A stretch of DNA of 64,000 nt, from sequence record OR620964.1; one strand, 5' to 3'. Under the pieces are notes generated by a model that saw only the letters and a list, made by a program, of their open reading frames with translations, was not told the origin of the DNA and ran no database searches. The translations under genes were made by a program, and so were the position numbers. Numbering within the stretch: the stretch's first letter is position 1; the number at the start of each line of letters is the position of its first letter. This document shows, piece after piece, positions 1 through 64,000 of the stretch.

Positions 1-18
1 CGCTTCCTGCGTAACGCA

Positions 19-228
19 ATGGAGCAAGTTCTAGAGTCGTGTGATAAATATAAACTACCTGTAGATCGCCAGATAGCAATTCAGCGAGTATACGGTGGAC
101 TCGGGGGAGTGTCGTGGGCAGAAGTACAGACAGTGCTTGATGATATTTGTGATAAGCATAAGTTTAGTCTTTACGCCTACCTCCCAACTACGTATGATAC
201 TCAATTTGTACGCGGGACAACTCGCTAA
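19..228 (+). CDS. hypothetical protein
   Basis: 69-aa ORF, co-oriented with the downstream gene run; no recognisable motif. Confidence 0.5.
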   Translation: MEQVLESCDKYKLPVDRQIAIQRVYGGLGGVSWAEVQTVLDDICDKHKFSLYAYLPTTYDTQFVRGTTR

Positions 229-245
229 GTACACGGGATGAAGTT

Positions 246-569
246 ATGAGAGCGATTCGTGGCTTTGATTTTATATATTATGGGGATGGCACTAACGACG
301 GTCAGCAATTAATTGACGTACTTGACTTAGACCAAGATGCGAAGACCATCCGGCTAACGTTCTTTGCCGGAAATACTTCTACTGTTATTCGTGCGTTGCA
401 GCAGAATTCGGTAATATATACACAAGCAGAAAGTGGCCTGTATGAAATGAAGTACAAATGCGGGTTCAAAAATCTGGATGCAACGGCTGTACCAGAACTT
501 TCTTCGGTGACATTACGATTGGTAGAAGCTAAGTTCTATCAAGGTGTCACAAACATAGATTATCAATAG
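246..569 (+). CDS. hypothetical protein
   Basis: 107-aa ORF tightly packed in the + strand run. Confidence 0.7.
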   Translation: MRAIRGFDFIYYGDGTNDGQQLIDVLDLDQDAKTIRLTFFAGNTSTVIRALQQNSVIYTQAESGLYEMKYKCGFKNLDATAVPELSSVTLRLVEAKFYQGVTNIDYQ

Positions 570-580
570 GACAATTAATT

Positions 581-1264
581 ATGTATTCCGCAAAAGAGAT
601 AGAGAGTAAGCTGGCAAAGATAGACTATAACTTCTATTCACGGCCTAGCGAAGCATTGCTTGATGAAGTATTCCGTGATGGTAAGAGTCGTGTTCTTGCC
701 TCAGGTAACACGACACGCTTGTGTAAGTTATCTGATACCTATTTCGATTTCTGTTGGGCACAGGTAGCACAGTTCTGTGTCAGTTCGTACAACGCTGTTG
801 AGATCGCGTTTATGGTAGGCATTCAACCTATCTATGTTGCTGCATACATCAATCGCTATGGGTCTGACTGGTCAGTTAAGTTATTCCAGCGTAAAGGCAT
901 TTCAGAAATTTGCCGTGACGAATATTCGGTTGTGCAGACCAAAGACTTGTTCTGGTCTGTCTATGCAATCCAGCAACGTCTTGTTCCACGCACTGCGCTT
1001 GTTACTGAGGCACAGAAACGAATGCATGGACTGCTTTGCCAAAAACGTTACAGTGAATTCCAAGCTGCGGCATCACATACGCATACCATGCTTATTTCAC
1101 TTGTCACAAATGATCGCCAGGCTATCTTTAATGACCCTCGTGTGAATAAGAAGACAAAGGCCGAAGAAAAACAATCAGACCCAGATCTGGTTCGTATTCG
1201 TCCTGTTGTCATTCCAGCACAATCGGATCGCCCTGCATTCAATGCGCATCTAAGACAATATTGA
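581..1264 (+). CDS. hypothetical protein
   Basis: 227-aa ORF, AGGA RBS upstream; no motif recognised. Confidence 0.75.
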   Translation: MYSAKEIESKLAKIDYNFYSRPSEALLDEVFRDGKSRVLASGNTTRLCKLSDTYFDFCWAQVAQFCVSSYNAVEIAFMVGIQPIYVAAYINRYGSDWSVKLFQRKGISEICRDEYSVVQTKDLFWSVYAIQQRLVPRTALVTEAQKRMHGLLCQKRYSEFQAAASHTHTMLISLVTNDRQAIFNDPRVNKKTKAEEKQSDPDLVRIRPVVIPAQSDRPAFNAHLRQY

Positions 1265-1279
1265 TAAATAAGGTAATCA

Positions 1280-2047
1280 ATGAACGTAGATAAAACAATG
1301 CCTTCAGGCAAGTGGGAATTTGATGAACCAGTAGCTGCCGTATTCGATAACATGCTGGCCAACTCGATTCCATCGTATGACCGTATGCGTGACCTGACGT
1401 TTCGCTTGGGTAAACGTTTCGTAACACCTGGTTCAACTATTGTTGATCTTGGTGCATCACTAGGCCGTGCTATTGAACCGTTCTGTGAGTATTTCGGTCC
1501 GTACATGTATATTCATGCGGCAGATAGACCTGAGCCAGACCGAGAGATAGGCAATCATTACAGCCTGTATGAAACAGCACCTGCAATGCGTGAGCGTCTT
1601 GCGAAGAATGACGTGTTGAATGCGGCAGATGCAAAACTTGAATCCGAATCTCTTGTGGACGTTGATACGTTTCGTTTTAGTGAGCAGGTTGAATGCTCAC
1701 TGATCCTGTCCGTGCTAACACTACAGTTTACGCCTATCGAACATCGCCAACATATTCTGGAAAAGGTCTATGACTCTCTCCAGACAGGTGGTGCATTCAT
1801 TCTTGTTGAAAAGGTTCTTGGCGACGATAACTATCTGGACAAGCTGTTGGTAGATACTTACTATCAGATGAAAGGTGGTAACGGGTACTCGCAAGAATCC
1901 ATTGCTACCAAGCGTAAGTCGCTAGAAGGTGTTCTGGTTCCTGTTAAGGCAGCGTGGAATGAAGAACTATTACGCAAGGCAGGATTTAGCCGCGTTGAAT
2001 GCTTCTACCGAGATCTTAACTTCGCTGGATGGATCGCGATCAAGTAA
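1280..2047 (+). CDS. cmoA: carboxy-S-adenosyl-L-methionine (Cx-SAM) synthase, CmoA family
   Basis: WEFDEPVAAVFDNMLANSIPSY, IVDLGASLG, LTLQF, GGAFILVEK, NGYSQESIATKRKSLEGVL and AGFSRVE..LNFAGWIAIK align motif by motif with E. coli CmoA ([52 protein letters not shown]), including the Arg of the KR motif. Confidence 0.93.
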   Translation: MNVDKTMPSGKWEFDEPVAAVFDNMLANSIPSYDRMRDLTFRLGKRFVTPGSTIVDLGASLGRAIEPFCEYFGPYMYIHAADRPEPDREIGNHYSLYETAPAMRERLAKNDVLNAADAKLESESLVDVDTFRFSEQVECSLILSVLTLQFTPIEHRQHILEKVYDSLQTGGAFILVEKVLGDDNYLDKLLVDTYYQMKGGNGYSQESIATKRKSLEGVLVPVKAAWNEELLRKAGFSRVECFYRDLNFAGWIAIK

Positions 2048-2054
2048 TGCATGT

Positions 2055-2074
2055 GGGCTGCCTTCGGGTTGCCC
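2055..2074 (+). other. C(UUCG)G tetraloop hairpin without U-tract between cmoA and the amide ligase
   Basis: GGGCTGCC-TTCG-GGTTGCCC followed by TATCTACT rather than a T run. Confidence 0.55.
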
Positions 2075-2099
2075 TATCTACTATATAAGGAGTATTATT

Positions 2100-2954
2100 G
2101 TGTCTAAGGCACTGGCGATTTCTAAAGTAATCAGACGCACATTGGTGAGCACGTTTAAGAACGCGAAAACAGAACGTCCGTTCGTGTTCCTGTCCAGCGG
2201 CGCTGATAGTAACTGTCTTTTGTTCGCTGCGCTTGAGGCAGGCAAGCAACCAGTTACACTATCATTTCATATGGAAGGTACTATTAGTCGTGACTTCCGT
2301 CAGGCGCAAGCAACTGCCAAACTGTTTAACGTACCGTTCATTGAAGTTGTATTACCTACCAACGTCGAGACACTCAAGAAAGAGTGCATACTATTAGCCA
2401 AGAAATACGGATGTCGTAGTAAGTCTGACTTCGAATGTGTCTGGCCTATGTACCACGCGTTCCGTGCTGTTGCGAAATATGCAAAGAAACACAAGATTGC
2501 TTCACCTACAATCTACACAGGTCATGCGGCTGATATATACTACGTTCTTTCCAAGAAAGGTAACATGCATTATAAAGATCGCCCAGACGATTATCGCAAT
2601 GAGCGCTTTGTAGATCCTAAACTATCACAGAGACACATACTGCCTTCGATTGCTTCTGACCTTGAAATTTCTAATGAAATACCATGGGTCGATAAGAAAA
2701 TCTTGAAATCATTCCAAGGTGCTTCTATCGCTGACGTCAATAAGCCTCGTCAGAAAGAGCCGTCACGTCTAGCCTTTGATAGTTATTTCTCCCAAACGAA
2801 AGTCTATCAACATACGAATTTCCAACTCGGTGATAGCGGCATTTCGAAACATTTTGAAGTATTGTTGTCAGATCCTGAATGGAATCCCGACAACAAGTTT
2901 CGTGCTGTCATCGGTGTGTACAACGAACTCTGCCGAAGACTCGGAGTGGCGTAA
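2100..2954 (+). CDS. asparagine-synthetase-like (N-type ATP pyrophosphatase) amide ligase lacking the glutaminase domain; CmoY-like candidate
   Basis: PP-loop VFLSSGADS, D...A...A..F.VP.IEV, and IYTGHAADIYY (cf. TGxGADE); 284 aa, synthetase domain only; GTG start at 2100 behind AAGGAG (the track start at 1929 overlaps cmoA). Confidence 0.82.
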   Translation: MSKALAISKVIRRTLVSTFKNAKTERPFVFLSSGADSNCLLFAALEAGKQPVTLSFHMEGTISRDFRQAQATAKLFNVPFIEVVLPTNVETLKKECILLAKKYGCRSKSDFECVWPMYHAFRAVAKYAKKHKIASPTIYTGHAADIYYVLSKKGNMHYKDRPDDYRNERFVDPKLSQRHILPSIASDLEISNEIPWVDKKILKSFQGASIADVNKPRQKEPSRLAFDSYFSQTKVYQHTNFQLGDSGISKHFEVLLSDPEWNPDNKFRAVIGVYNELCRRLGVA

Positions 2955-3526
2955 TGATTCGCGTATTTGATTCCGGCGCAGGAGGAGCATACGTATCGGA
3001 GTTGCTTACTGCGCACGGAGTACATAACAAACTAAGCATGTTCCCTAACATGTTCCCGTTTGGTACTAAGACAGCCGACCAGTTACTTAGCTTATTTCAT
3101 GATTATCGGAATAGTGTTACTGGTACTGTTTTCTGTGCTTGTAACACTATGAGTCTTGTGCTTAACTCCAATGGGTACGACTTTACCTCATGTGATGTTA
3201 TTCCTACATTTCCTAATCTGTCTCCTGATGCGCCAGTTTGCTACGGCACAAAGAATACAGTTTGTCTGGCTCAGATACTGTCACCTAACCTTAGAGTTCG
3301 TGCCGTGCCTAATCTTGTTTCTATGGCAGAAGATGTATATCAAGGTAGGGCTGATAGGAAAACAGCGCTGGCATTATGGGAACAAGAAGTTAGAGAAACA
3401 ATTCAACTAGGATCTACACACTTGTCATGGCTAGCCCATACTTTAGGTGTAGCTGGTGATCATGTTGAGCCGGACTATATGCGCTTATACGTAGAGCATC
3501 TGTCTGACGAAACAATAGGCATATAG
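2954..3526 (+). CDS. glutamate racemase (MurI)-like protein, second catalytic Cys replaced by Ser
   Basis: IRVFDSGAGG, PFGTKT, FCACNTMS and QLGSTHL (canonical LGCTH); ATG overlaps the ligase stop (TAATG); 190 aa. Confidence 0.85.
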   Translation: MIRVFDSGAGGAYVSELLTAHGVHNKLSMFPNMFPFGTKTADQLLSLFHDYRNSVTGTVFCACNTMSLVLNSNGYDFTSCDVIPTFPNLSPDAPVCYGTKNTVCLAQILSPNLRVRAVPNLVSMAEDVYQGRADRKTALALWEQEVRETIQLGSTHLSWLAHTLGVAGDHVEPDYMRLYVEHLSDETIGI

Positions 3527-3541
3527 CTTCTGGATATAATA

Positions 3542-4177
3542 ATGAAAAAGATTATTAATGTTTTCGATTCTGTTCTAGGTGCGAACTATGTATGTGGTCT
3601 ATTATGTGACGCTGGCTATGATGCGCGTCCGTATACACCACGACGTCAATACGTATCTCGCACGAACTCCGGCCCGGCGTTAACTATTGGCACACGAAGT
3701 GTTGAAGAGGTTAGCGACGAAATAAGCGAGGCGCTTGTTGCGATTCGTGGTAACTGGCTAATCAGTAGTACATCTGCCAGTCTTGTTGCACAGGATATGC
3801 TTGACCTGAAAGGGCTGTCTGAGAATATTGTATATGCAATTCCTGAACTTGATGGTAACCTACCTATATTGGGATCTGCCTTGACCGTCGATAGGGCTAG
3901 ACGCATACAGCGATTGCAATCAATCCATCGACGAGGCAAAAGCTCAAGAGCAGCACCGCTAGTCGATGCTTCGGATTTGTTGGCGCAATTTGAAAACTTA
4001 GCGTACTACGAAGATGAGCCTCAGGCATTCCGTCCTGAATTCGATGCGCTTGTTGGCGATAAGAAGTTTCAGTTAGGTAGTTCTAACCTTGCTCACTATG
4101 CCAAGCTGTGTAAAATTACAAAGCACACAGTTATTGATTATGTAGGTCTGGTGGCACGTCACTTGGAGACAAGATGA
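3542..4177 (+). CDS. degenerate glutamate-racemase-fold paralogue, both catalytic Cys absent
   Basis: INVFDSVLGA, IGTRSVEEV, ISSTSAS (for ACNTAS), QLGSSNL (for LGCTHY), VIDYVGLVARH. Confidence 0.7.
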   Translation: MKKIINVFDSVLGANYVCGLLCDAGYDARPYTPRRQYVSRTNSGPALTIGTRSVEEVSDEISEALVAIRGNWLISSTSASLVAQDMLDLKGLSENIVYAIPELDGNLPILGSALTVDRARRIQRLQSIHRRGKSSRAAPLVDASDLLAQFENLAYYEDEPQAFRPEFDALVGDKKFQLGSSNLAHYAKLCKITKHTVIDYVGLVARHLETR

Positions 4178-4434
4178 TTAATACCTTCACTCTAAAGAAG
4201 ACTCCTACCATTCAGGCATGCCAATGGAATGGCAGTAACATAAAAGAAATGGATACTTTCCTAAATGGATCTGGTTACTGTAAAGGACAGTATGTAGAGG
4301 TTGGTGCTGTTGTTAACGGCCAGCCTACTTTACGTAATGCCAGAGTAGGAAGTTATGTAATCAAGGATGCCCTTGGTAACTATTCTGTGCTTTATGCCGA
4401 AGAACTATTTGAACAGTATGTTCTGTCTGACTAG
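4174..4434 (+). CDS. conserved small phage protein (K-p..I.A.QW.G.N type)
   Basis: KKTPTIQACQWNGSNIKEM...VGSYVIKD pattern typical of a widespread phage family; ATGA overlap with the upstream gene. Confidence 0.7.
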   Translation: MINTFTLKKTPTIQACQWNGSNIKEMDTFLNGSGYCKGQYVEVGAVVNGQPTLRNARVGSYVIKDALGNYSVLYAEELFEQYVLSD

Positions 4435-4442
4435 GAACTCAA

Positions 4443-4904
4443 ATGAATCCGTTTGCAATACTCAAGCAGCAGGTAAAAAAGGCGCTTACGCTTGAATCAA
4501 CACTCGAACCCGAACAGCGCGCCATGTTCGACTGGCAGTACCTTGTTAATGTAAGCGGCCGATATTACAAGGTGGGTAAGACAGGAGCAAATACCTGTTA
4601 CTTTAAAACGCCTGATATGGATGAAGAGAAAGCTGTTTATCCAAATGAACTCGTAGATATAATCGAGTCATGGGGTAAAAGTAAATACGTATCTTTTTCT
4701 ATCTGCCATAAGAACTTTGATAATGTACTGGTAGATAATATCAAGGAAGAAGAACGAGCGCTCAAGTCCAAGCCTAAGAAGTTCAGAAAGGGTATCTTTA
4801 TCTGTGGGTACACACCTAAAGGTAAACGAGTTAAACTATGGCGACTGCGTGAAGGTCTAGCAGGATCTCAGTGGGTAGCCGTTGAACGGGAGTCCAAGCC
4901 GTGA
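4443..4904 (+). CDS. hypothetical protein
   Basis: 153-aa ORF with AGGA RBS. Confidence 0.75.
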   Translation: MNPFAILKQQVKKALTLESTLEPEQRAMFDWQYLVNVSGRYYKVGKTGANTCYFKTPDMDEEKAVYPNELVDIIESWGKSKYVSFSICHKNFDNVLVDNIKEEERALKSKPKKFRKGIFICGYTPKGKRVKLWRLREGLAGSQWVAVERESKP

Positions 4905-5296
4905 TTGTGTCTGAAAAAGAATGTCCACCCTTGCTTACAATTATGGGACTAGCTTATTGGGAACGTAGCTCAGACCCAAGTCACGTTGATGCCTTCCCAA
5001 AAGAATTGCGCAACGCCGAAGGTCTCACTAAAGGAACCCGTGCAGAAGGCTGGATGGCTATTGACTGGTCAGAGAATCCTATTGGCTTTATTGCTGACGG
5101 TGAAGAATATCCCGATGATGATACTGTCTGGATTCGATACCTAGGACCATTCAACCATGACGTATGTGTATCCAGTAAAGTCTCATACATAGGTGACTTG
5201 TTTGCTCGTCATGCATTAATGATCCGCCAGAATGCAAGTCGTAGGAAGACAGGCATTAAGAGTTATTTGTATAAAACGTTTGGTCGTAATAAGTAG
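4901..5296 (+). CDS. hypothetical protein
   Basis: 131-aa ORF, GTGA overlap with the upstream stop. Confidence 0.7.
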   Translation: MIVSEKECPPLLTIMGLAYWERSSDPSHVDAFPKELRNAEGLTKGTRAEGWMAIDWSENPIGFIADGEEYPDDDTVWIRYLGPFNHDVCVSSKVSYIGDLFARHALMIRQNASRRKTGIKSYLYKTFGRNK

Positions 5297-5385
5297 TAGA
5301 ATACTGGGGCTATCGGGCATCTTGTCTTGTAGCCTGAGGTGGGCACTGCCTGCGTCGAACCTAATCCACTAATAGGTAAGACAAA

Positions 5386-5769
5386 ATGAAAATAACTGAA
5401 CAAGTAGAATTCAAATCGAAGTACATTGCGGATGATGGTATGATTAACTTTGCAGACTGTACGCAAGATAGCTTAGATATCATTGCCTCAGATGTATTGC
5501 AGCATTTTGGTTGTATTGCTACGCTTGCTCAAGGTCAGACTGCCGCAATTGAGGGCAGATACTTCGAGGAAGAGACTATCAAGTTAAGGATGGCTAGATC
5601 AGATTGGTCTAATGTATCCGCCTTGTTGAAAGAAAAAGTAGCAGATGCACTTAGTGGTAAGCATCTTCGTAAGGGAGGTCGAATAACTCTCAGGCAAGTG
5701 AGTATGCATGATATAGGTAATTCAGAATTATTCATCAGTCTGATAGTCGGATTTCCAGCGCGAGTGTAA
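5386..5769 (+). CDS. hypothetical protein
   Basis: 127-aa ORF followed by a terminator. Confidence 0.7.
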   Translation: MKITEQVEFKSKYIADDGMINFADCTQDSLDIIASDVLQHFGCIATLAQGQTAAIEGRYFEEETIKLRMARSDWSNVSALLKEKVADALSGKHLRKGGRITLRQVSMHDIGNSELFISLIVGFPARV

Positions 5770-5770
5770 T

Positions 5771-5797
5771 AAAAAGGGTGGCTTCGGCTGCCCTTTT
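5771..5797 (+). terminator. intrinsic terminator, potentially bidirectional
   Basis: AAAAAGGGTGGC-TTCG-GCTGCCCTTTT. Confidence 0.85.
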
Positions 5798-5928
5798 CTG
5801 ATCTTATGCTACATAAAACCACCCATTTTGTTCGAGTAGAACCATGCCTAGGCAGCGTATAGGTAGGCTAATATTGACCTAAATACCACCCCTTTTCTGT
5901 ACCGTGCACAAAGCACTAGAAATATAGA

Positions 5929-5952
5929 AAAACTGTAAATATAGAGTATAAT
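5929..5952 (+). promoter_or_regulatory. putative phage promoter motif, copy 1
   Basis: AAAACTGTAAATATAGAGTATA(AT), identical over 22 bp to 23852-23873; ends in TATAAT 12 nt upstream of the dam ATG. Confidence 0.6.
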
Positions 5953-5964
5953 CGAGGATAAGTA

Positions 5965-6792
5965 ATGACGTACATTAGCCCAATGCGGTATCAAGGATGC
6001 AAGCGCTCTCTGGTGCCGGTTATCAAAGAACTCATGCCACAAGATTGTACTCGGATGATTGATGCATTTGGTGGCTCTGCTACTGTGGTGCTAAATATGG
6101 ATACCAAGCACCGCCTGTATAACGAGAGCAATTTCCATGTATTTAAAATCATCGAACTATTTGCCAGAACAGACCCGAAGAAAACACTGAGCAAAATACG
6201 CCGAGTGATAAAGCGATTTGATCTAACAACCGATAACGATGAGCAGTATTATGAATTCCGTAGTTATGCTAATCGTCGGTATGATCCATTGTTGTTTTAT
6301 ATTCTGTCCCGTCATGCTCACAGCAACATGATTCGTTTCAACGGTAATGATGGATTCAATGCTCCGTTTGGTAAGCGAAGCCTGATAGGTAAGATGGATG
6401 TTCTTGAGCGTGAGGTAGTTGAGTTTTATGATAGAATGCATAACGTGCAATTGTCTAATTCTCGATATGCAGAACTACTTAATCGCATAAGCCACCAGCT
6501 CGATTCTACTTTCATCTATCTTGATCCTCCTTACTTGGCCAGCGGTGCAAACATCTATGACTCTTGGTCTGAGGAATTGGATATCAAGATGATGGCCAAC
6601 CTTGATGCTTTAGATGCAAAGAATGTTAAGTGGATGATGAGTAACGTTCTTACACACCGGCATTTCGAAAACAAGCGACTGGCTCGTTGGGCTAAAAACT
6701 ATCGTCTTATTGACGTAGACAAAACGTATAGTCTTGCGAATGCACAACAAGATAGCCACTCAACCCGTGAAGTGATTATCGTTAACTACTGA
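5965..6792 (+). CDS. dam: Dam-family (D12 class) N6-adenine DNA methyltransferase
   Basis: PMRYQGCKRSL, IDAFGGSATV (motif I), FIYLDPPY (motif IV), WMMSN, REVIIVNY. Confidence 0.92.
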   Translation: MTYISPMRYQGCKRSLVPVIKELMPQDCTRMIDAFGGSATVVLNMDTKHRLYNESNFHVFKIIELFARTDPKKTLSKIRRVIKRFDLTTDNDEQYYEFRSYANRRYDPLLFYILSRHAHSNMIRFNGNDGFNAPFGKRSLIGKMDVLEREVVEFYDRMHNVQLSNSRYAELLNRISHQLDSTFIYLDPPYLASGANIYDSWSEELDIKMMANLDALDAKNVKWMMSNVLTHRHFENKRLARWAKNYRLIDVDKTYSLANAQQDSHSTREVIIVNY

Positions 6793-6799
6793 GGTACTT

Positions 6800-7375
6800 A
6801 TGTTAGCTCGTCTGCAACACCTTGCACAAACTATCAATGCTTATGTTTCTTCTTCCGTGCTATTCTTATACAAGCATGATACTGAGGTACGTGAACTCGG
6901 TCCGATGACAACCATTGAACAATGTTTTACCGAGATCGATTTATGCATAGCTTGGTTTCGTGCACGGCTGGAAACTCATGATATGTCTGAGGATGATGTT
7001 GCTCATCAACTCCGTGCTGTATGCAAGACACGGCATGTACTCGACGCAGAGAGCCTGGCACAAGAGCTTACGCAGCGCTCCGTCCTCCAAACAGCCGGCG
7101 TTCGTTACCATGATATGGATGCAGAGCGCGTAGCAAGATCTGTAGCGAAACAGATTCGTGAATATGAAAACTCAATTAAAGATAGGCCAACGCTTGAGGA
7201 CGTATACCGAGCACGAATAGAGGAGGCACAGAATCACTACGCGAATGTACAGATTATCGAATACATTGGTGAGTCTAAGCCTTTCCGCTTGGTATATGAT
7301 TTAAAGAATAAAGGTACTGGTGGTTTCCAAAGTGCTGAGTTAGCCGCATCTTGGTTCTACGAACAAGGACGGTAA
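6800..7375 (+). CDS. hypothetical protein
   Basis: 191-aa ORF, GAGG RBS. Confidence 0.75.
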   Translation: MLARLQHLAQTINAYVSSSVLFLYKHDTEVRELGPMTTIEQCFTEIDLCIAWFRARLETHDMSEDDVAHQLRAVCKTRHVLDAESLAQELTQRSVLQTAGVRYHDMDAERVARSVAKQIREYENSIKDRPTLEDVYRARIEEAQNHYANVQIIEYIGESKPFRLVYDLKNKGTGGFQSAELAASWFYEQGR

Positions 7376-7426
7376 CTTGTACTACATGACCTAACTCTTG
7401 AACGACAAACAAATATAAGGATACAT

Positions 7427-8089
7427 ATGTCTATCTTATCTTACCCAGTAGATAACAAGCCAACGACAAAAGAGGATGTTTCTACTTTTGTTCTTTCAAG
7501 CATGAATTACGCTGTGCTTGAAACCTATATCCAGCTTCGACTTGCTCGCTTTCAAGTTGATCAGTTAAACTTTTGGGATTTAGTTTTTGCAGAGGAACAT
7601 GGATTCTCCGCATTCCCTTCATTCAAGTTGCCAAACAACTTGGCTCGTCGGCACTTCGCCCAGCCATTTGGTGCTCCAACTTATGCTGAGGCACTTCGCC
7701 AATACGAGGCATACTTTGAATATGTGCATACGTCCGTGTGCAAATTTATCGATACTTTCCACGACCATATTCTCATCATATATAAAACACGGTATGGTCA
7801 CGGTATTCGTTCTCAGTTTGGATACTGGTCTAAGGGAGAGCGAATCGATAATCAACTGTTGTCTATTGCCCATCGCCTGGGACTATTGACATGTTTTGGT
7901 TTTGGCGGGCGCCCCCAGTATGCATTGTCTGATCAGATCGAGCGCCTATTCTTATCGGAACCGTCGGACAGTCGCTTGACAGAAACCATTAGATACATGC
8001 TGCGTACTGCTACCTATGACCATCATACGTTAAATTGTATTCTTCAATACGGCATAAACAATGGGTGGATTCTGGCTGATGCTGAATGA
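7427..8089 (+). CDS. hypothetical protein
   Basis: 220-aa ORF, AAGGA RBS. Confidence 0.75.
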   Translation: MSILSYPVDNKPTTKEDVSTFVLSSMNYAVLETYIQLRLARFQVDQLNFWDLVFAEEHGFSAFPSFKLPNNLARRHFAQPFGAPTYAEALRQYEAYFEYVHTSVCKFIDTFHDHILIIYKTRYGHGIRSQFGYWSKGERIDNQLLSIAHRLGLLTCFGFGGRPQYALSDQIERLFLSEPSDSRLTETIRYMLRTATYDHHTLNCILQYGINNGWILADAE

Positions 8090-8498
8090 CAAACTAAAAG
8101 AGCTGTGGGAGAAACGACATGAACTCGCGGCGCAGTTAGCAGAACTGAATGGCTGGACTGTGCAAGATGGTTGGTCCTACGCCGAGTGTAGTGATGTACC
8201 TGCATGGTTCGATGCGCGTGGACAACAGGTACATACGGTTGATGGGTATATGTACCTGTTGTTTGGTACAAAGTTCTGTATTGATACGATGGATCAATAC
8301 AACATGACGGTTGACCGATCTGATACTGGACTTAGACGTGTATCCTTTTCCGTGTTGCTCGATCCCGTAGAAGAAGCAGTTACCTTTGAGGGAGTAGCGC
8401 ACGGAATACAAGAAGCGCTTGTCTTATCTATAATAAATTTCTATGCGTATACAAAGCGCACACAAGAGGTAAACAATGGAACTACCATTATCAATTGA
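8079..8498 (+). CDS. hypothetical protein
   Basis: ORF in the run; ATG 8079 preferred over 8061; weak resemblance of AAQLAELNGW..WFD to small phage sandwich domains. Confidence 0.7.
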   Translation: MLNDKLKELWEKRHELAAQLAELNGWTVQDGWSYAECSDVPAWFDARGQQVHTVDGYMYLLFGTKFCIDTMDQYNMTVDRSDTGLRRVSFSVLLDPVEEAVTFEGVAHGIQEALVLSIINFYAYTKRTQEVNNGTTIIN

Positions 8499-8979
8499 AA
8501 AATGCGTCGCACTTGTTGCTCAGTGCTTTACGCTTGCTACAAGTTCTAAATCAAAACGACGAGCCTGTGGAGCACTGCTTGTTTGTGTACGTGAAGACGG
8601 TGTGCCCGTTGTTATCAGCTCTGGCATTAATGGTACTGCCCCTGGTGCAGATAATGCTTGTGAGCCACCTTGTCTGACATATACATTTGGTCATGTTGTT
8701 CACGCAGAGCCAAATTGTCTAGCTAACTTTGATTCTGATTTTGTGTTCACTGATAGACATATTCTGTTTGTATCGGATAGCCCGTGCCCACACTGCTTCA
8801 AGATAATTGCAGAGCGGGGTATTAAGCACGTTGTGTTCGGCAGGGGTTATCGTATTCAAGAGCATCTAACCGATGAGGTTCTGGCACTTCACGGTATGAC
8901 TCTGACTCAGGTAGATATGCAGAACGTGATTCAATATCTGTCTAACACTGTTACCAGAATTGAACAGGTGATTTGCTAA
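8476..8979 (+). CDS. dCMP deaminase
   Basis: GINGTAPG, zinc motifs HAEPNC and SPCPHC, GIKHVVF. Confidence 0.92.
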   Translation: MELPLSIEKCVALVAQCFTLATSSKSKRRACGALLVCVREDGVPVVISSGINGTAPGADNACEPPCLTYTFGHVVHAEPNCLANFDSDFVFTDRHILFVSDSPCPHCFKIIAERGIKHVVFGRGYRIQEHLTDEVLALHGMTLTQVDMQNVIQYLSNTVTRIEQVIC

Positions 8980-9134
8980 TGGAAAATGATATCTTCGGTG
9001 AGTTCGAGCGTAGCTTTCGACTAAGCAAGACAGAGCCTGTGAATCACATGCCAGTGCCTAAGTTTGGTAATCGTGCTGCTATTCGTTCGAAGCGTCGTGC
9101 GCAGAAACAGGCACGTAAACAAAACAGAAAATAA
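8979..9134 (+). CDS. small basic protein (51 aa), below the ORF-track cutoff
   Basis: MENDIFGEFERSFRLSKTEPVNHMPVPKFGNRAAIRSKRRAQKQARKQNRK; TAATG overlap; fills the gap between neighbours. Confidence 0.65.
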   Translation: MENDIFGEFERSFRLSKTEPVNHMPVPKFGNRAAIRSKRRAQKQARKQNRK

Positions 9135-9143
9135 GAGGATACT

Positions 9144-9647
9144 ATGCAGGTTGCATATCGCTGCCGTGCTTGTCGCCATGTGTATACAGGAATGGTAGCT
9201 GAGTGCGACTGTTCTACTGGCCAGAAGTTTCGTTACGTTGAGGTTCTCGTCTCTAACATTGTAACGAATAGAAACTTATCGGATGTTCCTAAGATAAGTG
9301 ACCTCAAGTTTACCAAAGGGCCTTGGACAAAACGAAATCCAAGCATGTATGCAAATACAGTGAGTGCATTATCTGTTGATGCCGATGAATCAGGTCAGTA
9401 TAGACAGAAGCCAATTGCTCAGGTGATGAGTACCTATAGTGGACGGGATAGATCGCAAGAGGATAAAATAGAAGCCTCTGCCAATCTCGCGCTTGTGTCG
9501 GCCGCACCAGAGTTAATTGAATGCTGCTATATCTTACGTGCCCAGATGATGCGCCGCGTTGCTGCTGATCCTACAAATGTGGATGCACAAAAGACGCTGG
9601 AATTTGTAAATACAACTATCAGTAAAGCAACTACATTAGAGGAATAA
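9144..9647 (+). CDS. phage protein with N-terminal CxxC/CxC cluster and TxGPW...ANxxLxAAAPEL motif
   Basis: CRACRH..ECDC; FTKGPW; ANLALVSAAPELIE, a motif pair common in phage accessory proteins. Confidence 0.75.
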   Translation: MQVAYRCRACRHVYTGMVAECDCSTGQKFRYVEVLVSNIVTNRNLSDVPKISDLKFTKGPWTKRNPSMYANTVSALSVDADESGQYRQKPIAQVMSTYSGRDRSQEDKIEASANLALVSAAPELIECCYILRAQMMRRVAADPTNVDAQKTLEFVNTTISKATTLEE

Positions 9648-9650
9648 GCA

Positions 9651-10199
9651 ATGAAGTATATTGTGTTTATGCAAAAGATTGAGGGCATTGAGACGCGCCT
9701 GATGTCTGTATTATTCGATGAGCATTTTGTTCATCGAGATATTGCTAAAGGCATTGACCTGCATGGTACTATTGAGACCCGTGACTTAGGTGATGTCACT
9801 ACGTATCAGGCAGTCAGTGCTGGGTTCTATAACCCTAGTACGCATACGTGTAGCGGCAAGAGTGATTCGCTTGGACTAAAATCTGAACCAATGCGTGATG
9901 CACATATCATCCGTAGTGGTATCAGACATATAGAGCCAGAAGCTCCAGTACCGACGGGACCAGCGCTATCCGAGCACAACAAAAGTGTATTACGCAGAAC
10001 GTTTGATCCAAACACGCTAGTTGTTATATCTTATATACTAGAGCATAGAGTTAACCTAGACGGACAAGCTGTGGATGTAGAAGCAATAACGCTTGTTGCA
10101 AATGGTAAGCAAGTTTCCATTTCACCTATGCAGGGATTCCGTATTGGTGATGCCTTTGTTGTTCAAGCTGATGGATCTCTAAGGGATATGCCGCGATGA
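9651..10199 (+). CDS. hypothetical protein
   Basis: 182-aa ORF with GAGG RBS; ends GSLRDMPR. Confidence 0.75.
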   Translation: MKYIVFMQKIEGIETRLMSVLFDEHFVHRDIAKGIDLHGTIETRDLGDVTTYQAVSAGFYNPSTHTCSGKSDSLGLKSEPMRDAHIIRSGIRHIEPEAPVPTGPALSEHNKSVLRRTFDPNTLVVISYILEHRVNLDGQAVDVEAITLVANGKQVSISPMQGFRIGDAFVVQADGSLRDMPR

Positions 10200-10202
10200 G
10201 TA
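10172..10202 (+). repeat. 31-bp direct repeat, copy 1
   Basis: TGGATCTCTAAGGGATATGCCGCGATGAGTA; one mismatch to 10714-10744. Confidence 0.9.
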
Positions 10203-10738
10203 GCTCGGAGGGTACCATGAAAGAAGAACATATTACTGAACTGCGTACACGTCTGGCTAAGGCTCTAGGTTATGTATACGTAGCAGGTAGACGTGTGATG
10301 AGCGGTATACCCGCATCCGGCCTTGACCATTATGACGATGTGGATGGGAATCTAGTCTGCATGGTTTCTGACTGGCTGCCAGACTCACCTGATAAAATTC
10401 TTCAGGTGATTGAACGTTACGGTCTATCGGTAGAACGTGCTGCACTTCCTAATCAGCGTCCTATGTGTGCAAGCGACGTCAAGTGGGAATATTGTGTATG
10501 GTCTCGCATGACAATGTATCGTACTCTCTCGGCTGACCCATTCGGATATCGTCTGCCAGCAAGACCAAGAGTACGGGCGAAAGACATAACGACTGCTGTG
10601 CTAACTTGGGCCGTGCTACGGGCTGAACATGTACTCGCCTTGAAGCAAGAAGCACCGTCCTCAGATCAATACAACTTTGATCGTCTAGCAGAAAAAGTTT
10701 ATGTATCAAAAGCTGGATCTCTAAGGGATATGCCGTGA
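10196..10738 (+). CDS. hypothetical protein flanked by 31-bp direct repeats
   Basis: 180-aa ORF, ATGA overlap; ends GSLRDMP like the upstream gene. Confidence 0.75.
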   Translation: MSSSEGTMKEEHITELRTRLAKALGYVYVAGRRVMSGIPASGLDHYDDVDGNLVCMVSDWLPDSPDKILQVIERYGLSVERAALPNQRPMCASDVKWEYCVWSRMTMYRTLSADPFGYRLPARPRVRAKDITTAVLTWAVLRAEHVLALKQEAPSSDQYNFDRLAEKVYVSKAGSLRDMP

Positions 10739-10744
10739 TGAGTA
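10714..10744 (+). repeat. 31-bp direct repeat, copy 2
   Basis: TGGATCTCTAAGGGATATGCCGTGATGAGTA. Confidence 0.9.
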
Positions 10745-10845
10745 TAGAAGGCATTGTGCTAGGTACTATAATCTGTGTAGGTGTTGTATGGGTTCTCATC
10801 CATGAATATCTAACACGTAAAAACAAACCAACTAACGGACAGTAA
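10738..10845 (+). CDS. small membrane protein (35 aa)
   Basis: MSIEGIVLGTIICVGVVWVLIHEYLTRKNKPTNGQ; TGATG overlap; one hydrophobic helix and a basic tail. Confidence 0.6.
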   Translation: MSIEGIVLGTIICVGVVWVLIHEYLTRKNKPTNGQ

Positions 10846-10850
10846 AATTT

Positions 10851-11948
10851 ATGTCTCATATTTTTGATTTACGTAATGACGACCACTTCTTTCAATACTC
10901 ACTGGACAATGTAGACTGTCAGTATATGGATCTGGTTAATGCTATTCTGACCGAAGGCACAAAAGAAGCTGATCCGAAACGCAGTGAAGATACTTGGACG
11001 ATGTTACCATCTATCTCTATGACGTTGCGCAATACAGCCATGGCCTTTCCAGTCCTACTATCTAAGCGTACCCGTTACGTGCCAGCTATTGATGAGACGT
11101 GCTGGTTCATGCGCGGTGAGACAAACATCGAGACTCTTAACTCTCGCATATGGGATGAATGGGCAGACGAGTCAGGTGATTGCGGTCCTATCTATGGTTA
11201 CATGTGGCGCCACTGGCCAGATGTAAAAGCATTCCAAGACTTCACTAAGCCATCTGCTGTTTGTCCGTCGGCCGATGCTATCCGTATTCGCAACGAGATT
11301 ATTCGTATGCGCGCCGCTGGATACAAAGAGACTCAGTTGGCTGATGGGCGAATCCTATTTGAAGGTGAAATTGATCAGTTGTTAAATGCACTGAATGCTT
11401 GTGTTGCGCATGACCGTTCTCGTCGTATTAAAGTTGAAGCATGGAATCCTGGGTACATCCATATGCAGGGCCTTCCTCCGTGTCACACTGGTTTTGAATT
11501 CAACGTAACCAAAACTACTGACTATGAGCGTAAGGCAATGGAAGCTATGGGCCATACTGCTTACGAGGATTCGTTACATCTTACTGCCACAATGAGGAGT
11601 CAAGATGTGGCACTTGGAAGAAGTTTTAACATTATTGGCTATACTACGATGCTCCACCTGTTCGCCAAGTATAGCAAGCTAAATATCGGTAGCTTTACGT
11701 TGAACACTTCTAACACGCATGTTTATGACCATCACCGTGAAGGTCTTGAGACACAGCGTAAGCAGTTCCAAGAAATTTTGGACGTTGTGCGGTCTACTGG
11801 TAAGCCTATGCAGTATCCTGTCCTGCATGTTCACGATGATATCATGAAGATGGAGCCAAAAGAAATGCTGGATAGCATTACCAAAGATCATTTTCTTGTT
11901 GAAGGCTATCTGTCTATGCCTGAGATCAAATTCCGCGTCACCAAATAG
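10851..11948 (+). CDS. thyA: thymidylate synthase (ThyA type) with insertions
   Basis: IWDEWAD, GPIYGYMWRHWP, DQL, SRRI...WNP, catalytic LPPCH, RSQD..LG..FNI, HVYDHH. Confidence 0.95.
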   Translation: MSHIFDLRNDDHFFQYSLDNVDCQYMDLVNAILTEGTKEADPKRSEDTWTMLPSISMTLRNTAMAFPVLLSKRTRYVPAIDETCWFMRGETNIETLNSRIWDEWADESGDCGPIYGYMWRHWPDVKAFQDFTKPSAVCPSADAIRIRNEIIRMRAAGYKETQLADGRILFEGEIDQLLNALNACVAHDRSRRIKVEAWNPGYIHMQGLPPCHTGFEFNVTKTTDYERKAMEAMGHTAYEDSLHLTATMRSQDVALGRSFNIIGYTTMLHLFAKYSKLNIGSFTLNTSNTHVYDHHREGLETQRKQFQEILDVVRSTGKPMQYPVLHVHDDIMKMEPKEMLDSITKDHFLVEGYLSMPEIKFRVTK

Positions 11949-11957
11949 GGGACTGCT

Positions 11958-12896
11958 ATGATTACTGTGCTTGATTTTAAAAATGGTCATAACTGCGCTA
12001 GTGGCTTAATAGTAAAAAGTGATACTCCGCTACCAGAAGCTGTAGACCATACGCTGCTGTATCCATTCTTACAGTTAACGAACGTGACATTCACACCAAT
12101 GCTCGATGCAGATCCTTCCGTGTATGCCATGACGTGGGCCTCATGGATGATAGCACCTGAGGTTAGTGAAAAATATGGAAGACGTGTAGAACCTTATATT
12201 GAAGCAGACATTCGTAAAACTGTTAATGTTAGTACGAGCGCACATAAGTTCCTATCTGATCTGGACGACACTGCGGCTCAGGCAAGCACTGACTCTATTC
12301 ATATTTCATTCAACTACTTTGGCGGTGATGAAATACAGATGAATATCGATGACGCTGGAAATAAGCGTACTCAGCATCTGTCTGCTACCCGTCTATATAA
12401 ACACTTCTTGATATCCAACCGCGTTAACGTTGGAAGTCGTGCGCAGGAAGATGCCAGCCTACCACTAAGTTTTTATGTGACGTGTACATCGGCGAATACT
12501 GATGATAGATTTACTACGTTAGGCACACGTATTAATAATCGTCTATTCGATATCCAAAATGAACATGATCAGATACACGCGCTCGTCGCCTGTGTTGACA
12601 TTGATCATGCTATCAGAAAATCTGAACTTGAGATTCTCATGGTGTTGCGTGACAGTGATACGCCAGCCATGCGCATGAATATACCACAAGACTTCTTAGT
12701 ATGGCTGGCAGTCCATGATCTTGTGCTGGAGCCAGAGATTCAGTATACGGATGAAGGTAAAATCCATGGCGCACGTCTACCTCAGTATCAGCATGTTATT
12801 GATGCACAAGGCAGCGCCGCTGATCTTCAATTCAAGACTATCTACCTGATTGAGTCGATGGATGAGTTGAAGCGTGGCGAGTATACTATCTACTGA
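11958..12896 (+). CDS. hypothetical protein
   Basis: 312-aa ORF directly after thyA; no motif recognised. Confidence 0.8.
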   Translation: MITVLDFKNGHNCASGLIVKSDTPLPEAVDHTLLYPFLQLTNVTFTPMLDADPSVYAMTWASWMIAPEVSEKYGRRVEPYIEADIRKTVNVSTSAHKFLSDLDDTAAQASTDSIHISFNYFGGDEIQMNIDDAGNKRTQHLSATRLYKHFLISNRVNVGSRAQEDASLPLSFYVTCTSANTDDRFTTLGTRINNRLFDIQNEHDQIHALVACVDIDHAIRKSELEILMVLRDSDTPAMRMNIPQDFLVWLAVHDLVLEPEIQYTDEGKIHGARLPQYQHVIDAQGSAADLQFKTIYLIESMDELKRGEYTIY

Positions 12897-12963
12897 TAGT
12901 GCGAAGCCTATTGAAATCTTAAAATAACCCTGTCAAGGACGACAATAACCTATTGGAGTACGT

Positions 12964-13623
12964 ATGAATATCCCAGCATCTGGTCAATTACCTTTGGTCT
13001 ATATCGATAGACAATATATTAGTTCTAAATACAATGATGGAAAGTTCCGCGCAACCTGTGAAGTGCGCTCATGTGTAGTTGATGGCTCCTCTATTATTGG
13101 CATTGAAGACTTCTGCGCCAACTCTAAGCAAGAACTGGACAGCGCGATTGACAACTGGTCTACTGAGACCATGAAGCATATCAATCAGAAACTTAATCCA
13201 GTTGGCCGTGAAGCTGTGATTGCTGATATCTTAGAGCAGTTCAAGCAAGAGTTCCATAAGGCGGAACGTGTACACCCTGTGTGGTCTACTGATCCTATTT
13301 ATGCTGCTGCAATTCTCGGAGAAGAGACTGGCGAGACTATTCAAGCAGCACTTAACTTTGTACAGGATGGTGGTACTGAGGAGCAACGAAAATTCATTGG
13401 CGAAGAAGCTGTTCAGGCTGGTGCTATGGCTCTGCGTCTTATCATTAACCTTGATCGCCTTGATGCTTCTCGTGTTGCTGGCTATAGTGTCAGCGACTCA
13501 CATCTTCGCTCTCTTATAGATCACCTAAGTGCGAACGCAAGCCCTGATGTACTTGCGGCGCTTGGGTCTTTCCGTAAACTGATCGATAATCCAGATTTGC
13601 CTGCTGTTCCTTATACAGAGTAA
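12964..13623 (+). CDS. MazG-like NTP pyrophosphohydrolase domain protein with possible HicB-like N-terminus
   Basis: AAILGEETGETIQAALN...GEEAVQAGAMALR is the all-helical EExxE...EE pattern; N-terminal FRATCEV..IIGIEDFCANSKQEL weakly HicB-like. Confidence 0.6.
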   Translation: MNIPASGQLPLVYIDRQYISSKYNDGKFRATCEVRSCVVDGSSIIGIEDFCANSKQELDSAIDNWSTETMKHINQKLNPVGREAVIADILEQFKQEFHKAERVHPVWSTDPIYAAAILGEETGETIQAALNFVQDGGTEEQRKFIGEEAVQAGAMALRLIINLDRLDASRVAGYSVSDSHLRSLIDHLSANASPDVLAALGSFRKLIDNPDLPAVPYTE

Positions 13624-13689
13624 TTTAAGCTACGACAAATCTGAGGCTTGGTTCTGCAAATGGTAATTAAGCCTCACAGGAGAACTAGC

Positions 13690-14004
13690 ATGAATCCATT
13701 CCGTATTATAGGACGCGATAAGCCAAAGCCAGGGCAGTATTTCAACGTAGGCATGACGAAGCACATTCGAAACTATTTCCCGCTCATTGGTGATATGGAA
13801 TGTGTATTAGAGTTCGCACCAGAAGAGTTCAATGCTATGATCCGCGAGACAGTGGATGTAACGGCAAAAGATTCTGTAGGAGAACTTGAAATAACTACAG
13901 CTATCGTTATAGGCGGTAAGATTACGGTCAAGTTCCAGCGACCAGCTACTGCAAATACGTGTGTCAAAGTTATGTGGGATGAGAACTACCTGTATAACTT
14001 CTGA
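13690..14004 (+). CDS. hypothetical protein
   Basis: ATG 13690 after AGGAG; 104 aa. Confidence 0.7.
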   Translation: MNPFRIIGRDKPKPGQYFNVGMTKHIRNYFPLIGDMECVLEFAPEEFNAMIRETVDVTAKDSVGELEITTAIVIGGKITVKFQRPATANTCVKVMWDENYLYNF

Positions 14005-14068
14005 TAATTCTGTAAAGACATAATGTGATTGCTTTGTGTTAAAGCATCGTTTGACGAGAACAACCAAC

Positions 14069-14815
14069 ATGACAGATAAGCTAAAGAAAAAGGTGAAAGT
14101 TAAAGGGAAAGAAGAACTGGCGCCTAAGAAGAAAAAGTCGAAAGACAAGCCAGTCAATAAAGCTGTTGGTAAGCCTATTACTAGCATCAAGCAACTTAAA
14201 GGTGCTAAGTATAACCCACGGTTTATTACTGATACGCGACTCAAGTCGTTAGAAAGTTCTATCAGCTCTTTCGGCGATTTGTCAGGTGTTGTATTCAACA
14301 ATAACATTGATTCTGGTGTTCTTATCTCTGGCCACCAGCGTATTGCCTCCATTGCAAAGTGGAAGACACGAGTTGAAGTACAGAAAACGACTGATGCGCA
14401 TGGTACTGTTGGCGTTGGATTTATTCATGCCACCAATCCTAAGTCTGAAAAGACAATCAGTATCCCTTTGCGTATTGTTAACTGGTCAGACAGAAAAGCT
14501 GAGTATGCTGCTAACATCGCGGCAAATGCTCATGGTGGTGAATTCGATAACAGTAAGCTGGCTGCTCTGGTTGAGAAACTGGATATGGATAAAATGCCAA
14601 GCTCGTTAATCGGATTAGACCCTTTGCAACTTCGTGGCCTACGTCAACGCCTTGGTCGTGATGCAGAAGCAATCGAAGCTGCGGCTAATGCTAAGAAGGC
14701 ACCGTCTGGTAAGCAGAATGGATCTACCGGTAAGTTTAAAGAATATACAACTGATGACGTCGAGGCTGAATTACAGCATCGTTGCCCACGTTGTGACTTC
14801 CGGTTTAACTCGTAG
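14069..14815 (+). CDS. ParB/Srx-like domain protein with C-terminal CxxC
   Basis: LKGAKYNPR, SISSFGDLSGVVFN, LISGHQRI, ANIAANAHGGEFD, terminal HRCPRCDFRF. Confidence 0.8.
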   Translation: MTDKLKKKVKVKGKEELAPKKKKSKDKPVNKAVGKPITSIKQLKGAKYNPRFITDTRLKSLESSISSFGDLSGVVFNNNIDSGVLISGHQRIASIAKWKTRVEVQKTTDAHGTVGVGFIHATNPKSEKTISIPLRIVNWSDRKAEYAANIAANAHGGEFDNSKLAALVEKLDMDKMPSSLIGLDPLQLRGLRQRLGRDAEAIEAAANAKKAPSGKQNGSTGKFKEYTTDDVEAELQHRCPRCDFRFNS

Positions 14816-14824
14816 GATAATCGT

Positions 14825-16903
14825 ATGGTAATCAAACCACCTACAATGAAAGAGATCAACGCGCTGGAGAAACCTTGGCGCGGTATGAGCTTCTTTGCTG
14901 GATGCGGCGGCTCCAGTACAGGTCACAAGATGAGTGGCGTTAATATTCTGATTGCAAATGAGTTCGTAGACTCGGCGCGGTTATCATATGAAGCAAACCA
15001 TCCGACGACTAAAATGCTGCCGCAGGATATTCGCCGCTTAGACCCAGCTAAGATTTTGAAGTATCTGGGCCTTAAGAAAGGTGAATTGGATTTGCTTGAT
15101 GGTAGTCCTCCTTGCTTCACAGAAGAGACACTCATTCAGACACGTAGTGGCATGAAGTACATCAACCAAATAGTAGTTGATGACTTTGTTCTTACGCACA
15201 AGCAGCGCTATCGCCGTGTCGTTGAGCCTATGCGTCGCCAGTACACAGGACTAATGCATAAGATTGTTAGTTCTGTAAGTGAGAACAATGCTACACCTGA
15301 ACATCCGTACTATATTCGTCGTATGGAAAATGATGTGCTGTCTGAGCCACAGTGGGTAGATGCAAGAGACGTTCGTGTTGGCGATAAGGTAGCTATTCCT
15401 ACTAGCACACACGCGACTGCTGATCTATCTGAGTGCTCTCAACAGATTCGCCAGTGGGCACAGCATGATGAGTTCTGGTGGTTAGTAGGTCAGTGGGTAG
15501 CTAACGGTAGTATGTCTCGTTGTGGAACACACCGAGCTATTCGTTTTCGTACACACAGCTCCCGTGGTAATCAATTGCTTGAGCAGGCGCTCGACCTGCT
15601 GGAGCTAACATCTATTCAGACTGCGTACTGTGGCGGTAAGTATATAGAGCGCTTTGTTATGAATGAAGAACTGGCAACATTCTTCAAGCTGTTCCTAACA
15701 GATAGTGCTCAAGCCCGACAGATACCAGGCTTTGTTTTAGACTTACCTGACAGGTCACAGCGGCAATTTGTATTCGGCTATCAGTCTCGCTGCTATGAGT
15801 CTACTTTTGGTAAGGCGCTTGTCGTACAAACACGCAGTCTTCCTTTCATGACTGCTATGCGTCACCTAGTTGCTTCTGCGTTCAAGTGCCCGCTGTTTAG
15901 TTTCAATACGCAAGCAGCACCAGAAGAACTTCCTGTTAGTAACTTCACTTATCTACCTGAATCCGAGTGCGGCCAGTGGGTAAACCACCAAGCAGTATTC
16001 TTTATTCAGGAAGAAGATCGTGGTTTTATTCGCGATGCTGATGACTTACTTTGGGTTGATGTGCTGGCCAATACGCAATATGAATCTAGTGTGCAGGTAT
16101 ATAACTTTAGTGTATCACAGGATGAGACGTATGTTGCGACGAATACAGTCGTGCACAACTGTAAGGGGTTCTCTTCTGCTGGCGTTAAAGAGGAAGGCTG
16201 GGGACGGGAAGTAAAATATAGCGAGGATAAAGTCCAACACGTCGATGACCTGTTTGATGAGTTCTGCCGTATGCTTAGTGGTACAATGCCTAAAGTATTT
16301 ACGGCAGAGAATGTAAGTGGTCTGGTTAAAGGTGTGTCTCGTGGATTCTTCATTGAGATAATGAAAGAGTTTGATCGTATCGGATATAAAGTTCGAGCAC
16401 CTTTGATGAATGCTGCTTGGCTTGGCGTACCACAATCGAGAGAGCGTATTCTCTTTATGGGTGTGCGTAAGGATATACCGTTTGATGTGCCTGATGTTGA
16501 GGTTCAAGATACGATAGCCATTCTTGCAGATGCCTTGCCTCACATTGCTGCGTTTAAGGGAATCAGGAATGATATGATTACCTACATTCCTGCAATTAAC
16601 AGTCCGTGCAAGACAATAACAGCAACGGATAGTACGGCATATGAAACAGCACGTTTCAGTACCGCGGGCTTTATCGAAACTATGGAAGGCAAGCGCCGCA
16701 AGCTAACCATTGAAGAACTTAAAGTTATTTCTGGTATGCCTTCTGACTATAAGTTAGTTGGTACTTTCGAGCAACAATGGGAACGACTTGGTCGTGTCTG
16801 TGTTCCGCAGATGACACACGCTGCGTCTAAGGCACTTATCGAGCATGTGTTGATTCCTTATGCGAAGAAGCGTAAGAAGAAAGTTGGGGATATCTTCCGA
16901 TGA
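14825..16903 (+). CDS. C5-cytosine DNA methyltransferase-family enzyme with intein; predicted cytosine carboxymethyltransferase (CmoX-like)
   Basis: Motif I FFAGCGG, ANEF, motif IV GSPP|C (split by the intein), VI AENV, VIII PQSRER, IX R.LTIEELKVISGMP; motif X reads LGRVCVP instead of GNSV/GNAV (Arg codon 16793-16795). Confidence 0.88.
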   Translation: MVIKPPTMKEINALEKPWRGMSFFAGCGGSSTGHKMSGVNILIANEFVDSARLSYEANHPTTKMLPQDIRRLDPAKILKYLGLKKGELDLLDGSPPCFTEETLIQTRSGMKYINQIVVDDFVLTHKQRYRRVVEPMRRQYTGLMHKIVSSVSENNATPEHPYYIRRMENDVLSEPQWVDARDVRVGDKVAIPTSTHATADLSECSQQIRQWAQHDEFWWLVGQWVANGSMSRCGTHRAIRFRTHSSRGNQLLEQALDLLELTSIQTAYCGGKYIERFVMNEELATFFKLFLTDSAQARQIPGFVLDLPDRSQRQFVFGYQSRCYESTFGKALVVQTRSLPFMTAMRHLVASAFKCPLFSFNTQAAPEELPVSNFTYLPESECGQWVNHQAVFFIQEEDRGFIRDADDLLWVDVLANTQYESSVQVYNFSVSQDETYVATNTVVHNCKGFSSAGVKEEGWGREVKYSEDKVQHVDDLFDEFCRMLSGTMPKVFTAENVSGLVKGVSRGFFIEIMKEFDRIGYKVRAPLMNAAWLGVPQSRERILFMGVRKDIPFDVPDVEVQDTIAILADALPHIAAFKGIRNDMITYIPAINSPCKTITATDSTAYETARFSTAGFIETMEGKRRKLTIEELKVISGMPSDYKLVGTFEQQWERLGRVCVPQMTHAASKALIEHVLIPYAKKRKKKVGDIFR
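15113..16159 (+). mobile_element. intein (349 aa) with degenerate LAGLIDADG homing-endonuclease region
   Basis: Starts CFTEETLIQTRSG, block B TPEHPYY, block F VYNFSV, ends VVHN followed by +1 Cys; middle WWLVGQWVANGS and QFVFGYQSRC resemble eroded LAGLIDADG blocks. Confidence 0.93.
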
Positions 16904-17019
16904 GTTTATCAACGATCGGCATTGTCTTTGCTTGCTTTATCGTCGGCGCCTTTTTAGGCGTCGTATTGTTTGTGCGTGGCATTGCAGCCGCGTTCTCTGG
17001 TTGTAAGTTTTTCCGCTAG
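16900..17019 (+). CDS. small membrane protein (39 aa)
   Basis: MSLSTIGIVFACFIVGAFLGVVLFVRGIAAAFSGCKFFR; ATGA overlap with the transferase stop. Confidence 0.6.
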   Translation: MSLSTIGIVFACFIVGAFLGVVLFVRGIAAAFSGCKFFR

Positions 17020-17096
17020 TGGCAATCAGTACCTACCTTTTGAAGACGCTGCGATATGAAGGGAGGACATCCGTTCTCCTAGAAAGGTAGATCATT

Positions 17097-17366
17097 ATGA
17101 AAAGTGTATTAATCCGTCTACGTGAAAAAGATTCCATTATTGGCGTTAGTGCTAATACTCTTGACCGTTTGTGTCGTACTATGGGCTTGAACAAGACAGA
17201 AGTAACGCACTTAGCACTACGCAAAATGGCAGAACTGTGGAACATCGTAGAACCAGAACCTTGGTACGAGGCGGACGATGGTCCTTTCACGGAACAACAA
17301 TGGGCGGAAATCAAAAAGCACTCACTGGATATTCCAGATGAGCGTGTTACGAATAGGCTATTCTAA
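17097..17366 (+). CDS. ribbon-helix-helix antitoxin-like protein (orphan)
   Basis: VLIRLR strand, two helices LDRLCRTMGLNKTEVTHLALRKMA, acidic tail YEADDGPFTEQQW. Confidence 0.55.
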   Translation: MKSVLIRLREKDSIIGVSANTLDRLCRTMGLNKTEVTHLALRKMAELWNIVEPEPWYEADDGPFTEQQWAEIKKHSLDIPDERVTNRLF

Positions 17367-17461
17367 AAGCAGTCGGACATGGACGTCCTTTAGGAGTAGT
17401 GAATACTGGAATGCAAATCACGTAAGGAGTGTCCGTGCTAAAAGCCAACAACAATAATCCC

Positions 17462-17842
17462 ATGTCTAAGGTAGAGAAAGAGAAAGCGATTGATCTACTA
17501 ATGTCAAATCGCATTCATTACGAGAATGGTTATATTCGCCGTGCTCGTGGTGAGAATACGTTAGACAGCTATATCTTTCATATGTCAGAGATCCGCAACC
17601 TGCATATCCTACGCGTAGCAGAGAATAGCATTAGTATCCAGATCGATCTAAAATCTGGCAACGAGAAGTTTACGTTTAATGTGATTGATAATAGTCCTAA
17701 GCATACGCAGGGCTTGGGCTGGCCTATCGATTATATTAATGATGTTGTCCAATTAGCCAAAGCCATCCTAGACCTTCGCGATGCCTCACTAGGGTTGAAT
17801 AAGGCAAACTATTCGGAGCGTTGCTTTGATACAACCATTTAA
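17462..17842 (+). CDS. hypothetical protein
   Basis: 126-aa ORF from ATG 17462 (alternative GTG 17429 behind AAGGAG). Confidence 0.7.
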   Translation: MSKVEKEKAIDLLMSNRIHYENGYIRRARGENTLDSYIFHMSEIRNLHILRVAENSISIQIDLKSGNEKFTFNVIDNSPKHTQGLGWPIDYINDVVQLAKAILDLRDASLGLNKANYSERCFDTTI

Positions 17843-17963
17843 AGTATGCTATCACTGTCTTGCTGTGTACAACATACTCACTGCTCCAAAGACCAAAACA
17901 AAGGGCCTTAAGCAGAAAGAGCCAGCTTGCCCTACTTGCGGTAGTAAGTTGTATTTCTCATAA
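17826..17963 (+). CDS. small zinc-ribbon protein (45 aa), missed by the ORF track
   Basis: TTG start 7 nt after GGAG; MIQPFKVCYHCLAVYNILTAPKTKTKGLKQKEPACPTCGSKLYFS with two CxxC. Confidence 0.6.
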   Translation: MIQPFKVCYHCLAVYNILTAPKTKTKGLKQKEPACPTCGSKLYFS

Positions 17964-17964
17964 T

Positions 17965-17976
17965 ACTGTAAATATA
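17965..17976 (+). promoter_or_regulatory. partial copy of the putative promoter motif
   Basis: ACTGTAAATATA, intergenic, upstream of ORF 18005. Confidence 0.45.
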
Positions 17977-18004
17977 CAGAAGAGAAAGTACAGAGGAATA
18001 AACA

Positions 18005-18370
18005 ATGGAAGTAGTAGTTATTGATAAGCGTACACCTAATGAGTTACGCTACAGATTTCAAACTGATAATATAGGAAATATTGGTGCACGTAATGCCGCA
18101 CGAATTGATAACCTGCTAGGTGATGCTATGTTTGAGGCAGCATTTAAGTGTGGTATTGGAAAGGACTTCAAAGTAACGGTGTACAGTGATATCAATACAA
18201 TGCTTAAAGCATCTAATGGGGCTGAGTATCATATGTTTGATATTGCTGGGCCTGAACCAATGACTCCTGACCAATTGGCATCACGCGCATACCATCTGAT
18301 GCGGCAGGATAATTGTGTTGGTCTCGTATACGATCTCATGATTGGCCGCTGGTACTTGAGTTCTTTCTAA
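18005..18370 (+). CDS. hypothetical protein
   Basis: 121-aa ORF, GAGG RBS. Confidence 0.75.
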   Translation: MEVVVIDKRTPNELRYRFQTDNIGNIGARNAARIDNLLGDAMFEAAFKCGIGKDFKVTVYSDINTMLKASNGAEYHMFDIAGPEPMTPDQLASRAYHLMRQDNCVGLVYDLMIGRWYLSSF

Positions 18371-18538
18371 GGAAAATTCAGATGCTAGCTAAATTAAAGG
18401 TATGCGTCGAGCCACGGACTCCTCCCGATCCGCTACATCCAAAGTATTAGTATCAAGTAACTGAGTATCGCATATGCTGTACTCCAAACCAGTGATGGGC
18501 ACGGACGTGACCTATCCTAATTCCAAAAGGAATGTAAT

Positions 18539-19150
18539 ATGCAACAAACGTATAAAGAACACACATCGTATAGTTCTGCTTTCGCAATTGGCGAACATGC
18601 CATGATGGTACTGTCTAAGATTGATGACCATGAATGGCCTTTGGGTCAGATCGTAGGCGTTAACTATTCCCGTTACGGAATGTCCTACGATGTTGCGCCT
18701 CTTATTCTTGATGGCAGCCCTGAACAAGATATTATTGTTCACACTAAGTTACCTTTCTACGGCATTGTTGAAGAACGCCTTGCTATTCTTCCGACAACTG
18801 GCCTATCGGATAAGATGAAAGCCATAGTAGAAGAAGCGTCCTTATGGAATGTTCCTACTCCGCCCAACTCCCGTTATGATATAGGGGATCTTGTTCGTAT
18901 CGATTTTCAAATTTCTGATCAAGGACGTGGACGTTTCAGCGTACCAGTCCTTATCTATTCTGTTGGATACTCCGAAGGTACTGTGACATATGGGGTATCC
19001 ATTGACCGTAGTCTATACGCAGGTACAAAAGGATGGGACAATCTGTATGAGCGTATGGCTAAGGATTGTTACGACAACATTGATTGTGTTTTGATAGAGC
19101 CTGTTCGTGGCTGGACTACGCAATCAACTGCTGTTGATACTGTGGCCTAG
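18539..19150 (+). CDS. hypothetical protein with two SH3/KOW-like internal repeats
   Basis: FAIGEHAMM..GQIVGVNYS..SYDV and YDIGDLVRI..LIYSVGYS..TYGV. Confidence 0.7.
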   Translation: MQQTYKEHTSYSSAFAIGEHAMMVLSKIDDHEWPLGQIVGVNYSRYGMSYDVAPLILDGSPEQDIIVHTKLPFYGIVEERLAILPTTGLSDKMKAIVEEASLWNVPTPPNSRYDIGDLVRIDFQISDQGRGRFSVPVLIYSVGYSEGTVTYGVSIDRSLYAGTKGWDNLYERMAKDCYDNIDCVLIEPVRGWTTQSTAVDTVA

Positions 19151-19185
19151 TAACTTGACTTGGTGACTATCTGATAAACTAACCC

Positions 19186-19214
19186 AATGGGCGGCCTTCG
19201 GGTTGCCCATTTTT
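19186..19214 (+). terminator. intrinsic terminator
   Basis: AATGGGCGGCC-TTCG-GGTTGCCCATTTTT. Confidence 0.88.
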
Positions 19215-19230
19215 CGTTAAGGTACATACA

Positions 19231-19551
19231 GTGACAAAAGAAACATTGCACGACTGCAAAGATATTGATGATAGTTCTGTTCGTCTATTCATGGATCGTT
19301 GGTGGGAAATGGTAACAGGTGATAGTGAGCCTTACCAACTACAAATGCCTGAGGCTGTACGCGTATTTTTGATCTCTGTTGGTTATACAGAGCAACAGTT
19401 GGATAGCATGAAGATCGTTGGCGTATCCTCTCCAATAGCTGAAGGTGCTGACACAGAGTATGCCATGACAATAGCTGTTAATCCACCACCAACAAACAAA
19501 CAGATAGTTATTGTGTGGGACACGATCTCCAGAATGCAAATCAAGCAATAA
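19231..19551 (+). CDS. hypothetical protein
   Basis: 106-aa ORF, GTG start after AAGG. Confidence 0.65.
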   Translation: MTKETLHDCKDIDDSSVRLFMDRWWEMVTGDSEPYQLQMPEAVRVFLISVGYTEQQLDSMKIVGVSSPIAEGADTEYAMTIAVNPPPTNKQIVIVWDTISRMQIKQ

Positions 19552-19676
19552 CTTTGTACTTACTCAAGGCAACAGTTAACCTAATGCCAGATACTGGCAC
19601 CGTATGTTCTATTCATAGTGAGCACGGTATCCTGCATCTAAGAAAGTATATACCAGACTTGATATAGGAGCGATAC

Positions 19677-20009
19677 ATGCAAGATGATAATAAGTTTACT
19701 GTTCTCCGACTACAGTTTATCGAAGCTGCTTTCATTGTGTTTGGTATTATGAATAGAAACATGATTTGCGGTACGTTTGGTGTATCTGCAATAACTGCTT
19801 CCAGAGATATGTCTAAGTACCTATCACTCAATCCAGGCGTTGCATATAATCTTTGTACAAAGCAATGGGAGAAACAAGATTCCTTTGTACCAACTGCCAA
19901 TCTGCTTACAATGAATGCTGATACATTCATCATGAGAGTCGAACAACTATTTGATATTAAACTTGCAGTTGTTCCTGTCCGTACACAGCTTAGGGTTATA
20001 CAGAAATGA
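19677..20009 (+). CDS. stand-alone winged HTH resembling the N-terminal domain of CapW/BrxR WYL regulators
   Basis: RLQFIE...FGIMNR..I...FGVSAITASRDMSKYLSLNPG..YN...KQW....SFVP follows the RL.FI....G..NR..l...FG.S...AS.D...Y..L.P....Y.......F.P pattern; no WYL domain in 110 aa. Confidence 0.7.
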   Translation: MQDDNKFTVLRLQFIEAAFIVFGIMNRNMICGTFGVSAITASRDMSKYLSLNPGVAYNLCTKQWEKQDSFVPTANLLTMNADTFIMRVEQLFDIKLAVVPVRTQLRVIQK

Positions 20010-20521
20010 AAATAAATGAAGATAGGCGTATCATAGTATTAGACTCTGCTATGTTTGATACTCTAATGCATTATGCTAATATCGGGGCCGAGGAAGCTGG
20101 TAACACAGATGTAATTGAAAGCATCAAACGCCATGCATCAAAATTTAACTTGGCTGTTAAGCAAGAAAGAGCGAAAGAAAGAAAAGAGATAAGCATGGAT
20201 AGAATAGAGCATGGCCGCATGAAGAAACGAATGATGCGAATGCTTACCAATCGAACTATCGTCACGTTCGATACCGTTGATGGGTGTCCGAGTGTACGAA
20301 CAGAACATCGTGTATTCTATTATCTAGACCACACTAGCATGACAGCATCACCTATACGTATCTCATGGAACAAGTCGGCAGCATCAAGACTCTTGGTACC
20401 CTTCCGTTATATAAATACTGCTACTGCGGAACGGTATTTAGGTTATTCCAGTGTGTCTCACGTCAAGAATATTGTAGAGACACTTGAAGAAGTACCCGAA
20501 TCGTTTAAGGTGGTAGAATGA
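20006..20521 (+). CDS. hypothetical protein
   Basis: 171-aa ORF, ATGA overlap. Confidence 0.7.
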   Translation: MKINEDRRIIVLDSAMFDTLMHYANIGAEEAGNTDVIESIKRHASKFNLAVKQERAKERKEISMDRIEHGRMKKRMMRMLTNRTIVTFDTVDGCPSVRTEHRVFYYLDHTSMTASPIRISWNKSAASRLLVPFRYINTATAERYLGYSSVSHVKNIVETLEEVPESFKVVE

Positions 20522-20940
20522 AAGCACTTGCCATAAAGCAGCCCTGGGCTTGGCTCATTGTTCATGGATTCAAACCAGTAGAAAACAGAACTTGGGCAAC
20601 AAAGCACAGAGGTAAATTTCTTATCCATGCCTCAGCGTCTCGTCCTAGTGTATCTGATTATGAAATAGCTAGAGATATCTACCTACGGTCTAACTTACGT
20701 AATACAGTAGCGCGTTTCCCCGATCGCGATGCATTCGAGTTAGGTGGGATAGTTGGTATTGTTGACCTTGTTGATATTGTTACAGACCACATTAGTCCTT
20801 ACTTCTTTGGGCCTATTGGATTCGTTCTGGATAAGGCCAAGCCGTGTGAGCACATACCACTGAAAGGCAAACTCAACTTCTTCCCTACGGATATTGAAGA
20901 AGAAGACCTTGTTATATCAAGGAAGAGAGTGCGCAAATAG
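20518..20940 (+). CDS. ASCH domain protein
   Basis: MKALAIKQPWAWLIVHGFKPVENRTW...RGKFLIHAS; GGIVG; GKLNFF. Confidence 0.92.
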   Translation: MKALAIKQPWAWLIVHGFKPVENRTWATKHRGKFLIHASASRPSVSDYEIARDIYLRSNLRNTVARFPDRDAFELGGIVGIVDLVDIVTDHISPYFFGPIGFVLDKAKPCEHIPLKGKLNFFPTDIEEEDLVISRKRVRK

Positions 20941-20976
20941 GCAGTTGCAATTAACAAGTAACGATGAGGCAATAAC

Positions 20977-21807
20977 ATGTCAGACGCATTGAAACAACAG
21001 GCAGTCGTAAAGTTTTATACTGGTACAGAGAATCCAATCCTTAAATGGAATAAGAATGAGTGGGTTATTGAAGGTGACCGTGAGGATGCGGAACTGCTAG
21101 CCGAATGTATTAACAAGCTAATAGCCCTAACTACACCTGAATCTGTGATATCTGCTGTCAGGTATAGCAGTGGTTGGATAGACGATTACCAGGATGGAGG
21201 TCATCGCTGCTGTAAAGCAGAACCAGATGGTGATCTAGTTGACTATCATGTGCTAGAATCTGCTGTGGTCATGCTTAAACATGCAGAAGATCGTGTACGA
21301 GAGTTAACTCTTCAGGTACAAGCATTGAAACAGACTCCAGTGGTAGACACAGTGCAGCCTACTGATTTATCAGATGCAGGTACTATGCGTAAGCTCGATC
21401 ACGTACTCCCAAGGACACAGGATGTGATCAATATCCGACATTTGCTAACACAGGATGTGATCAATATCCGACATTTGCTAACACTGGCTCGATGTTTATA
21501 TACATGTACGCCGGAAGCGCTATCAGCAATGGGGCCTTCTGTGCAGAGGCAGCGCTCGGTAAGTTTCTCGGATATCCCTGCCATGTTAGCAGAGTATAAA
21601 GCGCCTAGTGCCTTACTATTGGTAGGTCAATATGTTAAACGCACTGTGCGCCATACAGACTTGTATACCCTTCGTGGGGAGGCAGCAGGTTATGTAAACC
21701 CAGTATTAAGTCATGATGTTACCCTGGTACTTGTGTTGGACGGTGAGGTAATGCTGCATATGGTTACTGGTTGGGAAGCTAAACGACTGTCCTCGGAGGG
21801 AGCGTAA
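20977..21807 (+). CDS. hypothetical protein with an in-frame 11-aa tandem duplication
   Basis: 276-aa ORF, GAGG RBS; TQDVINIRHLL x2. Confidence 0.75.
   Translation: MSDALKQQAVVKFYTGTENPILKWNKNEWVIEGDREDAELLAECINKLIALTTPESVISAVRYSSGWIDDYQDGGHRCCKAEPDGDLVDYHVLESAVVMLKHAEDRVRELTLQVQALKQTPVVDTVQPTDLSDAGTMRKLDHVLPRTQDVINIRHLLTQDVINIRHLLTLARCLYTCTPEALSAMGPSVQRQRSVSFSDIPAMLAEYKAPSALLLVGQYVKRTVRHTDLYTLRGEAAGYVNPVLSHDVTLVLVLDGEVMLHMVTGWEAKRLSSEGA
21415..21484 (+). repeat. perfect 33-bp tandem duplication
   Basis: ACACAGGATGTGATCAATATCCGACATTTGCTA x2 plus ACAC. Confidence 0.95.
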
Positions 21808-22133
21808 TGAGTTTTCTAAATAGACTCCGTGCTACAGTAGCATACATGGTCATGACAACTGAGCAAAAGCGTGATCTAGATAAAGCATACTTCTTCGAGC
21901 TTCGGTCACAAGAGGCGTATACTTGGTTATCATCATGGCAGCCTCAGATGTCGGATGCTATTGAGTATCTACGTGTTCGCATAGACCCACCGACCAACGA
22001 TATGTCAGATGAGCGTATGCGCTATCACGTCCCAATAGATCGTTTCCGCGATATGATGGAACGTAAATGGGGAAGAACAAAGCCTTGGACGGACGACTGC
22101 CTGACGTTCGATAAAGAGAAAGGACTCCATTAA
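21807..22133 (+). CDS. hypothetical protein
   Basis: 108-aa ORF, TAATG overlap. Confidence 0.75.
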   Translation: MSFLNRLRATVAYMVMTTEQKRDLDKAYFFELRSQEAYTWLSSWQPQMSDAIEYLRVRIDPPTNDMSDERMRYHVPIDRFRDMMERKWGRTKPWTDDCLTFDKEKGLH

Positions 22134-22217
22134 TAACGCAGTAACCTAATATCAAGGGTGCTTTGAGTTTCTTCTCAACACCAGTCACTATTCATATAGG
22201 CAAGTCAAGGAGATCAA

Positions 22218-22877
22218 ATGATCACAGAACATGAGCAACATGCAGCACAGCAAGTATTAAGCACTCTAGAAATACTGCGTACCATGTCGAAAGAACAAGG
22301 CTTTGAAGTGCGTGAAGACCGTAAAGGTATTATGGGTATTAAATACGGCGGATTCACAGGAAGCCAAGTTTATGAGCATTATACTTTGGCTAAGATGGGC
22401 CTTATCTCGGCCGCGACAGGTACTCCGATGTCTGTAGTCTTCAATAAGAGTCATGGTGTACTGCAACCTATGGTAGACGTCGATAACTTGGACACTATCG
22501 CTAACATGTTCCGTAAGCTGAATAAAGGTCTGAGCGAGTTTGTGTCCGAACAAGATCCTCTTGGTGCGTCTCACATTGTATGGCGTATGCCACCAGCTCC
22601 AGACATCAATGCTAGTGAATCTGAGCGCAGCGCACACGCTATTCTTGAGAACATCTACGAGTCAGGTGCTTTCCGTAACCGTACATTCATGCGTGATCAC
22701 TTCATATACCTGTATCTGACAGATCGTTTCACTTACGTTGTAAACACAGATGATTCCCACGATCGCTATGTTGATATTCCTGCGGATCTAAGTTTGGCTT
22801 TTAATCAGAGCGTCGCACGTATCGTGGCACAGGTAGCAGACGAGATTAAAAAGGCGGCTTCGTGTGCCCTTATGTAA
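22218..22877 (+). CDS. hypothetical protein
   Basis: 219-aa ORF, AAGGAG RBS. Confidence 0.8.
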   Translation: MITEHEQHAAQQVLSTLEILRTMSKEQGFEVREDRKGIMGIKYGGFTGSQVYEHYTLAKMGLISAATGTPMSVVFNKSHGVLQPMVDVDNLDTIANMFRKLNKGLSEFVSEQDPLGASHIVWRMPPAPDINASESERSAHAILENIYESGAFRNRTFMRDHFIYLYLTDRFTYVVNTDDSHDRYVDIPADLSLAFNQSVARIVAQVADEIKKAASCALM

Positions 22878-22902
22878 TACAACAAATCGTATGGATTGAT
22901 CA

Positions 22903-23268
22903 ATGCTTATATTTGGCCCCAGCACAAAGCTCATAAACAGACGTGACGGAATTCCCTATGATATATCAATAGGACGTGATGGCCGCTGGGGAAATAAATA
23001 TCACATGAAAGATAAGTCATTGGCTGAGCGTAACAGGGTATGTGATTTGCACAAAGAGGACTTGTGGCGCGCGATACGTGATGGCTCAATAACACTTTCT
23101 GATTTAGATTCCCTGTATGGCAAGACGCTTGGGTGCTGGTGTGTTCCGAAAAGATGCCATGGACTGGCGGTAATGGAAGCTGTTGAGTGGGCACATAATC
23201 TTCTGTCTAAGTATGAGCGTATTAGAAAGAAATATAAGAAGAGACGTAAGAAAATAAGGGTGGCCTAA
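22903..23268 (+). CDS. DUF4326 domain protein
   Basis: DISIGRDGRWGNKY, LYGKTLGCWCVPKRCHG. Confidence 0.88.
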   Translation: MLIFGPSTKLINRRDGIPYDISIGRDGRWGNKYHMKDKSLAERNRVCDLHKEDLWRAIRDGSITLSDLDSLYGKTLGCWCVPKRCHGLAVMEAVEWAHNLLSKYERIRKKYKKRRKKIRVA

Positions 23269-23282
23269 TGGCTGCCCTTTTT
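23256..23282 (+). terminator. intrinsic terminator overlapping the DUF4326 stop codon
   Basis: AAGGGTGGCC-TAAT-GGCTGCCCTTTTT. Confidence 0.8.
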
Positions 23283-23336
23283 CATTTCTATCAGCAATCT
23301 GTAAAGATGGATCATATTATAAATGAGGATATAGAA

Positions 23337-23861
23337 ATGAAGCCTAAGACAGGAAGGAAGTTCCTACATGCCGCAAGCCACTCTCTTGATGCCATAGGAT
23401 GGAAGGTTAAAACACATCACGTATCTGGTTATGCATCTGGTAGCTTTGCTCTTACTATAGGCTATAGTTCTATCTGTATTCATACGCTGGACTATTATGA
23501 GGTTGAGCGACCCGACTTGCTGTATGTGCAAAAGCTGGATAAGATTCTAAATGCCATTCAATCATTTAGACAAGTAATGGGAACCAGAGAGATTTCCTCG
23601 CAGTGTGAGTGGCTGAATAGTGAACGTAGTGGCGCCACAGGATGTATCGCATTCTACAATGATACAGTCAGCGAGAACAAGATGGTTTTCTTTGAGATCA
23701 GTAGCTGTACAAACACTATCCGCCTATCTATATTTGATTTCAAGGCATATGAATTCAATAGACTGGATAGGCTGCTGGTACGTATCCATGATGAATTGGT
23801 CAGGCATCGTAGTGCCATGCAGGAAAGGATCGACTATATAGATTCTACAAGAAAACTGTAA
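23337..23861 (+). CDS. hypothetical protein
   Basis: ATG 23337 behind GAGG (the track start 23268 lies inside the terminator loop). Confidence 0.7.
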   Translation: MKPKTGRKFLHAASHSLDAIGWKVKTHHVSGYASGSFALTIGYSSICIHTLDYYEVERPDLLYVQKLDKILNAIQSFRQVMGTREISSQCEWLNSERSGATGCIAFYNDTVSENKMVFFEISSCTNTIRLSIFDFKAYEFNRLDRLLVRIHDELVRHRSAMQERIDYIDSTRKL

Positions 23862-23873
23862 ATATAGAGTATA
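23852..23873 (+). promoter_or_regulatory. putative phage promoter motif, copy 2
   Basis: AAAACTGTAAATATAGAGTATA identical to 5929-5950. Confidence 0.6.
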
Positions 23874-23911
23874 GAGAGCACTCTGCACTCTACCTAATAT
23901 TGGGGCATATT

Positions 23912-24436
23912 ATGAGCTATTCAATGGTAGTAGACTGGAATATTCGCCTAAAGCCAAACACCCCGAAAGAGGTTATCAGCAAGTTACGTGCGTGGCATAA
24001 GAATCCGCATAACTTTGATCACCTTCTCGATCAGGGTATTGATATAGCGGCCGCACTAGGTGCATATGACTCTGATGGATTCGCTGGTGTTTTACCAGAA
24101 GCAAACTTTATCCATGGTTCAGGAGTTGTGTCCTATATACGTACCAGTGCTAACTTCAAGCACCGTAGAGAAGGCGTGAATAGACTCTTTGGCTTCTTAG
24201 CTTGGCTCGAACCTTGGATCGATCATCGTGACGAAGTTATTGGTATCGTCCGTGGTGAAGATGACCTGTATGAATTAAATGATACGTATTATAGAACTAG
24301 CTTTGCTTATGCTCTATGTAATGAAGAGCCTGAGCCATCAAAGGCGTATTCTGAAATTCGCATCATCAATAACTACCCAGAGATCAAATTCACACGGGGC
24401 GACCTGCATGGTAACTATCCATGGTTGCTCGTATAA
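23912..24436 (+). CDS. hypothetical protein
   Basis: ATG 23912 after GGGG; 174 aa. Confidence 0.75.
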   Translation: MSYSMVVDWNIRLKPNTPKEVISKLRAWHKNPHNFDHLLDQGIDIAAALGAYDSDGFAGVLPEANFIHGSGVVSYIRTSANFKHRREGVNRLFGFLAWLEPWIDHRDEVIGIVRGEDDLYELNDTYYRTSFAYALCNEEPEPSKAYSEIRIINNYPEIKFTRGDLHGNYPWLLV

Positions 24437-24449
24437 TAAGGATTGCGTA

Positions 24450-25052
24450 ATGATGAACCGTAAGCAATACCTTTTGTTAAAGCTAAGTGAGGAAGCTGTC
24501 GAAGTAGCAAAAGTTGCTCAAAAGGCAATGCAGTTTGGCATGGACAGCTTCAACCCAAGTGACGTGAAGCGTGAGACTAACGTAGCCAACCTGCACTCTG
24601 AGCTTAATGACTTGTTAGGCATTGTTAACATGCTTAACGAAGAATTCGGCTTTGAATACGTTATCAATGAGCAAGCACTGCTGGCTAAACGCGATAAGGT
24701 TAATAAATACTATGCTGTATCTCAACGTCTTGGTCAGATAGAGAAAGAGCCTGACAATACAGTTCGTATCAGAGTAGGTAATCAAGTTCACCTAATGCCG
24801 GGACTATTTGCAGCACCAGAAATACCTAAGCCTGTGAAGAACGCTATGTACGTCCGACGTGATGGAACCAAAGAAGGTTTCGTTATCGTCTATTGCGCAG
24901 GATATGAACGTGAGACAATGATAGTCAAATGTTTTACGGAAAAAGGATGGCAACTGCAAGACCAGCATCGTTGGTGGGATCAGGTGTATTACGATTTTGA
25001 GCGCGTAGACAACTACCCTGAATGGGCGTCTATTGTGGAGAGTGGTCGATGA
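24450..25052 (+). CDS. MazG-like nucleotide pyrophosphohydrolase domain protein with C-terminal extension
   Basis: KLSEEAVEVAKVAQKAMQFG...LHSELNDLLGIVNML...KRDKVNKY; ATG 24450 after AAGGA. Confidence 0.7.
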   Translation: MMNRKQYLLLKLSEEAVEVAKVAQKAMQFGMDSFNPSDVKRETNVANLHSELNDLLGIVNMLNEEFGFEYVINEQALLAKRDKVNKYYAVSQRLGQIEKEPDNTVRIRVGNQVHLMPGLFAAPEIPKPVKNAMYVRRDGTKEGFVIVYCAGYERETMIVKCFTEKGWQLQDQHRWWDQVYYDFERVDNYPEWASIVESGR

Positions 25053-25618
25053 CAAAGACAGAATTGATTGAATCTAAGGATTGGATTAACCACTGGCGGA
25101 TAATAGAGCTTGTGTATGAAACGCAAGAGAAGCGGCGTATTGCACAGGAGCAAAAACTTGCTATCTGTGGTAGTATTATTGGAAGAAGAACTCAGGTAGC
25201 GCTGGAATTTCTAAAGCATCTTAGTCAAGCACCGATTACTGCACGGGACCGTGTACGTAAGGAGAAAGAACTTGTGCTTGCTTCTCTACCATCTTATTCT
25301 GACTGGCATAGAACACCGATATTCATATCAGGTACATCCGTAGCAGATGAATCAATCTCTATAGAACGTGGTAATGAGATTCTTTCCGAGATTGATTATA
25401 AGCAGGATTGGATACTACGCCAGTTAAATGGAAATGGTTTGAGGCCGGTAGATATTCATGCAGAGCTAGAGACACTAGCACAGCAACCCCAATCGTATCG
25501 TGAGCCGCAGTCGTATCAGCACCAAAAGGGCAATCGCATTCTAACACAACAGCGGTCTCACAAGAAACCTCCAATACAGCAACAACGTATGCTAAGAAAA
25601 ATAGGCCGTGGACGATGA
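25049..25618 (+). CDS. hypothetical protein
   Basis: ATG 25049, ATGA overlap, GGAG RBS. Confidence 0.7.
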   Translation: MTKTELIESKDWINHWRIIELVYETQEKRRIAQEQKLAICGSIIGRRTQVALEFLKHLSQAPITARDRVRKEKELVLASLPSYSDWHRTPIFISGTSVADESISIERGNEILSEIDYKQDWILRQLNGNGLRPVDIHAELETLAQQPQSYREPQSYQHQKGNRILTQQRSHKKPPIQQQRMLRKIGRGR

Positions 25619-25905
25619 CAGACTTAACTGTAAGTGTTTGTGGTATAAAGCTGGATAGTGCGATGGCTAAAGCCCGTGATGAATTCAATGCACATATTCG
25701 TGCGCAGCCTTGGTTTAGTGCGTATATCACGGAGTATCGTGCTGTATCATCCGTAACAGGATCTATGGAAAAGACAAAAGCATTATTGCTTGAGCATCCA
25801 GACCTGACTGCTGATGAACTACGTGATATGCTTGCCGAGCAACGTGCTTCTGCAATGATTGATACACTCTGGAATGCCAGCAACATGGACAAAGATCTTG
25901 GCTAG
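25615..25905 (+). CDS. hypothetical protein
   Basis: 96-aa ORF, ATGA overlap. Confidence 0.7.
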   Translation: MTDLTVSVCGIKLDSAMAKARDEFNAHIRAQPWFSAYITEYRAVSSVTGSMEKTKALLLEHPDLTADELRDMLAEQRASAMIDTLWNASNMDKDLG

Positions 25906-25933
25906 GCAGACCTATAACTATCAGGTAGGAAAT

Positions 25934-26278
25934 ATGAACATTCTAAAGAGAACGTACCTAGTTGATTCGTTTGTAGTAGCAGCCGATAAGTCAGTTCGTG
26001 CAAAAGTACAATGCCTTGTCTGGTTGTTTGGTAAGTGTATTAAGAAAACAATATTAGATGTGCGCTCTGCTAATGCGTGGCGTAAACATGCAGTATGGAC
26101 AGCATCATCCGATACAGATTTCATGCAGTCTCATCCTATCGCCAAGATGTTGTCCAATACTGTAAAAGAAATGAAGTATTACAAGACAACATCGTACCAA
26201 ACACTGATAATGAAACGCCTTCTTATCTCAGTACAGAAAGACTGGCATTCAGCAAAACATAACATATTAACTCAATAA
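25934..26278 (+). CDS. hypothetical protein
   Basis: ATG 25934 after AGGA. Confidence 0.65.
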   Translation: MNILKRTYLVDSFVVAADKSVRAKVQCLVWLFGKCIKKTILDVRSANAWRKHAVWTASSDTDFMQSHPIAKMLSNTVKEMKYYKTTSYQTLIMKRLLISVQKDWHSAKHNILTQ

Positions 26279-26288
26279 GGAAAATATC

Positions 26289-27170
26289 ATGGCATCACCT
26301 AAAGATACAGGTAAGTCCGTTCGCTCTGCACATGCTGCTCCGGCCGCTCCAGGTGCTGTTGTTGTTCCTAAGAAATGTACTTCCCGGCAAGCACAGGCAG
26401 TATCCGTAGCATCGGTTGCCTACCAATCAGCATCTAATAATATTGCAGTGGGTCACGCTATGTGTCGACCTGTACGCATGACAGATATTGGACACGGCCA
26501 AGTTGGTGACAAGACGCTATCTGGCATAATCCAGTCGTCCTATCTAAACTTGCTGGACGCTAGCTCCAATCTGGATATCACATTTGCACAACTTGGTATG
26601 TATCCTACAGCTCCGTATTATACTCTGGTTATGAATATGGATGCAGTATCTGATGTTCCTGTGGCCAATCTTGAAGAGTATCCAGTTCTTAATGCTATCA
26701 TGAACATGAGCGCCGAACTTCGAGATCCTATGCCTCTGAAATATACAGTTTGCACCATGGGCCGTGCTGTTGTAAATGCAGTAGAGTGTTTGATCTACAA
26801 TGCAGAGACAGGCAGAGCCGAGTTCAATGAAATGGATTCTTCGGAAGATCTTGAATGCGCGGCACCGTCAAGTAATCAGATTATGGCTACGCATACAACA
26901 TTTAGTCATTCCTTACATTACATGGCTACTGCTAGTATCGCGCGCCTTAATGCAACTAACTACCGCGTAAATCGTATTCGCTCGGCACTTATCCCAAGCG
27001 GCCCTGTAGAAGCAGCAACGGATTCGAAAGCGCTTGGCCCTACCTGCAATTTACAGGAAGATATCTCACTGCGTGAGACTCTGGACAGCCTGGTAGCTAC
27101 TCAGGCACTATTGCATGAGAATATCACGATGTTAAACATCGAAATTCGCGATAACTATCTGTCTCTGTAG
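26289..27170 (+). CDS. hypothetical protein
   Basis: 293-aa ORF, AAGGA RBS. Confidence 0.8.
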   Translation: MASPKDTGKSVRSAHAAPAAPGAVVVPKKCTSRQAQAVSVASVAYQSASNNIAVGHAMCRPVRMTDIGHGQVGDKTLSGIIQSSYLNLLDASSNLDITFAQLGMYPTAPYYTLVMNMDAVSDVPVANLEEYPVLNAIMNMSAELRDPMPLKYTVCTMGRAVVNAVECLIYNAETGRAEFNEMDSSEDLECAAPSSNQIMATHTTFSHSLHYMATASIARLNATNYRVNRIRSALIPSGPVEAATDSKALGPTCNLQEDISLRETLDSLVATQALLHENITMLNIEIRDNYLSL

Positions 27171-27233
27171 TATCGACTGCATAGTATTGGCCTTTACTGG
27201 TATCTAATATAAACTTTATTTGTGGAATAGAAA

Positions 27234-28016
27234 ATGACTGAACCTAAAGTAAAACGTAATAACCGTGGTCGCTTTGAAAGTATTGCAGAAGCAAAAGCAC
27301 CAGTGGCTCAACAAGAGCAAGATAGTCTGGCTACCGCAGATCCAGCGCAAGATAGTCTAGACCATGCAGAGCCAGATCCAGCTATGCCTTCTCAAGCACA
27401 GCGCATGGTTGATTCCTGCCGTAATCTGACCCGAATCTGTATTGTTATCTCTGCCGCTCTGTATGACTGTGGTCTACTGCCTACCGATGATTTGTATGAA
27501 TCGTTGAAGGGTGAGTCAGATGTGTGCGAAGACGAAGATGCTGCACCATCACTCATGGCAGACGTATCGAATACAATCCTTAACTCGCTGCGTGAAGGTG
27601 CTACTGCATATAACTGCCGAGCAATGACTGTCATTGAAGGTAATGCTGTGCCCGCAATGAATTTCGCAGTGCTTATCTCAATGCTGTCCCGCCAACAAGA
27701 TCTGGAAACTGCATACGGCGAATCGTACAAAGAGAATCTCATCCAAAACATGCCAATGCCTCTAGTTGGCCAAGATATGGTACTTCGTTCGTTTGATGAG
27801 ATTCGTGACAATGTGGCGACTGCTGCCTACACCTTGTTCGGTGTTCAGGTCAATCCTGATTCTGTTGCTGATCAAGATTTCACTCCTCGCGAAAACGTAT
27901 CTGATGCCAATGAGAATGTGATTACCATTCTGGACACAACGGCAACTCTGCTTCGTACCGATATTATTCGTAACATCAATATGCACTTTGGTGTAGAGTG
28001 CCCAGGAGTCGTATGA
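27234..28016 (+). CDS. hypothetical acidic protein
   Basis: 260-aa ORF; translationally coupled to the chorismate mutase gene. Confidence 0.8.
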   Translation: MTEPKVKRNNRGRFESIAEAKAPVAQQEQDSLATADPAQDSLDHAEPDPAMPSQAQRMVDSCRNLTRICIVISAALYDCGLLPTDDLYESLKGESDVCEDEDAAPSLMADVSNTILNSLREGATAYNCRAMTVIEGNAVPAMNFAVLISMLSRQQDLETAYGESYKENLIQNMPMPLVGQDMVLRSFDEIRDNVATAAYTLFGVQVNPDSVADQDFTPRENVSDANENVITILDTTATLLRTDIIRNINMHFGVECPGVV

Positions 28017-28432
28017 GCAAGTTAGATGAACTGCGATCTTCCGTAGATATGCTTGATACAGGTCTGGCTCTTGCGCTAACGCGTGATTCTGATATGAATG
28101 AAGTGGATGAAGACATCTACTTTGGTCGTCTTGGTGCATTGTTCGAACGAGCCGTTGAACGTATCGAAGCTGCTGGCTATGGCTCTTCGAAAACTGTGAT
28201 GTGTATATCGTTGCTTATTCTTCGCTCTATCTATGTGGTTGAGATCATGGATGAGAAGAAGCGCCTTGGCATTGTTGCCTATCAGCCAGAACGTGAGCAA
28301 CAGATTCGAGATCGTCTAACAGCTATCCCTAATATTAGCCCTGCGGTAGTTGAGCTAATGATGCAGGTAGTTGAAGATATGCGTAACGGTCAGCTATTAG
28401 ATCCAGAAGGCTTTCGACCAAGTTTGAACTAA
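28013..28432 (+). CDS. aroQ: AroQ-class chorismate mutase with an about 46-aa insertion
   Basis: LDELRSSVDMLD; LLILRSIYVVEIMDEKKRLGIVAYQPERE; VVEDMRNGQ. By-eye register places R8, R71, K82, R94, E95 and Q127 on E. coli PheA CM residues R11, R28, K39, R51, E52 and Q88; AGGAG RBS. Confidence 0.8.
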   Translation: MSKLDELRSSVDMLDTGLALALTRDSDMNEVDEDIYFGRLGALFERAVERIEAAGYGSSKTVMCISLLILRSIYVVEIMDEKKRLGIVAYQPEREQQIRDRLTAIPNISPAVVELMMQVVEDMRNGQLLDPEGFRPSLN

Positions 28433-28438
28433 CAAATG

Positions 28439-28475
28439 AAAAAGGGGAGACGCCAATTAAGGTGCCTCCCCTTTT
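28439..28475. terminator. bidirectional terminator between the convergent arms
   Basis: AAAAAGGGGAGACGCC-AATTAA-GGTGCCTCCCCTTTT. Confidence 0.88.
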
Positions 28476-28480
28476 GTTTT

Positions 28481-28945
28481 CTATAACGCAAAACCAATTG
28501 CAATCGCTGCAATCAATCTTGTTACTGTTAGTTGTAGATCTGCTGATTTCTGATCTGATATCCTTGCCTTACGCTCCTGTTCTAAATCAAGAGCTAGTCC
28601 GTTAGAACGTAGTTCCTCCGCTTGTGCTAGGCGTAGTAGTGCATTCCTTTCATCTATTGTGTGATTCAGCACATCCACCAGCTTGTTTGTTTCTTCTGTG
28701 CGATTCTTAGCACTAGAGTACAGAGCAATCAAATCATGCATACCCTGCTTATTCAATACAGCTACCTGTTGTTCTTCAACTACCTTTATTTCAATCTTAG
28801 GCTTCGTAGGTAATTGTGCCTTATCCCATACCAGCTTCTCAACAACAGGTATCTGCTGTATTGTCGCTTTGGTAGGTACAGATATCTCATTCATGCTAGA
28901 ACATCCAGCAAGAGCAAGACATATCAAAACTAGAATCAGTCTCAT
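28481..28945 (-). CDS. outer-membrane lipoprotein, o-spanin-like, with hydrophobic C-terminus
   Basis: Lipobox LALAGC then Ser at +2; coiled coil; ends RLIAAIAIGFAL. Confidence 0.7.
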   Translation of the reverse strand: MRLILVLICLALAGCSSMNEISVPTKATIQQIPVVEKLVWDKAQLPTKPKIEIKVVEEQQVAVLNKQGMHDLIALYSSAKNRTEETNKLVDVLNHTIDERNALLRLAQAEELRSNGLALDLEQERKARISDQKSADLQLTVTRLIAAIAIGFAL

Positions 28946-29232
28946 AGTTTATCATATTCCTTAGCAAGGTCTTCCATAGACTTGTCTTTATCAGGAACAA
29001 TATCTGGCTTACGTGTCTCATTCAAATCTTTTATTTCAGAGACAACTGATTGAGCATCTTCTTTTTGTTTATCAATCTCTTTCTGGCGTATCTCTTCCTC
29101 CGCCTTTTGAAGATTGGTAATCCCTGTATTGTTCTTGCGTGTGTTAGGACGAACAAGGAATGCTCCGGCAATAAGACCTAGCAGACCTAATATCCAGAGT
29201 CCCCACTTCTTAACAAATAGCCATGCTTTCAT
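28942..29232 (-). CDS. i-spanin-like inner-membrane protein
   Basis: N-terminal TM (WGLWILGLLGLIAGAFLV) plus charged coiled coil; ATGA overlap with the lipoprotein gene. Confidence 0.7.
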   Translation of the reverse strand: MKAWLFVKKWGLWILGLLGLIAGAFLVRPNTRKNNTGITNLQKAEEEIRQKEIDKQKEDAQSVVSEIKDLNETRKPDIVPDKDKSMEDLAKEYDKL

Positions 29233-29294
29233 ACAAACCTCTTCGTATTATAATCAAAATGGGCACCCTACCAAACGATAGAGCGCCCATCATA

Positions 29295-29666
29295 TTAGCC
29301 TACTGTCTTATCGTCGGATTCAACGTCAGGCGCTTTGGCTATCTTTGCCTTTCTCTGTTTCTTCTGTGTGTCATCGGGTCGCTTACTGTTAATCAAGTTC
29401 TCTGCCATGAACGCAACTGAGAAATAGGTTAAATGGTTAGTCTCGTCAGATAACAACATACTGATACAGATACCAAAGGAAACAACCAGACTCGCAATAG
29501 TGGTCAATGGGTTGCGCGTCCAATACTCTTTCCAGTCCAGCCCTTCCCGCGTAGTCTTGTTCACGTAGTTAACTAGAACACCGCCTGCCCATGAGCATAA
29601 AAATGCAACCATTTGAATCCATGTTAGATGATCTGCGGCTTTCTGCACTACGTCGATTGCTTCCAT
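29295..29666 (-). CDS. putative holin
   Basis: Two to three hydrophobic segments and a highly charged C-tail; directly upstream of the spanin pair. Confidence 0.6.
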   Translation of the reverse strand: MEAIDVVQKAADHLTWIQMVAFLCSWAGGVLVNYVNKTTREGLDWKEYWTRNPLTTIASLVVSFGICISMLLSDETNHLTYFSVAFMAENLINSKRPDDTQKKQRKAKIAKAPDVESDDKTVG

Positions 29667-29677
29667 TATTAATACTC

Positions 29678-30232
29678 CTAGAAATTGATTGTCAAGTCTG
29701 TCATCCTGTAATGCTGTCCCTGAGTTAGTGCACCTCCTAATATTTTAAGATCTGCTTCTGAGTTTTCGTCCCCAACTGTGCCAAACATAATGACGTTGGC
29801 GCCGGACGATGCTGCGAATGATGCGAATGATACTGTAGATGATGCTACTGTACTATAGCGCAGAACAAATACGGAAGGAGTACCGGACTTAAGAGATATC
29901 AAGTCTCCCCCTGTAGCGCTAAGGTTAAACGTGAGACTACCAGTAACTGAATCTATGGTGCGAGTAACTGCTTCATTGCAGACGAACACGCCAAGAAAAT
30001 TAGTGTCTGTTAGACCAAATGTCGCAAGTGTAGAGGCGTCCCATACTTCTAAGTTACTTGGATTGGTAAGTGGCTTTGCTGTATCTCTGTAGTATGCCTT
30101 CATTGCTGTAGTAATAGTAGCAGCATCACCTGAGAAAACGCCTATGTGTGTTGTGTTTCCAGCGCCAAGAAATGCAGTGTTAGAAAACATGCCATATGTG
30201 TAGCTACGTCCAGTAATAGTATTCTGAATCAT
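29678..30232 (-). CDS. virion structural protein, paralogue family A
   Basis: SGTPSVFVL and GTVGDENSEADLKILGG motifs shared with 31566 and 33121. Confidence 0.75.
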   Translation of the reverse strand: MIQNTITGRSYTYGMFSNTAFLGAGNTTHIGVFSGDAATITTAMKAYYRDTAKPLTNPSNLEVWDASTLATFGLTDTNFLGVFVCNEAVTRTIDSVTGSLTFNLSATGGDLISLKSGTPSVFVLRYSTVASSTVSFASFAASSGANVIMFGTVGDENSEADLKILGGALTQGQHYRMTDLTINF

Positions 30233-31254
30233 AGTGCGTTAAACTCCAGGTCTGCTGATACCATAGTCCAGCCATTTGGATTTGCTAGTGGCCCTGCGTT
30301 CGTAATAGGCCCTGTTGGTATAAATACATCTTTGGCCACCTTCAGGTCTGAACTCACAGTAAACCCATAGCCAAGATAATCCTGATAACCCAGATAGGCA
30401 TTAGGTAAGATATCAGTTGATGTATTTGGCCAAGATTCATTATGTGGATTGGAGGTGTAGTGGGACGGAATGAGTACCATCCAGCCAATTGTTTTAGGCG
30501 TATTTGGCTTCGGCGTAACGAAGTGTCCATCGAATAGCGTCTGGAAGGGAACAGTCGAAACACCACCACTATTAAGAGCTGACCAGTACAATCTGACCTT
30601 AGAAGTGGTAGCATCTATGTGTATTGGATTAAATCCAGGTGTGGTAGCTAATGCGCCTTTATCTACCCAGGCGTCATTCACCCATATCTGTACGTTTATC
30701 CTAACGGCTGAATTGGACACTGGGGCATTCGGTACTGATACGGGTGATGTTGCACATCCCAGAACATACACATTATTTAATTCTACAGGATCTCCAAATT
30801 CATAGACTATAGTGTCGCCGACAGCAACGAGATTGTTGAATATAGCACTGCCTCCAGCATTATAACCAACAAATGCCTCGGATGCATGTATTCTATGGCT
30901 CAAGCCAAATCCACGAGTTAGCCGTATCATCATCTGGGCATTATACGTAGTCGCTTGTCCTGCGCTGCTCCACAATGCAGACTTAGGAACAACGTACTGC
31001 ACTCCCTTATATTCGTACTGACTATCTGGCCATACGTATACAGAAGGTAGAAATGTTTCGGCCCTCATAGAGAACTTAGCATTCCTATTACCTACTCCAA
31101 ACCGAACACCCTTAGCATACTGCATCTGTAGGCAGTTATTGTATAGATCATTTAGTGGTGGGAGTGTCGCAGGTAGTTCACCATCCATTAAGAATACTGT
31201 ATACTTAGGGGATGAAAGAAGATTATTGTTTAACGTTTGGTTTACAATATTCAT
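30229..31254 (-). CDS. virion structural protein, paralogue family B (jelly-roll-like)
   Basis: G.LP..LPP..DL.NNC, YVVPK, YEFG, W...WVD motifs shared with 32183 and 33669. Confidence 0.75.
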   Translation of the reverse strand: MNIVNQTLNNNLLSSPKYTVFLMDGELPATLPPLNDLYNNCLQMQYAKGVRFGVGNRNAKFSMRAETFLPSVYVWPDSQYEYKGVQYVVPKSALWSSAGQATTYNAQMMIRLTRGFGLSHRIHASEAFVGYNAGGSAIFNNLVAVGDTIVYEFGDPVELNNVYVLGCATSPVSVPNAPVSNSAVRINVQIWVNDAWVDKGALATTPGFNPIHIDATTSKVRLYWSALNSGGVSTVPFQTLFDGHFVTPKPNTPKTIGWMVLIPSHYTSNPHNESWPNTSTDILPNAYLGYQDYLGYGFTVSSDLKVAKDVFIPTGPITNAGPLANPNGWTMVSADLEFNAL

Positions 31255-31264
31255 TGCCTATCCC

Positions 31265-31504
31265 TTATACTTGGTCGGCAGTAATGGAACCTTCTTTATA
31301 CAGCTCTTTCTTGCGTTTCTTCCACTCACTGCTTATCTCTTGGAAGAACTGTGCCATATCATCGTCAGATAACTGGAATGGGTTTGTTACACCACGTTCT
31401 TCGCACTTGGCGGTGAACATGTTCTTGTATTCTTGCTGTAATAGACTAAGGTCAGCGCTTACGCTAATCAGTTCTTTTGCTGCTAGGGCAATACGAATTT
31501 CCAT
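31265..31504 (-). CDS. small helical protein inserted in the paralogue array
   Basis: 79 aa, GAGG RBS; EYKNMF..K....GV.NP..L......FF..I...W. Confidence 0.75.
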   Translation of the reverse strand: MEIRIALAAKELISVSADLSLLQQEYKNMFTAKCEERGVTNPFQLSDDDMAQFFQEISSEWKKRKKELYKEGSITADQV

Positions 31505-31540
31505 GATATATTTCCTCTCATAATTGTGTAGGGAAATTAC

Positions 31541-31561
31541 TGAGGGCCGACTAAGCCCTCA
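31541..31561. terminator. hairpin, possible terminator
   Basis: TGAGGGC-CGACTAA-GCCCTCA with AT-rich flanks. Confidence 0.5.
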
Positions 31562-31565
31562 TATT

Positions 31566-32186
31566 TTATTGAACGTTAATTACGAAGTCGCCAATGATTG
31601 GCACTAATGCACTTACTGTACCAGCTGATAGTATCTGCCCGCCAAGAACCTTGAGATCAGCGTTAGAGTTTTCATCACCAACAGTACCTATAATACATTG
31701 ACCTAGCGCTCTCTGCGTTGTTAACGTGAAGAAGTTGCTGGCATCTACGCGCAGGACAGCGTTATCACAAAAGGCTAGGACGAACCAAGTAGGAGTACCA
31801 GCCGCTATAATCTGACCAGTAGCAGTAGCACCACCGTTAGCCCAAGGAGCTACGTCTGCGACAGATAGCTTTATCTTAAGCCCATTCGTCCCAGCTTTCT
31901 CCGCAGTTACTGCTTGTTGGTATGGAAACGCTGCAAGTAACTTCTTGTTCGAAGGAGAGTTAGCCCACAAGTCTGCGAAGTTAATACCGGGCTCGTATGA
32001 CGTTGCTCCAACAACATGCGGATTTGTTTTAAGCCATTGTGTAATAAGAGCTTCACTCGGCATTGTACCTTCGAATAAATACAATACACGCCCCTGTGTC
32101 GTGCCAGATGTCCCTGCGACACCACCTTTAGCATTTATGCCCCACATCTTTGTTGCTCTTGCTGCGCCTGGTCCGAATTTCATCAC
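31566..32186 (-). CDS. virion structural protein, paralogue family A
   Basis: AGTPTWFVL; GTVGDENSNADLKVLGG. Confidence 0.75.
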   Translation of the reverse strand: MMKFGPGAARATKMWGINAKGGVAGTSGTTQGRVLYLFEGTMPSEALITQWLKTNPHVVGATSYEPGINFADLWANSPSNKKLLAAFPYQQAVTAEKAGTNGLKIKLSVADVAPWANGGATATGQIIAAGTPTWFVLAFCDNAVLRVDASNFFTLTTQRALGQCIIGTVGDENSNADLKVLGGQILSAGTVSALVPIIGDFVINVQ

Positions 32187-33070
32187 ACCACCTCCGTCAT
32201 AATAGATGCAATAGGAACAAGTATTTCACTGAAATTAGGCGCACTAATACTACCCGTCTTAATCACATCTGTCCAGTAGTCCGTACCGTGCTCGGCAATT
32301 ATAGAGAAGTAATCCGCTACACTGTAATCAATGTACGTATCATCTGATTGGCCTGTAGCAAGAGCATAGTACCGTGGCACAAAGGCTATGTGCGTGATTG
32401 GTGTTTTTGCAAACTCAGTACCACGGTCCGACCAGAACTGCAATGTATGATAACAGTTGAACGTACCAGAGGCTAGATACAGGCGCCATTTCTGCGCTAC
32501 AATATCAACAGGGAATTGTGTACTTGTTGCAGGCAGTGTTAGCGCTATATTAGTTGTTACCCAAGAGGCACCATCCCAATACTGAACAACAGGCGGAGTC
32601 CCTATAGATGGATATGTAGGACTCGTCCATCCAAGTTGGCGCATATGCAGAGAACGACCAAAGTCATACTCGATATAGCCACCACCAGATAGAACAAAGT
32701 AGATATTTGTTGTGTTACTTGCCATAGACATACCGGATACAATAAATGATGTATCTCTTGTATTTACTGATCCTGGGTACATGTACGCATACTCAGGAAC
32801 CACATAGTACGTATCAAACGTACCTACTCTCATCGCCTCTCCGTATCCGCCTGTCTTTACCTGAGTATCATAGTGATGAATAGACATTGCCTGAGTTTTA
32901 TCGGCGTTGATAGTGACGGACCTATCGAAACGTGCAACACCTACGGATGTCCTACACAACTGCTCAAACGTTTTTGGCATATTGTCTGAGCTTCCTGTTC
33001 GCAGAAAACCGTACCAATAGCCAGAGCTATTTAAAGTTGTTAGTAGATCTTGTTTCCCTGTACTAATCAT
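32183..33070 (-). CDS. virion structural protein, paralogue family B
   Basis: YYVVPE, IEYDFG, QYWDGASWV. Confidence 0.75.
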   Translation of the reverse strand: MISTGKQDLLTTLNSSGYWYGFLRTGSSDNMPKTFEQLCRTSVGVARFDRSVTINADKTQAMSIHHYDTQVKTGGYGEAMRVGTFDTYYVVPEYAYMYPGSVNTRDTSFIVSGMSMASNTTNIYFVLSGGGYIEYDFGRSLHMRQLGWTSPTYPSIGTPPVVQYWDGASWVTTNIALTLPATSTQFPVDIVAQKWRLYLASGTFNCYHTLQFWSDRGTEFAKTPITHIAFVPRYYALATGQSDDTYIDYSVADYFSIIAEHGTDYWTDVIKTGSISAPNFSEILVPIASIMTEVV

Positions 33071-33093
33071 GGATGCTTCCTCTGGAAGAAACT

Positions 33094-33115
33094 AAGGCCG
33101 CACTAAAGCAGCCTT
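33094..33115 (-). terminator. hairpin, probable terminator
   Basis: Minus strand AAGGCTGC-TTTAGT-GCGGCCTT followed by AGTTTCTT, just after the 33121 stop. Confidence 0.6.
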
Positions 33116-33120
33116 GTTTA

Positions 33121-33672
33121 TTAATAATTGATTATCAAATCTGATACTTGATACGACTGGTCTTTTGTGATATGACCTCCAAGTAATCTCAGATCTGCAC
33201 TAGAGGTTTCATCGCCAACTGTACCTGTGATAATAAATTCAGCATACATGTTAGCTACAGGGGAGCCTCCAAAGTTAGCCCAGCCAGAGAATGTTTGATA
33301 GTAAGGTGCTGTCATTGATATATCACTACACCGTAGACAGAATGAAACAGGTGTACCTGATATAAGTCCTTTAAGGTCTGCAATAATAGTAGACAGCGGA
33401 ATAGCGAATACGTTTTCAATAGTAGGTGTGTATGCAGGTAGCGTGATAACACCCAGACAGTCAGCTTCTACTACGCCCAATGCTGGTGACAGAGTTGCGA
33501 CAAGAGGAGTAAATCCAAGAGTATTTATGTATGTCACATTTATCGCGGCTATGGCTACATCTAGTTCTACCAGAGACTTACTGAATAGCGCTATCGAAGT
33601 TCTGCCTGCCGCAGATGCTGCGGAACCTAGCCCCTGTAACGCTAGCTTGGATGAGTATTTTGTAACGATCAT
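33121..33672 (-). CDS. virion structural protein, paralogue family A
   Basis: SGTPVSFCL; GTVGDETSSADLRLLGG; ATG 33672 gives a 4-bp overlap with the partner. Confidence 0.75.
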   Translation of the reverse strand: MIVTKYSSKLALQGLGSAASAAGRTSIALFSKSLVELDVAIAAINVTYINTLGFTPLVATLSPALGVVEADCLGVITLPAYTPTIENVFAIPLSTIIADLKGLISGTPVSFCLRCSDISMTAPYYQTFSGWANFGGSPVANMYAEFIITGTVGDETSSADLRLLGGHITKDQSYQVSDLIINY

Positions 33673-34691
33673 AGTGAAGTCCCTATGCAAGAAATTGGTA
33701 CCAGATTTACCTTAGGTATTGTGGCAGGAGACGTATTTCCTACGTAAGCATTAGGAATCAGTATATCCGATTGTGCTACCTGTGTAAGATCGTCAGTCAC
33801 AGATAATCCATACGCCCAGTAGTCTTTGTTTGTAGGAGATCTTGTTCCGCCACCAGCGTTCAAGCCCTGCACGTACCAGTCAACCATTGGAGATAGCGGC
33901 TTAGACGCAGGAATAAACACAATGTATGTAACCTTATTCGGTACAGTAGGTGCAGATACATAATGTCCCTCAAACAGACAGCACAGGGAGGATACAGAAA
34001 TGGCAAGCAGAGTAGCCGATGTTGCACGGAATCTTAACTTAGTTGTTCGTACAGGAGCATCGAATGCAAAACTATTTGTCATTAGAGCCGCTGTATACGT
34101 CTTGCCTGTATCTACCCAAACGCCACCAGATAAATATTCTATAGCAACAGGCTGCGTTGTACCACCAGATAAAGGTGTTCCACCTTGTCGAACAGCCAGT
34201 GAAGTAAGAATAACCTCAGTACCAAAGTCATATTCATTAAGAACAAATGGGTCTGCTGTTGAGTTACGCACATAATCACAAACAGAGACTGTCCTGTTCC
34301 ATGGCTCAATCGCAGTAGCAATATTGCTCACACTAATAGAGTTTCGTGTATGCACAATGGTATTCAGTTCACCGAATCCATAGTTTGATGCTTTATACGA
34401 AGGCGTTGTGTGCATCGTAACTTTAGGCACAACATATGTCAGACCATTAGATACAAATTCTGTCCAAGGCATCAAGTCCACATGCGTACTGGATGGAACT
34501 AGGTTAACACTGCGTCGTGTGATTGGATCTAATGAAGGTATCATGAATGTAGCAGATACACAGTTATTCATTAGCTCCGTTATGGTATCAGGCAGTTGTG
34601 CTGGTACCTGTCCCGTAAATGCACAAGCAATCCACCGTGTAACAATAGATGAGTTCATGTACTGATTTAGTTTGGTGTTTAAAATCTTCAC
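33669..34691 (-). CDS. virion structural protein, paralogue family B
   Basis: FTGQVPAQLPDTITELMNNC, YVVPK, EYDFG, GGVWVD; GTG 34691 behind AAGGGG. Confidence 0.75.
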   Translation of the reverse strand: MKILNTKLNQYMNSSIVTRWIACAFTGQVPAQLPDTITELMNNCVSATFMIPSLDPITRRSVNLVPSSTHVDLMPWTEFVSNGLTYVVPKVTMHTTPSYKASNYGFGELNTIVHTRNSISVSNIATAIEPWNRTVSVCDYVRNSTADPFVLNEYDFGTEVILTSLAVRQGGTPLSGGTTQPVAIEYLSGGVWVDTGKTYTAALMTNSFAFDAPVRTTKLRFRATSATLLAISVSSLCCLFEGHYVSAPTVPNKVTYIVFIPASKPLSPMVDWYVQGLNAGGGTRSPTNKDYWAYGLSVTDDLTQVAQSDILIPNAYVGNTSPATIPKVNLVPISCIGTSL

Positions 34692-34701
34692 GGAGTGCCC
34701 C

Positions 34702-35268
34702 TTAGTATAAATCAAGCTCTATTTGACTAAATACATAACTGTTTTCAGTCAATGTACCCTGATTGCCTGAGATCGATATAGGCTGACCCATGTTCTTAAT
34801 ATCCTGGGGCAAGACTTCTATCAGCATTGAATGCGCTGTTGTTGTTGACATTGTAGTCGTTGGGTAGAGTAGGAATAACGCAAAGTCAAATATTACTCCT
34901 GCCCAACCTGATCCTAAGAGTGTCGGCTGCATATCAAGATAGCGTCTATTACCTTCAAATACCATACGGCCAACGTTAGACCCAGAACCTACCGTAACCC
35001 AGACCTTAGTAACTGTTATTTCAGGTCTATTAGCTGATATAAATGTAAGAAGCTGTGCATATGTTGGCGTGGCGTTCAATGCGTGGAACTTAGCCCAATC
35101 ATCTTCTGTCAAGGTACCGCCCTTAAAGAATGCAGTTGCTACACTCATAGGGTCAGAGAAAGGTGACATGCCAGTATTAGAAGCATTCGTCAAAACTGGA
35201 TTGACAGGTACTGTGTAATATATAGAGTTACGGGTACGTGCCCGTCGAAATGCTTTTGAAATAATCAT
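34702..35268 (-). CDS. virion structural protein, divergent family A-like
   Basis: Size and position match the A partner; ATG 35268 overlaps the 35265 stop. Confidence 0.65.
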   Translation of the reverse strand: MIISKAFRRARTRNSIYYTVPVNPVLTNASNTGMSPFSDPMSVATAFFKGGTLTEDDWAKFHALNATPTYAQLLTFISANRPEITVTKVWVTVGSGSNVGRMVFEGNRRYLDMQPTLLGSGWAGVIFDFALFLLYPTTTMSTTTAHSMLIEVLPQDIKNMGQPISISGNQGTLTENSYVFSQIELDLY

Positions 35269-36164
35269 ACAGATCTCCAATTATCAAAGCGAATCTTCGG
35301 ACAGTACATTGTATTCTGTACGTTTGCCTTGATGGGAGGAAGGATAACAAACGGGCCTGCTGCCTCGCACTTCTCTGCTATCCAAGGAATGTTATCACTA
35401 AATGCTGTATCGCCAACACCGATAGTATTGCCTGGTGCAAATACAACCCAACCTGGCTGCTCTAACGTATCACTTGTAGCCTGAGTAGTATCGGACAGCA
35501 GCAAGAACGTAGAGAACATTGTACTGGCGTCAAACTTAAGGCGGAATCGTTTGGATGTGAGGGGATTAGCTAACTTCCATACAGAACTATCAGCGGCCAA
35601 TACGGTAAGCGTACCACTAGACGACTCAACACCAGTATCAGACACAGCAAATAGTGTTGTCGGTACGGTTGATGTAGATAAGAATCGCTTAACGTGGGTT
35701 AGCTTGACTTCACTATCGAAAACAAAGTCGAATGTATTTCTGACTAATGGAGACACACCTAACGGAGATATAACCGCGGTACTTACCATTGGAGTTATAT
35801 CACGCTTGGTGACATCCGTCTCAACAATTGAGTGTGGCTGTAGTTGCGTATACGAGATACCACCAATTGTACCAAAGTAAGATACACCCTTTGGCGTATA
35901 GTTTGAGATTGGTGCCAGATTTAAGTTTACGGATTTACTGATACTGAGCACAGGTGACTTAACAATGCCTAGACTCTTATTGTACAGGTCAGCAAGTGAC
36001 TTTGTATTAAAGCGAGTGTTGACCGCTGTTTCATCAGCAGGTAAAGATCCCGGCATAGCAAAGATAGTCCAGCCACCACCAGAGTAAGGCTGAATGTAAT
36101 TAGCGCTCTGGGAAGAAGCTCCATAGATAACCTGTGCTTGAATATGACTATTAATAAATTTCAT
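35265..36164 (-). CDS. virion structural protein, paralogue family B
   Basis: IFAMPGSLP, LADLYN, FDFVFDSEV. Confidence 0.7.
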   Translation of the reverse strand: MKFINSHIQAQVIYGASSQSANYIQPYSGGGWTIFAMPGSLPADETAVNTRFNTKSLADLYNKSLGIVKSPVLSISKSVNLNLAPISNYTPKGVSYFGTIGGISYTQLQPHSIVETDVTKRDITPMVSTAVISPLGVSPLVRNTFDFVFDSEVKLTHVKRFLSTSTVPTTLFAVSDTGVESSSGTLTVLAADSSVWKLANPLTSKRFRLKFDASTMFSTFLLLSDTTQATSDTLEQPGWVVFAPGNTIGVGDTAFSDNIPWIAEKCEAAGPFVILPPIKANVQNTMYCPKIRFDNWRSV

Positions 36165-36169
36165 TATGG

Positions 36170-36562
36170 TTATCCTATGAACGGTGCCGCAGGCGGATAT
36201 TGATCTGATGGCGTACTCAAATCAAACGCAGTAGCATTAATTGTCACTATCGGATTATCCTGTGCTGGATACATTGCCGTAGGAGTTAAGGCAGTAGCAA
36301 CAGCAGTTATGATACCATAGGTAGGAGTCATTACAGGAGAGATAGGGAAGTTCAATGTACGTGTAACAAACGCCGCACGGATATTTGGATTAGATACGCC
36401 ATAAGTTGAATAAGTTTTATTCACACCCTGTGGCTTGAATAACATCCAAGATGGTGGCGCTGCCACATACGTAGAATGTGTACGATCCATTTGCTGCTCA
36501 GAGAACACCAGAGTATTAGATTTGAAGTAGTCTGGGTCGTAAGCGAATACCTGAACAATCAT
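36170..36562 (-). CDS. putative virion protein
   Basis: 130-aa ORF coupled within the array. Confidence 0.65.
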   Translation of the reverse strand: MIVQVFAYDPDYFKSNTLVFSEQQMDRTHSTYVAAPPSWMLFKPQGVNKTYSTYGVSNPNIRAAFVTRTLNFPISPVMTPTYGIITAVATALTPTAMYPAQDNPIVTINATAFDLSTPSDQYPPAAPFIG

Positions 36563-37011
36563 ATTAAGCCTCCAAGACTAATAGAGAATGGAGGAATATA
36601 TACAACAGACCCCTCGGTCGTGATATCAACCTGAGTAGATGACTCTGGATACAGGACAGATACATCCCCTCCAATAGACATCACTACAGGAACGATTCCA
36701 CCAAGTACTAGGTGCGTTGGTCGTCCCTCGGCAGAACACACGATGTTGGTTGTACTGAACGTTATTGTTTCACCTACTATCTGGCGTGTCATTGTTGTAG
36801 CTTCACCCAAGATAGTACAGATGCCGCTTATTTTTGTTTTATCGAATGCATAACCAGCGCCAGTCGTATGGATAGATAAGCACTTAGATAAATCTTTCTC
36901 AGCCGCACCAGCAGACAACGATAGCAGATACGCATTCTTACTATCATAGGTAGTGGAGTTAAACAGAGTAGTAAGCTGAGGTAGCACGGATATTTTATAT
37001 AGCTTGAACAT
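36559..37011 (-). CDS. virion structural protein, divergent family A
   Basis: AEGRPTHLVL matches the G.P..FVL motif of family A. Confidence 0.65.
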   Translation of the reverse strand: MFKLYKISVLPQLTTLFNSTTYDSKNAYLLSLSAGAAEKDLSKCLSIHTTGAGYAFDKTKISGICTILGEATTMTRQIVGETITFSTTNIVCSAEGRPTHLVLGGIVPVVMSIGGDVSVLYPESSTQVDITTEGSVVYIPPFSISLGGLI

Positions 37012-37946
37012 TATACCGCCTCCGTACCTGTAAGAATGTTCTGGATAGCTGGATACTCACCTGTAGATATCGAGGTAGATTCCAGTTGGATAAATGCATT
37101 TGACCCAGGGCCACCAACATCACACGCAAATATACGACAGTCACGCGATCCAGAAGCCGTAAGATTCATGCCTGTATCTTGTATAAGAACAAGAGCATAT
37201 CCTAGCTGTACAGATCTGGCAGTTGTTGAGTGGTCACCTTGTGATGCCAAAGTAATACGTCTACCACTTATCTGACGCAGACGTATCACGCTGCCTGTAA
37301 TAGGTGTAGCAACAATAGCAGCATCGGCACCAGCCACTATACTTACAGGTGACTCTGCACCAGCACCTACACGAATAGCACCACCAGCAGTAGTAATAGA
37401 AGCAACTGGCTCTATTGCAGATACCGCATCTACAGTTATTGACTGGTCATAGGTTAAGTCAGCAACGCCTTGAGCTAACTGACTGCCACTACCAGATTCT
37501 GGATTGCCCAAGAACCTAAATGCAGGGTATGTAGTGCCAAATAGTGCTCGGTTACCAGCAGCAAGTGATGTTGTATAAGCATTAGTTATTGTCTGACTTG
37601 ACATACCAGTACCTGCACCTATATCACGCAGATCGGTAGACTTTGGATAGTGAAGTGTCAGGCCACGTTTGGCATTATACACAGATCCAGACAACGCCTT
37701 AACGCCATACGTACGGTTGATATCTAGCAGATGACCAGTTGCAGTAGGGCGCAGTGACAGAGAAACAACAGCCTCTGCATTATTCCACAGCATACGGTAA
37801 TCTAGTATTTCATCCGGTACAGTAGATGGAATAGATCCCTGAAAGAAGAATGCTACGGCATTAAACTCAACCGAGGGACTACTCGCCCAGCTACTTGGCA
37901 TATGTGGGATGGATAAAGGTAGACAGTTGTGTCCTAAGATGCGCAT
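37011..37946 (-). CDS. virion structural protein, paralogue family B
   Basis: FFFQGSIPSTVPD..LWNN, LHYPKS, LTYDQSI. Confidence 0.7.
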   Translation of the reverse strand: MRILGHNCLPLSIPHMPSSWASSPSVEFNAVAFFFQGSIPSTVPDEILDYRMLWNNAEAVVSLSLRPTATGHLLDINRTYGVKALSGSVYNAKRGLTLHYPKSTDLRDIGAGTGMSSQTITNAYTTSLAAGNRALFGTTYPAFRFLGNPESGSGSQLAQGVADLTYDQSITVDAVSAIEPVASITTAGGAIRVGAGAESPVSIVAGADAAIVATPITGSVIRLRQISGRRITLASQGDHSTTARSVQLGYALVLIQDTGMNLTASGSRDCRIFACDVGGPGSNAFIQLESTSISTGEYPAIQNILTGTEAV

Positions 37947-38440
37947 TAGAACTCCTTAGAGAGTTTATTTACTATGGCTGTAAACTGCCCATTCTTAAGG
38001 CAAGCAGGAGACAACTTAAGATCCGCTGAGGATGCCGTATCGCCAATAGTAAGTACAAGGAACCCACCGTATGGTGTTGCAGCAATACTCTTATTGAAGA
38101 TGATTACGTTATACGTAGACAGAAGCGTCGCAAGGTCTTGTGCATACGCGCAGGTCAACGTTGCTTGTATTCTGAACTTCAACTTATTGCCTGGCGCATT
38201 TTCCCAGCGTATGGGTATGCTATACAGTGGAGTTAGATCAAGGGAAGCAGTAGCACCTAGCGCAGCAATCTCTGTTCCTGTGCCAACAATAATATTGTTT
38301 GGATCTGGTACTTTTGCAAAACACACAGTCTTAGCCATCTGGTTAAGTCCATACTCTAATGGAGCTTCCGCTGCAGGTCTCTTGCCTTCTTCTGGAATGA
38401 CAATACCTGTATTGACCGGGTTGAGCGTAAGGATATTCAT
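37946..38440 (-). CDS. virion structural protein, family A-like
   Basis: LTIGDTASSADLKL; AGGAG RBS. Confidence 0.7.
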   Translation of the reverse strand: MNILTLNPVNTGIVIPEEGKRPAAEAPLEYGLNQMAKTVCFAKVPDPNNIIVGTGTEIAALGATASLDLTPLYSIPIRWENAPGNKLKFRIQATLTCAYAQDLATLLSTYNVIIFNKSIAATPYGGFLVLTIGDTASSADLKLSPACLKNGQFTAIVNKLSKEF

Positions 38441-38546
38441 CTTATTCTCCTGGTGTGTGACACAGTTAAATTATACTAGAACATGATTAGAAATTAGTTC
38501 TTACAGGATAGGTCACTATAAGAAACGCCTTCCTTGGCATATTACA

Positions 38547-39122
38547 TTAACTAATCAGTCGCCCAGCTATGGTCACAGCAATGTTTGTAATAGTCGTATC
38601 CACAGTTGAGGGTGCAAATACTTTCAACTGGTCACCTGCGATAAGAACAATATCTACGTTAGGCGTGACTGCCACAAACGTTGCAACTCTCTGGCCAGCA
38701 GCAAACGTGAAGTTACCTATTGTAGATAGAGTGCCTGTATCACCATTCACTATTTTTACAGCAAAGGTAGTGTTAGCAGCAGGCACAACGTCACACATAC
38801 CAGAAGAACCTTCAAAGTTCTTGTGGATGATTGTACTGCGCACTGACAGGTAACGTGCTACCTCTGCATCTGCTGCATAGCGTCGCAGCATAGATAGGCC
38901 AACATCATACGGCTGGAAGTCTACCAATTGGAGAACCCATGATGTACGTGCAGTTGAATAAACGTATGTACCAATCTGGTTCTGGCCAACAACAGCAGTT
39001 AGTTGCCAAAGTTGACCGTTAGTTGGATCGGATGGAAATGTAGGGCCTGACACGCTAGGGTCACCAGCAGCGCGTGATATATTGGCATCAGGGCCAACTA
39101 ACTTTATGCCGTAAGAGAACAT
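38547..39122 (-). CDS. fibre-associated virion protein
   Basis: GPTFPSDPTNGQLW...YVY....W motif typical of phage fibre proteins; GAGG RBS. Confidence 0.7.
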   Translation of the reverse strand: MFSYGIKLVGPDANISRAAGDPSVSGPTFPSDPTNGQLWQLTAVVGQNQIGTYVYSTARTSWVLQLVDFQPYDVGLSMLRRYAADAEVARYLSVRSTIIHKNFEGSSGMCDVVPAANTTFAVKIVNGDTGTLSTIGNFTFAAGQRVATFVAVTPNVDIVLIAGDQLKVFAPSTVDTTITNIAVTIAGRLIS

Positions 39123-39178
39123 AGGAATTTCCTCAATGAATATGGTGGAATCTGGTGTTATGCAAAGATCAATTGTTA

Positions 39179-39403
39179 TCAGGCGATACGTGCTTCGCCA
39201 CTAACTGCAAAAGGAAATAAGATCTGAACATTATTGTCGTCTACGATGATGATATCAAGAGGCATAACTTGGTGTAGCTTACCATCAGCCTGTGTAACAC
39301 AAACAGATACGGCAACTGGACGGTTGTTATTATGTGCTATGTTCCATGTTGCAGCCGGTTCCGTTTGCTTATAGCTTTTCCCTGTAGATGGGTAAATGAT
39401 CAT
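39179..39403 (-). CDS. single-module fibre-associated protein (W.I.HN module)
   Basis: TWNIAHNNNRPVAVSV...DDNNVQILF. Confidence 0.7.
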   Translation of the reverse strand: MIIYPSTGKSYKQTEPAATWNIAHNNNRPVAVSVCVTQADGKLHQVMPLDIIIVDDNNVQILFPFAVSGEARIA

Positions 39404-39414
39404 GGAGCCTCCGA

Positions 39415-40014
39415 TTAGTACAGAATCACAGTGCCGGACTGAGGACTGCTAAACGTGATAGTTAGCTGGCTTGTACTGTCATGCACGATAGACTGAGGCT
39501 GAACAAGAACATTACCTTGATACACGTTAACAGCAGGGTTATAACCTAAGTTATGCACAACAACCCAAGAAGATAATGAAGTGAACGACTCAGTAAAGGC
39601 AACAGTTTGATGAGGCAATCCATTTTCGATACCAACGAGAACAACAGCAGCACCAGCAAGAGATTCAGAGAGAAGAATAATAACCGTGTTAGAGTCTTCT
39701 ACCTTGATGCTAGTTGGGATGATTACTTCGCCTGTGCTATCGTAGACTTGGACCATAGGAGTGCCGTAGTTAATGTTATGCTTAACTTCCCAACGGCTTG
39801 ACGCGGAGGTTTGGTGATGGGTATACATAGTCATTTGCTGTGTGAGTGGAACCCACATAGGTAGGCCATCTTCTGTGCTTACGCAGAGCATAAGACGCTT
39901 ATCAATAAATATTGTCGTGCCAGGCTTCGGAGTCGCCGGATACTCGGTAGCTGTGCTGAAACTAAAGTTAGATAGTCCACCAGCAGCTAAGTCTAAAATA
40001 CCAAAAACTTTCAT
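39415..40014 (-). CDS. fibre-associated protein with two W.V.HN modules
   Basis: RWEVKHNINY..PMVQVYD and SWVVVHNLGYNPAVNVY; ATG 40014 behind GGAG. Confidence 0.75.
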   Translation of the reverse strand: MKVFGILDLAAGGLSNFSFSTATEYPATPKPGTTIFIDKRLMLCVSTEDGLPMWVPLTQQMTMYTHHQTSASSRWEVKHNINYGTPMVQVYDSTGEVIIPTSIKVEDSNTVIILLSESLAGAAVVLVGIENGLPHQTVAFTESFTSLSSWVVVHNLGYNPAVNVYQGNVLVQPQSIVHDSTSQLTITFSSPQSGTVILY

Positions 40015-40033
40015 AGAAATTCTCCGTAGAAGT

Positions 40034-40064
40034 AAAAATGGGGCGGACAATTAAGCCCACCCCA
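40034..40064 (-). terminator. intrinsic terminator
   Basis: Minus strand TGGGGTGGGC-TTAATT-GTCCGCCCCATTTTT after the 40082 stop. Confidence 0.8.
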
Positions 40065-40081
40065 CGGTTCACCTTTTCTGA

Positions 40082-41602
40082 TTATACCGCAGCTGGGTCT
40101 GTTACGAACACAATTGCCAATTTCTTAGCGGCAGTGATCTCAACGCGCAGGCTGTTTGCGTCAACCAGAACGACTTCATCTGGAATTACTTGATATCCAG
40201 TGTCGTCATACACAGTGACAGTACCAAACTTGGTACCTGCATTATGCGTGAACAGGAAGGTAGTTGCAGCGGCTTCGGCTGTTTGGTCATAGATATAGGT
40301 CTTCGCAGTACCTGTACCGCCACCACCAGCAGTAATAGCATCATCAACATATTTCTTACTAACAACAGAAGCATCGACCAGAGGATCTTCTCCAGTAAGA
40401 GTCAGTGCTGCAACAGAGCCACCTGTAGTATCGATAAAGCCCGCAGTCTTAACAGCAGCGAAATCAACTTGTAACGTAGAGGTAGTAGCATCTTTCTTCA
40501 AGCCAGTACCAATAGCGGCGGTGTCAATCTTACCGTAAGTCACACCTCCATCAGCGATAGACAGACCAGCAGTTGCACGACCAAGAGAAGAACCATCCAG
40601 TTTAACACGCAGTTCATTGCTGCCGTTAACTTCAACAGCACCAGCAGTATCAACTTGAACAGACAGCTCATTGCCGCTAAGAACCAAGCCTACGCCAGCA
40701 GTAACAGAAGCCATACCACCAAAAGTAGACCACACGGTACCGTCAAAACGAACGTACTGATCAGTTGCAGCGTTCCATGCGATAGCACCTTCTGCGCGTG
40801 GTGCAGAAGGGCTGAATACTACTTGGAATTCAGTACCATCATACTCAACGATGCAGTTATCTGCTACGCCAGCAATAGTACCAAAGCCAGCGTTCAGGTT
40901 AGCTGTATCAGTCAGGACATAGCGATTGCCTGTGACAGCAACTGGAACCAGTGTGTTATCGATCTGGACAGCGTTAACATCTTCCTGCCAGTTAAGGCCA
41001 GCCAGCGCATTTTCAATATCAATCTTACGCGCAGCATCAGTCCCGACAGTAGGAGCACCCAAGTTAGTGATTTTGAATGCGCCTGCATCAAGAGCAGACA
41101 GCAGAGAACCACCGTTGGCATTCAGTTTAGAATCTAATTGAGTCTGAACGGAAGAAGTAACACCATCCAAATAACCCAATTCAGTAGCAGTAACAGTAGT
41201 AGAACCAACAACTGTATTGCCTGGGCCTGCAACAAGCACAGCACCATCTGTCAAGCCAGTCAGCTTATCTTGTTTTTCTCCAATCAGAGATTGAGCATAT
41301 GCTTTAGAGATAGCAGCCGCATCAGCAGATTCGCCTTGGTCTGTACTAGACAGAACAAGATCAGCAGTCATTGCAACAGTGCCATCAGCCTTAATCAGAC
41401 CTTCTGGCAGAACAGCATCACCACCCAGAACTTTGATCGCAGTACCATCAAAGTATTTATAAGCAGCATCAGTTGAGTTATACCAGAATACAGCAGTCTG
41501 GCCGGCAACCAACGTCCCCACTGTAGGGTCTGTTACCAGAACCTCAGGACGGAAGTTAGTAACCTGAGAGCCTAATAGCAGTTGTAAGGAACCTGTACGC
41601 AT
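40082..41602 (-). CDS. tail/hair fibre protein
   Basis: Gly/Ala/Thr-rich; DAARKIDI and SKKYVD fibre motifs; C-terminal F.HN.G module. Confidence 0.8.
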   Translation of the reverse strand: MRTGSLQLLLGSQVTNFRPEVLVTDPTVGTLVAGQTAVFWYNSTDAAYKYFDGTAIKVLGGDAVLPEGLIKADGTVAMTADLVLSSTDQGESADAAAISKAYAQSLIGEKQDKLTGLTDGAVLVAGPGNTVVGSTTVTATELGYLDGVTSSVQTQLDSKLNANGGSLLSALDAGAFKITNLGAPTVGTDAARKIDIENALAGLNWQEDVNAVQIDNTLVPVAVTGNRYVLTDTANLNAGFGTIAGVADNCIVEYDGTEFQVVFSPSAPRAEGAIAWNAATDQYVRFDGTVWSTFGGMASVTAGVGLVLSGNELSVQVDTAGAVEVNGSNELRVKLDGSSLGRATAGLSIADGGVTYGKIDTAAIGTGLKKDATTSTLQVDFAAVKTAGFIDTTGGSVAALTLTGEDPLVDASVVSKKYVDDAITAGGGGTGTAKTYIYDQTAEAAATTFLFTHNAGTKFGTVTVYDDTGYQVIPDEVVLVDANSLRVEITAAKKLAIVFVTDPAAV

Positions 41603-41623
41603 TTTATATCTCCTAGGTAGGTA

Positions 41624-42370
41624 TTAATAGAACTGAATATCGAATGAATCCAAACACGAACGTAGTGATTGGTACGCGACATTTCGTTCCGCAGTTAACG
41701 ATATGTACTTTTCATCGAGTGTTTGTTTGACTCGAATCTTTACATCTTGATACGGAGCTAACAGACCATGCTGCTTGTATGCATCGAAGCGAACTACAGG
41801 GCTACATGTTTCTGTTAACTCCATGATGTTTAGGTCTATCTTATCTGTGTAGATGAAAGGACGGTCACGCTTAACTATGAGATAATCCACCTCATGCAAG
41901 TTAAAGAGTGTGTAATTCATATACCCAATAACAAAGTCTGCTATTAGCCTGAACGACTCACTCATATCGGAACGAAAGAGTTTGTTGAGTACACGACTCA
42001 CATCAGGCAACAGCCGTTCCCTCATGTCAATCCAGACAGAGCTAAACTCGGCGCTGAAATCATTTGGGTTTTCGAGCATAATCTTATGAACGAGTCGCTC
42101 CATTTGGGCAAAACTTTCAATGATATGTTCACTGCTTTCCCTATCCGTGACACCATGACCTGATCGAATAAACGAACGCTCCACAAGCATTAGCCAATCC
42201 GTAGCTGACGCAAAATACTGTAGTAGTGTTTCCCTGGCTTGTGGTGTAAAGTCATGTCTATCACCATCGAGCAGTTGGCTTAACATGAATGCCTTTGCTT
42301 TATAGAACTCCGCATATCGCTCGGCTGTGAATCTGCGGAACCCTATGTTGTTCCTCAAATAGCCTGTCAT
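41624..42370 (-). CDS. hypothetical protein
   Basis: 248-aa ORF, ATGA overlap. Confidence 0.75.
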   Translation of the reverse strand: MTGYLRNNIGFRRFTAERYAEFYKAKAFMLSQLLDGDRHDFTPQARETLLQYFASATDWLMLVERSFIRSGHGVTDRESSEHIIESFAQMERLVHKIMLENPNDFSAEFSSVWIDMRERLLPDVSRVLNKLFRSDMSESFRLIADFVIGYMNYTLFNLHEVDYLIVKRDRPFIYTDKIDLNIMELTETCSPVVRFDAYKQHGLLAPYQDVKIRVKQTLDEKYISLTAERNVAYQSLRSCLDSFDIQFY

Positions 42371-42855
42371 TGCAACTCCCTCAAGTCGCTAAAGTTCTCT
42401 CTATCACGAGAACCTGTTGATGAATACACGGCACTGGAAAGGCTTTGGACTCTCTGCTTAACGGCCGATATTTCAAGGCACATTTCTTGAATAGCCAAAC
42501 GCATTTCCGAAATAACTTCGGTTGCATTTTGGTTGTCTCTGCTTGCTTGTGCCAGTGACCGTTCAAACCGCTGCATCCCTTTGTACAGAGAATCTAGACT
42601 TTCTTTAAGATCAAGACTGTCTACAGGGGCATTCTCTGCCAGTAGTTCTACCGCGCGCTTTATTTCAGACAAATCGGAAAGTGTCTGATCCGTTTGGAAG
42701 GAACCTTCCTCTTCTTTCTTTTTCAGTTCTTTATAGTGATCCATCTGTGGCAGGACTTTAAACCAATAGAACAGACCGCCAGCAAGTACAGCAAAAACTG
42801 ATAAGGCAGTAGGAAAGTTTGACCCAAGTATTTGGCCTAAGATATCTAAAAACAT
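42367..42855 (-). CDS. membrane-anchored coiled-coil protein
   Basis: TM FPTALSVFAVLAGGLFYWF followed by heptad-rich helices. Confidence 0.75.
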   Translation of the reverse strand: MFLDILGQILGSNFPTALSVFAVLAGGLFYWFKVLPQMDHYKELKKKEEEGSFQTDQTLSDLSEIKRAVELLAENAPVDSLDLKESLDSLYKGMQRFERSLAQASRDNQNATEVISEMRLAIQEMCLEISAVKQRVQSLSSAVYSSTGSRDRENFSDLRELQ

Positions 42856-42858
42856 GGT

Positions 42859-43146
42859 TTAGTCCTTACAGGTGTTATCGTTCAACGTGATAACCATCCT
42901 ATGCGCTCCAGACTCGTTTACATCCGTTGTTTGGTAGATGTGCGCAATTCTCGGACCGAATTCTATACAGTTCTGTCCATACGTGCCATCATTGGTGCAG
43001 ATAGACGACAGACAACTTACCTCTTCTTTGAGGACTTGGTTTACTGGCGACGTATCTGAGTTCTGCAATGTGGTTAGTATGACACTAAGCAGCACGACTA
43101 CAAGAACTACAATTATTACTCGTCGGACAGTTTTGGTGTTCACCAC
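42859..43146 (-). CDS. small bitopic membrane protein with Cys-rich exported domain
   Basis: RRVIIVVLVVVLLSVILTTL TM; four Cys in the C-terminal part; GGAGG RBS. Confidence 0.7.
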   Translation of the reverse strand: MVNTKTVRRVIIVVLVVVLLSVILTTLQNSDTSPVNQVLKEEVSCLSSICTNDGTYGQNCIEFGPRIAHIYQTTDVNESGAHRMVITLNDNTCKD

Positions 43147-43212
43147 TGCTCACCTCCACTCTCATTAATGGTCTTAGTGAAATTAGTGATAAGCAGTGAT
43201 TGTGCAACAAAA

Positions 43213-44181
43213 CTACTGAGGCATTACACCAATGATATCGTTGAACATATTCTTGTATAGAATCGATGCATCGAGTTTCTTTAACCTCTCCGGGTTTAGG
43301 TACAGCTTGGGGATTACTTGGTCTATTTGAATCGTGTCATTCTCGATCCGTGCTCCAACTATCTGAGGCACAAGAACAATACTCAAGTTGGTATTTCCTT
43401 TCGCAAAAGCCATATCAATGTGCTTACTGTTCATGCGCAAGATATAACTATTGATTCTATCTTGATCTAATGTCTTCTTAAACTCGTCCTCTGTGATTGC
43501 CGTCAGTAACGATATAATCAGACCTTTACGCATACCACGAAGATCCGTTAACGTTCTTTTCAGGTCACCAAGAGACTGTATTCTAAAGCTATCAACGGAA
43601 TGCCCACGCTCACGCAGGCAATCACCGATGTTACGAGCCGTCTCACCATGCAGCGTATTCTCATCCCGCAGTATGTAGATAGGGCTATCATTCATATAAG
43701 AACGCTTCAACAAGTTATCAATCGCATCACACGTTGTTTGTTCGGACTTCTCCAAATTAACCAAGGTGCGAAACTTTGTATTGTATATTGCCTGTAGTTC
43801 AGGGGACATATATTTCAGATAGTCATCGTCAAGGCTAATGATTTGACTTGGCTGGACTTTCTTTATAGTACGTTCCATACTCTGCAAGGCTGTCTTATAT
43901 TCCGTATCCGATAACACTTTACTTATTGGCATATACTGCACAATGATGTACTTATCTGGCAGAGCATTTACGATACCACGAACTACAGCACTACCAAGAT
44001 AAGGCCCAGCATTATACTGGGTCAATATCATGATAGATCCTGCTATAGGCTTGTTCGTTAGATCGGGTCGCTTACCAGAGGCACATACATGAGGAATGCC
44101 AAACCAGAGACAGGCGCAGAGAAGGTAACTTCTAATACGTTTGTTGGATCTTCTGCCATCGGATTTACACTGTCCGGCCAT
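43213..44181 (-). CDS. periplasmic-binding-protein-like (ABC substrate-binding fold) secreted protein
   Basis: IMILTQYN..YLGSAVVRGI..AL....VQYM...IKKVQPSQIISLDDD resembles ABC_sub_bind/sensor domains; possible signal peptide in the segment overlapping the upstream gene (alternative ATG 44031). Confidence 0.55.
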   Translation of the reverse strand: MAGQCKSDGRRSNKRIRSYLLCACLWFGIPHVCASGKRPDLTNKPIAGSIMILTQYNAGPYLGSAVVRGIVNALPDKYIIVQYMPISKVLSDTEYKTALQSMERTIKKVQPSQIISLDDDYLKYMSPELQAIYNTKFRTLVNLEKSEQTTCDAIDNLLKRSYMNDSPIYILRDENTLHGETARNIGDCLRERGHSVDSFRIQSLGDLKRTLTDLRGMRKGLIISLLTAITEDEFKKTLDQDRINSYILRMNSKHIDMAFAKGNTNLSIVLVPQIVGARIENDTIQIDQVIPKLYLNPERLKKLDASILYKNMFNDIIGVMPQ

Positions 44182-44867
44182 ACATAATCCCCTTCTGGCC
44201 CTAACACTACAACATAGCCGGAGCCTATTCCGACCTCATGCCGCAGAGTCCATATGGTATCTTCTGTTTCTTGCTGGAACACCTTAGCTACAACAGAGTT
44301 CTGACTTACCATAAGTGCATCAATACGCACGTTGATTTGGTCTATGTTCTCTGCATGGATACGGATATCAGCAAGGTTCTGGTTAACACGGGCGTTCATG
44401 TTATTGAACATTGTGAAGAAGCTGTTATTCATCGCAGTACGTACACCATCTACATACGACTTAGGAATAACCTCTGCATTCACATAAGGTGCTGCGTGAG
44501 GAAGTAACGGAGCTTGAAGCTGGCCGCCCTTACCACTGACAATCACCGGCTGAGGTAGGTCGGCAGCGTCCCACGTCTGTACTGTGTTCATCATATCGTC
44601 ATACTCAACTACTTCTTGCCACGTATTTTGGTACGGAGCGGTAGGAGTCTTTGATGTACGTCTATACAGCTTCTTGTAATTGGCGTTTGTGCTATCCGCC
44701 AGCATCCATAAGCCATTAAGTGGGAATAAATGGTCTATGGGTTCATCGAACGAAAGAATAATTAACACGTCAGGGTTCACGCGCAGGATAACATCGTTCG
44801 AGGCAGATAGCCCTTGCTGCATCCCAAGTTCTGTTATTGTATCAAGGTAGTTAGTTAGCTTGCTCAT
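44058..44867 (-). CDS. fibre-related virion protein
   Basis: IPKSYVD, coiled coil, C-terminal W.L.H..G module. Confidence 0.75.
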   Translation of the reverse strand: MSKLTNYLDTITELGMQQGLSASNDVILRVNPDVLIILSFDEPIDHLFPLNGLWMLADSTNANYKKLYRRTSKTPTAPYQNTWQEVVEYDDMMNTVQTWDAADLPQPVIVSGKGGQLQAPLLPHAAPYVNAEVIPKSYVDGVRTAMNNSFFTMFNNMNARVNQNLADIRIHAENIDQINVRIDALMVSQNSVVAKVFQQETEDTIWTLRHEVGIGSGYVVVLGPEGDYVWPDSVNPMAEDPTNVLEVTFSAPVSGLAFLMYVPLVSDPI

Positions 44868-45348
44868 CAGAGTCTCCGAGTTCTGTCACGCCAAGTAAGA
44901 TACGGCTATAATTCTGGTAGGCTTTAGCTATTTGAGATGCTGCCTCTGCTTCGATCTCAATTGTTTTAAACTTGCCACCAGAAGTGCAGAGGATAGTCTG
45001 AGGACAGTACTGGGCGCAACTTAGAGCCATAAGCAATGCTGCACCAAACGTACCACCTATTGTGATATCGATATCAAGTTCGGGCACGTTGAATAGTTGC
45101 TCGATCTCTCCATTATATCGTTGAATTGTTTCCGCATCTAGTTCTTGCACAGGTTGTGCTTCATAGTCTGCCCGCAATTCTATTGTGTGGGTCTCAGGCA
45201 CGAACTCGAATGCCTGCATCCCACCCAATATCCTACCAAATAGTTCTTCACTTACTTCTATGCAGTTATCATCTGTCTGGGCACGAACACGACCCAGGAT
45301 GTTATGTGTGGTTGGACATACGCGAATGAAGTATTGATCCATAATCAA
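44851..45348 (-). CDS. putative tail fibre assembly/chaperone-like protein
   Basis: 165 aa next to fibre genes; CIEVSEELF..ILGG pattern reminiscent of Tfa proteins. Confidence 0.45.
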   Translation of the reverse strand: MIMDQYFIRVCPTTHNILGRVRAQTDDNCIEVSEELFGRILGGMQAFEFVPETHTIELRADYEAQPVQELDAETIQRYNGEIEQLFNVPELDIDITIGGTFGAALLMALSCAQYCPQTILCTSGGKFKTIEIEAEAASQIAKAYQNYSRILLGVTELGDSDEQAN

Positions 45349-46169
45349 TCACCCTCAGCAGTAAAGAAGAAGTCCCAATCGACAACGTTCTGGCCTGTTG
45401 ACTTGAGAGTGAATCCACCTAACAGGAAGTTCTCAGAAGTTGCAGAGCTACCATCAAGGTTATACAACGCATACGTCTTCGCTTGGTTTACACCAGCATT
45501 CAGAAACGTGATGTTAAGCCCAACACAACGGTTAATAAAAGGTGTGTTAAAAATAACATGCACAGTGTCCTGCGTCTTTGGAGCAACTTGACGCCCCATA
45601 TTGATAGTAAAGCCAGTATTCTTATCACGATTGCTGCCTATAAATGCGTTAGGAACAATCTCACCAGTCAGTGGATCAAGAACCTGTGATGCTGCATAGT
45701 CATCTATGATTGCGTCACGGCCAGGTGCACCTGTCGGTCCTGTACTTCCTGTTGGCCCTACGTCTCCAGTGTTACCAGTAGCACCTATTGGACCTGTATC
45801 ACCAGTATTACCTTGACGCCCACGTTCTCCTTTAGGGCCTGGACATCCGATGTCACCGTCGCGTCCATCACGTCCATCAACACCAGCTTTTCCACCAAGT
45901 CCTTGTTGTCCCTGCTTACCCTCACGACCTTTCTTCAACATATCCGCAGTTGGCAGACCATCAGCCGATGCTTGACTACCATCTGTGAATATAAGAGTAA
46001 GTGTACCTGTCGTTGGGTCAAACGTTAGAGAGTTGGCGCCTGGTATACTAGCGGCCTCCTCATATGCCATGAAGCCTACTGAATCAGTAGACGTCTTACC
46101 TAGAACGTTACCAGTAGGAGCAAGTCCCGGCGCTAGCATCCTAGGGTCGATTTTAATCAAACCACTCAT
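45345..46169 (-). CDS. collagen-like virion fibre protein
   Basis: LTFDPTTGTLTL..GLPT then about 25 Gly-X-Y triplets with GCPGP. Confidence 0.85.
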   Translation of the reverse strand: MSGLIKIDPRMLAPGLAPTGNVLGKTSTDSVGFMAYEEAASIPGANSLTFDPTTGTLTLIFTDGSQASADGLPTADMLKKGREGKQGQQGLGGKAGVDGRDGRDGDIGCPGPKGERGRQGNTGDTGPIGATGNTGDVGPTGSTGPTGAPGRDAIIDDYAASQVLDPLTGEIVPNAFIGSNRDKNTGFTINMGRQVAPKTQDTVHVIFNTPFINRCVGLNITFLNAGVNQAKTYALYNLDGSSATSENFLLGGFTLKSTGQNVVDWDFFFTAEGD

Positions 46170-46179
46170 TGTACTTCTC

Positions 46180-46383
46180 CTAGCCAGTTATGGTTATCCA
46201 CTCCGGTTGTCCCTCTTTACCTGCATCTGGGTTCTTGACCTTCGTATTATTGATGGTCATTCGAACCCAGATTAAGCCACCGGTGGAAGACTTAGCTCTC
46301 ACCTTAGTGCCTCCTACAGCTAAATTAGATATCCACTTGCCTGTGCTAGGGTCTTTTATTGCTAATCTTCCGAAAGCAGGCAT
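46180..46383 (-). CDS. small virion-associated protein
   Basis: 67 aa; GRLAIKDPSTGKW resembles the N-terminus of 49307-51313 (ARFRVRNKANNGW). Confidence 0.65.
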   Translation of the reverse strand: MPAFGRLAIKDPSTGKWISNLAVGGTKVRAKSSTGGLIWVRMTINNTKVKNPDAGKEGQPEWITITG

Positions 46384-46394
46384 AATAGATTCCC

Positions 46395-49286
46395 TTACTC
46401 AAGTTCGTACGGTTCCCATGCATAGATAGGTCTACGGTATATCTGGAATACTGATTGGGCACGTGCCGATTCATACGTTGCGCCATTGGTTGTTATTCCA
46501 GTTACGTTGATAGAAGAACCATCATACAAGAATCCAACCCAACCAAGTGAAGTAGCGCCCAATGAAGCATTGTTCCATCCAGCACCAGCAGCATCCCACA
46601 CCCTATTCCAAGCATTGATATGATATGATCCTATCGATCCATCCGAGGCAGAAGCCATTATCATGTACTGATAGTTCTTAGCCAATGGGAAGCTATAGTT
46701 AGCACCTCCAGGCATTGAGGTTCCATTCCTATCGAGAACTAACTGCCATCCTGTTCTATCATCAAGTCCTATTGAATCGAACAGTGGGCGGCGCATGATC
46801 ATCATGATTCCGTTCTGATTTCCACTATTTGCATTTGTTGTACAGAACGCATCTGCAACCAGCGCACGGTTCACCGTAAACGTTGTACTGTTTGAGAAAT
46901 CATGCGTATATAGGTTAGCTCCCCACTTAGGCAAATTAGCTGCTTTTGGTACAAAGAAATGACGTTCTGCCAATTCTAAATCACCATATCTATCGTAGGC
47001 GAACATGATGTATTCATAACCAGCAGCAATCTGAATGTTATGCCCTTGTGAGCCTGCACCACTCCATTTCCAGATAACTTGCCAATCGTTTGTATCACGC
47101 CCAGGTACTGCGCTGGTGAGACCGTAGCGACGTTCATATATCTGCCAGATACGAGAAGATCCAGTGCCTTGGAAATACAGGCTTGCAGGATTATTCTTGT
47201 TGCCAGTAGAGGAACCACAATGGATTAAGTGGTCGATGCCTGCTTGGTTATACATTGTTGCTGTGCCAACGCCTGTAAACATTTCCCAATTCATCATGAA
47301 GTGGGACGTACACATTTCAGGAGGGCCAGAATCATCTGTGGACATAACTAAGTATTCATATCCATCCTTAAATGGATAGTATACAGTCTGTTGCCCTGGT
47401 GATAATGCAACAACACGTACCCAGTCATGGGAAGCAACTATTGGAACAGGCATACAAGGATTCGTTACACTAACAACGGACGAATCTTCATCATACATTG
47501 GTAGCTTCTTGAATCTATGGTCACGGAACAGGATGTCATGGTTAACGCCATACGTCTTACCTGCATCAGGAGAATGAATAACTTTGTAGTATTCAATATG
47601 CGCTGTCTTTGTATTCTCAGCAAGACCTGTGATTTGCATAGACAGACCAGAACTCTGACATCCAGTAGTATAAGGATTACCGAGTCTATCAAAGCTATAG
47701 CCTATATCAAACACTGCATGAGGATCAGAATCAATATCACCGAGATAAGTTTCGTTGATAGCATTACCTTCACCTACGCCAGGGCTACCTAGGACGTTAT
47801 ACGCACCTCTGTACTTAAACGCAGATGAACCATACACACGACGAGAAGCACCAATACGATACATAGCAGCAGGTAGGTTTCCTGCCATACGGTTATACTT
47901 CATTTCATCGTACATCGTACACATGATCCAAACATCGTCACCAAACGAGTTCAAGAAAGCAGCACAGGCATTAGCGTTAGCAATACCCGCAGGGTTACCA
48001 TCTTCTGCCTTTAGATCAAATGATCTTCTATCTCTAAGTAATCTATCTGACTTATTAATCACATAGACAGTAATGCCCCTATCACCATCTCGGTACTGTA
48101 TTCCATTTAGCACTGTATAACTAACTTCATCACTTCCAGCTACTCCGTAGCCAACTACATGGCTGAATATATAGCTTCTATCGCGTAATGATTTATCTGA
48201 ATCGTTCTTCCACGCAACTGAATGCGTACCAGCAGCAAGGAATGCTAGCCAACTATCTGGCTTGTATGGCATGGAAGTAATATCAAACTTAACATTGTAT
48301 CCAGTACCATCGACAACGCAGCAGTTATCCCGAATGATTACTTCTGGATCGAGAACTGTATCATCTACAATATCAACGTTAGCGCAGAAGAAACGTTTCC
48401 ATGCACCAGGCTGGCCACTCATAGAATCAGCAGTACCAGACACATTCGTCAGTCTGTACGTATCGGAGTTTCTATACATCCATTGGATATGTAACTTGAT
48501 TACGTTAGTCCAAGAGATATGATTACCGTACAAGGCGACTTGGCGATTCTTTGAGGCAGCAGTAGCAAGTGTTAGCGCGCCATTTGCAGTGCCTATGCCC
48601 ATGGAGTTAAATATAGAGTTGAAGTTTGTTCCACCTTGACCAGCACCTTTCTGAATAACAACAAAGGACACCCCGTTCTTGATCGCCTGTGTGAGTATCT
48701 GATTAAAGGCAGTAGGCATCGTTTGTGATGCACTAGAAAGCAAGAGGATAACACCTGCCCATTGATGATAGAACTTCTGGTCACCTTGATATCCATACGC
48801 ACCAGAGTTAACTTCTTGCCATGGATGTGCAACAAAGTTAACATCGCGGCGTTTCAGATATTGAACGAATTGACCCCAATGACCATAGTCTGTAGTATTC
48901 GAAACAGATGCTTCATCACTTATAATCAGCCACGTACTGCCATTCGTTATGTTCGCAGCATAGGCAATATTTGTCATTACGTGACGTAACACGCCGATGT
49001 TGTTAAAGTTTGTATTGGAGAAGTTACCTACCCAGCCCTGATTAGGGATAGTAGCTATAGCACCCGGTCGTACAAACTGACCATTCATTAACGTAGAGCC
49101 GTACCCACAAATATAACCTGTAGTATGACCATCAACTACTAGCGATGTGTAGCGACTATCATCAGGTGTGGTTCCTGCGTCTACTTGTTCCTCAGATCCG
49201 TTTCCAACAGACCCAGTATACGCAGTAGTTAATCCCCGCGCAAACAAGCAACTTTGTTTGATCATGATAATCCTTAGAGGCGCCAT
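46395..49286 (-). CDS. large virion protein with ILEI/PANDER-like domain and three C-terminal repeats
   Basis: RGITVYVI..SFD..FLNS...MYDE...YRGAY.VLG (ILEI pattern); three W..V...Y.Y...H...I.RR repeats. Confidence 0.8.
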   Translation of the reverse strand: MAPLRIIMIKQSCLFARGLTTAYTGSVGNGSEEQVDAGTTPDDSRYTSLVVDGHTTGYICGYGSTLMNGQFVRPGAIATIPNQGWVGNFSNTNFNNIGVLRHVMTNIAYAANITNGSTWLIISDEASVSNTTDYGHWGQFVQYLKRRDVNFVAHPWQEVNSGAYGYQGDQKFYHQWAGVILLLSSASQTMPTAFNQILTQAIKNGVSFVVIQKGAGQGGTNFNSIFNSMGIGTANGALTLATAASKNRQVALYGNHISWTNVIKLHIQWMYRNSDTYRLTNVSGTADSMSGQPGAWKRFFCANVDIVDDTVLDPEVIIRDNCCVVDGTGYNVKFDITSMPYKPDSWLAFLAAGTHSVAWKNDSDKSLRDRSYIFSHVVGYGVAGSDEVSYTVLNGIQYRDGDRGITVYVINKSDRLLRDRRSFDLKAEDGNPAGIANANACAAFLNSFGDDVWIMCTMYDEMKYNRMAGNLPAAMYRIGASRRVYGSSAFKYRGAYNVLGSPGVGEGNAINETYLGDIDSDPHAVFDIGYSFDRLGNPYTTGCQSSGLSMQITGLAENTKTAHIEYYKVIHSPDAGKTYGVNHDILFRDHRFKKLPMYDEDSSVVSVTNPCMPVPIVASHDWVRVVALSPGQQTVYYPFKDGYEYLVMSTDDSGPPEMCTSHFMMNWEMFTGVGTATMYNQAGIDHLIHCGSSTGNKNNPASLYFQGTGSSRIWQIYERRYGLTSAVPGRDTNDWQVIWKWSGAGSQGHNIQIAAGYEYIMFAYDRYGDLELAERHFFVPKAANLPKWGANLYTHDFSNSTTFTVNRALVADAFCTTNANSGNQNGIMMIMRRPLFDSIGLDDRTGWQLVLDRNGTSMPGGANYSFPLAKNYQYMIMASASDGSIGSYHINAWNRVWDAAGAGWNNASLGATSLGWVGFLYDGSSINVTGITTNGATYESARAQSVFQIYRRPIYAWEPYELE

Positions 49287-49306
49287 ATTTCAGACGCCTC
49301 TTATAG

Positions 49307-51313
49307 TTATGCAAATTCGATTGCTACGATTGCTAAGTAGTCCAACAAGTTAGCATCGCCTTCATCGCCATCGCCATGCCAGTATATCCAAATTTCCTCA
49401 CCGGCAGGAACAGCAGCAGGGATAACAACGCGCTGCATACCAGCATATAGACCTGTATATATGTCTTGCTGCTTATAACGCTCCCTTAACCACATTGGAT
49501 GCCATGCGTTTGTGCTTTGGTTAGCCATATCAAAGTGCAGTGTCTTAATAGGACGGACAAAGCTATTGTTATATTTAAACCAACCAGAAGTGCTTCCCCA
49601 TACACCTAACGTCCTACCGTCATAAGCACGAAGATTCTCAGGACTCATGCCCGATACGCTACGGCCACCAAGTTGTTGTATCTCATAGCAATACCAAGGT
49701 AAGATATCCATTTCAGGTGGCTGTGCACTACCGCCAGTAATTGTGACGCAGCGATAAGGAACAAGATAATCTGGAATATCAATCTTAGGAGGTTGCACAG
49801 GACAGTACACAAGGTAATGCCAATCACATCCAATAGCTGATGTAACACGCACGGTAATATTAGAACGCAGTACATGCTCTGGGTATTTCCAGAACTCAAG
49901 CGTACCAATGCCATCAACTATCTCAGTGTCTAACAGATTCATTTCACTATCAAACACTTCGAACTTGGCTTCAAAGCTACCACTATCAACTTGAACAAGA
50001 CCTGCACGAATATCTGACTGTGTTCCTAGCGCAAAATTATCTTCCGTTGTTGGATGTCCAGAAGAGAATACGCTATAGCTTTCACACGGATGGCGATACT
50101 CTCGCGCACCACGCTCTGACGGGCAGTAGATTGAATAGTAGTTACTACTTAATGATGCTGCCTGGCCAAAGTCTTTTGCGACAACCCGTATCATAAGGTC
50201 AAAGCATCTTGTATCGCGTGGGTCAAAGTAAAAGTATAGATAACCACGTTCAGTCTGCGCATCCAGTGTTGTTGCTATGCGTCTACCGCTATGGTATACC
50301 TCAACAAAGTCAGGTGTTTCCCATGAAGTAAAATCGAGATACATCCAACCAGGCTCTGTTCCTATATAGTGATAGTATTCAAATGCATTTGAATCTTGAA
50401 TACGTATAGGTACTGGCCATACAGCAGCGTGACATGGAGCAGGAAATACTGGAGTACCAATATAATCAGGATGGATTGTATCAGGGTACGTAATCACGTC
50501 GTATGCTGCTTGATAATCAAGAGGTAGATTGCCTCTGTCAGGCGCAGCAGTTAACCTAGGAGGGAAGCACATTAAGCTCCATTGTCCACCTTGGTCTGTA
50601 CGGACACGTATCATGATACGCATATCATCGGCATCTGGATCAAACTGGAATTTAATACGCGAACGACCACCAACACGGCCGCACGTAGAGGCCATGCGCT
50701 GTCCCATATGATACACGTCTACGCTCATACCTGATGTATGATATGAGGCAAACATGAGTTCAACAAAGCCTTCAACAGCAGGCATTGCATATACAAACTC
50801 AGTTATCATAGCACCACGCCCATGAACAGAAGCGTATGGTACGTTAGGGTTAGCCCATAGTCCTAGTCCAGCACGGGACGCAGTACCTGATGGGTCATAT
50901 GACTCGATTGTCTTTATACCAGGTCTACGAATGCCTCTACCAGTAGGAGGAAGCATATTATTAATCATGCCAAATCCAGTACGTCCAGCATCAGGTAAGT
51001 CGAAGCCAGGTGGATATCCTAATAACTGATCGAACTTAGGGCCACCTGAACCACTACCATTACCGCTGCCCTTAGTCTTAGACGTTGGGCCTCCTCCGCA
51101 CGATCCTGTATTGAGATCCAGACAAGGGTCATCATATGATGGGTCATACTCATCACTAATAGCATGCCAGCGCTTGCCCCACTGATTTCGCACACTAAAC
51201 TTATCGACAAGTAACGGTGCCCAATCACCATCTACAGTACGAACGTACATAGGTGTTGTTGAGCAATCATACCATCCGTTATTGGCTTTATTTCGAACAC
51301 GGAATCGAGCCAT
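49307..51313 (-). CDS. virion structural protein with three internal beta-sandwich repeats
   Basis: VDVYHMGQRMAST..FDP..IMIRV; VEVYHSGRRIATT..FDP..LMIRV; FEVFDS..LLDT..ITVRV. Confidence 0.8.
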   Translation of the reverse strand: MARFRVRNKANNGWYDCSTTPMYVRTVDGDWAPLLVDKFSVRNQWGKRWHAISDEYDPSYDDPCLDLNTGSCGGGPTSKTKGSGNGSGSGGPKFDQLLGYPPGFDLPDAGRTGFGMINNMLPPTGRGIRRPGIKTIESYDPSGTASRAGLGLWANPNVPYASVHGRGAMITEFVYAMPAVEGFVELMFASYHTSGMSVDVYHMGQRMASTCGRVGGRSRIKFQFDPDADDMRIMIRVRTDQGGQWSLMCFPPRLTAAPDRGNLPLDYQAAYDVITYPDTIHPDYIGTPVFPAPCHAAVWPVPIRIQDSNAFEYYHYIGTEPGWMYLDFTSWETPDFVEVYHSGRRIATTLDAQTERGYLYFYFDPRDTRCFDLMIRVVAKDFGQAASLSSNYYSIYCPSERGAREYRHPCESYSVFSSGHPTTEDNFALGTQSDIRAGLVQVDSGSFEAKFEVFDSEMNLLDTEIVDGIGTLEFWKYPEHVLRSNITVRVTSAIGCDWHYLVYCPVQPPKIDIPDYLVPYRCVTITGGSAQPPEMDILPWYCYEIQQLGGRSVSGMSPENLRAYDGRTLGVWGSTSGWFKYNNSFVRPIKTLHFDMANQSTNAWHPMWLRERYKQQDIYTGLYAGMQRVVIPAAVPAGEEIWIYWHGDGDEGDANLLDYLAIVAIEFA

Positions 51314-51323
51314 CTGATATTCC

Positions 51324-51818
51324 TTATGGTCTTATCCACAGTGCGCCTGGGGCTAACTCATTATCTTCTGCTGGGTCATTATCTTGGATAAATACCATAA
51401 GCACGCCTGGAGATCCTGTCTCACCCGTAGGGCCAGTACCTCCTGTCGGGCCTGGAACACCGCGACGTCCAATAGGGCCTTGCTTACCTTGTTTACCATC
51501 AGCGCCACGAGGACCAGGGCAGCCATCACCGCCTCGGTATCCATCCTTACCCATAGCACCATCAAGGCCGTCACGACCTCCATCCCCAGGCAGACCCTGC
51601 TCACCATATCCAATATCATTGATAGTAGGAAGACCAGTGATACTTAGCTTTCCAATGTTTGGGATGTTAATGTTGATCTGACCTGTAGCTCTGTCATACG
51701 AACCATTAAGTGTGGTCGTATCCTCAGGCGCGATCTTAACAGCAAGGCCAGTTTCATCAGACACAATCTGTCCTGTGCCATTGGCCTTAATCATCCCTAG
51801 ATCTACTTTTTCTACCAT
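51324..51818 (-). CDS. collagen-like virion fibre protein
   Basis: YDRATGQI..GLPT, Gly-X-Y run with GCPGP, ends GALWIRP. Confidence 0.85.
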   Translation of the reverse strand: MVEKVDLGMIKANGTGQIVSDETGLAVKIAPEDTTTLNGSYDRATGQININIPNIGKLSITGLPTINDIGYGEQGLPGDGGRDGLDGAMGKDGYRGGDGCPGPRGADGKQGKQGPIGRRGVPGPTGGTGPTGETGSPGVLMVFIQDNDPAEDNELAPGALWIRP

Positions 51819-51831
51819 TATAATATTCCTC

Positions 51832-52464
51832 TTATGGCCAAGTGATGCCTTGATCTTTAGTAGGATCTACCCAAACCGTTCCTTCCGAAACATTACCCGG
51901 GTTTACAGCACTTACAATTATGCGCAGCAATCCAGCAGGTCCCGGAGGGCCGTCTGGTCCCGTTGGTCCAGTAGCACCAGTATGTCCAGTAGGGCCTGTA
52001 CTACCACGTGGGCCTGTGTTACCGGGATTTCCACGTCTACCATCAGGGCCCGGCTCACCTCTTCGTCCGTCAGGCCCAGGCAGACCTTGTCGACCATCCT
52101 TTCCTGCTAGTCCTTGTTGTCCATCAGGGCCATCCGGTCCAGTACAGCCAACAGTACCAGGATTTCCATCACGACCATCACGCCCATCCTTTCCATCAGC
52201 ACCAGTTGCACCAATAGGGCCAGTACGTCCAACAGGTATGTTAGTTGGAGTAGGAAATCCTTTAACTGCAATAGAACTTCCGTTGGCGAACTTAAGCGTC
52301 AGCACACCTGATACTTCATCGTATGAACTTTCGGATGTAATCTCAGACGGGATATCAGATTCAGTACCTGATACTTGCAGAGATCCATTTGTCGCACGTA
52401 TTGGTGAATTGTTTGCTCCCGGTGCGCTGATTAACGTAGACGACACCTTCATTAATCCAGCCAT
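51832..52464 (-). CDS. collagen-like virion fibre protein
   Basis: YDEVSGVL..GFPT, long Gly-X-Y run with GCTGP, ends GTVWVDP. Confidence 0.85.
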   Translation of the reverse strand: MAGLMKVSSTLISAPGANNSPIRATNGSLQVSGTESDIPSEITSESSYDEVSGVLTLKFANGSSIAVKGFPTPTNIPVGRTGPIGATGADGKDGRDGRDGNPGTVGCTGPDGPDGQQGLAGKDGRQGLPGPDGRRGEPGPDGRRGNPGNTGPRGSTGPTGHTGATGPTGPDGPPGPAGLLRIIVSAVNPGNVSEGTVWVDPTKDQGITWP

Positions 52465-53906
52465 TAGTTTTTCTCCGCTTTCGATACTAGGTCAACATTG
52501 TGAACAAGAACATCACCAACAAAGTAGCAGTCATAAGGCTCCACATCTATATCAATAGTATCCACATCACCATCAATCTTCTGTGCTTCATAGATAACAG
52601 CAATAAGACCGTTACGGGATATAGTAGACATTGACCTAGTTACATCACGGGCAGGTAGATATTTCCACTCAGCGTTATCCAATACAAGTATCGGGTGCTC
52701 ATGTGTGAATTTCTGTCCGTTAATCAGGTAGCAATGCGTTTCAGTGCCGAATGTAATAGCTTTTACCGTAGCGTATACAGGACGTCCCTTAAGCGAAGAG
52801 GCTGTCCATCCACGGAAGTCTTTTGGCTGTCTTGAATAGGAGGACAAGCAATCACCGACACGAATATCCTTAGCATCCTTATCACCTATGATGGTCGATA
52901 TAACTGAACCAAACACAATACACCCTTTAGGATTGGCAGATGTAGGATTATATGCAACAATTGATATTGCAGCAGTGGCTTTCTTCGTTGGTCGATTGGC
53001 CTGACCCATATCAGTAACAGTGCAGTAGATATTGCCCTTCAATACTATATTAGCCCCATAACCTAAGCGCTGTGCGTAATGAAGCTCTACGATATTTGAT
53101 GTATCGGCATCGAGCGTCACACCATCAATCTTATCAACTGTCCACTGGTACTTATATGGCCCTATCCCACCACGAACGTTAACAGGTAAGTAAGCATCTG
53201 CGGCAAACAGGTCAGAGTTTGGTGCTATGCGCGTACCTACAGTAGATATAGAACTCACTGAGGCAGATAATGGTACTATGACTGGAAGAGGTGGAGCAGG
53301 AGTCACGTTTGCAGTAGGGAATAACCACATGCCTATACGTCTATCCTCTGGAGTAGTAGCACTAACTACCGCAGTCTCTATAGGCGCAGGCCCTGTTTCG
53401 CCTCGTGCACCAGATATACAGTTAGGACCATCGTTTCCTCTTGGGCCGTCTGGTCCTGTTGGGCCAGTAGGTCCCGTAGCACCATCTGGCCCTGGCTTTC
53501 CTGCATATCCTTGAATACCCTCTTCTCCATCCTCTCCGTCGTCACCATCATCACCATCAATTCCATCAAGCCCACGAGCACCAGGGCGCCCGGCGCAACC
53601 AGCTAGTCCAGTTGATCCATCACGCCCATTGCGCCCATCTTTACCCGGCTGTCCAGTTCCACCTCGTTTACCGGGCAGTCCTTGCCCAAACATTGCTATA
53701 GTTGGAAGTCCACCTATAGTAACGAGTTCGCCGTTCTTGCGAACAATAACGAGTTGTCCTTTCTTTCCGTTGTACTTGACGTCAGCAATGAGTTTATCTT
53801 GCTGTAGATCTGTAGACGCGAAATCCAAACTGCCGCCTGCACCAATAGCTTGCTTACCTTCTTGATTGAGAGTAGTGCTCACTTGGTTCAAACGAAGTGT
53901 TGTCAT
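52464..53906 (-). CDS. collagen-like fibre protein with C-terminal Hint domain
   Basis: YNGKKGQL..GLPT, Gly-X-Y run with GCAG, beta domain, then CIVFGS...VLVHN. Confidence 0.85.
   Translation of the reverse strand: MTTLRLNQVSTTLNQEGKQAIGAGGSLDFASTDLQQDKLIADVKYNGKKGQLVIVRKNGELVTIGGLPTIAMFGQGLPGKRGGTGQPGKDGRNGRDGSTGLAGCAGRPGARGLDGIDGDDGDDGEDGEEGIQGYAGKPGPDGATGPTGPTGPDGPRGNDGPNCISGARGETGPAPIETAVVSATTPEDRRIGMWLFPTANVTPAPPLPVIVPLSASVSSISTVGTRIAPNSDLFAADAYLPVNVRGGIGPYKYQWTVDKIDGVTLDADTSNIVELHYAQRLGYGANIVLKGNIYCTVTDMGQANRPTKKATAAISIVAYNPTSANPKGCIVFGSVISTIIGDKDAKDIRVGDCLSSYSRQPKDFRGWTASSLKGRPVYATVKAITFGTETHCYLINGQKFTHEHPILVLDNAEWKYLPARDVTRSMSTISRNGLIAVIYEAQKIDGDVDTIDIDVEPYDCYFVGDVLVHNVDLVSKAEKN
52497..52922 (-). 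other. Hint (intein-like) autoprocessing domain, 142 aa, no endonuclease
   Basis: G|CIVFGSVI, DIRVGD, FTHEHPI, DIDVEPYDCYFVGDVLVHN|V. Confidence 0.85.
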
Positions 53907-56221
53907 CTTGGTTCTACCTTAATGCACAGGTTAGCCGTCAACTTGGCGCCGTATCCAGTAACGTTTGCTCCGACTACACGCATCTTAGCAACGACATCTA
54001 CGTAGCCTGCTGCGTGGTTCTCTATAAGCAATTCGTATAGCTGGTTGATACTGGCGTTACTATATGCCACAGTCTCATTGGTTGAAGTAAGGAAATTGAA
54101 TCCTGCCTTACCACTTCCTTTAACCCCACGACCATACTCAGTTTCAATATACCCTGGTCCGCGTGTTGAGAGAACAAACTCTACGTGCTCATTACCACTA
54201 AGCACTGCGAAGCCAGGACCAAGCTCTGCAATGAAGTCTGCCGAGCAAGTCACAACGATAGCTTTCTTAAAATCAATACGCTGTACAACAACAATTTCTT
54301 CAACATCATCATTGGTATCTTGAATGTTATAGATTGCTTTTGGATCAGCTTCTGCCGCAAGTGCTGCATCAGTATTGATTGTTATTGCTGGCCACTTTCC
54401 TGCTATCGAAATGCCTTTACCTGCAATAACATCAGGCTTAAACATTGGTACGATAAGAGGACTCATTCCCTGACGAGAGAAACTATAACCATCAGGAGTT
54501 GGCAGAACGTCTACGATAACGCCTTCAATGGAAGTATCTTGGGAGCCAACAGATTTAACGTTCTCAAAGATAGTGAATTCCACAGTCGTATCAGCAGGTA
54601 CAGAACTAAGAGTACGAACAACGTTATTAACCAGTGTGAAGTCAGTGCCGTGTACAGCAAGGCCACCAACATTCATCACAACATATGCCTTGGATAGCGG
54701 AGTTAGCGGCAGAATAAACTCAGACTGAGGCATTGTTGTTTCAAAGTGTGCAACACGTATGCGAGACGTCCAGCCAGCACGTTCTTCATATCGGGCGCAG
54801 TATAGGCTTACTTTATTTCCACTAGGAATACTATCAGTGAAAGCAAGTCTGATACTGTTCTGAATAGCATAGCTTGTAACTGGCTGCCATACGTTACCAA
54901 CGATAGCAAACACTTGGTCAGCACTATCAACAGCAGTACCCAAACTAAATACAGAAGTCTGGCCATCACCAGTTGCTTCTACAATTTCCATATTCAGAAC
55001 ATGGCCTTGAGTTGGCTCTGTGCGGAACATGCGTAGGTCAAGTGTCATCTGACTAGGAACATTACCACCTAAGTCTAGACTCTGACCGCGTGTTATATAG
55101 CTTGTTCTACTTTGCATAACACCTGACGTGATACACAATACATCAGCAGAAGAGGCAATATCTTGTCCCATCGGATATGATAGTTGGTCTGGATATGCTG
55201 TAGTCGTAATAGAGCTAAAGATCAACTTACCAGGCGGAGTAAATAGAGTAGCAGTTGTTTGTCGATTGCCGCCACTTACAGATGACCAGTACGGCTTGTC
55301 GTCTTCTCCACGGCACAGTACCCATTCTTTAGGCACTTCATTGTTGAGAGGCCAAGGAATGCCAGTCGTAGGCATCAGTGGGTTTGTTATTCTTCTCCAA
55401 ATAGCTACAGTAGAGCTAGCACTAATGAAAGGAATAACTTGTCCTTGGTTAACTAACTGACCGCCAAGCATTTTATAGTGACGACATGCTCCTGCACCTG
55501 GGCCAGATATTACTTGGAGTATAACAATCTCAGCAGAGTTAAGCACAAGGTCAGTTATCTTAAACGTATTAGCGTTTATAAACGACGTTCCTAATTGCTT
55601 TGCCCATACACGGTCATGCTCACTGAATCCCCAATTATACCCACCGGGCCCGTAACGATATGCTACACCAGGGCTTCCAGTATTATCACTATTCGTATGC
55701 AAGTCTAGGACGCTAACTGCGTTGAATTGATTGTCGTTGGAGCTAGGTAATGCTTCAAGTTTTGCTACACTCGGTATTGTGGAATAGTCATAGAGTGTAA
55801 CATCAATAATCTTTTGTATGTCTTGTTGAACGTGCACCAAAAGACTAATTCGGTTAAGAGAATTAGGCACTGCAATGATCGGGTCACGTAACACAACATG
55901 ACCGAATGTACGATTATCTTCCAGTAAGATTAGAAGCTCACCAACACTCTTCATTGCTTCGCCCGCTACATAATCCACCTTAATATCAAAGACGAATCGA
56001 GCGCTATTTTCTGTTAGAATTTGCACAAAAGATAAGTCACCTGACGCAAGCTCGTTACCCAATAGCGTTGTAGGTACATCATTCGGATTCTGCCCGATAT
56101 AATCCCCTGCCTTAAATCCAACAGGACGTATAATAATCCCGCCACTATTGGCATTAGCTATTGCTTGTTCTCCCTCAGGCGTTAGTCTTAGCGCATTAAC
56201 ATATATCGATGTTGTGGCCAT
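53903..56221 (-). CDS. baseplate-attached tail fibre/structural protein
   Basis: N-terminal LTPEG..AIANA..GG fibre-attachment-like segment; repeated F.L......V.V...G..Q....Y modules. Confidence 0.75.
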   Translation of the reverse strand: MATTSIYVNALRLTPEGEQAIANANSGGIIIRPVGFKAGDYIGQNPNDVPTTLLGNELASGDLSFVQILTENSARFVFDIKVDYVAGEAMKSVGELLILLEDNRTFGHVVLRDPIIAVPNSLNRISLLVHVQQDIQKIIDVTLYDYSTIPSVAKLEALPSSNDNQFNAVSVLDLHTNSDNTGSPGVAYRYGPGGYNWGFSEHDRVWAKQLGTSFINANTFKITDLVLNSAEIVILQVISGPGAGACRHYKMLGGQLVNQGQVIPFISASSTVAIWRRITNPLMPTTGIPWPLNNEVPKEWVLCRGEDDKPYWSSVSGGNRQTTATLFTPPGKLIFSSITTTAYPDQLSYPMGQDIASSADVLCITSGVMQSRTSYITRGQSLDLGGNVPSQMTLDLRMFRTEPTQGHVLNMEIVEATGDGQTSVFSLGTAVDSADQVFAIVGNVWQPVTSYAIQNSIRLAFTDSIPSGNKVSLYCARYEERAGWTSRIRVAHFETTMPQSEFILPLTPLSKAYVVMNVGGLAVHGTDFTLVNNVVRTLSSVPADTTVEFTIFENVKSVGSQDTSIEGVIVDVLPTPDGYSFSRQGMSPLIVPMFKPDVIAGKGISIAGKWPAITINTDAALAAEADPKAIYNIQDTNDDVEEIVVVQRIDFKKAIVVTCSADFIAELGPGFAVLSGNEHVEFVLSTRGPGYIETEYGRGVKGSGKAGFNFLTSTNETVAYSNASINQLYELLIENHAAGYVDVVAKMRVVGANVTGYGAKLTANLCIKVEPR

Positions 56222-56264
56222 TTAAAACTCCCATTGTATCAACGCTTTTAAATTAGCGAGATCC

Positions 56265-56303
56265 AAAAGGCTCCTAGAGAACATCTGCCCTCAGGAGCCT
56301 TTT
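56265..56303. terminator. intrinsic terminator after the 1508-aa gene
   Basis: AAAAGGCTCCT...AGGAGCCTTTT. Confidence 0.8.
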
Positions 56304-56307
56304 ATTT

Positions 56308-59300
56308 TTATTGATATCTCACGGTGATAACAGCGACGCCGAACGCACGAGCATCTGACCTGTAGATATGCATATTCTCTGATACGTTGTCATAAGATTT
56401 CCGAACAACTAGCGGGCCTGTTAATCCATTATCGCCAGTGATAGGCCATCTTGCCCCATTAAATCCATTCCAATCAGGATTAACTACACCCTGACCATCA
56501 GAACCCGGTGCAAACAACGCGTCGCCGTAACTAGCACGACACATAAAGTAACCATAGTCCTCTGTTCTAGGACTAAGAACAAACGTACCACCAACACTAG
56601 ACCTTAATCTCTGGACAAGCACCTGCTCTGCGGTAGTAATAGTGTTAACGCCATAAGGTGCTGAACCATATCTCGGATAGCTTGAGTAGGCAGTCATTGG
56701 GTGTAGGATAGTTAATCGCACATCCTGTTCAATATAGGTTACTCTCACACAGAAGTTAGTATCAGACAGTAGTTGATCAATTCGCAGAATACCTTTCTGA
56801 TCAATGCTGATACCTTGAACGGTAACCGTATCACCTTGCACGTTGGTCACAGTCCATAATGCCTTCTCGGTCACATCCTCTTTGTTGAACGTAGCACTAC
56901 GACCCAGCATAGCTTTCATCTGCATCGTACTATCATCACGGACGTTTGTGAATCCGACAATTGAAATGTCTTGTGGGAATCCAATACCAGGGCACACAAT
57001 CAACATTGTTTTATCGATTGAAGTACGCTGCTCTGTCAGCACACAACCGACCTGAACTTCTTGCTGTGTCTTCTGAGGAATGAATTGGAATACACCACTA
57101 GGCGATATCGTAAAGCCAGGCACAGAATCTTGAACATACCACGCGAAATTAACACTATCAGAATCAGGATTAATGTTACTTGCGGTGCTTCCTGACCGTC
57201 TTGTGTATTCCATTATTGCTTGGTACTCTTTGTTTGGCTCAATGTTTGACGGAGGAACATCAGGCACCGCTTCAATAATGGTTCGTGTACTATTGAAAGT
57301 AATCACACGCGTACCTGTAATCACTTCCTCCTGTACGTTCACAGGGTTCGTTGTCAAGTATCTGACATTGATTCGGATCTTAGCATCAGATAACTGTGGC
57401 TCTGCTATATACAGCGCACCCGTCAGGCTATCTATAGATACCGCTTCTACGTTTGTTTCAGCACCTATTTCCCAAATGGCATCGGTTGGTAATAGTTCTG
57501 TGCTATCAGACAGCAGCACACGAATAGAGTACGGGATAAACCAACGCCCATTCTCATACTTAGCTGTACTGTTTCGCTCAAATATATCCCAAACAACTTC
57601 TTGGCCTATAACAGTTATGGATCGCAAGTATTCGTTAGCCTGTGTCATGTAGACCAATAGGAAGCGTTCAATAGCAGCACCATCACAAAGGAACTGGGCA
57701 CGAATCCTGATAGCACCATTAACATTGAGTATTGGTGTTACATACCCATCATCATCTATGGCAGCAATCGGGTCTTGCGTTGGGATAAGGATTTGATCGC
57801 CAGATGGGTCTATCTCTGTAAGATAATGATCTTGGATTGACCACGTTGCTGTCACCTCCATATCAAACTGAGATTTCTCACCCTGCACATAACTACCATC
57901 GAGAATCTGCGTTATACCAGAAAGCTCATACGTATTCACCAGAGCATAACTTTCTGTAGCAGAGCCAGCACTAAACGTTGTGGCGCCATCGATACGGCTA
58001 TTAAGGATTTTATTAATGCTATCTCTTGGCGTAGGCACAATAAGCAGGTCATGCTTTGTCTCGATACGGTAGAATCGTGCAACAACAGAACTCTGTGTCT
58101 GCTCACTGCACTTACCAACCTGCATGATAGCGCCATCCCAATATGTAGTACGCAACTGCTCTATAGTACCAATTGAGGTAAATATAGGTAGCTTGCTCAC
58201 CTTCATATTACGGAAGTCTCTGATATCAACAGGTGCTCGACCTTCAATTGTTTCTATGATTGCAATACCTGTATACTTAGCAGGGAAGAAGCGAAGCACT
58301 TGGTATTCATCACTATCTTTCTCTGGCCAGTTACCATACCAGTCTGCTGCCTGTACGTATTCTTGTGTGCCATCTTGATAGGTAGCAAACAATCGCACGA
58401 ACGTTCGAGACTGATCATTAATTGTATCTGGACATTCAATTTGTACGTGATCAACAAGGGCACGTTTAGGTACCAGTTGCACATCACGCGTATTGGTGAT
58501 AGTTGTTTCCTCGAAGTTATAGGTCATATGAAGGCGCGCAGCACCATGTAAATCCCCTGCAAAATAAAGCTGCTTAACAGGTGTTTGGCGCTGTAACATT
58601 GCATCATAGATATTCTGGTTTAAGTCAGTTAGGACAAGCGTTATCCAGCGACTGTAGTCAATGTTTTCCAAATCATATTGAGTCGGATCTTGACCTGCTG
58701 CAATAGCTTCTTTCTGTAGTTGCAACAGACGTTCTTTGGCTTCGGTAACTGCCGACTGCGATGGTATGTACTCAACAGTTACCAGTGCCGCAGCACCGTA
58801 AGTAAGACCTGTATTCCACTTTGCCGCTGTCTTGATTGGCAGAGCACCAGCATTGCTGATCTTAGATGCAACAAGTGCATCAATAAGAATAGGCACATAC
58901 TGGGTATCGAACACATCAAACAAACGAGAGAACGTTTTGGTAGTTGTATTATCCAGTACCGTAACATGGATGCTATATTTGATAGGATCATCTGATACTA
59001 CTGGCGCTATGAATGTGCCGTCATTGATATTGATGTCAGGTAGGTTATAGATATTGTTGGGAATATCAGAAGAACTAAACCACTGACCTTTTATCTCTGT
59101 ATAAGCTACGACAATACTTGGATCTCTATTATCGATCTGTTCTTGTGTAGCTCCCTCCGTTACATACAGCGCTTTCGCTATCGGACGAATAACCTGACGT
59201 TCTTCAATGATATCTGGAATGATGATATCAACGGCAGCCAGTACAGACACAGGTGCTGTTAGCATTACCTGAACGGTGTCACTAACTGTTAGGCCATCCA

Positions 59301-60834
59301 TGAATGAAGCACTAAGGCTAGTCATATAGTTAGTGCGCTTCACCTGTGACTTCAATACGTCCTCGACTATTACCACGTCAGGGCTTGTTGCTGTCAATTG
59401 GGGCACAACTATTTTAGTAGTCGTATCATTGTAGGTGACGTGGCACAGGATTGGAGTATCCACGCCTTGAACAATTTCATCCTGCACAACGATTCGCATC
59501 TGAACAGGCACGATTTCCCGAACAGATCTAAACACTTTGAAATACTGTGTAATAGATATGTCAGCGATGCCTTGGTATAATGCGCGTATTGATATCTCTG
59601 TATCTTCTACAGCACTTGGGAGTACCAGAGAGCTACCTGCCATAGCACCCATATCTGGTGTTATGAATACTGCGCCGGATTCGGTCAGCTCTCTTGTTGT
59701 TCCATCTTCATACTTACCATACACACGAATACGAGAAGTTGAATTACCGAATAACGTAGGTGCTTCGATAAAAATCTCTTTCGGGTCTGGCTCAATGCCC
59801 AGAGGAAACATCGTTACCTGCATAGGATGTTCTGTTCCTTGGTAGCTAACTACAATCGGTATAGTTCTAATTGAAGCAGGCTCTTTGAATACAACAGCAT
59901 TCCCATTACGGCTTTCAATAAATTCAGTATCCAATACATAGCACTCTTCTGTTCTGCTTGTGTTATCGGAGAAATTTAAGATAACAGCGAACGTAACAGG
60001 CTCACCGCCATGCACATACTTCGGTTCAATAAACTGCAATGCTGTACGCAAAGGCTGACCGATAGAGAAACGCTTGATAGATTCCGTTACGGTATGCGCA
60101 GATAACAGGATAGATGCACCTATATCTAACGTAGCAAATACTCCGTGCAGCACTTCCTCTATCGGTGCCCATTGATAGAACAATTCAGCCAGTCTACGAT
60201 TGAACATGACGGCACGGGCTGTGCGTTGCTCCACATCTAAGTTAACTGGATCAAACCCTACGTGGTTAAGATGCCACTCAGTAGCCTGTTGCTCTGTTAA
60301 CCCTACTGTCATCAAGGCAGCAATAATCTGAGGCCCGGCTGCACCATCTATTGTCAGATCCAGACCACTATCGATTACATGCGCATCAACCTCAAGGTCA
60401 ACGTGAGTCGTCTTATACCAAGTACCGCCACTCTGAATAAGAGTACCTAAAGGTGTAGGAAGGAACGTAGCATAGTCTGAGGTAAACAGTCTATATGAAT
60501 TAAATTGAGCACCAAGCAGCATACCAACAAACTTAGGCCACTGCGACGTACCTGCAACTAGATTATAATCTGGTAGTGAATCAAATACAGACTTGTATGA
60601 TGTTGTTCTATACTCCATCAGGTCACGCGCAATATTAATCCCCAATTGCCTGACAGATTGCTCGGTCAGGGTATCGTTTGAGGTAGGATCAATTTTACGT
60701 ATACGTAACAGTTGTTCAATCGTTGATAGGTTAAGCTCATCATTGTGCTGGGACATAACCTCAAACAGTTCTTCCCACGCTGGATTATTTTGCAGGAAGT
60801 CTAGATAGAAGAAATCTTCGCTCTGTGTCTTCAC
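56308..60834 (-). CDS. large baseplate wedge protein with Ig-like repeats
   Basis: 1508 aa downstream of baseplate J; N-terminal P2 gpI-like region, repeated A.W......I...G.L Ig-like modules. Confidence 0.75.
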   Translation of the reverse strand: MKTQSEDFFYLDFLQNNPAWEELFEVMSQHNDELNLSTIEQLLRIRKIDPTSNDTLTEQSVRQLGINIARDLMEYRTTSYKSVFDSLPDYNLVAGTSQWPKFVGMLLGAQFNSYRLFTSDYATFLPTPLGTLIQSGGTWYKTTHVDLEVDAHVIDSGLDLTIDGAAGPQIIAALMTVGLTEQQATEWHLNHVGFDPVNLDVEQRTARAVMFNRRLAELFYQWAPIEEVLHGVFATLDIGASILLSAHTVTESIKRFSIGQPLRTALQFIEPKYVHGGEPVTFAVILNFSDNTSRTEECYVLDTEFIESRNGNAVVFKEPASIRTIPIVVSYQGTEHPMQVTMFPLGIEPDPKEIFIEAPTLFGNSTSRIRVYGKYEDGTTRELTESGAVFITPDMGAMAGSSLVLPSAVEDTEISIRALYQGIADISITQYFKVFRSVREIVPVQMRIVVQDEIVQGVDTPILCHVTYNDTTTKIVVPQLTATSPDVVIVEDVLKSQVKRTNYMTSLSASFMDGLTVSDTVQVMLTAPVSVLAAVDIIIPDIIEERQVIRPIAKALYVTEGATQEQIDNRDPSIVVAYTEIKGQWFSSSDIPNNIYNLPDININDGTFIAPVVSDDPIKYSIHVTVLDNTTTKTFSRLFDVFDTQYVPILIDALVASKISNAGALPIKTAAKWNTGLTYGAAALVTVEYIPSQSAVTEAKERLLQLQKEAIAAGQDPTQYDLENIDYSRWITLVLTDLNQNIYDAMLQRQTPVKQLYFAGDLHGAARLHMTYNFEETTITNTRDVQLVPKRALVDHVQIECPDTINDQSRTFVRLFATYQDGTQEYVQAADWYGNWPEKDSDEYQVLRFFPAKYTGIAIIETIEGRAPVDIRDFRNMKVSKLPIFTSIGTIEQLRTTYWDGAIMQVGKCSEQTQSSVVARFYRIETKHDLLIVPTPRDSINKILNSRIDGATTFSAGSATESYALVNTYELSGITQILDGSYVQGEKSQFDMEVTATWSIQDHYLTEIDPSGDQILIPTQDPIAAIDDDGYVTPILNVNGAIRIRAQFLCDGAAIERFLLVYMTQANEYLRSITVIGQEVVWDIFERNSTAKYENGRWFIPYSIRVLLSDSTELLPTDAIWEIGAETNVEAVSIDSLTGALYIAEPQLSDAKIRINVRYLTTNPVNVQEEVITGTRVITFNSTRTIIEAVPDVPPSNIEPNKEYQAIMEYTRRSGSTASNINPDSDSVNFAWYVQDSVPGFTISPSGVFQFIPQKTQQEVQVGCVLTEQRTSIDKTMLIVCPGIGFPQDISIVGFTNVRDDSTMQMKAMLGRSATFNKEDVTEKALWTVTNVQGDTVTVQGISIDQKGILRIDQLLSDTNFCVRVTYIEQDVRLTILHPMTAYSSYPRYGSAPYGVNTITTAEQVLVQRLRSSVGGTFVLSPRTEDYGYFMCRASYGDALFAPGSDGQGVVNPDWNGFNGARWPITGDNGLTGPLVVRKSYDNVSENMHIYRSDARAFGVAVITVRYQ

Positions 60835-62291
60835 TTCATTGACCTCTCGCTGTAGCTGATATTAACCCGAAGATTACGTAATGCCACATACTCTAACATT
60901 GAGTTAGGTATGATATCCTGAATAGGAGAAGGCACGTTTACGTAATCAACTTCCGGGCGCTTGATAGGCTCTTCTGGATTTGTTATATGGTCATACTTTA
61001 CAGCATCAATGATGTCACTTACGGCAAGACGCTTACCTAATGTGCCTGGTGACCGAGAGAAAACATGCTCAATGGCTGTGCGTAACGTATCTTCATTAGA
61101 CTGCCTTGTGCCTGGTGCATCAGAGAACAGTGCAATATCAACAACAACATCAGCACTTAGCTTAGTTGGGTTCCACGTCTGAACATCAAGCATTGGATGC
61201 ATATCAGCAAGCCATTGTAAAAACTTAGTCCACGCGGCAGATGTAGGGTTAGGATTAATGCCTCCCCACGTACTTGTATTGACTGGAAGTACACACAGGC
61301 GCACGACACCCATCCACTCCTTATCATTTGGTGCTATGTCACGCTGTCCCATAACTACGCAGTCTGCCACATCAGGATATAGCATAACCGCAGCTTTCCA
61401 TTCATCAGCACGAATAAGGCGTTTACGACTTCTTCCCACAACAGGCGCGAATGTTTTATAATAGCTTAATGGTGGCTCATTTGCACCACCAGCAACTACA
61501 GTAGTTGTCTTACCTGCAACAGTAAGCAGATTAACTGACTGTACTTTTAGCCCAACTGTATCAGTATTAGCAGCAGCACCAGAAGCAATCAATCCTCGAA
61601 CATGTAACGTCTGGCCAATAGCAGGCTGCGTTCCCCAAAGCTCCCCACCAAATTGAATACTAACATCACCAGTATCGGTAGTTGCGTCCATAAAGATACG
61701 CTGGCCTTGATACGCTTCGAACATTGCTTTTGTATGGCGCTGGTAATCAGTCTTAGCTCCTGTAGTATCCTCTGTCCATACGGATATATCGGTTGTTAGC
61801 TGGGAGTTCTCTGTGCCTAAATCTACTGTCATGTAGTCGTACACATCAGTTAATATCTGTGTGAAGTTAAACACAGTGGCAATAATCATATCTACTGTTT
61901 TAGTTTCGCCTGGCTGCCATTGTGTAATCTCAGATAATAATGCAGGCAGCGTACCGACAACAAATGGCTCGTATTTATCAAACGTTACTTTATTTGCTGT
62001 AGTATTTGTAACGGTACATGTAACATAGGCAGCAGACTTACGTCCAATGTCCACGCCTAAGAATCGGGCGCCCTGTAAGATACTTGTCTTACGTCGTGCC
62101 AACTTAATGAATGCCTCACGCGCTGCGAATCTAGCACTGTAGCCGTTGGTAACGCCGATATCAGCCATAGCATCGGCCAGTAGCGTTGTCAGTGAGCTTA
62201 TCTGTGCATCAGTCCAGTACGTAGTCTCATTGATGCGACGAATAAAGTCTTGGTAGAATTCATCATGGGTAGTAAATGTGTTGAGCAGCAT
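60831..62291 (-). CDS. baseplate wedge subunit (baseplate J / T4 gp6-like)
   Basis: AREAFIKLARRKTSI..A..LG, QFGG..WG..P, GGA..PL, RLIRADEW..AV. Confidence 0.85.
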   Translation of the reverse strand: MLLNTFTTHDEFYQDFIRRINETTYWTDAQISSLTTLLADAMADIGVTNGYSARFAAREAFIKLARRKTSILQGARFLGVDIGRKSAAYVTCTVTNTTANKVTFDKYEPFVVGTLPALLSEITQWQPGETKTVDMIIATVFNFTQILTDVYDYMTVDLGTENSQLTTDISVWTEDTTGAKTDYQRHTKAMFEAYQGQRIFMDATTDTGDVSIQFGGELWGTQPAIGQTLHVRGLIASGAAANTDTVGLKVQSVNLLTVAGKTTTVVAGGANEPPLSYYKTFAPVVGRSRKRLIRADEWKAAVMLYPDVADCVVMGQRDIAPNDKEWMGVVRLCVLPVNTSTWGGINPNPTSAAWTKFLQWLADMHPMLDVQTWNPTKLSADVVVDIALFSDAPGTRQSNEDTLRTAIEHVFSRSPGTLGKRLAVSDIIDAVKYDHITNPEEPIKRPEVDYVNVPSPIQDIIPNSMLEYVALRNLRVNISYSERSMK

Positions 62292-62713
62292 TATGCCAGG
62301 CTCCTCATAGCAAAGTTGATAGAGTTAGATTGTTCTAGCTTAGGACAACGCCACGAGACAGAACAAACAAATGTCATTGTAGCCGAGTCTGCGACCACTA
62401 AGCAGTTAACATCCGTAACGTCGTCGGTAAGCCCGTTATCTGGGTCTTCAATTGCGGTACGGATGTAAGTCTGAATCCATCCGGCAGTCTGTTGATCGAA
62501 TGGTTCAAACAACTGGCTGTATACATTACTACCAAACTTCTCACGCCATTTACGACTACCTTTTCTTGTACCGATAATAAACAGTATCTTCTGTGTAATA
62601 CTATCTATGTCCTGAACAGTATCAAGTAGTTGGATTTTAATATCAGCATGGATATCAGAATAGGTTCTTTGGTCTGGAGGCAGATTAACTCTTGTTTTAA
62701 ATAAGCTGGCCAT
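62291..62713 (-). CDS. gp25/GPW-like baseplate protein
   Basis: SITQKILFIIGTRKGSR.WR..FGS.VY..LFEP. Confidence 0.88.
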   Translation of the reverse strand: MASLFKTRVNLPPDQRTYSDIHADIKIQLLDTVQDIDSITQKILFIIGTRKGSRKWREKFGSNVYSQLFEPFDQQTAGWIQTYIRTAIEDPDNGLTDDVTDVNCLVVADSATMTFVCSVSWRCPKLEQSNSINFAMRSLA

Positions 62714-63003
62714 TATCCAAACCTCACGTTAGGACTTCCATTAGATGCAGTATCATTGCACGTATTACTGTCACCAGCACGTTGTGCCTTTTTCCCATTA
62801 ACAATAACAGAGCCTCCACCTACAGCATATCCAATATGAGGTGGTTTCTCTGGTGCAGAATGCATCTGAAATGCATCACCCTGACGAACACAGCCCTTAC
62901 CATTTATATTTACGTTTGAACTAGCAGCAGTAGCGGGCACTGGAAAGTATCCCTCATGCCCAGTAGTGTTATCAGCACCTAAGCGAATCACTGGTTGTCC
63001 CAT
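62713..63003 (-). CDS. PAAR-motif spike tip protein (T4 gp5.4-like)
   Basis: PVIRLG.D.TTGH, NVNING..CVRQGD...H, V.VNG..A.R.GD. Confidence 0.9.
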   Translation of the reverse strand: MGQPVIRLGADNTTGHEGYFPVPATAASSNVNINGKGCVRQGDAFQMHSAPEKPPHIGYAVGGGSVIVNGKKAQRAGDSNTCNDTASNGSPNVRFG

Positions 63004-63056
63004 ATGTATCTCCTTTGATTATGGTTCAAATTAGACAAAGCAGGCTCCATAGATAC

Positions 63057-63082
63057 AAAAAAGGCCACCCGAAGGCAGCCTT
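63057..63082 (-). terminator. intrinsic terminator upstream of the PAAR gene
   Basis: Minus strand AAGGCTGCC-TTCG-GGTGGCCTTTTTT. Confidence 0.85.
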
Positions 63083-63552
63083 AATTGTTCTGATTGTCCG
63101 GTCGCAGGTTATCCGGTTCGAGGAGCTTGATGCTGTATTACTGTGCTAGACTAAGATCTCAAACAATATTCACCGTCGTGTCATGTAGGATATCATTTAT
63201 CTAATCCAAAGTATTGTGAGGACTATGGAAAGCACACCTCTCAAGTTTTTGTAGGTTGACGGACGTTCTGCCCACTCTATATGTTACGCGCATATGCCTT
63301 GTAAGGTCACACAATCAGATTATTGCCGTAGGTACTACCGTGCTTGGATTTGTCGCTCGTCTACAGAATCTAGAATTCTGCGCTATACGGAGCACATGCC
63401 CAATAGCCGGACGCAGACTTTGTTTGCTCTGCGGAATAAACAAAGTGACTACAAATGTGCCAAGCAAACACATAAGTAGAAGCAACAAGAAGAGTAGTTG
63501 TATCATGGGTTCCTCTTGTCTAGCGTAGCGTTGCTACGGATTCTTTATACTA

Positions 63553-63732
63553 TTAAGCAGGATGATTTTCTTCACCTCCTTCGAAATTAGGTTCTATATT
63601 GCCAGACGCACAATCACATATCCATTGACGCTGTTGTTCTCTCGTCATGTTACTAGGCATTGTGAATGCAGGCGAGGATAATGCACTTTCCATTCTCTTT
63701 ATATCTATAACTACAAAAGGTTCGTTTGACAT
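63553..63732 (-). CDS. hypothetical protein (59 aa), below the ORF-track cutoff
   Basis: AGGA RBS; MSNEPFVVIDIKRMESALSSPAFTMPSNMTREQQRQWICDCASGNIEPNFEGGEENHPA. Confidence 0.6.
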   Translation of the reverse strand: MSNEPFVVIDIKRMESALSSPAFTMPSNMTREQQRQWICDCASGNIEPNFEGGEENHPA

Positions 63733-64000
63733 ATATTTCCTATGGTGTCAGCCTGTTGATCACTAGGTGAAAGCCAATGAGCAACAAGCTGTCTTTCCAA
63801 GCTGTCCGACTTGCCAAATACGTGTCCCCGTTCCCGACTTCAAATAGGTCTGACACAGTTTTGGCTCAAGGCATACTGCTATGAAATACTCCGAGAGCAT
63901 CCTCATAGTGGAGTGTGTATCCTAGGTCTGCGGCGGTTACGTGCTCACCTTTAAGCGTCCTCTTTCAGCATACATGCAGACGCTCCGCACGAGTTCTGTA

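Follow-up and report, generated by a model that had tools for sequence, protein, structure and literature searches.

A predicted CmoA/CmoX/CmoY-type cytosine hypermodification system with a ligase-coupled MurI-fold protein in Yersinia phage fHe-Yen9-02

The window analysed here, the terminal 64 kb of the jumbo phage Yersinia phage fHe-Yen9-02 (record OR620964.1), encodes a CmoA, a CmoX-type C5 transferase, a CmoY-type ligase and a ParB-like partner that, judged by homology, together are an S-B43-like 5cxmC system. The type is already known: a 5cxmC system with CmoA/CmoX/CmoY has been published for Synechococcus phage S-B43 (Yang et al., Nat Commun 2025; PMC12783734), as the original prediction had correctly stated. 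What is new, relative to this core published in 2025, is a MurI-fold protein tied to the ligase (rac1), its degenerate paralogue (rac2), and ligase cassettes that appear to be swappable. Taken overall, we consider the gene set to be probably best explained by post-replicative CmoA/CmoX/CmoY-type cytosine hypermodification with the tailoring steps described below. The original prediction spoke of five + strand genes while listing six, all of which are present as + strand open reading frames (Table 1), and its core route, leading from Cx-SAM to 5cxmC in DNA and on to an amino-acid amide, is supported by a diagnostic Arg in the transferase and, more generally, by the relatedness of these proteins to S-B43 enzymes whose biochemistry has been characterised.

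Table 1. Features of the predicted modification system in the fHe-Yen9-02 window
Feature	Coordinates	Strand	Length	Basis
CmoA-type carboxy-SAM synthase	1280..2047	+	255 aa	TIGR00740, PDB 4gek/1im8, SpCmoA homology
CmoY-type ATP-dependent amide ligase	2100..2954	+	284 aa	PP-loop SSGADS; without glutaminase domain
rac1, compact MurI-fold protein	2954..3526	+	190 aa	Start overlaps ligase stop (TAATG)
rac2, degenerate rac1 paralogue	3542..4177	+	211 aa	hhalign to rac1 family
Possible further component, conserved protein of unknown function, phrog_23597	4443..4904	+	153 aa	Position only
ParB-like protein, directly 5' of CmoX	14069..14815	+		phrog_620, 3.5e-31
CmoX-type C5 transferase, whole precursor	14825..16903	+		Best PDB match SpCmoX 8yf3, 7e-52
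CmoX N-extein (aa 1-96), end ...LLDGSPP	14825..15112	+	96 aa	Aligned to 8yf3 residues 21-98, 78 bits
Intein (precursor aa 97-445), directly before catalytic Cys	15113..16159	+	349 aa	Cys1, TPEH block B, C-terminal HN
CmoX C-extein, catalytic Cys446 = +1 residue	16160..16903	+		ENV 495-497, QSRER 537-541, Arg657
Orphan AroQ-like protein, probable chorismate mutase	28013..28432	+	139 aa	Pfam CM_2 and aligned active-site residues

The core enzymes and their relatives

The phage CmoA is homologous over its full length to the assayed SpCmoA (29% identity over 238 aa, E 5e-25) and matches the PDB CmoA structures 4gek (E. coli) and 1im8 at E 5e-30. Its match to TIGR00740 (E 3.2e-42, 144.9 bits) lies below the curated equivalog cutoff of 193.3, and that to PRK15451 reaches 107.7 bits against a cutoff of 285; the profile match falls in two stretches, and the central segment is divergent.

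The CmoX-type transferase carries SPPC, ENV and RxR motifs. In the phmmer alignment to 8yf3, Arg657 (nt 16793-16795; ERLGRVCVP) falls on SpCmoX R350 (ERVGRMVPP), a residue whose role is described in PMC12783734, and takes the place of the motif-X Asn (the HhaI N304 position), bearing out the Arg originally predicted in motif X. Like the engineered carboxymethyltransferases M.MpeI N374K and Dcm N436K (PMC12783734 and the original prediction), phage CmoX has a basic residue at the motif-X Asn, but one that is natural, and Arg rather than Lys. The CmoX reading frame is interrupted at its catalytic motif by an intein that splits SPP|C and whose removal restores GSPPC, although the unspliced precursor also spells SPPC literally; the junction agrees with the intein-free CmoX of phage PaBG (GSPPCKSFS). 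The intein begins with Cys1 (CFTEE...), has TPEH at aa 157-160 and ends in VVHN|C with a nucleophilic +1 residue. Its matches to Pfam Intein_splicing (8e-7) and Hint_2 (1e-4) are both under their cutoffs, and a profile search recognised no endonuclease domain in it. An intein is likewise found in the 709-aa CmoX homologue of phage Y3 and in phrog_36001. The ParB-like protein is 42% identical to the ParB-like nuclease of PaBG, which likewise directly precedes the PaBG CmoX, and a ParBc-CmoX association has been reported (PMC12783734).

The ligase has a PP-loop ATP pyrophosphatase domain homologous to SpCmoY (31% identity over 252 aa, E 7e-31) and matches phrog_26038 at 4e-68. GenBank places its start at 1959; the start originally predicted, a GTG at 2100, is preceded by an AAGGAG Shine-Dalgarno sequence, and the GenBank start is probably wrong.

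S-B43 resembles fHe-Yen9-02 in its three enzyme families, SPPC motif, Arg at R350, synthetase-domain-only ligase and associated ParB-like protein. The two nevertheless differ in several respects: the S-B43 genes are contiguous, whereas those of fHe-Yen9-02 lie in two loci 13.5 kb apart; the fHe-Yen9-02 CmoX bears an intein at the catalytic Cys; its ligase, only 31% identical, is coupled to a MurI-fold protein and a degenerate paralogue; and it also has an orphan AroQ-like gene. Uncharacterised clusters of a related kind occur in PaBG and in jumbo phages of Erwinia/Dickeya (Y3, AD1, Alexandra, Yoloswag and the SNUABM series), with CmoA proteins 46-93% identical to that of fHe-Yen9-02 (69-93% within the Erwinia/Dickeya jumbo clade) and CmoX C-exteins 46-75% identical, the Erwinia clade having the intein. 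These phages share the ParB-like/CmoX pair and homologues of rac2 and phrog_23597, but have other ligase subtypes and, in every case, neither rac1 nor the AroQ-like gene.

CmoA carriers number only ~70 among 50,697 phage records. One set of 51 Erwinia, Dickeya and Yersinia records, plus PaBG, carries both CmoA and CmoX, and the relative JA11 has neither (PMC6143709). The dispersal of the parts noted in the original prediction is real, but a CmoA-CmoX separation of 13-22 kb is common to ~50 known Erwinia and Dickeya jumbo phages; nor would the link between the scattered parts necessarily be missed, as had been supposed of a neighbourhood search, because the published survey was made at contig level.

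A ligase cassette with a MurI-fold protein

The AF2 model of rac1 (pLDDT 95.4) has an Asp/Glu racemase fold: in a Foldseek search against the PDB its top 39 matches were all glutamate racemases (TMq ~0.65). At the sequence level the protein shares 27% identity with MurI of E. coli and matches TIGR00067 at 2.7e-6 (27 bits, against a cutoff of 146.65). With MurI/RacE it shares the FDSGxGG, P(Y/F)G, ACNT, AE and G-x-TH motifs, and VFDSGAGG, FPFG, CACNTMSL, AE and GSTH are invariant in the 13-member rac1 family; in motif alignments to E. coli MurI, the Asp/Cys/Glu/His catalytic positions are retained. In contrast to MurI/RacE, however, rac1 has only 190 aa against ~265-285 aa and, of the two catalytic Cys residues, keeps the one in CACNT. 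Because Ser replaces the other catalytic Cys in all 13 members (GSTH for GCTH), rac1 is not a canonical two-thiol racemase.

The rac2 family is linked to the rac1 family, and through it to the Asp/Glu racemase fold, by hhalign (98.3%, E 1.7e-14, 182 columns), but has Ser at both catalytic Cys positions and has lost the Asn and His. Homologues are present in Y3, AD1, Alexandra, L007, L010, L098 and L099, and rac2 is also kept in relatives that lack rac1.

In each of nine loci (9/9), including contigs on which CmoA is not adjacent, rac1 lies directly 3' of the ligase with overlapping stop and start. The fHe-Yen9-02 ligase is 81-83% identical to the ligases on all rac1-bearing contigs and 26-44% identical to the other ligases of the clade, and by this measure it belongs to a distinct subtype. 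The suggestion that the racemase pair extends the known scheme appears sound, with rac1 tied strictly to one ligase subtype; racemase activity itself is unproven, because rac1 is without the second catalytic Cys and rac2 without both.

Other ligases of the clade are paired with other genes. Those of AD1 and Alexandra accompany a DgcN-like protein (D-glutamate N-acyltransferase family match, 6e-84), an independent pointer to glutamate chemistry, and those of Y3 and Yoloswag a 2OG-Fe(II) oxygenase. Ligases with the same kind of accessory gene are 77-87% (rac1), 89% (2OG) or 93% (DgcN) identical to one another, compared with 24-36% between these three groups; the PaBG ligase, which has neither the DgcN-like protein nor the oxygenase nor any such accessory gene, is 44% identical to the rac1 group. 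CmoA groups otherwise (93% identity between fHe-Yen9-02 and Y3, 84% between L007 and Yoloswag). Because the type of ligase tracks its accessory gene and not CmoA, ligase and tailoring gene look like a cassette that related jumbo phages exchange.

The orphan AroQ-like gene

The AroQ-like protein is the weakest of the six assignments. Its gene is set 26 kb away, within a block of orphan genes, its start overlapping the stop of the upstream orphan gene (ATGA). Pfam CM_2 matches it with an E-value of 9.4e-6 over profile positions 12-70 of 80, the 26.2 bits falling short of the gathering score of 27.0; further matches are to PRK06285 (6e-4) and, by hhalign, to the enterobacterial PheA/TyrA chorismate mutases (P 9e-4), and the sole PDB sequence match found by phmmer is the monomeric engineered MjCM 2gtv, at 0.69. 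In a MAFFT alignment with the E. coli PheA and TyrA chorismate mutase domains, R8, R71, K82, R94, E95 and Q127 correspond to EcCM R11, R28, K39, R51, E52 and Q88, and like the AroQ mutases the protein is predicted to be helical. EcCM D48 and S84 are replaced by Gln and Met, two positions at which E. coli TyrA also differs. By the same alignment, helix 1 would hold 46 inserted residues, which recall the loop that renders mMjCM monomeric. The AF2 model from the single sequence has a pLDDT of 54.

No homologue was found in any relative or among 1.84 billion representative proteins, and no detectable copy is present in rac1-bearing or CmoA-bearing relatives. The chorismate mutase therefore fails the co-occurrence test proposed for it, and the description of the pathway as self-supplying hangs on a single orphan gene whose family match is borderline. 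In its favour, AroQ domains are otherwise all but absent among the 50,697 phage records, of which only the ~70 mentioned above have CmoA.

Proposed pathway and alternatives

In the pathway we propose, CmoA would convert SAM and prephenate to carboxy-SAM, as its homology suggests, and the CmoX precursor would excise its intein, rebuilding the SPPC catalytic motif. Spliced CmoX, together with the adjacent ParB-like protein, would then carboxymethylate the cytosines of phage DNA at C5, with Arg657, by analogy with the SpCmoX structure, expected to hold the cofactor carboxylate. The PP-loop ligase would adenylate the 5cxmC carboxylate and join an alpha-amino acid to it. With low confidence, we suggest that rac1, whose translation is coupled to that of the ligase, has a tailoring role in this ligation step, most likely by supplying or binding a D-amino acid, for which glutamate is our best guess, or alternatively by epimerising the attached residue; the fHe-Yen9-02 product might then differ from the S-B43 glycine amide. 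Speculatively, rac2 could be a non-catalytic binding partner. The AroQ-like protein, if active, might by pathway logic provide more free, unregulated prephenate for CmoA. In its fullest form, which we regard as doubtful, the proposal is that the amino acid with which fHe-Yen9-02 and its metagenomic relatives amidate 5cxmC has the D form, D-glutamate being the most plausible (predicted nucleoside [M+H]+ ~415), that a dedicated phage enzyme derived from MurI makes or handles this amino acid, that sister phages with exchanged ligase and tailoring cassettes make hydroxylated or otherwise tailored variants, and that the phage's own split-helix chorismate mutase supplies the prephenate. If true, this would be an undescribed hypermodified base and the first phage to boost a shikimate-pathway intermediate for DNA modification.

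The gene set could instead be a plain copy of the S-B43 system that forms 5cxmC and, from it, an amide with glycine or an L-amino acid. The AroQ-like gene and the racemase-fold pair would in that case be unrelated accessories that, for example, perturb host D-Glu/peptidoglycan or aromatic amino-acid metabolism. The core enzymes do suffice in S-B43 (PMC12783734), the catalytic Cys residues are incomplete in rac1 and lost in rac2, the chorismate mutase is an orphan distant from the other genes, and rac1 is absent from S-B43 and from PaBG, whose ligase is the next-closest. We nevertheless judge this unlikely in view of the overlapping ligase-rac1 adjacency in all nine loci and of a ligase subtype that co-varies with the accessory gene and not with CmoA, a pattern hard to explain without functional coupling. 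In another reading, the substrate of rac1 would be the N-acyl amino acid already ligated to the DNA, on which it would act as a one-base epimerase or other Cys-dependent tailoring enzyme and not as a supplier of free D-amino acid, in a role analogous to that of the 2OG oxygenase in the Y3 and Yoloswag cassette. Tailoring is a typical role for the accessory enzymes of the sister cassettes (2OG oxygenase, DgcN-like), 5cxmC-Glu would chemically be an N-acyl-glutamate, and the invariant Cys/Ser pair speaks against a standard free-amino-acid racemase. This we hold to be quite improbable, as the MurI motifs that bind a free alpha-amino acid (DS, PFG, CNT, TH) are all kept; to our knowledge the compact closed MurI fold also has no evident DNA-binding surface, which likewise counts against it.

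As for the AroQ-like protein, it could be a lineage-specific helical protein with fortuitous AroQ similarity, or an AroQ fold with another activity, for instance one like that of isochorismate-pyruvate lyase. Consistent with this are the subthreshold Pfam score, the weak phmmer match, the poor model, the helix-1 insert, the loss of D48 and S84, and the lack of homologues in which conservation could be tested. Set against these are the convergence of three independent profile comparisons on the same region, an N-terminal LRxxVDxLD motif aligned along with R28, K39, R51, E52 and Q88, and the divergence of TyrA at the same two positions, so that a function other than chorismate mutase seems to us somewhat unlikely.

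A further component of the modification system is possibly encoded at 4443..4904, a link suggested by position: in the compact cluster of PaBG, the homologue of this protein, PaBG_179 (32% identical, E 1e-22), has CmoA on one side and the ligase on the other.

Core enzymes and the published 5cxmC system

Each of the ORFs named in the original prediction was found on the + strand of the window, which forms the last 64 kb of OR620964.1 (248,678 bp; window position = record position - 184,678), the record of fHe-Yen9-02, a jumbo phage whose host is Y. enterocolitica O:9. GenBank names the six genes of this finding 'tRNA methyltransferase' or 'hypothetical protein', and a literature search found them undiscussed in the papers that mention the phage. 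CmoA matched the equivalog TIGR00740 at 3e-42 (144.9 bits, under the curated 193.3) and CmoA structures in the PDB at 5e-30; with SpCmoA, the assayed enzyme of Synechococcus phage S-B43, it shares 29% identity. The amide ligase shares 31% identity with SpCmoY across 252 residues (E 7e-31); its predicted GTG start at 2100, preceded by an AAGGAG Shine-Dalgarno sequence, is preferable to the annotated 1959, which overlaps CmoA by 89 nt. For the CmoX transferase, which carries ENV and QSRER, the match to the SpCmoX structure 8yf3 (7e-52) was well ahead of those to the HaeIII and HhaI methylases, and Arg657 (ERLGRVCVP) aligned on SpCmoX R350 (ERVGRMVPP), the residue that touches the cofactor carboxylate (PMC12783734). 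In the window as a whole, CCGG is strongly depleted (observed/expected 0.37), while GC, GCGC and TGCA are slightly enriched.

In the S-B43 system (Yang et al., Nat Commun 2025, PMC12783734), CmoA converts SAM and prephenate into carboxy-SAM (Cx-SAM), SpCmoX makes 5-carboxymethylcytosine (5cxmC) at GC sites, the wild type taking only Cx-SAM, and CmoY attaches glycine; the same study catalogues 5,615 CmoX, 4,257 CmoA, 2,251 ligases and 1,660 ParBc proteins in phage contigs. Because the S-B43 enzymes are already described there, the core of our finding is a further case of a published system. The first description of this carboxymethyl-cytosine 'handle' dates only from late 2025, with the glycine amide as its sole known end product. 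Its authors regard other amines as probable for other ligase clusters and state that prephenate availability needs study, and the present locus is relevant to both points. The paper and its supplements make no mention of chorismate mutase, racemase, intein, Erwinia or Yersinia, the supplements name no ligase pocket residues, and our literature search found no other paper tying CmoA to phage DNA modification.

The CmoX intein is inserted exactly at the catalytic Cys, its +1 residue, and follows GSPP directly, a junction confirmed by the intein-free PaBG homologue, which reads GSPPCKSFS. The intein is kept in CmoX homologues of the Erwinia clade (Y3, 709 aa; phrog_36001) and is absent from CmoX of PaBG and S-B43; no homing-endonuclease domain was recognised in it with Pfam. 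Its position at the catalytic Cys makes it a possible post-translational switch as well as a natural tool.

Features of the window and of related loci (window coordinates unless a locus is named)
Feature	Location	Strand	Details
CmoA	1280-2047	+	TIGR00740, PDB CmoA structures, SpCmoA
Ligase	2100 start, 284 aa	+	PP-loop SSGADS, without glutaminase domain
rac1	2954-3526	+	TIGR00067 2.7e-6 (weak, sole family match)
rac2	3542-4177	+	no family match; paralogue of rac1
ParB-like gene	14069-14815	+	directly 5' of CmoX transferase, same in PaBG
CmoX transferase	14825-16903	+	692 aa; best solved structure SpCmoX 8yf3
Intein	15113-16159	+	349 residues; Cys1, TPEH, ...VVHN
AroQ-like ORF	28013 start, 139 aa	+	GGAG upstream; ATGA overlap with upstream orphan gene
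Ligase group A	window, L005/6, L007, L010, L096/7, L098, L099		MurI-like rac1
Ligase group B	AD1, Alexandra		DgcN-like DUF1611 protein (NF041892, 6e-84)
Ligase group C	Y3, Yoloswag		2OG-Fe(II) oxygenase (PF13640, 1.6e-15)
DgcN-like DUF1611 gene in place of rac1	L003:5777-6832 (AD1_017), L012:5777-6832		
2OG-Fe(II) oxygenase gene in place of rac1	L002:6948-7586 (Y3_020), L013:6947-7588		

Homologues of CmoA turned up in 70 phage records and those of CmoX in 59; among these, both are present in every Erwinia (48), Dickeya (2) and Yersinia (1) record and in PaBG. Across the Erwinia/Dickeya clade the position of CmoA is about 12-13 kb and that of CmoX about 28-35 kb, which makes the split layout a trait of the clade; in PaBG and S-B43 the Cmo genes form compact clusters. 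A recent transfer of CmoA, considered in view of its 93% identity to Y3, was rejected, as CmoA is 69-93% identical clade-wide. AD1 and Y3 share CmoA, the ligase, the C5 methylase and a ParB-like 'repressor', all of which are missing from the relative JA11 (Day et al. 2018, PMC6143709), and this pattern supports the Cmo genes as one functional unit. The same study groups a MoaA-like radical-SAM gene with the Cmo genes as missing from JA11 (PMC6143709). This gene (L095:22934-24277, Y3_274) varies together with the system in AD1 and Y3. It was found in 47 phage records, none outside the Erwinia/Dickeya/Yersinia clade; OR620964.1 has it elsewhere in the genome, not in the window.

Ligase-plus-tailoring cassettes and the MurI-derived pair

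What is new here is the set of ligase-plus-tailoring cassettes together with the MurI-derived pair, rac1 and its degenerate paralogue rac2. The 12 homologues of rac1, all metagenomic, are 44-56% identical to it, with VFDSGAGG, FPFG, CACNTMSL, AE and GSTH invariant. An AF2 model of rac1 from the family alignment (pLDDT 95.4, pTM 0.90) had glutamate racemases as all of its top 39 Foldseek matches in the PDB (TMq about 0.6-0.68); a phmmer search of rac1 against the PDB gave spurious Fab matches only. Compared with E. coli MurI (27% identity), rac1 keeps the Asp, first Cys, Glu and His positions, but the second catalytic Cys of MurI (GCTH) is Ser in every member of the rac1 family, and rac1 is shorter by about 90 residues. 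The rac2 family aligned with the rac1 family in hhalign (98.3%, E 1.7e-14, 182 columns); in rac2 both Cys positions are Ser, and the Asn and His are gone. Y3, AD1 and Alexandra, all without rac1, have rac2 homologues as well. PaBG_181, encoded 3' of the PaBG ligase, was tested as a rac2 homologue and is not one. A conserved 153-aa protein (4443-4904, phrog_23597), whose PaBG homologue lies between CmoA and the ligase, may be an overlooked component of the system. A Dam-like N6-adenine methyltransferase (5965-6792; PF02086, 9e-29) is encoded 1.8 kb downstream of rac2, a position kept in the related loci L007, L010 and L099.

All nine rac1 loci with upstream sequence (the window, L005, L006, L007, L010, L096, L097, L098 and the L099 fragment) have the ligase directly 5', its stop overlapping the rac1 start; these ligases are 81-83% identical to that of the window, and the adjacency is kept where CmoA is not adjacent (L005/L006, L096/L097). 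The ligases of the clade fall into three groups with only 24-36% identity between them, each with its own accessory gene. CmoA identity cuts across these groups (Yen9-02 vs Y3 93%, L007 vs Yoloswag 84%, against ligase identities of 35% and 33%, respectively), and the ligase has therefore been inherited and exchanged along with its accessory gene, an argument for functional coupling. The sets in sister phages, with their unrelated ligase subtypes, look like alternative tailoring cassettes for one 5cxmC handle, and such exchange among close jumbo phages implies that cultured phages contain a family of hypermodified cytosines that differ from one another. DgcN is described as the central gene in a pathway for D-Glu racemisation (PMC12363236), and for two of the three accessory families (MurI and DgcN) the chemistry indicated is that of glutamate or D-glutamate; in chemical terms, an amide of 5cxmC with glutamate would be an N-acyl-glutamate. 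The locus is a source of candidates for a further amide, one with its own dedicated tailoring of the amino acid.

The AroQ-like protein and the proposed route

The AroQ-like protein scored just below the gathering threshold of Pfam CM_2 (26.2 bits against 27; E 9.4e-6), matched NCBIfam PRK06285 at 6e-4 and monomeric MjCM (2gtv) at 0.69, and aligned with an enterobacterial PheA/TyrA profile at P 9e-4 (hhalign); the AroQ profile from the genome-contig scan consisted solely of enterobacterial PheA sequences sharing more than 91% identity with the query. In a MAFFT alignment with the E. coli PheA/TyrA CM domains, R8, R71, K82, R94, E95 and Q127 correspond to R11, R28, K39, R51, E52 and Q88, D48 is replaced by Gln and S84 by Met (TyrA also varies at both), and a 46-residue insert divides helix 1. 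An AF2 model made without an alignment reached pLDDT 54. We consider the protein probably an AroQ-fold enzyme and a candidate precursor-supply enzyme.

Besides the protein itself, homologues were found neither by tblastn in 50,697 phage records (E up to 10), nor by exhaustive phmmer against 1.84 billion representatives, nor by a word-indexed search of 5.8 billion clustered proteins, the single exception being a copy 99% identical on a 907-bp contig. The E. coli PheA CM domain likewise gave no tblastn match in the phage collection, barring one bacterial contig filed there. Two ORFs 5' of the gene (26289-28016; 293 and 260 aa) gave no match in Pfam or PHROG; the second (27234-28016) has no tblastn match in other phages. 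Both upstream ORFs count as orphans, so that the AroQ-like gene sits in a lineage-specific block. The predicted co-occurrence with the Cmo families in relatives was not seen. That a rare prephenate-forming enzyme occurs in a phage whose record is among the roughly 0.1% with a prephenate-consuming CmoA is a single observation, albeit a suggestive one.

Chorismate is supplied by the host shikimate pathway, and host PheA and TyrA are bifunctional and feedback-regulated. Outside this regulation, the AroQ-like enzyme of the phage may add to the free prephenate, from which CmoA would make Cx-SAM; intein splicing would activate CmoX, leading to carboxymethylation of cytosines, and the group-A ligase would adenylate the carboxylate and then add an amino acid. 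In addition, rac1 might provide or handle the D-form, with glutamate as the best guess, and rac2 might act as a non-catalytic partner. The Cx-SAM, carboxymethylation and ligation steps are predicted from homology to assayed enzymes, and the prephenate top-up and the roles of rac1 and rac2 are suggested more tentatively. The observations behind the original prediction are confirmed, and the prediction itself is partly supported, its core route by homology; the claim that the pathway is self-supplying is plausible but, with one orphan gene behind it, weakly supported.

Other genes of the window

A thymidylate-synthase homologue (10851-11948), unusually long at 365 aa with about 75 residues more than PF00303, lies between the two Cmo loci, as do a dCMP deaminase (8476-8979) and a conserved phage protein with PHROG matches only (12964-13623). 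The window also encodes an NTP pyrophosphohydrolase (24450-25052).

Follow-up and report, generated by a model that had tools for sequence, protein, structure and literature searches.

Gene content of the window

The DNA stretch analysed here, called the window below, comprises the last 64 kb (64,000 nucleotides) of Yersinia phage fHe-Yen9-02 (OR620964.1), the genome of which amounts to 248,678 bp as rebuilt. It carries two modules on the same strand (Table 1): a four-gene cluster starting with cmoA, and a ParB-like gene followed by a CmoX-type gene, with cmoA lying 12.8 kb upstream of the latter. Along the cluster of cmoA, the ligase gene, rac1 and rac2, gaps of 52 and 15 nt alternate with overlaps of 1 and 4 nt, and this tight packing suggests that the four genes are co-expressed.

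Table 1. Features of the two modules, with positions counted from the first letter of the window
Feature	Position	Strand	Length	Basis
cmoA, Cx-SAM (carboxy-S-adenosyl-L-methionine) synthase homologue, ATG start	1280..2047	+	255 aa	TIGR00740, PDB matches, kept cofactor residues
CmoY-like PP-loop (asparagine-synthetase-type) ATP-dependent amide ligase	2100..2954	+	284 aa	SpCmoY homology, PP-loop
rac1, compact glutamate-racemase (MurI)-fold protein	2954..3526	+	190 aa	AF2 model, structure matches, HMM versus MurI
rac2, degenerate rac1 paralogue lacking both catalytic Cys	3542..4177	+	211 aa	hhalign
ParB-like DNA-binding protein, encoded immediately before CmoX	14069..14815	+		PHROG 620
Putative CmoX-like DNA cytosine C5-carboxymethyltransferase precursor, intein-interrupted	14825..16903	+	692 aa	8YF3, Pfam DNA_methylase
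N-extein, residues 1-96, ending ...LLDGSPP	14825..15112	+		aligns with SpCmoX residues 21-97, 56% identity
Predicted intein, residues 97-445, immediately before the motif IV catalytic Cys	15113..16159	+	349 aa	splicing motifs, restored motif IV on removal
C-extein, residues 446-692, first residue the catalytic Cys, contains ERLGR	16160..16903	+		alignment to SpCmoX

The first ORF of the cluster is labelled 'tRNA methyltransferase' in the source record. It matches the NCBIfam CmoA model TIGR00740 (E 3.2e-42) with 144.9 bits, under the equivalog cut-off of 193.3, which is a bacterial one; SpCmoA, the biochemically validated phage enzyme, also falls under 193.3 with 115.6 bits, and since this active enzyme scores lower still, the sub-cut-off score need not argue against function. 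Matches were also obtained to the CmoA/YecO structures 4gek, 1im8 and 4iwn (E 5e-30 to 4e-27, the first two at 5e-30 to 1e-28) and to PHROG 4752 (E 3e-80), and the protein is 32% identical to E. coli CmoA, 29% to SpCmoA and 83-94% to its counterparts in the Erwinia/Dickeya clade. The cofactor-contacting residues of E. coli CmoA are known from its structure, and among them Arg199 forms a salt bridge to the cofactor carboxylate and is kept in CmoA proteins, whereas ordinary SAM methyltransferases do not conserve it (Byrne et al., 2013; PMC3663124). In the MAFFT alignment to the E. coli protein, the phage CmoA has the same residue at Y39, D62, G64, S66, A70, D117, F137, E164 and R199, while D89 is replaced by E, I118 by V, N90 by T and N132 by V, and about 20 residues are inserted between motifs I and II. 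Among the contacts to the SAM moiety (Y39, D62, G64, S66, D89, D117 and F137), D89 is the one that departs. Both this alignment and the phmmer alignment to 4gek place E. coli R199 at phage R212, the Arg of a 'KR' pair. The preliminary description, which had seen a near motif-complete CmoA including the KR Arg, is thus borne out by the identity of R199 and of most cofactor contacts, and the ORF is confirmed, as far as sequence comparison goes, as encoding a full-length, diverged CmoA homologue.

In E. coli K-12, cmoA and cmoB overlap in a single operon (b1870/b1871), and the preliminary description had noted that no CmoB accompanies CmoA in the window. This holds, and it extends to the whole genome at the sensitivity of tblastn and phmmer: the best tblastn match of E. 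coli CmoB to the 248,678-bp genome had an E value of 0.19 over 29 residues, and phmmer with --max against 1,205 six-frame ORFs of at least 60 aa reached at best E 0.14 (7 bits), so that only chance-level matches were found where a cmoB elsewhere in the genome, together with a lack of DNA carboxymethylation, would have overturned the DNA reading. One region on the minus strand (genome positions 71,747-72,583) gave a long but weak alignment (E 4.9-6.9); it has no Pfam domain and was dismissed. No tRNA genes were found by ARAGORN in the window or in the whole genome. At this sensitivity, the fHe-Yen9-02 genome encodes no enzyme for a tRNA use of Cx-SAM. The host presumably carries its own cmoA, so that the phage copy has to be argued from flux and not from necessity.

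For the ligase gene, the record gives a start at 1959, while the true start is probably the GTG at 2100, which has an AAGGAG 7 nt upstream, and homologues in L010-L013 are likewise 284 aa long and start at the aligned position. The protein aligns end to end with SpCmoY (blastp E 2e-30, 31% identity over 252 aa; tblastn E 4e-27), has the PP-loop SSGADS, and matches PHROG 26038 (E 5e-68). In Pfam it does not reach Asn_synthase and meets QueC only at E 0.009, whereas its clade relatives and SpCmoY do reach Asn_synthase; no match was found among PDB sequences.

The intein-bearing CmoX homologue

SpCmoX, from Synechococcus phage S-B43, is a carboxymethyltransferase that acts on C5 of DNA cytosines, and in the study of it a set of 5,615 CmoX sequences was collected (PMC12783734). 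The enzyme, which uses GC as its target, accepts Cx-SAM only, and its R350N variant is dead; R350 takes the position of N304 in M.HhaI, where 5mC enzymes have Asn, and the SPPC motif and Arg350 are the features that define the Cx-SAM-dependent enzymes (PMC12783734). The best PDB match of the 692-aa phage precursor is SpCmoX itself (8YF3, E 7e-52), followed by M.HaeIII (3e-16), and the match to Pfam DNA_methylase (PF00145) has an E value of 4e-36. When the intein was removed in silico, the resulting 343-aa protein matched SpCmoX with E 1e-68 and 36-40% identity, and all of F25, E47, F48, D69, S95-P96-P97-C98 and R350 of SpCmoX are kept in it, and with them every Cx-SAM contact named for that enzyme. 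The phage ERLGR aligns with ERVGR of SpCmoX, and R350 corresponds to the second Arg of ERLGR, numbered R657 in the precursor and R308 after splicing. Engineering has brought a basic residue to the same place, in that the CpG methyltransferase M.MpeI was made to use Cx-SAM by the N374K exchange (cited in PMC12783734). The phage protein resembles this variant in that a basic side chain where motif X normally has Asn would fit the C5-methyltransferase scaffold to a carboxymethyl donor, but it differs in being natural and in having Arg, not Lys. These comparisons support the assignment of the gene as a CmoX-type carboxymethyltransferase homologue, which in turn supports the putative use of Cx-SAM on DNA.

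The coding sequence of the precursor is interrupted by a predicted intein, which starts with CFTEETLIQT, has TPEH in block B, and ends with VVHN followed by Cys+1. A GSPPC is present in the precursor, but its Cys is residue 1 of the intein; excision in silico restores GSPP|CKGFSSAG, which aligns without gaps with GSPPCSAFSVAG of SpCmoX motif IV. Cys1, TxxH, the terminal HN, Cys+1 and a motif restored on removal are all found in the precursor, as expected for a class 1 intein. The Hint-family Pfam models scored under their gathering thresholds (Intein_splicing 29.4 versus 35.8; Hint_2 23.1 versus 28.4), residues 97-321 matched PHROG 26446, an intein-bearing RNR family (E 5e-12), no homing-endonuclease domain was detected with Pfam, and no match was found among PDB sequences. 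Full-length intein-bearing CmoX occurs in 51 phage records, the whole set for this jumbo-phage clade, and in all of them the intein lies exactly ahead of the catalytic Cys. We infer from the intact motifs that the intein splices out. An unspliced precursor would have no contiguous motif IV.

Inteins occur in phage replication and packaging genes, such as those for terminase, RNR and helicase. The putative CmoX intein is like these in interrupting an essential enzyme at its best-conserved catalytic motif and in having C1, TxxH, HN and Cys+1. It is unlike them in that it resides in a homologue of DNA C5-(carboxy)methyltransferases, and that the +1 nucleophile is the catalytic Cys of the transferase itself; an earlier report of an intein with this arrangement was not found in the literature searched, a non-exhaustive selection. 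With its intein placed at the catalytic Cys, the writer provides a simple and testable case of a DNA-modification enzyme that would depend on splicing.

The protein encoded directly upstream matches PHROG 620, annotated as 'ParB-like partition protein' (E 3.5e-31), and PHROG 498, which represents the N-terminal part of a DNA methyltransferase family (E 1e-18), while no Pfam or PDB sequence match was found. ParBc proteins also adjoin CmoX genes in the published set (PMC12783734).

Racemase-fold proteins coupled to the ligase

The ATG of rac1 overlaps the stop codon of the ligase gene by 1 nt, and the two genes are translationally coupled. The AF2 model of rac1 has a pLDDT of 95.4, and its 39 best PDB matches, with TMq 0.54-0.68, are glutamate racemases without exception; the rac1 family HMM matches E. 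coli MurI with E 1.5e-12, aligning C92 with C63 and C204 with S154. The first catalytic Cys is therefore kept (C63, in CACNT), while the second is replaced by Ser (S154, in GSTH), which is invariant across the 13 members of the rac1 family. Compared with MurI (PDB 2jfo, 1zuw and 2jfn), rac1 shares the fold, the FDSGxGG and FPxGxK motifs, the ACNT Cys and the xTH His; it differs by its length of 190 aa versus about 260-285, lacking the C-terminal ~70 residues, by the Ser at the second Cys position, and by its place in a phage DNA-modification cluster. It has no Pfam match, its PDB sequence matches are at chance level, and among 50,697 phage records it finds only itself. Twelve homologues were found in metagenomes, and in all four of the loci fetched (P0002, P0011, P0012) they directly follow the same ligase subtype.

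A relation of rac2 to rac1 is seen in the comparison of the two families by hhalign (98.1% probability, E 1e-13, 182 columns), and pairwise blastp of the two proteins gives E 0.002. In rac2, both catalytic Cys positions are occupied by Ser, and D9, S76, S80, D88 and S180 are its invariant residues. Its homologues are present in 40 phage records, and in each clade relative examined it comes after the ligase cassette; a word-based homologue search returned only rac2 itself, a scan of IMG/VR gave one locus, and Pfam gave no match. The AF2 model of rac2, built from a 4-row alignment, was poor (pLDDT 53.5) and was left out of the evidence. Since the two-Cys criterion separates both proteins from glutamate racemases, neither should be filed as such despite the MurI fold. 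An arylmalonate-decarboxylase-like, single-Cys role was considered for rac1 and was not adopted, as no substrate logic supports it.

Unrelated phage contigs also encode the same pair of ligase and short MurI, and there the MurI-like protein has both catalytic Cys. Elsewhere in the clade, the same slot is taken by a gene for a 2OG-Fe(II) oxygenase, for an alanine-racemase-like protein or for a DgcN-like one, the last matching the D-glutamate N-acetyltransferase family with E 6e-84, and between cassette types the ligases differ by 65-79%, whereas CmoA differs by 6-17%. The coupling of the ligase to a MurI-like protein could argue for an amine substrate other than glycine. A tentative reading, to which we give less than even chances, is that the 5-carboxymethylcytosine of this clade carries glutamate or another D-amino acid in place of glycine, that the racemase-family proteins make or select this amino acid and form one exchangeable cassette with the ligase, and that the writer is active only after splicing; a glutamate or D-amino-acid amide as the final DNA adduct is speculative. 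If the reading is true, related phages carry chemically different cytosine adducts, which would make the cassette a hot spot of the arms race.

A probable phage route for Cx-SAM to DNA

In phage S-B43, the CmoA, CmoX and CmoY enzymes produce 5-carboxymethylcytosine (5cxmC) and then 5-glycylcarboxymethylcytosine (Yang et al., Nat Commun 2025; PMC12783734). Homologues of all three enzymes are predicted in the window, with CmoX carrying both SPPC and the Arg, and this match to a biochemically proven pathway supports the earlier suggestion that Cx-SAM is consumed by the DNA transferase encoded in the window. CmoA, the ligase and the intein-bearing CmoX occur in equal numbers of clade records, each in 48 of Erwinia, two of Dickeya and one of Yersinia (n=51). 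Moreover, a methyltransferase (CmoA), an asparagine synthase, a DNA-cytosine methyltransferase and an adjacent 'repressor' were listed as common to phages AD1 and Y3 and absent from the related JA11 (Day et al., 2018). By homology and gene context, which support the pathway in fHe-Yen9-02, we consider it probable, with good confidence, that the orphan cmoA serves hypermodification of the phage DNA through a pathway of the CmoA-CmoX-CmoY type. Counting against this are the 12.8 kb between cmoA and the CmoX gene, the Hint-domain and CmoA scores under their thresholds, and the replacement of N90 and N132 of E. coli CmoA.

Based on these comparisons, we propose the following course. CmoA would convert SAM and prephenate into Cx-SAM in infected Yersinia, topping up the host supply, as its homology to E. 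coli CmoA and SpCmoA suggests. The intein, judged by its intact splicing motifs, would leave the 692-aa CmoX precursor, joining GSPP to CKGFSSAG and so forming motif IV with its catalytic Cys. Spliced CmoX could then carboxymethylate cytosines of the phage DNA at C5 with Cx-SAM as donor, producing 5-carboxymethylcytosine, while the Arg of ERLGR may hold the carboxylate in the manner of R350 in SpCmoX. Subsequently, the PP-loop ligase encoded beside cmoA would adenylate the carboxylate of 5-carboxymethylcytosine and couple an amine to it as an amide, and the racemase-fold protein and its degenerate paralogue probably supply, select or process the amino-acid substrate. The DNA modified in this way would resist host restriction and further DNA-targeting defences.

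The classical role of CmoA is the synthesis of cmo5U together with CmoB, and the phage protein keeps the fold and the cofactor residues of the bacterial enzyme, Arg199 included, but is only 32% identical to it and carries the ~20-residue insertion. The phage CmoA could boost Cx-SAM for the CmoB of the host, increasing cmo5U34 in host tRNA and improving the reading of phage codons, a role with which the overlap of cmoA and cmoB in one E. coli K-12 operon and the label 'tRNA methyltransferase' chosen by the record annotators agree. However, the phage has neither a CmoB partner nor a tRNA gene, the host would already make Cx-SAM, cmoA co-occurs with a Cx-SAM-type DNA transferase and the CmoY ligase in 51 records, JA11 has lost cmoA along with the transferase and the ligase, and the CmoA of S-B43, a phage without CmoB as well, was shown to serve DNA modification (PMC12783734). 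We hold a tRNA role to be the least probable of the readings, with a very faint likelihood, and the side effect on host cmo5U levels raised in the preliminary description is a bare possibility. Little more probability, though still a very low one, belongs to the reading in which the 692-aa protein is an ordinary 5-methylcytosine methyltransferase, or one killed by its intein, and Cx-SAM goes to an unrecognised acceptor enzyme or a small-molecule pathway within the cluster of cmoA, ligase and racemase. It draws on the facts that cmoA adjoins the ligase and racemase-like genes and not the methyltransferase gene, that ligase and short-MurI pairs occur in other phage contigs (L020, L010) whose fetched flanks contain neither CmoA nor CmoX, and that bacterial natural-product synthesis also uses Cx-SAM (discussed in PMC12783734). 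It is opposed by the far closer match of the protein to SpCmoX (E 7e-52) than to SAM-using C5-methyltransferases (3e-16 or weaker), and by the Arg in place of the Asn of 5mC enzymes; a pseudogene is not expected, since the splicing residues are all intact and the intein-bearing gene is kept in 51 records.

CmoA might also act mainly as a SAM sink, lowering SAM to cripple the SAM-dependent defences of the host, as phage SAM lyases do, with Cx-SAM as a by-product. This was posed as an open question by the authors of the S-B43 study, who found SpCmoA to outpace E. coli CmoA about tenfold (PMC12783734). Such a function leaves the constant company of the ligase and of a CmoX with the Cx-SAM-binding Arg unexplained, the stoichiometric need for prephenate would limit the drain on SAM, and a lowered SAM level could be an added benefit of the pathway and not an alternative to it. 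As the main function it is therefore improbable, though of these alternatives we rate it highest. The DNA-hypermodification pathway thus remains the preferred reading.

The fHe-Yen9-02 system is of the CmoA-CmoX-CmoY type already published (Nat Commun, December 2025) and not of a new kind, and it would therefore confirm rather than discover that a CmoB-less CmoA can feed a DNA carboxymethyltransferase. Like S-B43, fHe-Yen9-02 has CmoA, CmoX and CmoY homologues, a ParB-like neighbour and no CmoB. It differs in being a 249-kb jumbo myovirus with an enterobacterial host, in having the genes in two modules 12.8 kb apart in place of a single cmoA-cmoY-cmoX operon, in the interruption of CmoX by a 349-aa intein at its catalytic Cys, in a ligase of a different subtype coupled to a MurI-fold protein and its degenerate paralogue, and in the Arg199 column of CmoA, where SpCmoA has Glu, preceded by Lys. 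The published study and its supplements contain no mention of Erwinia, Yersinia, Dickeya, PaBG, inteins or racemases (PMC12783734). What goes beyond it is the intein in CmoX, the ligase-coupled racemase-fold protein with its degenerate paralogue, and the divergence of ligase and accessory genes versus the stable CmoA.

As a cultured enterobacterial jumbo-phage case, fHe-Yen9-02 has a practical and comparative value. Tractable hosts support the growth of this phage and of about 50 Erwinia/Dickeya relatives, so that LC-MS should give a direct reading of the predicted 5cxmC-amide chemistry. The authors of the S-B43 study ask explicitly which further amines are joined to 5cxmC (PMC12783734), and the clade, as a natural series of ligase/accessory cassettes with MurI-like, DgcN-like, alanine-racemase-like and 2OG oxygenase members, offers a direct route to this question. 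The database labels under which these genes now stand, namely 'tRNA methyltransferase', 'asparagine synthase' and 'hypothetical protein', are misleading.

CmoA and the search for CmoB

Yersinia phage fHe-Yen9-02 (OR620964.1) is a 248,678-bp jumbo phage of Finnish sewage origin with Y. enterocolitica O:9 as its host. The window, whose first 6 kb are 100% matched by this phage, spans positions 184,679-248,678 of its genome. The preliminary description recognized a full-length CmoA with the KR Arg, which is borne out by matches of the cmoA product to NCBIfam TIGR00740 (E 3.2e-42, 144.9 bits), the CmoA/YecO crystal structures (E 5e-30 to 4e-27) and PHROG 4752 (E 3e-80). Its TIGR00740 score lies below the bacterial equivalog cut-off (193.3) and above that of SpCmoA (115.6), the biochemically proven Cx-SAM (carboxy-S-adenosyl-L-methionine) synthase of Synechococcus phage S-B43; therefore, this cut-off is non-discriminating here. 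The cofactor-holding residues of E. coli CmoA were listed by Byrne et al. (PMC3663124). In the alignment, Y39, D62, G64, S66, A70, D117, F137, E164 and the diagnostic Arg199 of E. coli CmoA are identical in the phage protein, with the KR Arg being its R212 at the Arg199 position; among the changed cofactor positions, D89 is replaced by Glu and I118 by Val, and N90 and N132 also differ. In a three-way alignment, SpCmoA (S-B43 locus L003, 5249-5944) carries Glu, after Lys, at the Arg199 column where the Yersinia phage has Arg. Either Cx-SAM synthesis may be possible without the "diagnostic" Arg, or the two sequences may be misaligned by one residue at this column.

The absence of CmoB, noted earlier for the 64 kb, extends to the rebuilt complete 248,678-bp genome, in which relatives of E. 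coli CmoB were undetectable by tblastn (best E 0.19) and by phmmer --max among 1,205 six-frame ORFs (best E 0.14). S-B43 likewise lacks CmoB (PMC12783734, December 2025).

Features of the fHe-Yen9-02 window (rac1 and rac2 are working names for the MurI-fold genes after the ligase)
Feature	Position	Strand	Description
cmoA	1280-2047	+	255 aa, full-length CmoA homologue
rac1	2954-3526		shortened glutamate-racemase-fold protein, Cys/Ser catalytic pair
rac2	3542-4177		degenerate rac1 paralogue (hhalign 98.1%, E 1e-13)
Dam-family N6-adenine methyltransferase	5965-6792		canonical, DPPY motif
dCMP deaminase	8476-8979		
thymidylate synthase homologue	10851-11948		365 aa
CmoX precursor ORF	14825-16903		692 aa, PF00145 E 4e-36
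intein	15113-16159 (within 14825-16903)		349 aa, precursor residues 97-445, immediately before the catalytic Cys

An intein-bearing CmoX homologue and the proposed fate of Cx-SAM

In S-B43, Cx-SAM is produced by CmoA and used by CmoX, a homologue of C5-methyltransferases, to carboxymethylate cytosine C5 to 5-carboxymethylcytosine (5cxmC); CmoY, a ligase resembling asparagine synthetase, then attaches glycine to 5cxmC (PMC12783734). Candidate CmoX proteins are distinguished by an SPPC motif and a carboxylate-binding Arg (R350) in place of the methyltransferase motif X Asn; wild-type SpCmoX uses Cx-SAM only and its R350N variant is inactive, and ParBc-domain genes often adjoin CmoX genes (PMC12783734). 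When the proteins of the S-B43 gene cluster were compared directly with their fHe-Yen9-02 homologues, the CmoX homologue, with its intein removed in silico, matched SpCmoX at E 1e-68 (36-40% identity) and kept all of F25, E47, F48, D69, S95-P96-P97-C98 and R350. A ParB-like gene (PHROG 620, E 3.5e-31) ends 10 nt upstream of the CmoX gene.

The intein starts with CFTEETLIQT, includes TPEH and ends in VVHN, followed by Cys. Its in-silico excision joins GSPP to CKGFSSAG and gives a gap-free alignment to GSPPCSAFSVAG of SpCmoX, which identifies the predicted +1 splice nucleophile as the catalytic Cys of the transferase. Hint-family Pfam matches are present with scores under gathering. The intein also matches a PHROG based on an RNR that itself carries an intein (E 5e-12), and a search for a homing-endonuclease domain in it found none. 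The intein-bearing form of CmoX occurs in 51 of 51 records (53-62% identity) of the clade of Erwinia, Dickeya and Yersinia jumbo-phage relatives, and the intein is old and maintained rather than a recent invader.

A scan of 50,697 phage records gave the same tally for CmoA, for the ligase and for full-length CmoX with its intein: 48 Erwinia, 2 Dickeya and 1 Yersinia records each. Genes annotated as "methyltransferase", "asparagine synthase", "DNA-cytosine methyltransferase" and a neighbouring "repressor" are common to AD1 and Y3 and absent in the related JA11 (Day et al. 2018). fHe-Yen9-02 has CmoA, CmoX and ligase homologues and a ParB-like neighbour of the CmoX gene, all within the window. 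Therefore, homology and context support the earlier proposal that Cx-SAM is used by the DNA transferase, and the system is best read as a variant of the already described CmoA-CmoX-CmoY DNA hypermodification pathway. It departs from S-B43 in that an intein interrupts the writer, the genes are split between two modules and accessory proteins with the MurI fold are present; inteins are unmentioned in PMC12783734. For fHe-Yen9-02 we infer that the intein splices, that Cx-SAM is synthesized and that its carboxymethyl group is transferred; the target motif and the amine that is ligated are likewise inferred.

That the CmoX homologue is instead an ordinary 5mC methyltransferase is unlikely, because it has Arg at motif X and its best solved relative is by far SpCmoX (8YF3, E 7e-52; the runner-up, M.HaeIII, reaches 3e-16). 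Depletion of SAM as an anti-defence, which the authors of PMC12783734 raised, would leave the linked CmoX and ligase unexplained. The phage CmoA may act on tRNA through host CmoB as a side effect, a role to which this analysis lends no support.

The ligase and its racemase-fold partners

The gene right after cmoA encodes the ligase, which shares 31% identity with SpCmoY across 252 residues (E 2e-30) and carries the PP-loop SSGADS. Its GenBank CDS starts at ATG 1959, overlapping cmoA by 89 nt; most likely the real start is GTG 2100, because AAGGAG lies 7 nt upstream and the homologues, of 284 aa, start at the aligned position.

The ligase TAA overlaps the rac1 ATG by one base. All of the top 39 PDB matches of the high-confidence predicted rac1 fold (pLDDT 95.4) are glutamate racemases, and the family HMM matches E. 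coli MurI (E 1.5e-12) with the FDSGxGG, FPxGxK, ACNT and xTH motifs in register. Throughout this family Ser stands in place of the second catalytic Cys, and rac1 lacks about the last 70 residues of MurI; since glutamate racemase is defined by two Cys, we do not call rac1 by that name. The family is tiny, with 3 clusters at E < 1e-30 among 1.84 billion representatives, and rac1 is the sole match of its kind among the 50,697 phage records. Its homologues directly follow the same ligase subtype (76-83% identical) in 4 fetched loci, representing 3 distinct metagenomic phage contigs. In the degenerate rac2, Ser replaces both catalytic Cys; the gene comes after the ligase cassette in all of the clade relatives examined, and 40 phage records of the clade contain homologues of it.

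More distantly related short MurI-like proteins are paired with a ligase too: P0016 and P0023, both with the two Cys retained, each directly follow a ligase 38-40% identical to that of fHe-Yen9-02, with no CmoA or CmoX in the short flanks available. Such ligase and short-MurI-like pairs with both catalytic Cys lie on the metagenomic phage contigs L020 (1798-4731), beside a gene with weak likeness to thymidylate synthase and one for a PLP (PALP) enzyme, and L021 (1-1910), beside a GNAT-like gene; neither CmoA nor CmoX was found in their available flanks. These pairs may serve other carboxylated bases too.

A variable slot and the wider genome

Between cmoA and the rac2-like gene lies a hot-spot slot (L004 14376-15932; L014 1579-4118; L016 1408-6127; L015 2617-4148 in the comparison loci). 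Within the clade, CmoA identity stays at 83-94%, against a difference of 65-79% between ligase types, which share merely 21-35% identity and each have their own companions. fHe-Yen9-02, L012 and L013 combine a type A ligase with rac1, and pEa_SNUABM_5 has a 52%-identical ligase and no companion. Y3 has a type B ligase with a 2OG-Fe(II) oxygenase. Type C ligases accompany a DgcN-like protein (NF041892, E 6e-84) in AD1 and Alexandra, and an unknown protein of 420 aa, a member of DUF1611 (the Pfam family of DgcN) and an alanine-racemase-like protein in pEa_SNUABM_20. Because enzymes of D-amino-acid chemistry keep turning up in this slot, we speculate from gene context alone that the ligated amine could be glutamate or a D-amino acid, varying among relatives.

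The Dam-family gene lies between the cmoA-ligase-rac cluster and the ParB-CmoX module. Its canonical product scores 137.6 bits on TIGR00571, which exceeds the cut-off, and phage DNA is thus probably GATC-type methylated as well. The thymidylate synthase homologue covers its 266-position Pfam model end to end (E 8.5e-57) and is about 100 aa longer, with no Hint-domain match; it may be either a ThyA that carries an insertion or a pyrimidine hydroxymethylase. ARAGORN found no tRNA genes in the window or whole genome. Outside the window, unusually long replication and packaging genes (genome 176495-179311, 118205-121708 and 63858-71234) encode a 938-aa terminase, a 1,167-aa UvsX-like protein and a 2,458-aa helicase; as terminase inteins are reported for this phage group (PaBG paper), further inteins in the fHe-Yen9-02 genome are likely.

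Follow-up and report, generated by a model that had tools for sequence, protein, structure and literature searches.

The closest described counterpart of the ligase reported here is SpCmoY (UniProt A0A514ABJ0) of Synechococcus phage S-B43, which catalyses the ATP-dependent ligation of glycine to 5-carboxymethylcytosine (5cxmC) in phage DNA (Yang et al., Nat Commun 2025; PMC12783734). The CmoA-CmoX-CmoY route has so far been shown in this one cyanophage and with this one amine, and its authors consider that other ligase clusters probably use amines not yet known (PMC12783734). In the S-B43 system, 5cxmC protects DNA against HhaI (PMC12783734). A more distant parallel is the thymidine hypermodification of phages M6, ViI and SP10 (PMC8989533), in which a handle on a base of the phage DNA also receives a post-replicative, amino-acid-derived decoration that serves restriction evasion; their handle is 5-hydroxymethyl-dU, it is activated by phosphorylation, and the enzymes are different ones. 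In phage fHe-Yen9-02, by contrast, the handle would be a carboxylate and its activation an adenylation.

We have analysed a window of 64,000 nucleotides (sequence record OR620964.1) of fHe-Yen9-02, a giant Yersinia phage. Both the CmoY family and the reaction it catalyses have been in print since December 2025 (PMC12783734) and hence are not new here. The novelty lies in a separate clade of ligases, translationally coupled to a gene of MurI type; S-B43 has no such gene.

The ligase gene and its fold

The ligase gene lies at 2100..2954 on the + strand and encodes 284 aa, which is also the length of its closest database relatives (P0001-P0007). It starts with GTG at 2100, preceded by an AAGGAG with a 6-nt spacer, and ends with TAA at 2952-2954. 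No support was found for the start at 1959 given in GenBank, which would overlap cmoA by 89 nt; with the GTG start, 52 nt separate the end of the cmoA homologue from the ligase. A hairpin in this gap (2055..2074) was discarded, its stability being no better than that of shuffled sequence (z 0.2), and no promoter or terminator signal above chance was seen in 1..6200. The open reading frame is not a chance one, since the family profile has matches in 1072 cluster representatives at E<=1e-3 (278 at E<=1e-30).

The motifs that had marked this protein in the preliminary description are indeed present in the 284-aa frame at 2100-2954, SSGADS as residues 32-37 and TGHAAD as residues 140-145. The PP-loop thus begins about 30 residues into the protein, leaving no room for an Ntn-glutaminase domain, and all structural and profile matches are to synthetase halves, in agreement with the earlier statement that the N-terminal glutaminase is missing. 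The composition, described earlier as Lys/Arg-rich, deserves that term in a moderate sense only: Lys and Arg make up 15.1% of the residues and Asp and Glu 10.2%, and the pI is 9.5, as against 5.8 for SpCmoY.

Single-sequence searches were poorly informative for this protein, and profiles and structure prediction were required. Pfam did not detect PF00733 on the ligase sequence itself (relatives at 43-54% identity carry it), and phmmer against the PDB found nothing. The AF2 model (pLDDT 91.3), when searched with Foldseek, matched beta-lactam synthetase best (TMq 0.73) and, next in order, AsnB, ASNS and CarA, with E values of 1e-7 to 4e-8 for AsnB/ASNS, and the matches were confined to the synthetase domain of AsnB and beta-lactam synthetase. 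The family profile likewise matched AsnB (E 1e-9), aligned only from AsnB residue 209 onward, with the PP-loop, SF..S.D..A, SGxGxD and N..K motifs in register and K219 paired with the Lys of AsnB EKHILRE. Fold and profile therefore bear out the assignment as an asparagine-synthetase-like ligase. With the C-terminal synthetase domain of AsnB/ASNS (PF00733) the protein shares the fold, the acyl-adenylate mechanism expected from it, and the aligned PP-loop SGGxDS, SGEGxDE and EK..LR Lys; it differs in having neither the N-terminal Ntn glutaminase domain nor the ammonia tunnel, and in that its predicted carboxylate belongs to a modified DNA base, whereas that of AsnB belongs to free aspartate. A glutamine-dependent AsnB/ASNS was accordingly rejected as an identity, the Ntn domain with its Cys1 being absent. 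Beta-lactam and carbapenam synthetases (1mc1, 1q15), the best structural matches, are AsnB-derived enzymes that have lost glutamine use; they retain a dead N-terminal domain that is absent here, and they close a ring within a small molecule, whereas the phage ligase is predicted to act between two molecules and on DNA. An identity as QueC was also rejected, because the similarity does not extend beyond the PP-loop region (residues 29-86) and its scores are below threshold (16.6 bits versus 22 in Pfam, 14.4 versus 150.3 in NCBIfam).

The closest functional anchor is SpCmoY (QDH50619). In a tblastn search of 2.3 Gb of phage DNA it matched residues 24-270 of the ligase with 31% identity, 87% of the query being covered (E 6e-23; 3.5e-29 by blastp). 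The two proteins can be aligned over their full length and share the residues that are invariant in the family, namely S32, G34, D36, S37, K108, E112, C113, G141, D145, R166, N214, P216, K219 and Q242; the ligase also matches phrog_26038 (E 5e-68). Each consists of an AsnB-type synthetase domain standing alone (about 270-285 aa); the PP-loop and the conserved core are common to the two, and each is encoded together with CmoA and a CmoX carrying SPPC and Arg. On these sequence grounds the fHe-Yen9-02 protein is very probably a CmoY-family member, that is, an ATP-dependent amide ligase acting on 5cxmC in DNA.

The missing glutaminase domain would also suit an enzyme using ammonia, in the manner of the AsnA-type or NH3-dependent NAD synthetases, and forming 5-carbamoylmethylcytosine. 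Use of NH3 does occur among PP-loop amidotransferases, and NH3-dependent NAD synthetases do appear as weak PDB matches to the ligase profile. We nevertheless consider this improbable, as those family members that the published survey predicts to use ammonia have a glutaminase domain, SpCmoY, which lacks one, uses glycine (PMC12783734), and the obligate MurI-like partner discussed below would be left unexplained.

Predicted carboxymethylation genes and pathway

The gene that precedes the ligase (1280..2047, + strand) encodes a CmoA homologue, the predicted Cx-SAM synthase for supply of the carboxymethyl donor. It matches NCBIfam TIGR00740 with E 3.2e-42, under the equivalog cut-off, and the E. 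coli CmoA structure 4GEK with E 5.3e-30, the NGYS..KR..LE motif being aligned; the earlier placement of the ligase directly after cmoA is thereby upheld. Its identity to SpCmoA of phage S-B43, which has been assayed, is 29%, and to the homologues of phages Y3, AD1 and pEa_SNUABM_5 it is 94%, 85% and 75%, respectively.

The third enzyme is encoded as a 692-aa precursor at 14825..16903, a predicted CmoX-type C5-cytosine DNA carboxymethyltransferase. It carries an intein and is on the same strand as the ligase, 11.9 kb downstream of it, whereas in S-B43 the CmoX gene is adjacent. The precursor consists of a 96-aa N-extein, a 349-aa intein and a 247-aa C-extein, and Pfam finds DNA_methylase in two pieces (E 4e-36) together with Intein_splicing and Hint_2. 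The intein (15113..16159, + strand) sits just in front of the catalytic Cys, which serves as its +1 residue; with the junctions marked by slashes, the translation reads ...DGSPP/C...VVHN/CKGF, and the start of the C-extein at 16160 is also the start of the tblastn match. The joined exteins contain SPPC and an Arg in the column of SpCmoX R350, the Cx-SAM-binding Arg, and the PaBG CmoX is 46% identical.

Directly upstream of CmoX is a gene for a ParB-like protein (14069..14815, + strand; 'ParB-like partition protein' in GenBank), homologous to PaBG_00176, which likewise precedes CmoX; ParBc partners of CmoX are frequent (PMC12783734). Two further conserved module genes have no predicted function. 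One, of 86 aa (4174..4434, + strand; phrog_36935, E 2e-30), has syntenic homologues in Y3, AD1, pEa5 and the loci L013-L018; the other, of 153 aa (4443..4904, + strand; phrog_23597, E 5e-65), is 32% identical to PaBG_00179 and has a homologue between CmoA and the ligase in PaBG-like phages (L019-L026).

The linkage of the three enzymes is family-wide. A ligase-profile search of IMG/VR gave 49 loci, 40 of which hold ligase, CmoX and CmoA together; the others are six Erwinia jumbo phages with CmoX further along the genome and three loci cut by contig ends. SPPC and Arg are present in 43 of the 44 methyltransferases that neighbour the ligase. Single-chain fusions of a C5-methyltransferase with the ligase exist (P0035, P0040, P0072), and the family also includes fusions of the ligase with UDG-superfamily domains.

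From this gene content we consider it highly probable that the three enzymes would carry out a hypermodification of the phage's own DNA with the ligase as the last step. By homology, CmoA would turn SAM and prephenate into carboxy-SAM, and the intein-spliced CmoX would put the carboxymethyl group on C5 of cytosines in double-stranded phage DNA, giving 5cxmC. For the third step, the homology to SpCmoY, whose activity has been assayed, and also to AsnB/beta-lactam synthetase leads us to propose that ATP would bind at the PP-loop (S32-x-G34-x-D36-S37) and that the ligase would adenylate the 5cxmC carboxylate with release of PPi, aided by K219 (the equivalent of AsnB Lys449); an external amine would then attack the acyl-AMP, yielding the amide and AMP. 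The predicted chemistry is that of SpCmoY, for which adenylation of 5cxmC in DNA and ligation of glycine have been demonstrated by experiment (PMC12783734). Since the ligase has no glutaminase domain, the amine would be a free amino compound. The preliminary description had proposed the 5cxmC carboxylate in DNA as the substrate, and the full-length homology to SpCmoY, the adjoining CmoA gene and the downstream CmoX gene all favour that prediction. The likely role of the modification would be to shield the phage DNA from host nucleases, as 5cxmC does against HhaI in the S-B43 system.

MurI-like partner genes of the ligase

The gene that follows the ligase, rac1 (2954..3526, + strand), has an ATG overlapping the ligase stop codon (TAATG) and encodes a short MurI-like protein of 190 aa, the predicted glutamate-handling partner of the ligase. 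We have assigned it by NCBIfam, family profile and fold. TIGR00067 (glutamate racemase) matches with E 1.7e-6, its score of 27.6 bits being below the equivalog cut-off (146.65); the family profile matches E. coli MurI 2jfn with E 2.7e-7; and in a Foldseek search of the PDB with the AF2 model (pLDDT 95.4) the top 39 matches are all glutamate racemases (TMq about 0.65). Pfam gave nothing on rac1 or on the next gene, rac2, and phmmer against the PDB returned only chance antibody and other matches for the two.

The MurI motifs DSG (in DSGxGG), P[FY]G-K, CNT, T..T and xTH are aligned between rac1 and 2jfn. The first catalytic Cys is invariant in the rac1 family (CACNTMS), and the second is replaced by Ser (GSTHLS) in all 13 sequences. 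A Cys-to-Ser change in MurI is expected to slow racemisation greatly, and rac1 may thus not be a working racemase. It differs from MurI also in being about 75 residues shorter, in being phage-encoded and in always being joined to a CmoY-type ligase.

The second gene, rac2 (3542..4177, + strand), is a degenerate paralogue of rac1 that lacks both catalytic Cys residues and the His. It was tied to rac1 by hhalign of the two families (probability 97.5%, E 7.8e-12, 174 columns). Homologues at 27-32% identity are Y3_021, AD1_019 and pEa5_00016, and the gene is conserved downstream of the ligase throughout the related jumbo phages (it was found in L013-L018, L062 and L063). The earlier talk of racemase neighbours is right as to homology, given the matches of rac1 to TIGR00067 and to MurI structures and the paralogy of rac2. 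The word 'racemases' overstates the case, because a catalytic Cys is retained in rac1 but not in rac2.

In every context examined, rac1 lies directly 3' of a 284-aa ligase; no relative of rac1 turned up when IMG/VR was scanned. The two genes also occur together, as a cassette, in a 218-kb contig that is unrelated in other respects, where no CmoA or CmoX was found within 19 kb on either side, so the pair is not always linked to carboxymethylation genes. This contig is an argument for a function of ligase and rac1 away from DNA, on a small glutamate metabolite, a cell-wall precursor or the carboxyl group of cmo5U in tRNA; tRNA modification is the ancestral role of CmoA, and the normal product of MurI feeds peptidoglycan synthesis. 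Such a function appears highly improbable, as the family is almost universally tied to SPPC+Arg DNA carboxymethyltransferases, gene fusions included, and its assayed member SpCmoY has DNA as its substrate (PMC12783734). In the 64-kb window, moreover, there is no tRNA gene, no CmoB homologue was seen, and the basic pI of the ligase is as expected of a DNA-binding enzyme.

Exchange of ligases and the choice of amine

With DNA as the predicted substrate, the ligase tree bears on the amine. The fHe-Yen9-02 ligase belongs to an 11-member clade (SH-like support 99), separated from SpCmoY by a path of about 3.3 substitutions per site, and all members examined are directly followed by a MurI-like gene. 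Among other differences, Ile and Val replace Gly146 and Gly149 of the SpCmoY clade, and at position 169 this clade has Arg where the SpCmoY clade has Tyr and the sister clade has Gly. The pEa_SNUABM_5 ligase (53% identity) is in that sister clade and has no rac1-type partner.

The modules of Y3 and fHe-Yen9-02 are near-identical, with CmoA at 94%, but the ligases are only 33% identical. Beside the ligases of Y3, AD1, pEa_SNUABM_5 and PaBG there is a 2OG-Fe(II) oxygenase, a DgcN-like protein or no accessory enzyme; in AD1 the place of rac1 is taken by a homologue of DgcN, an enzyme of a D-glutamate pathway (PMC12363236, PMC10845958). A 203-aa protein encoded after the PaBG ligase, PaBG_00181, was considered as a rac homologue and dismissed (hhalign probability 0.1%). 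Related phages swap the ligase together with its accessory enzyme, and a ligase that changes fast relative to CmoA fits a changing specificity.

The least departure from the described system would be a ligase of the same family and DNA substrate that uses glycine and forms 5-glycylcarboxymethylcytosine, rac1 having an unrelated job, for example in the host D-glutamate pool. Glycine is the sole amine demonstrated for any CmoY-family member, the largest clusters of the published survey are predicted to bind an alpha-amino-acid carboxylate (PMC12783734), and the catalytic core is conserved between the ligase and SpCmoY. Against it stand the separate and well-supported clade, the constant coupling to rac1 with the two genes moving as a cassette, the contrast between ligase and CmoA identities to Y3, and the Ile/Val and Arg replacements, so that we regard glycine as rather unlikely. 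The suggestion in the preliminary description that the amine may differ from glycine was a reasonable one in view of the distinct clade and its coupled gene, and from the sequences we lean slightly towards an amine other than glycine.

As to which amine this would be, the glutamate-site motifs of MurI kept in rac1, the clade-wide coupling of rac1 to the ligase and the DgcN homologue beside the AD1 ligase suggest glutamate. In a fourth step of the pathway, proposed from gene context, glutamate would take the place of glycine in the rac1-coupled clade, and rac1 would be either a source of D-glutamate or an enzyme acting on N-acyl-glutamate already linked to the DNA. Glutamate of either form remains a tentative candidate that falls somewhat short of an even chance, and D-glutamate specifically is a more doubtful one. 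Similarly speculative is the fuller picture in which rac1 makes D-glutamate on the spot for the ligase to join to 5cxmC, with Y3, AD1, pEa_SNUABM_5 and PaBG carrying different 5cxmC amides as the outcome of an arms race with host nucleases. The searchable literature yielded no DNA-modification data for fHe-Yen9-02, Y3, AD1 or PaBG.

The predictions can be checked by mass spectrometry of virion DNA: fHe-Yen9-02 would contain an amide of glutamate, perhaps of D-glutamate, and its relatives hydroxylated or differently acylated variants. If the D-glutamate reading is true, this would be the first DNA base known with a D-amino acid. The analysis assigns the pathway to jumbo phages that infect enterobacteria and Pseudomonas and can be cultivated (fHe-Yen9-02, Y3, AD1, pEa_SNUABM_5 and PaBG), and it describes one phage lineage in which the Cx-SAM synthase is nearly constant and the ligase and the adjacent accessory enzyme are exchanged together. 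New DNA chemistries of this kind are relevant to the escape of phages from restriction and other nucleic-acid-targeting defences, and such enzymes could serve to equip DNA with functional groups of choice at defined motifs.

The ligase gene and its relation to CmoY

Within the 248.7-kb genome of the jumbo phage fHe-Yen9-02, isolated on Y. enterocolitica O:9 and related to the jumbo phages Y3, AD1, pEa_SNUABM_5 and PaBG of Erwinia, Dickeya and Pseudomonas, the ligase ORF runs on the plus strand from a GTG at position 2100 to the TAA stop at 2952-2954 and encodes 284 aa (window position = OR620964.1 record position − 184678). Over its first 8 kb the window matches the phage sequence at 100% identity. 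The start annotated in GenBank for CDS fHeYen902_253, at 1959, is 141 nt too far upstream and places 89 nt of the CDS inside cmoA. Since the nearest database relatives are all 284 aa long and align from residue 1, and a Shine-Dalgarno sequence (AAGGAG with a 6-nt spacer) precedes the GTG at 2100, the latter is the correct start.

The preliminary description of this ORF was confirmed in every detail. The motifs SSGADS and TGHAAD are found at residues 32-37 and 140-145, the composition is moderately Lys/Arg-rich (K+R 15.1%, pI 9.5), and the gene directly upstream (1280..2047, plus strand) encodes the expected CmoA homologue (TIGR00740, E 3e-42; E. coli CmoA 4GEK, E 5e-30). Compared with 4GEK, this phage CmoA carries an insert of ~60 aa (aa 65-125), and the match consists of two blocks flanking it.

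The ligase belongs to phrog_26038, a PHROGs family without assigned function. A Pfam scan of its sequence gave only a sub-threshold QueC PP-loop match, and phmmer against the PDB gave none. A confident AlphaFold2 model (pLDDT 91.3), built from 17 homologues, came closest to beta-lactam synthetase (TMq 0.73), followed by E. coli AsnB, human ASNS and carbapenam synthetase, always over the C-terminal synthetase domain alone, which supports the earlier interpretation as an asparagine-synthetase-like ligase lacking a glutaminase. A profile of seven phage homologues also matched AsnB (E 1e-9), aligning the PP-loop, SF..S.D..A, SGxGxD and N..K blocks and placing K219 on the Lys of AsnB EKHILRE, and Pfam PF00733 is recognized in relatives at 43-54% identity. 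The family is large: a profile search recovered 1072 representatives at E<=1e-3, of which 278 reach E<=1e-30, and almost all are stand-alone proteins of 260-295 aa.

A corresponding system has been described in Synechococcus phage S-B43 (Yang et al., Nat Commun 2025, PMC12783734). There, CmoA produces carboxy-SAM (Cx-SAM); CmoX, a C5-methyltransferase homologue defined by an SPPC motif and Arg350, forms 5-carboxymethylcytosine (5cxmC) in DNA; and CmoY, which is homologous to asparagine synthetase but has no glutaminase, uses ATP to join glycine to 5cxmC, both in vitro and when expressed in E. coli. Virion DNA contains the glycine amide. The fHe-Yen9-02 ligase is 31% identical to the S-B43 CmoY gene over 87% of its length (E 6e-23), and the two are alignable end to end. 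Both the family and its chemistry were already published in December 2025 (PMC12783734), and the ligase taken alone is a further member.

CmoX and the probable DNA substrate

With PaBG CmoX as tblastn query, a split match was obtained in fHe-Yen9-02 at 14825..16903 (plus strand), a 692-aa ORF directly after a ParB-like gene. Its Pfam match to C5 DNA methylase is broken in two by an intein. The 349-aa intein (15113..16159, plus strand; junctions ...DGSPP / C(intein)...VVHN / CKGF...) splits motif IV precisely at the junction of SPP and the catalytic Cys, and its +1 nucleophile is this same Cys, so that CmoX cannot work before splicing. When the joined exteins are aligned to S-B43 CmoX, SPPC is present together with an Arg in the R350 column. 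With these assignments, fHe-Yen9-02 encodes the complete predicted pathway of CmoA, CmoX and ligase. The tblastn matches of many Erwinia and Dickeya relatives are likewise split, which suggests that their CmoX genes have this intein arrangement too.

Linkage to carboxymethylation genes holds almost throughout the family. Among 49 IMG/VR loci retrieved by a ligase-profile scan, with gene content assigned by HMM, the ligase occurs together with a CmoX-like methyltransferase and CmoA in 40; in six, all Erwinia jumbo phages, CmoA adjoins the ligase with CmoX further along the genome, and the other three are cut by contig ends. SPPC plus Arg is found in 43 of the 44 methyltransferases neighbouring the ligase. 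The sole exception (L008:5813-6820, Staphylococcus phage vB-SscS-F1), beside CmoA and the ligase, aligns with GSPC in place of SPPC and Gly in place of Arg350, which could be an alignment artefact. Some metagenomic proteins join a C5-methyltransferase and the ligase in a single chain (P0035, P0040, P0072), and in P0153 and P0127 the ligase is fused with a domain of the uracil-DNA-glycosylase (UDG) superfamily. The census, the SPPC-plus-Arg neighbours and these fusions argue that the ligase acts on DNA, specifically on 5cxmC, as the preliminary description had proposed; this is the only well-supported reading, and a substrate other than DNA is highly improbable.

Further genes lie nearby. A 365-aa thymidylate-synthase homologue (10851..11948), which exceeds by ~100 aa the Pfam model that it matches end to end, shares a block with a dCMP deaminase (8476..8979) and a Dam-type methylase (5965..6792). 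A 153-aa phrog_23597 protein (4443..4904; also L004:5521-5973) is conserved in the module and lies between cmoA and the ligase in PaBG-like phages, a placement suggesting that it may be a further pathway component.

A MurI-like partner and its paralogue

The stop codon of the ligase and the start codon of rac1 share bases (TAATG). The rac1 gene (2954..3526, plus strand) encodes a 190-aa MurI-like protein (TIGR00067 glutamate racemase, E 1.7e-6). The top 39 PDB matches of its AlphaFold2 model (pLDDT 95.4) are all MurI, and the family profile aligns the DSGxGG, P[FY]G-K, ACNT, T..T and xTH motifs of E. coli MurI. All 13 family members keep the first catalytic Cys and have Ser in place of the second. 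The adjacent MurI-fold paralogue rac2 (3542..4177, plus strand; hhalign 97.5%, E 7.8e-12) retains neither catalytic Cys nor the His, and may be a pseudoenzyme or binding partner. All related jumbo phages nonetheless conserve a homologue immediately behind the ligase region, irrespective of which type of ligase they carry (Y3, L002:8678-9286; AD1, L007:4827-5447; pEa_SNUABM_5, L006:4858-5508).

The rac1 gene is rare: 5.8 billion proteins yielded 13 clusters, and IMG/VR no relatives. In every context retrieved it lies directly 3′ of a ligase that is 284 aa long and belongs to one 11-member clade (support 99). On a 218-kb metagenomic contig (JGI Ga0485749_000005), nothing resembles the window apart from the ligase (82% identical) and rac1 (56%), indicating that the pair moves as a cassette; neither CmoA nor CmoX was found within 19 kb either side of it. 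The cassette in an otherwise unrelated phage backbone is seen in L064/L065/L066, which represent this contig, and in L010-L012.

Probable modular exchange and the amine

The gene beside the ligase differs among relatives (protein identities to the window's genes): MurI-like in fHe-Yen9-02; a 2OG-Fe(II) oxygenase, Y3_020 (PF13640, E 1.6e-15), in Y3 (CmoA 94%, ligase 33%); the DgcN-like AD1_017 (DUF1611; NF041892, E 6e-84) in AD1 (CmoA 85%, ligase 24%); and none in pEa_SNUABM_5 (CmoA 75%, ligase 53%). The AD1 genome paper had given AD1_017 and Y3_020 as phage-unique genes, without interpretation. With CmoA 75-94% identical but the ligase only 24-53%, and the adjoining gene changing alongside, these sequences suggest that the hypermodification chemistry is swapped modularly.

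In the pathway drawn from homology, CmoA would form Cx-SAM, CmoX, once spliced, would form 5cxmC in phage DNA, and the ligase PP-loop would adenylate the 5cxmC carboxylate and hand the acyl group to an external amine. Ammonia could be that amine, with little probability. DgcN is a member of a D-glutamate conversion pathway (PMC12363236, PMC10845958), and two different accessory enzymes of the lineage, MurI-like and DgcN-like, thus point to glutamate chemistry. From gene context only, we infer that the amine in this clade may be glutamate; the MurI-like partner would then supply the D-form or act on the attached residue. Against this speak the Ser that replaces the second catalytic Cys, which should weaken racemase activity, the absence of the partner from the sister ligase clade, and a cassette that can sit >19 kb from any CmoA or CmoX. 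Glycine, the amine of S-B43 CmoY, is a less likely though still appreciable alternative. Relative to the clade of S-B43 CmoY, this ligase clade carries the changes Gly146Ile, Gly149Val and Tyr169Arg.

The CmoX/CmoY paper (PMC12783734) makes no mention of racemases, oxygenases, inteins, glutamate, or the phages fHe-Yen9-02, Y3, AD1, pEa_SNUABM_5 and PaBG. What is new here is a separate ligase clade, the MurI-like partner to which it is obligately joined, that partner's degenerate paralogue, a CmoX gated by an intein, and the exchange of ligase-plus-accessory units among cultivable jumbo phages. Glutamate as the amine of this clade is a clear prediction, open to mass spectrometry.
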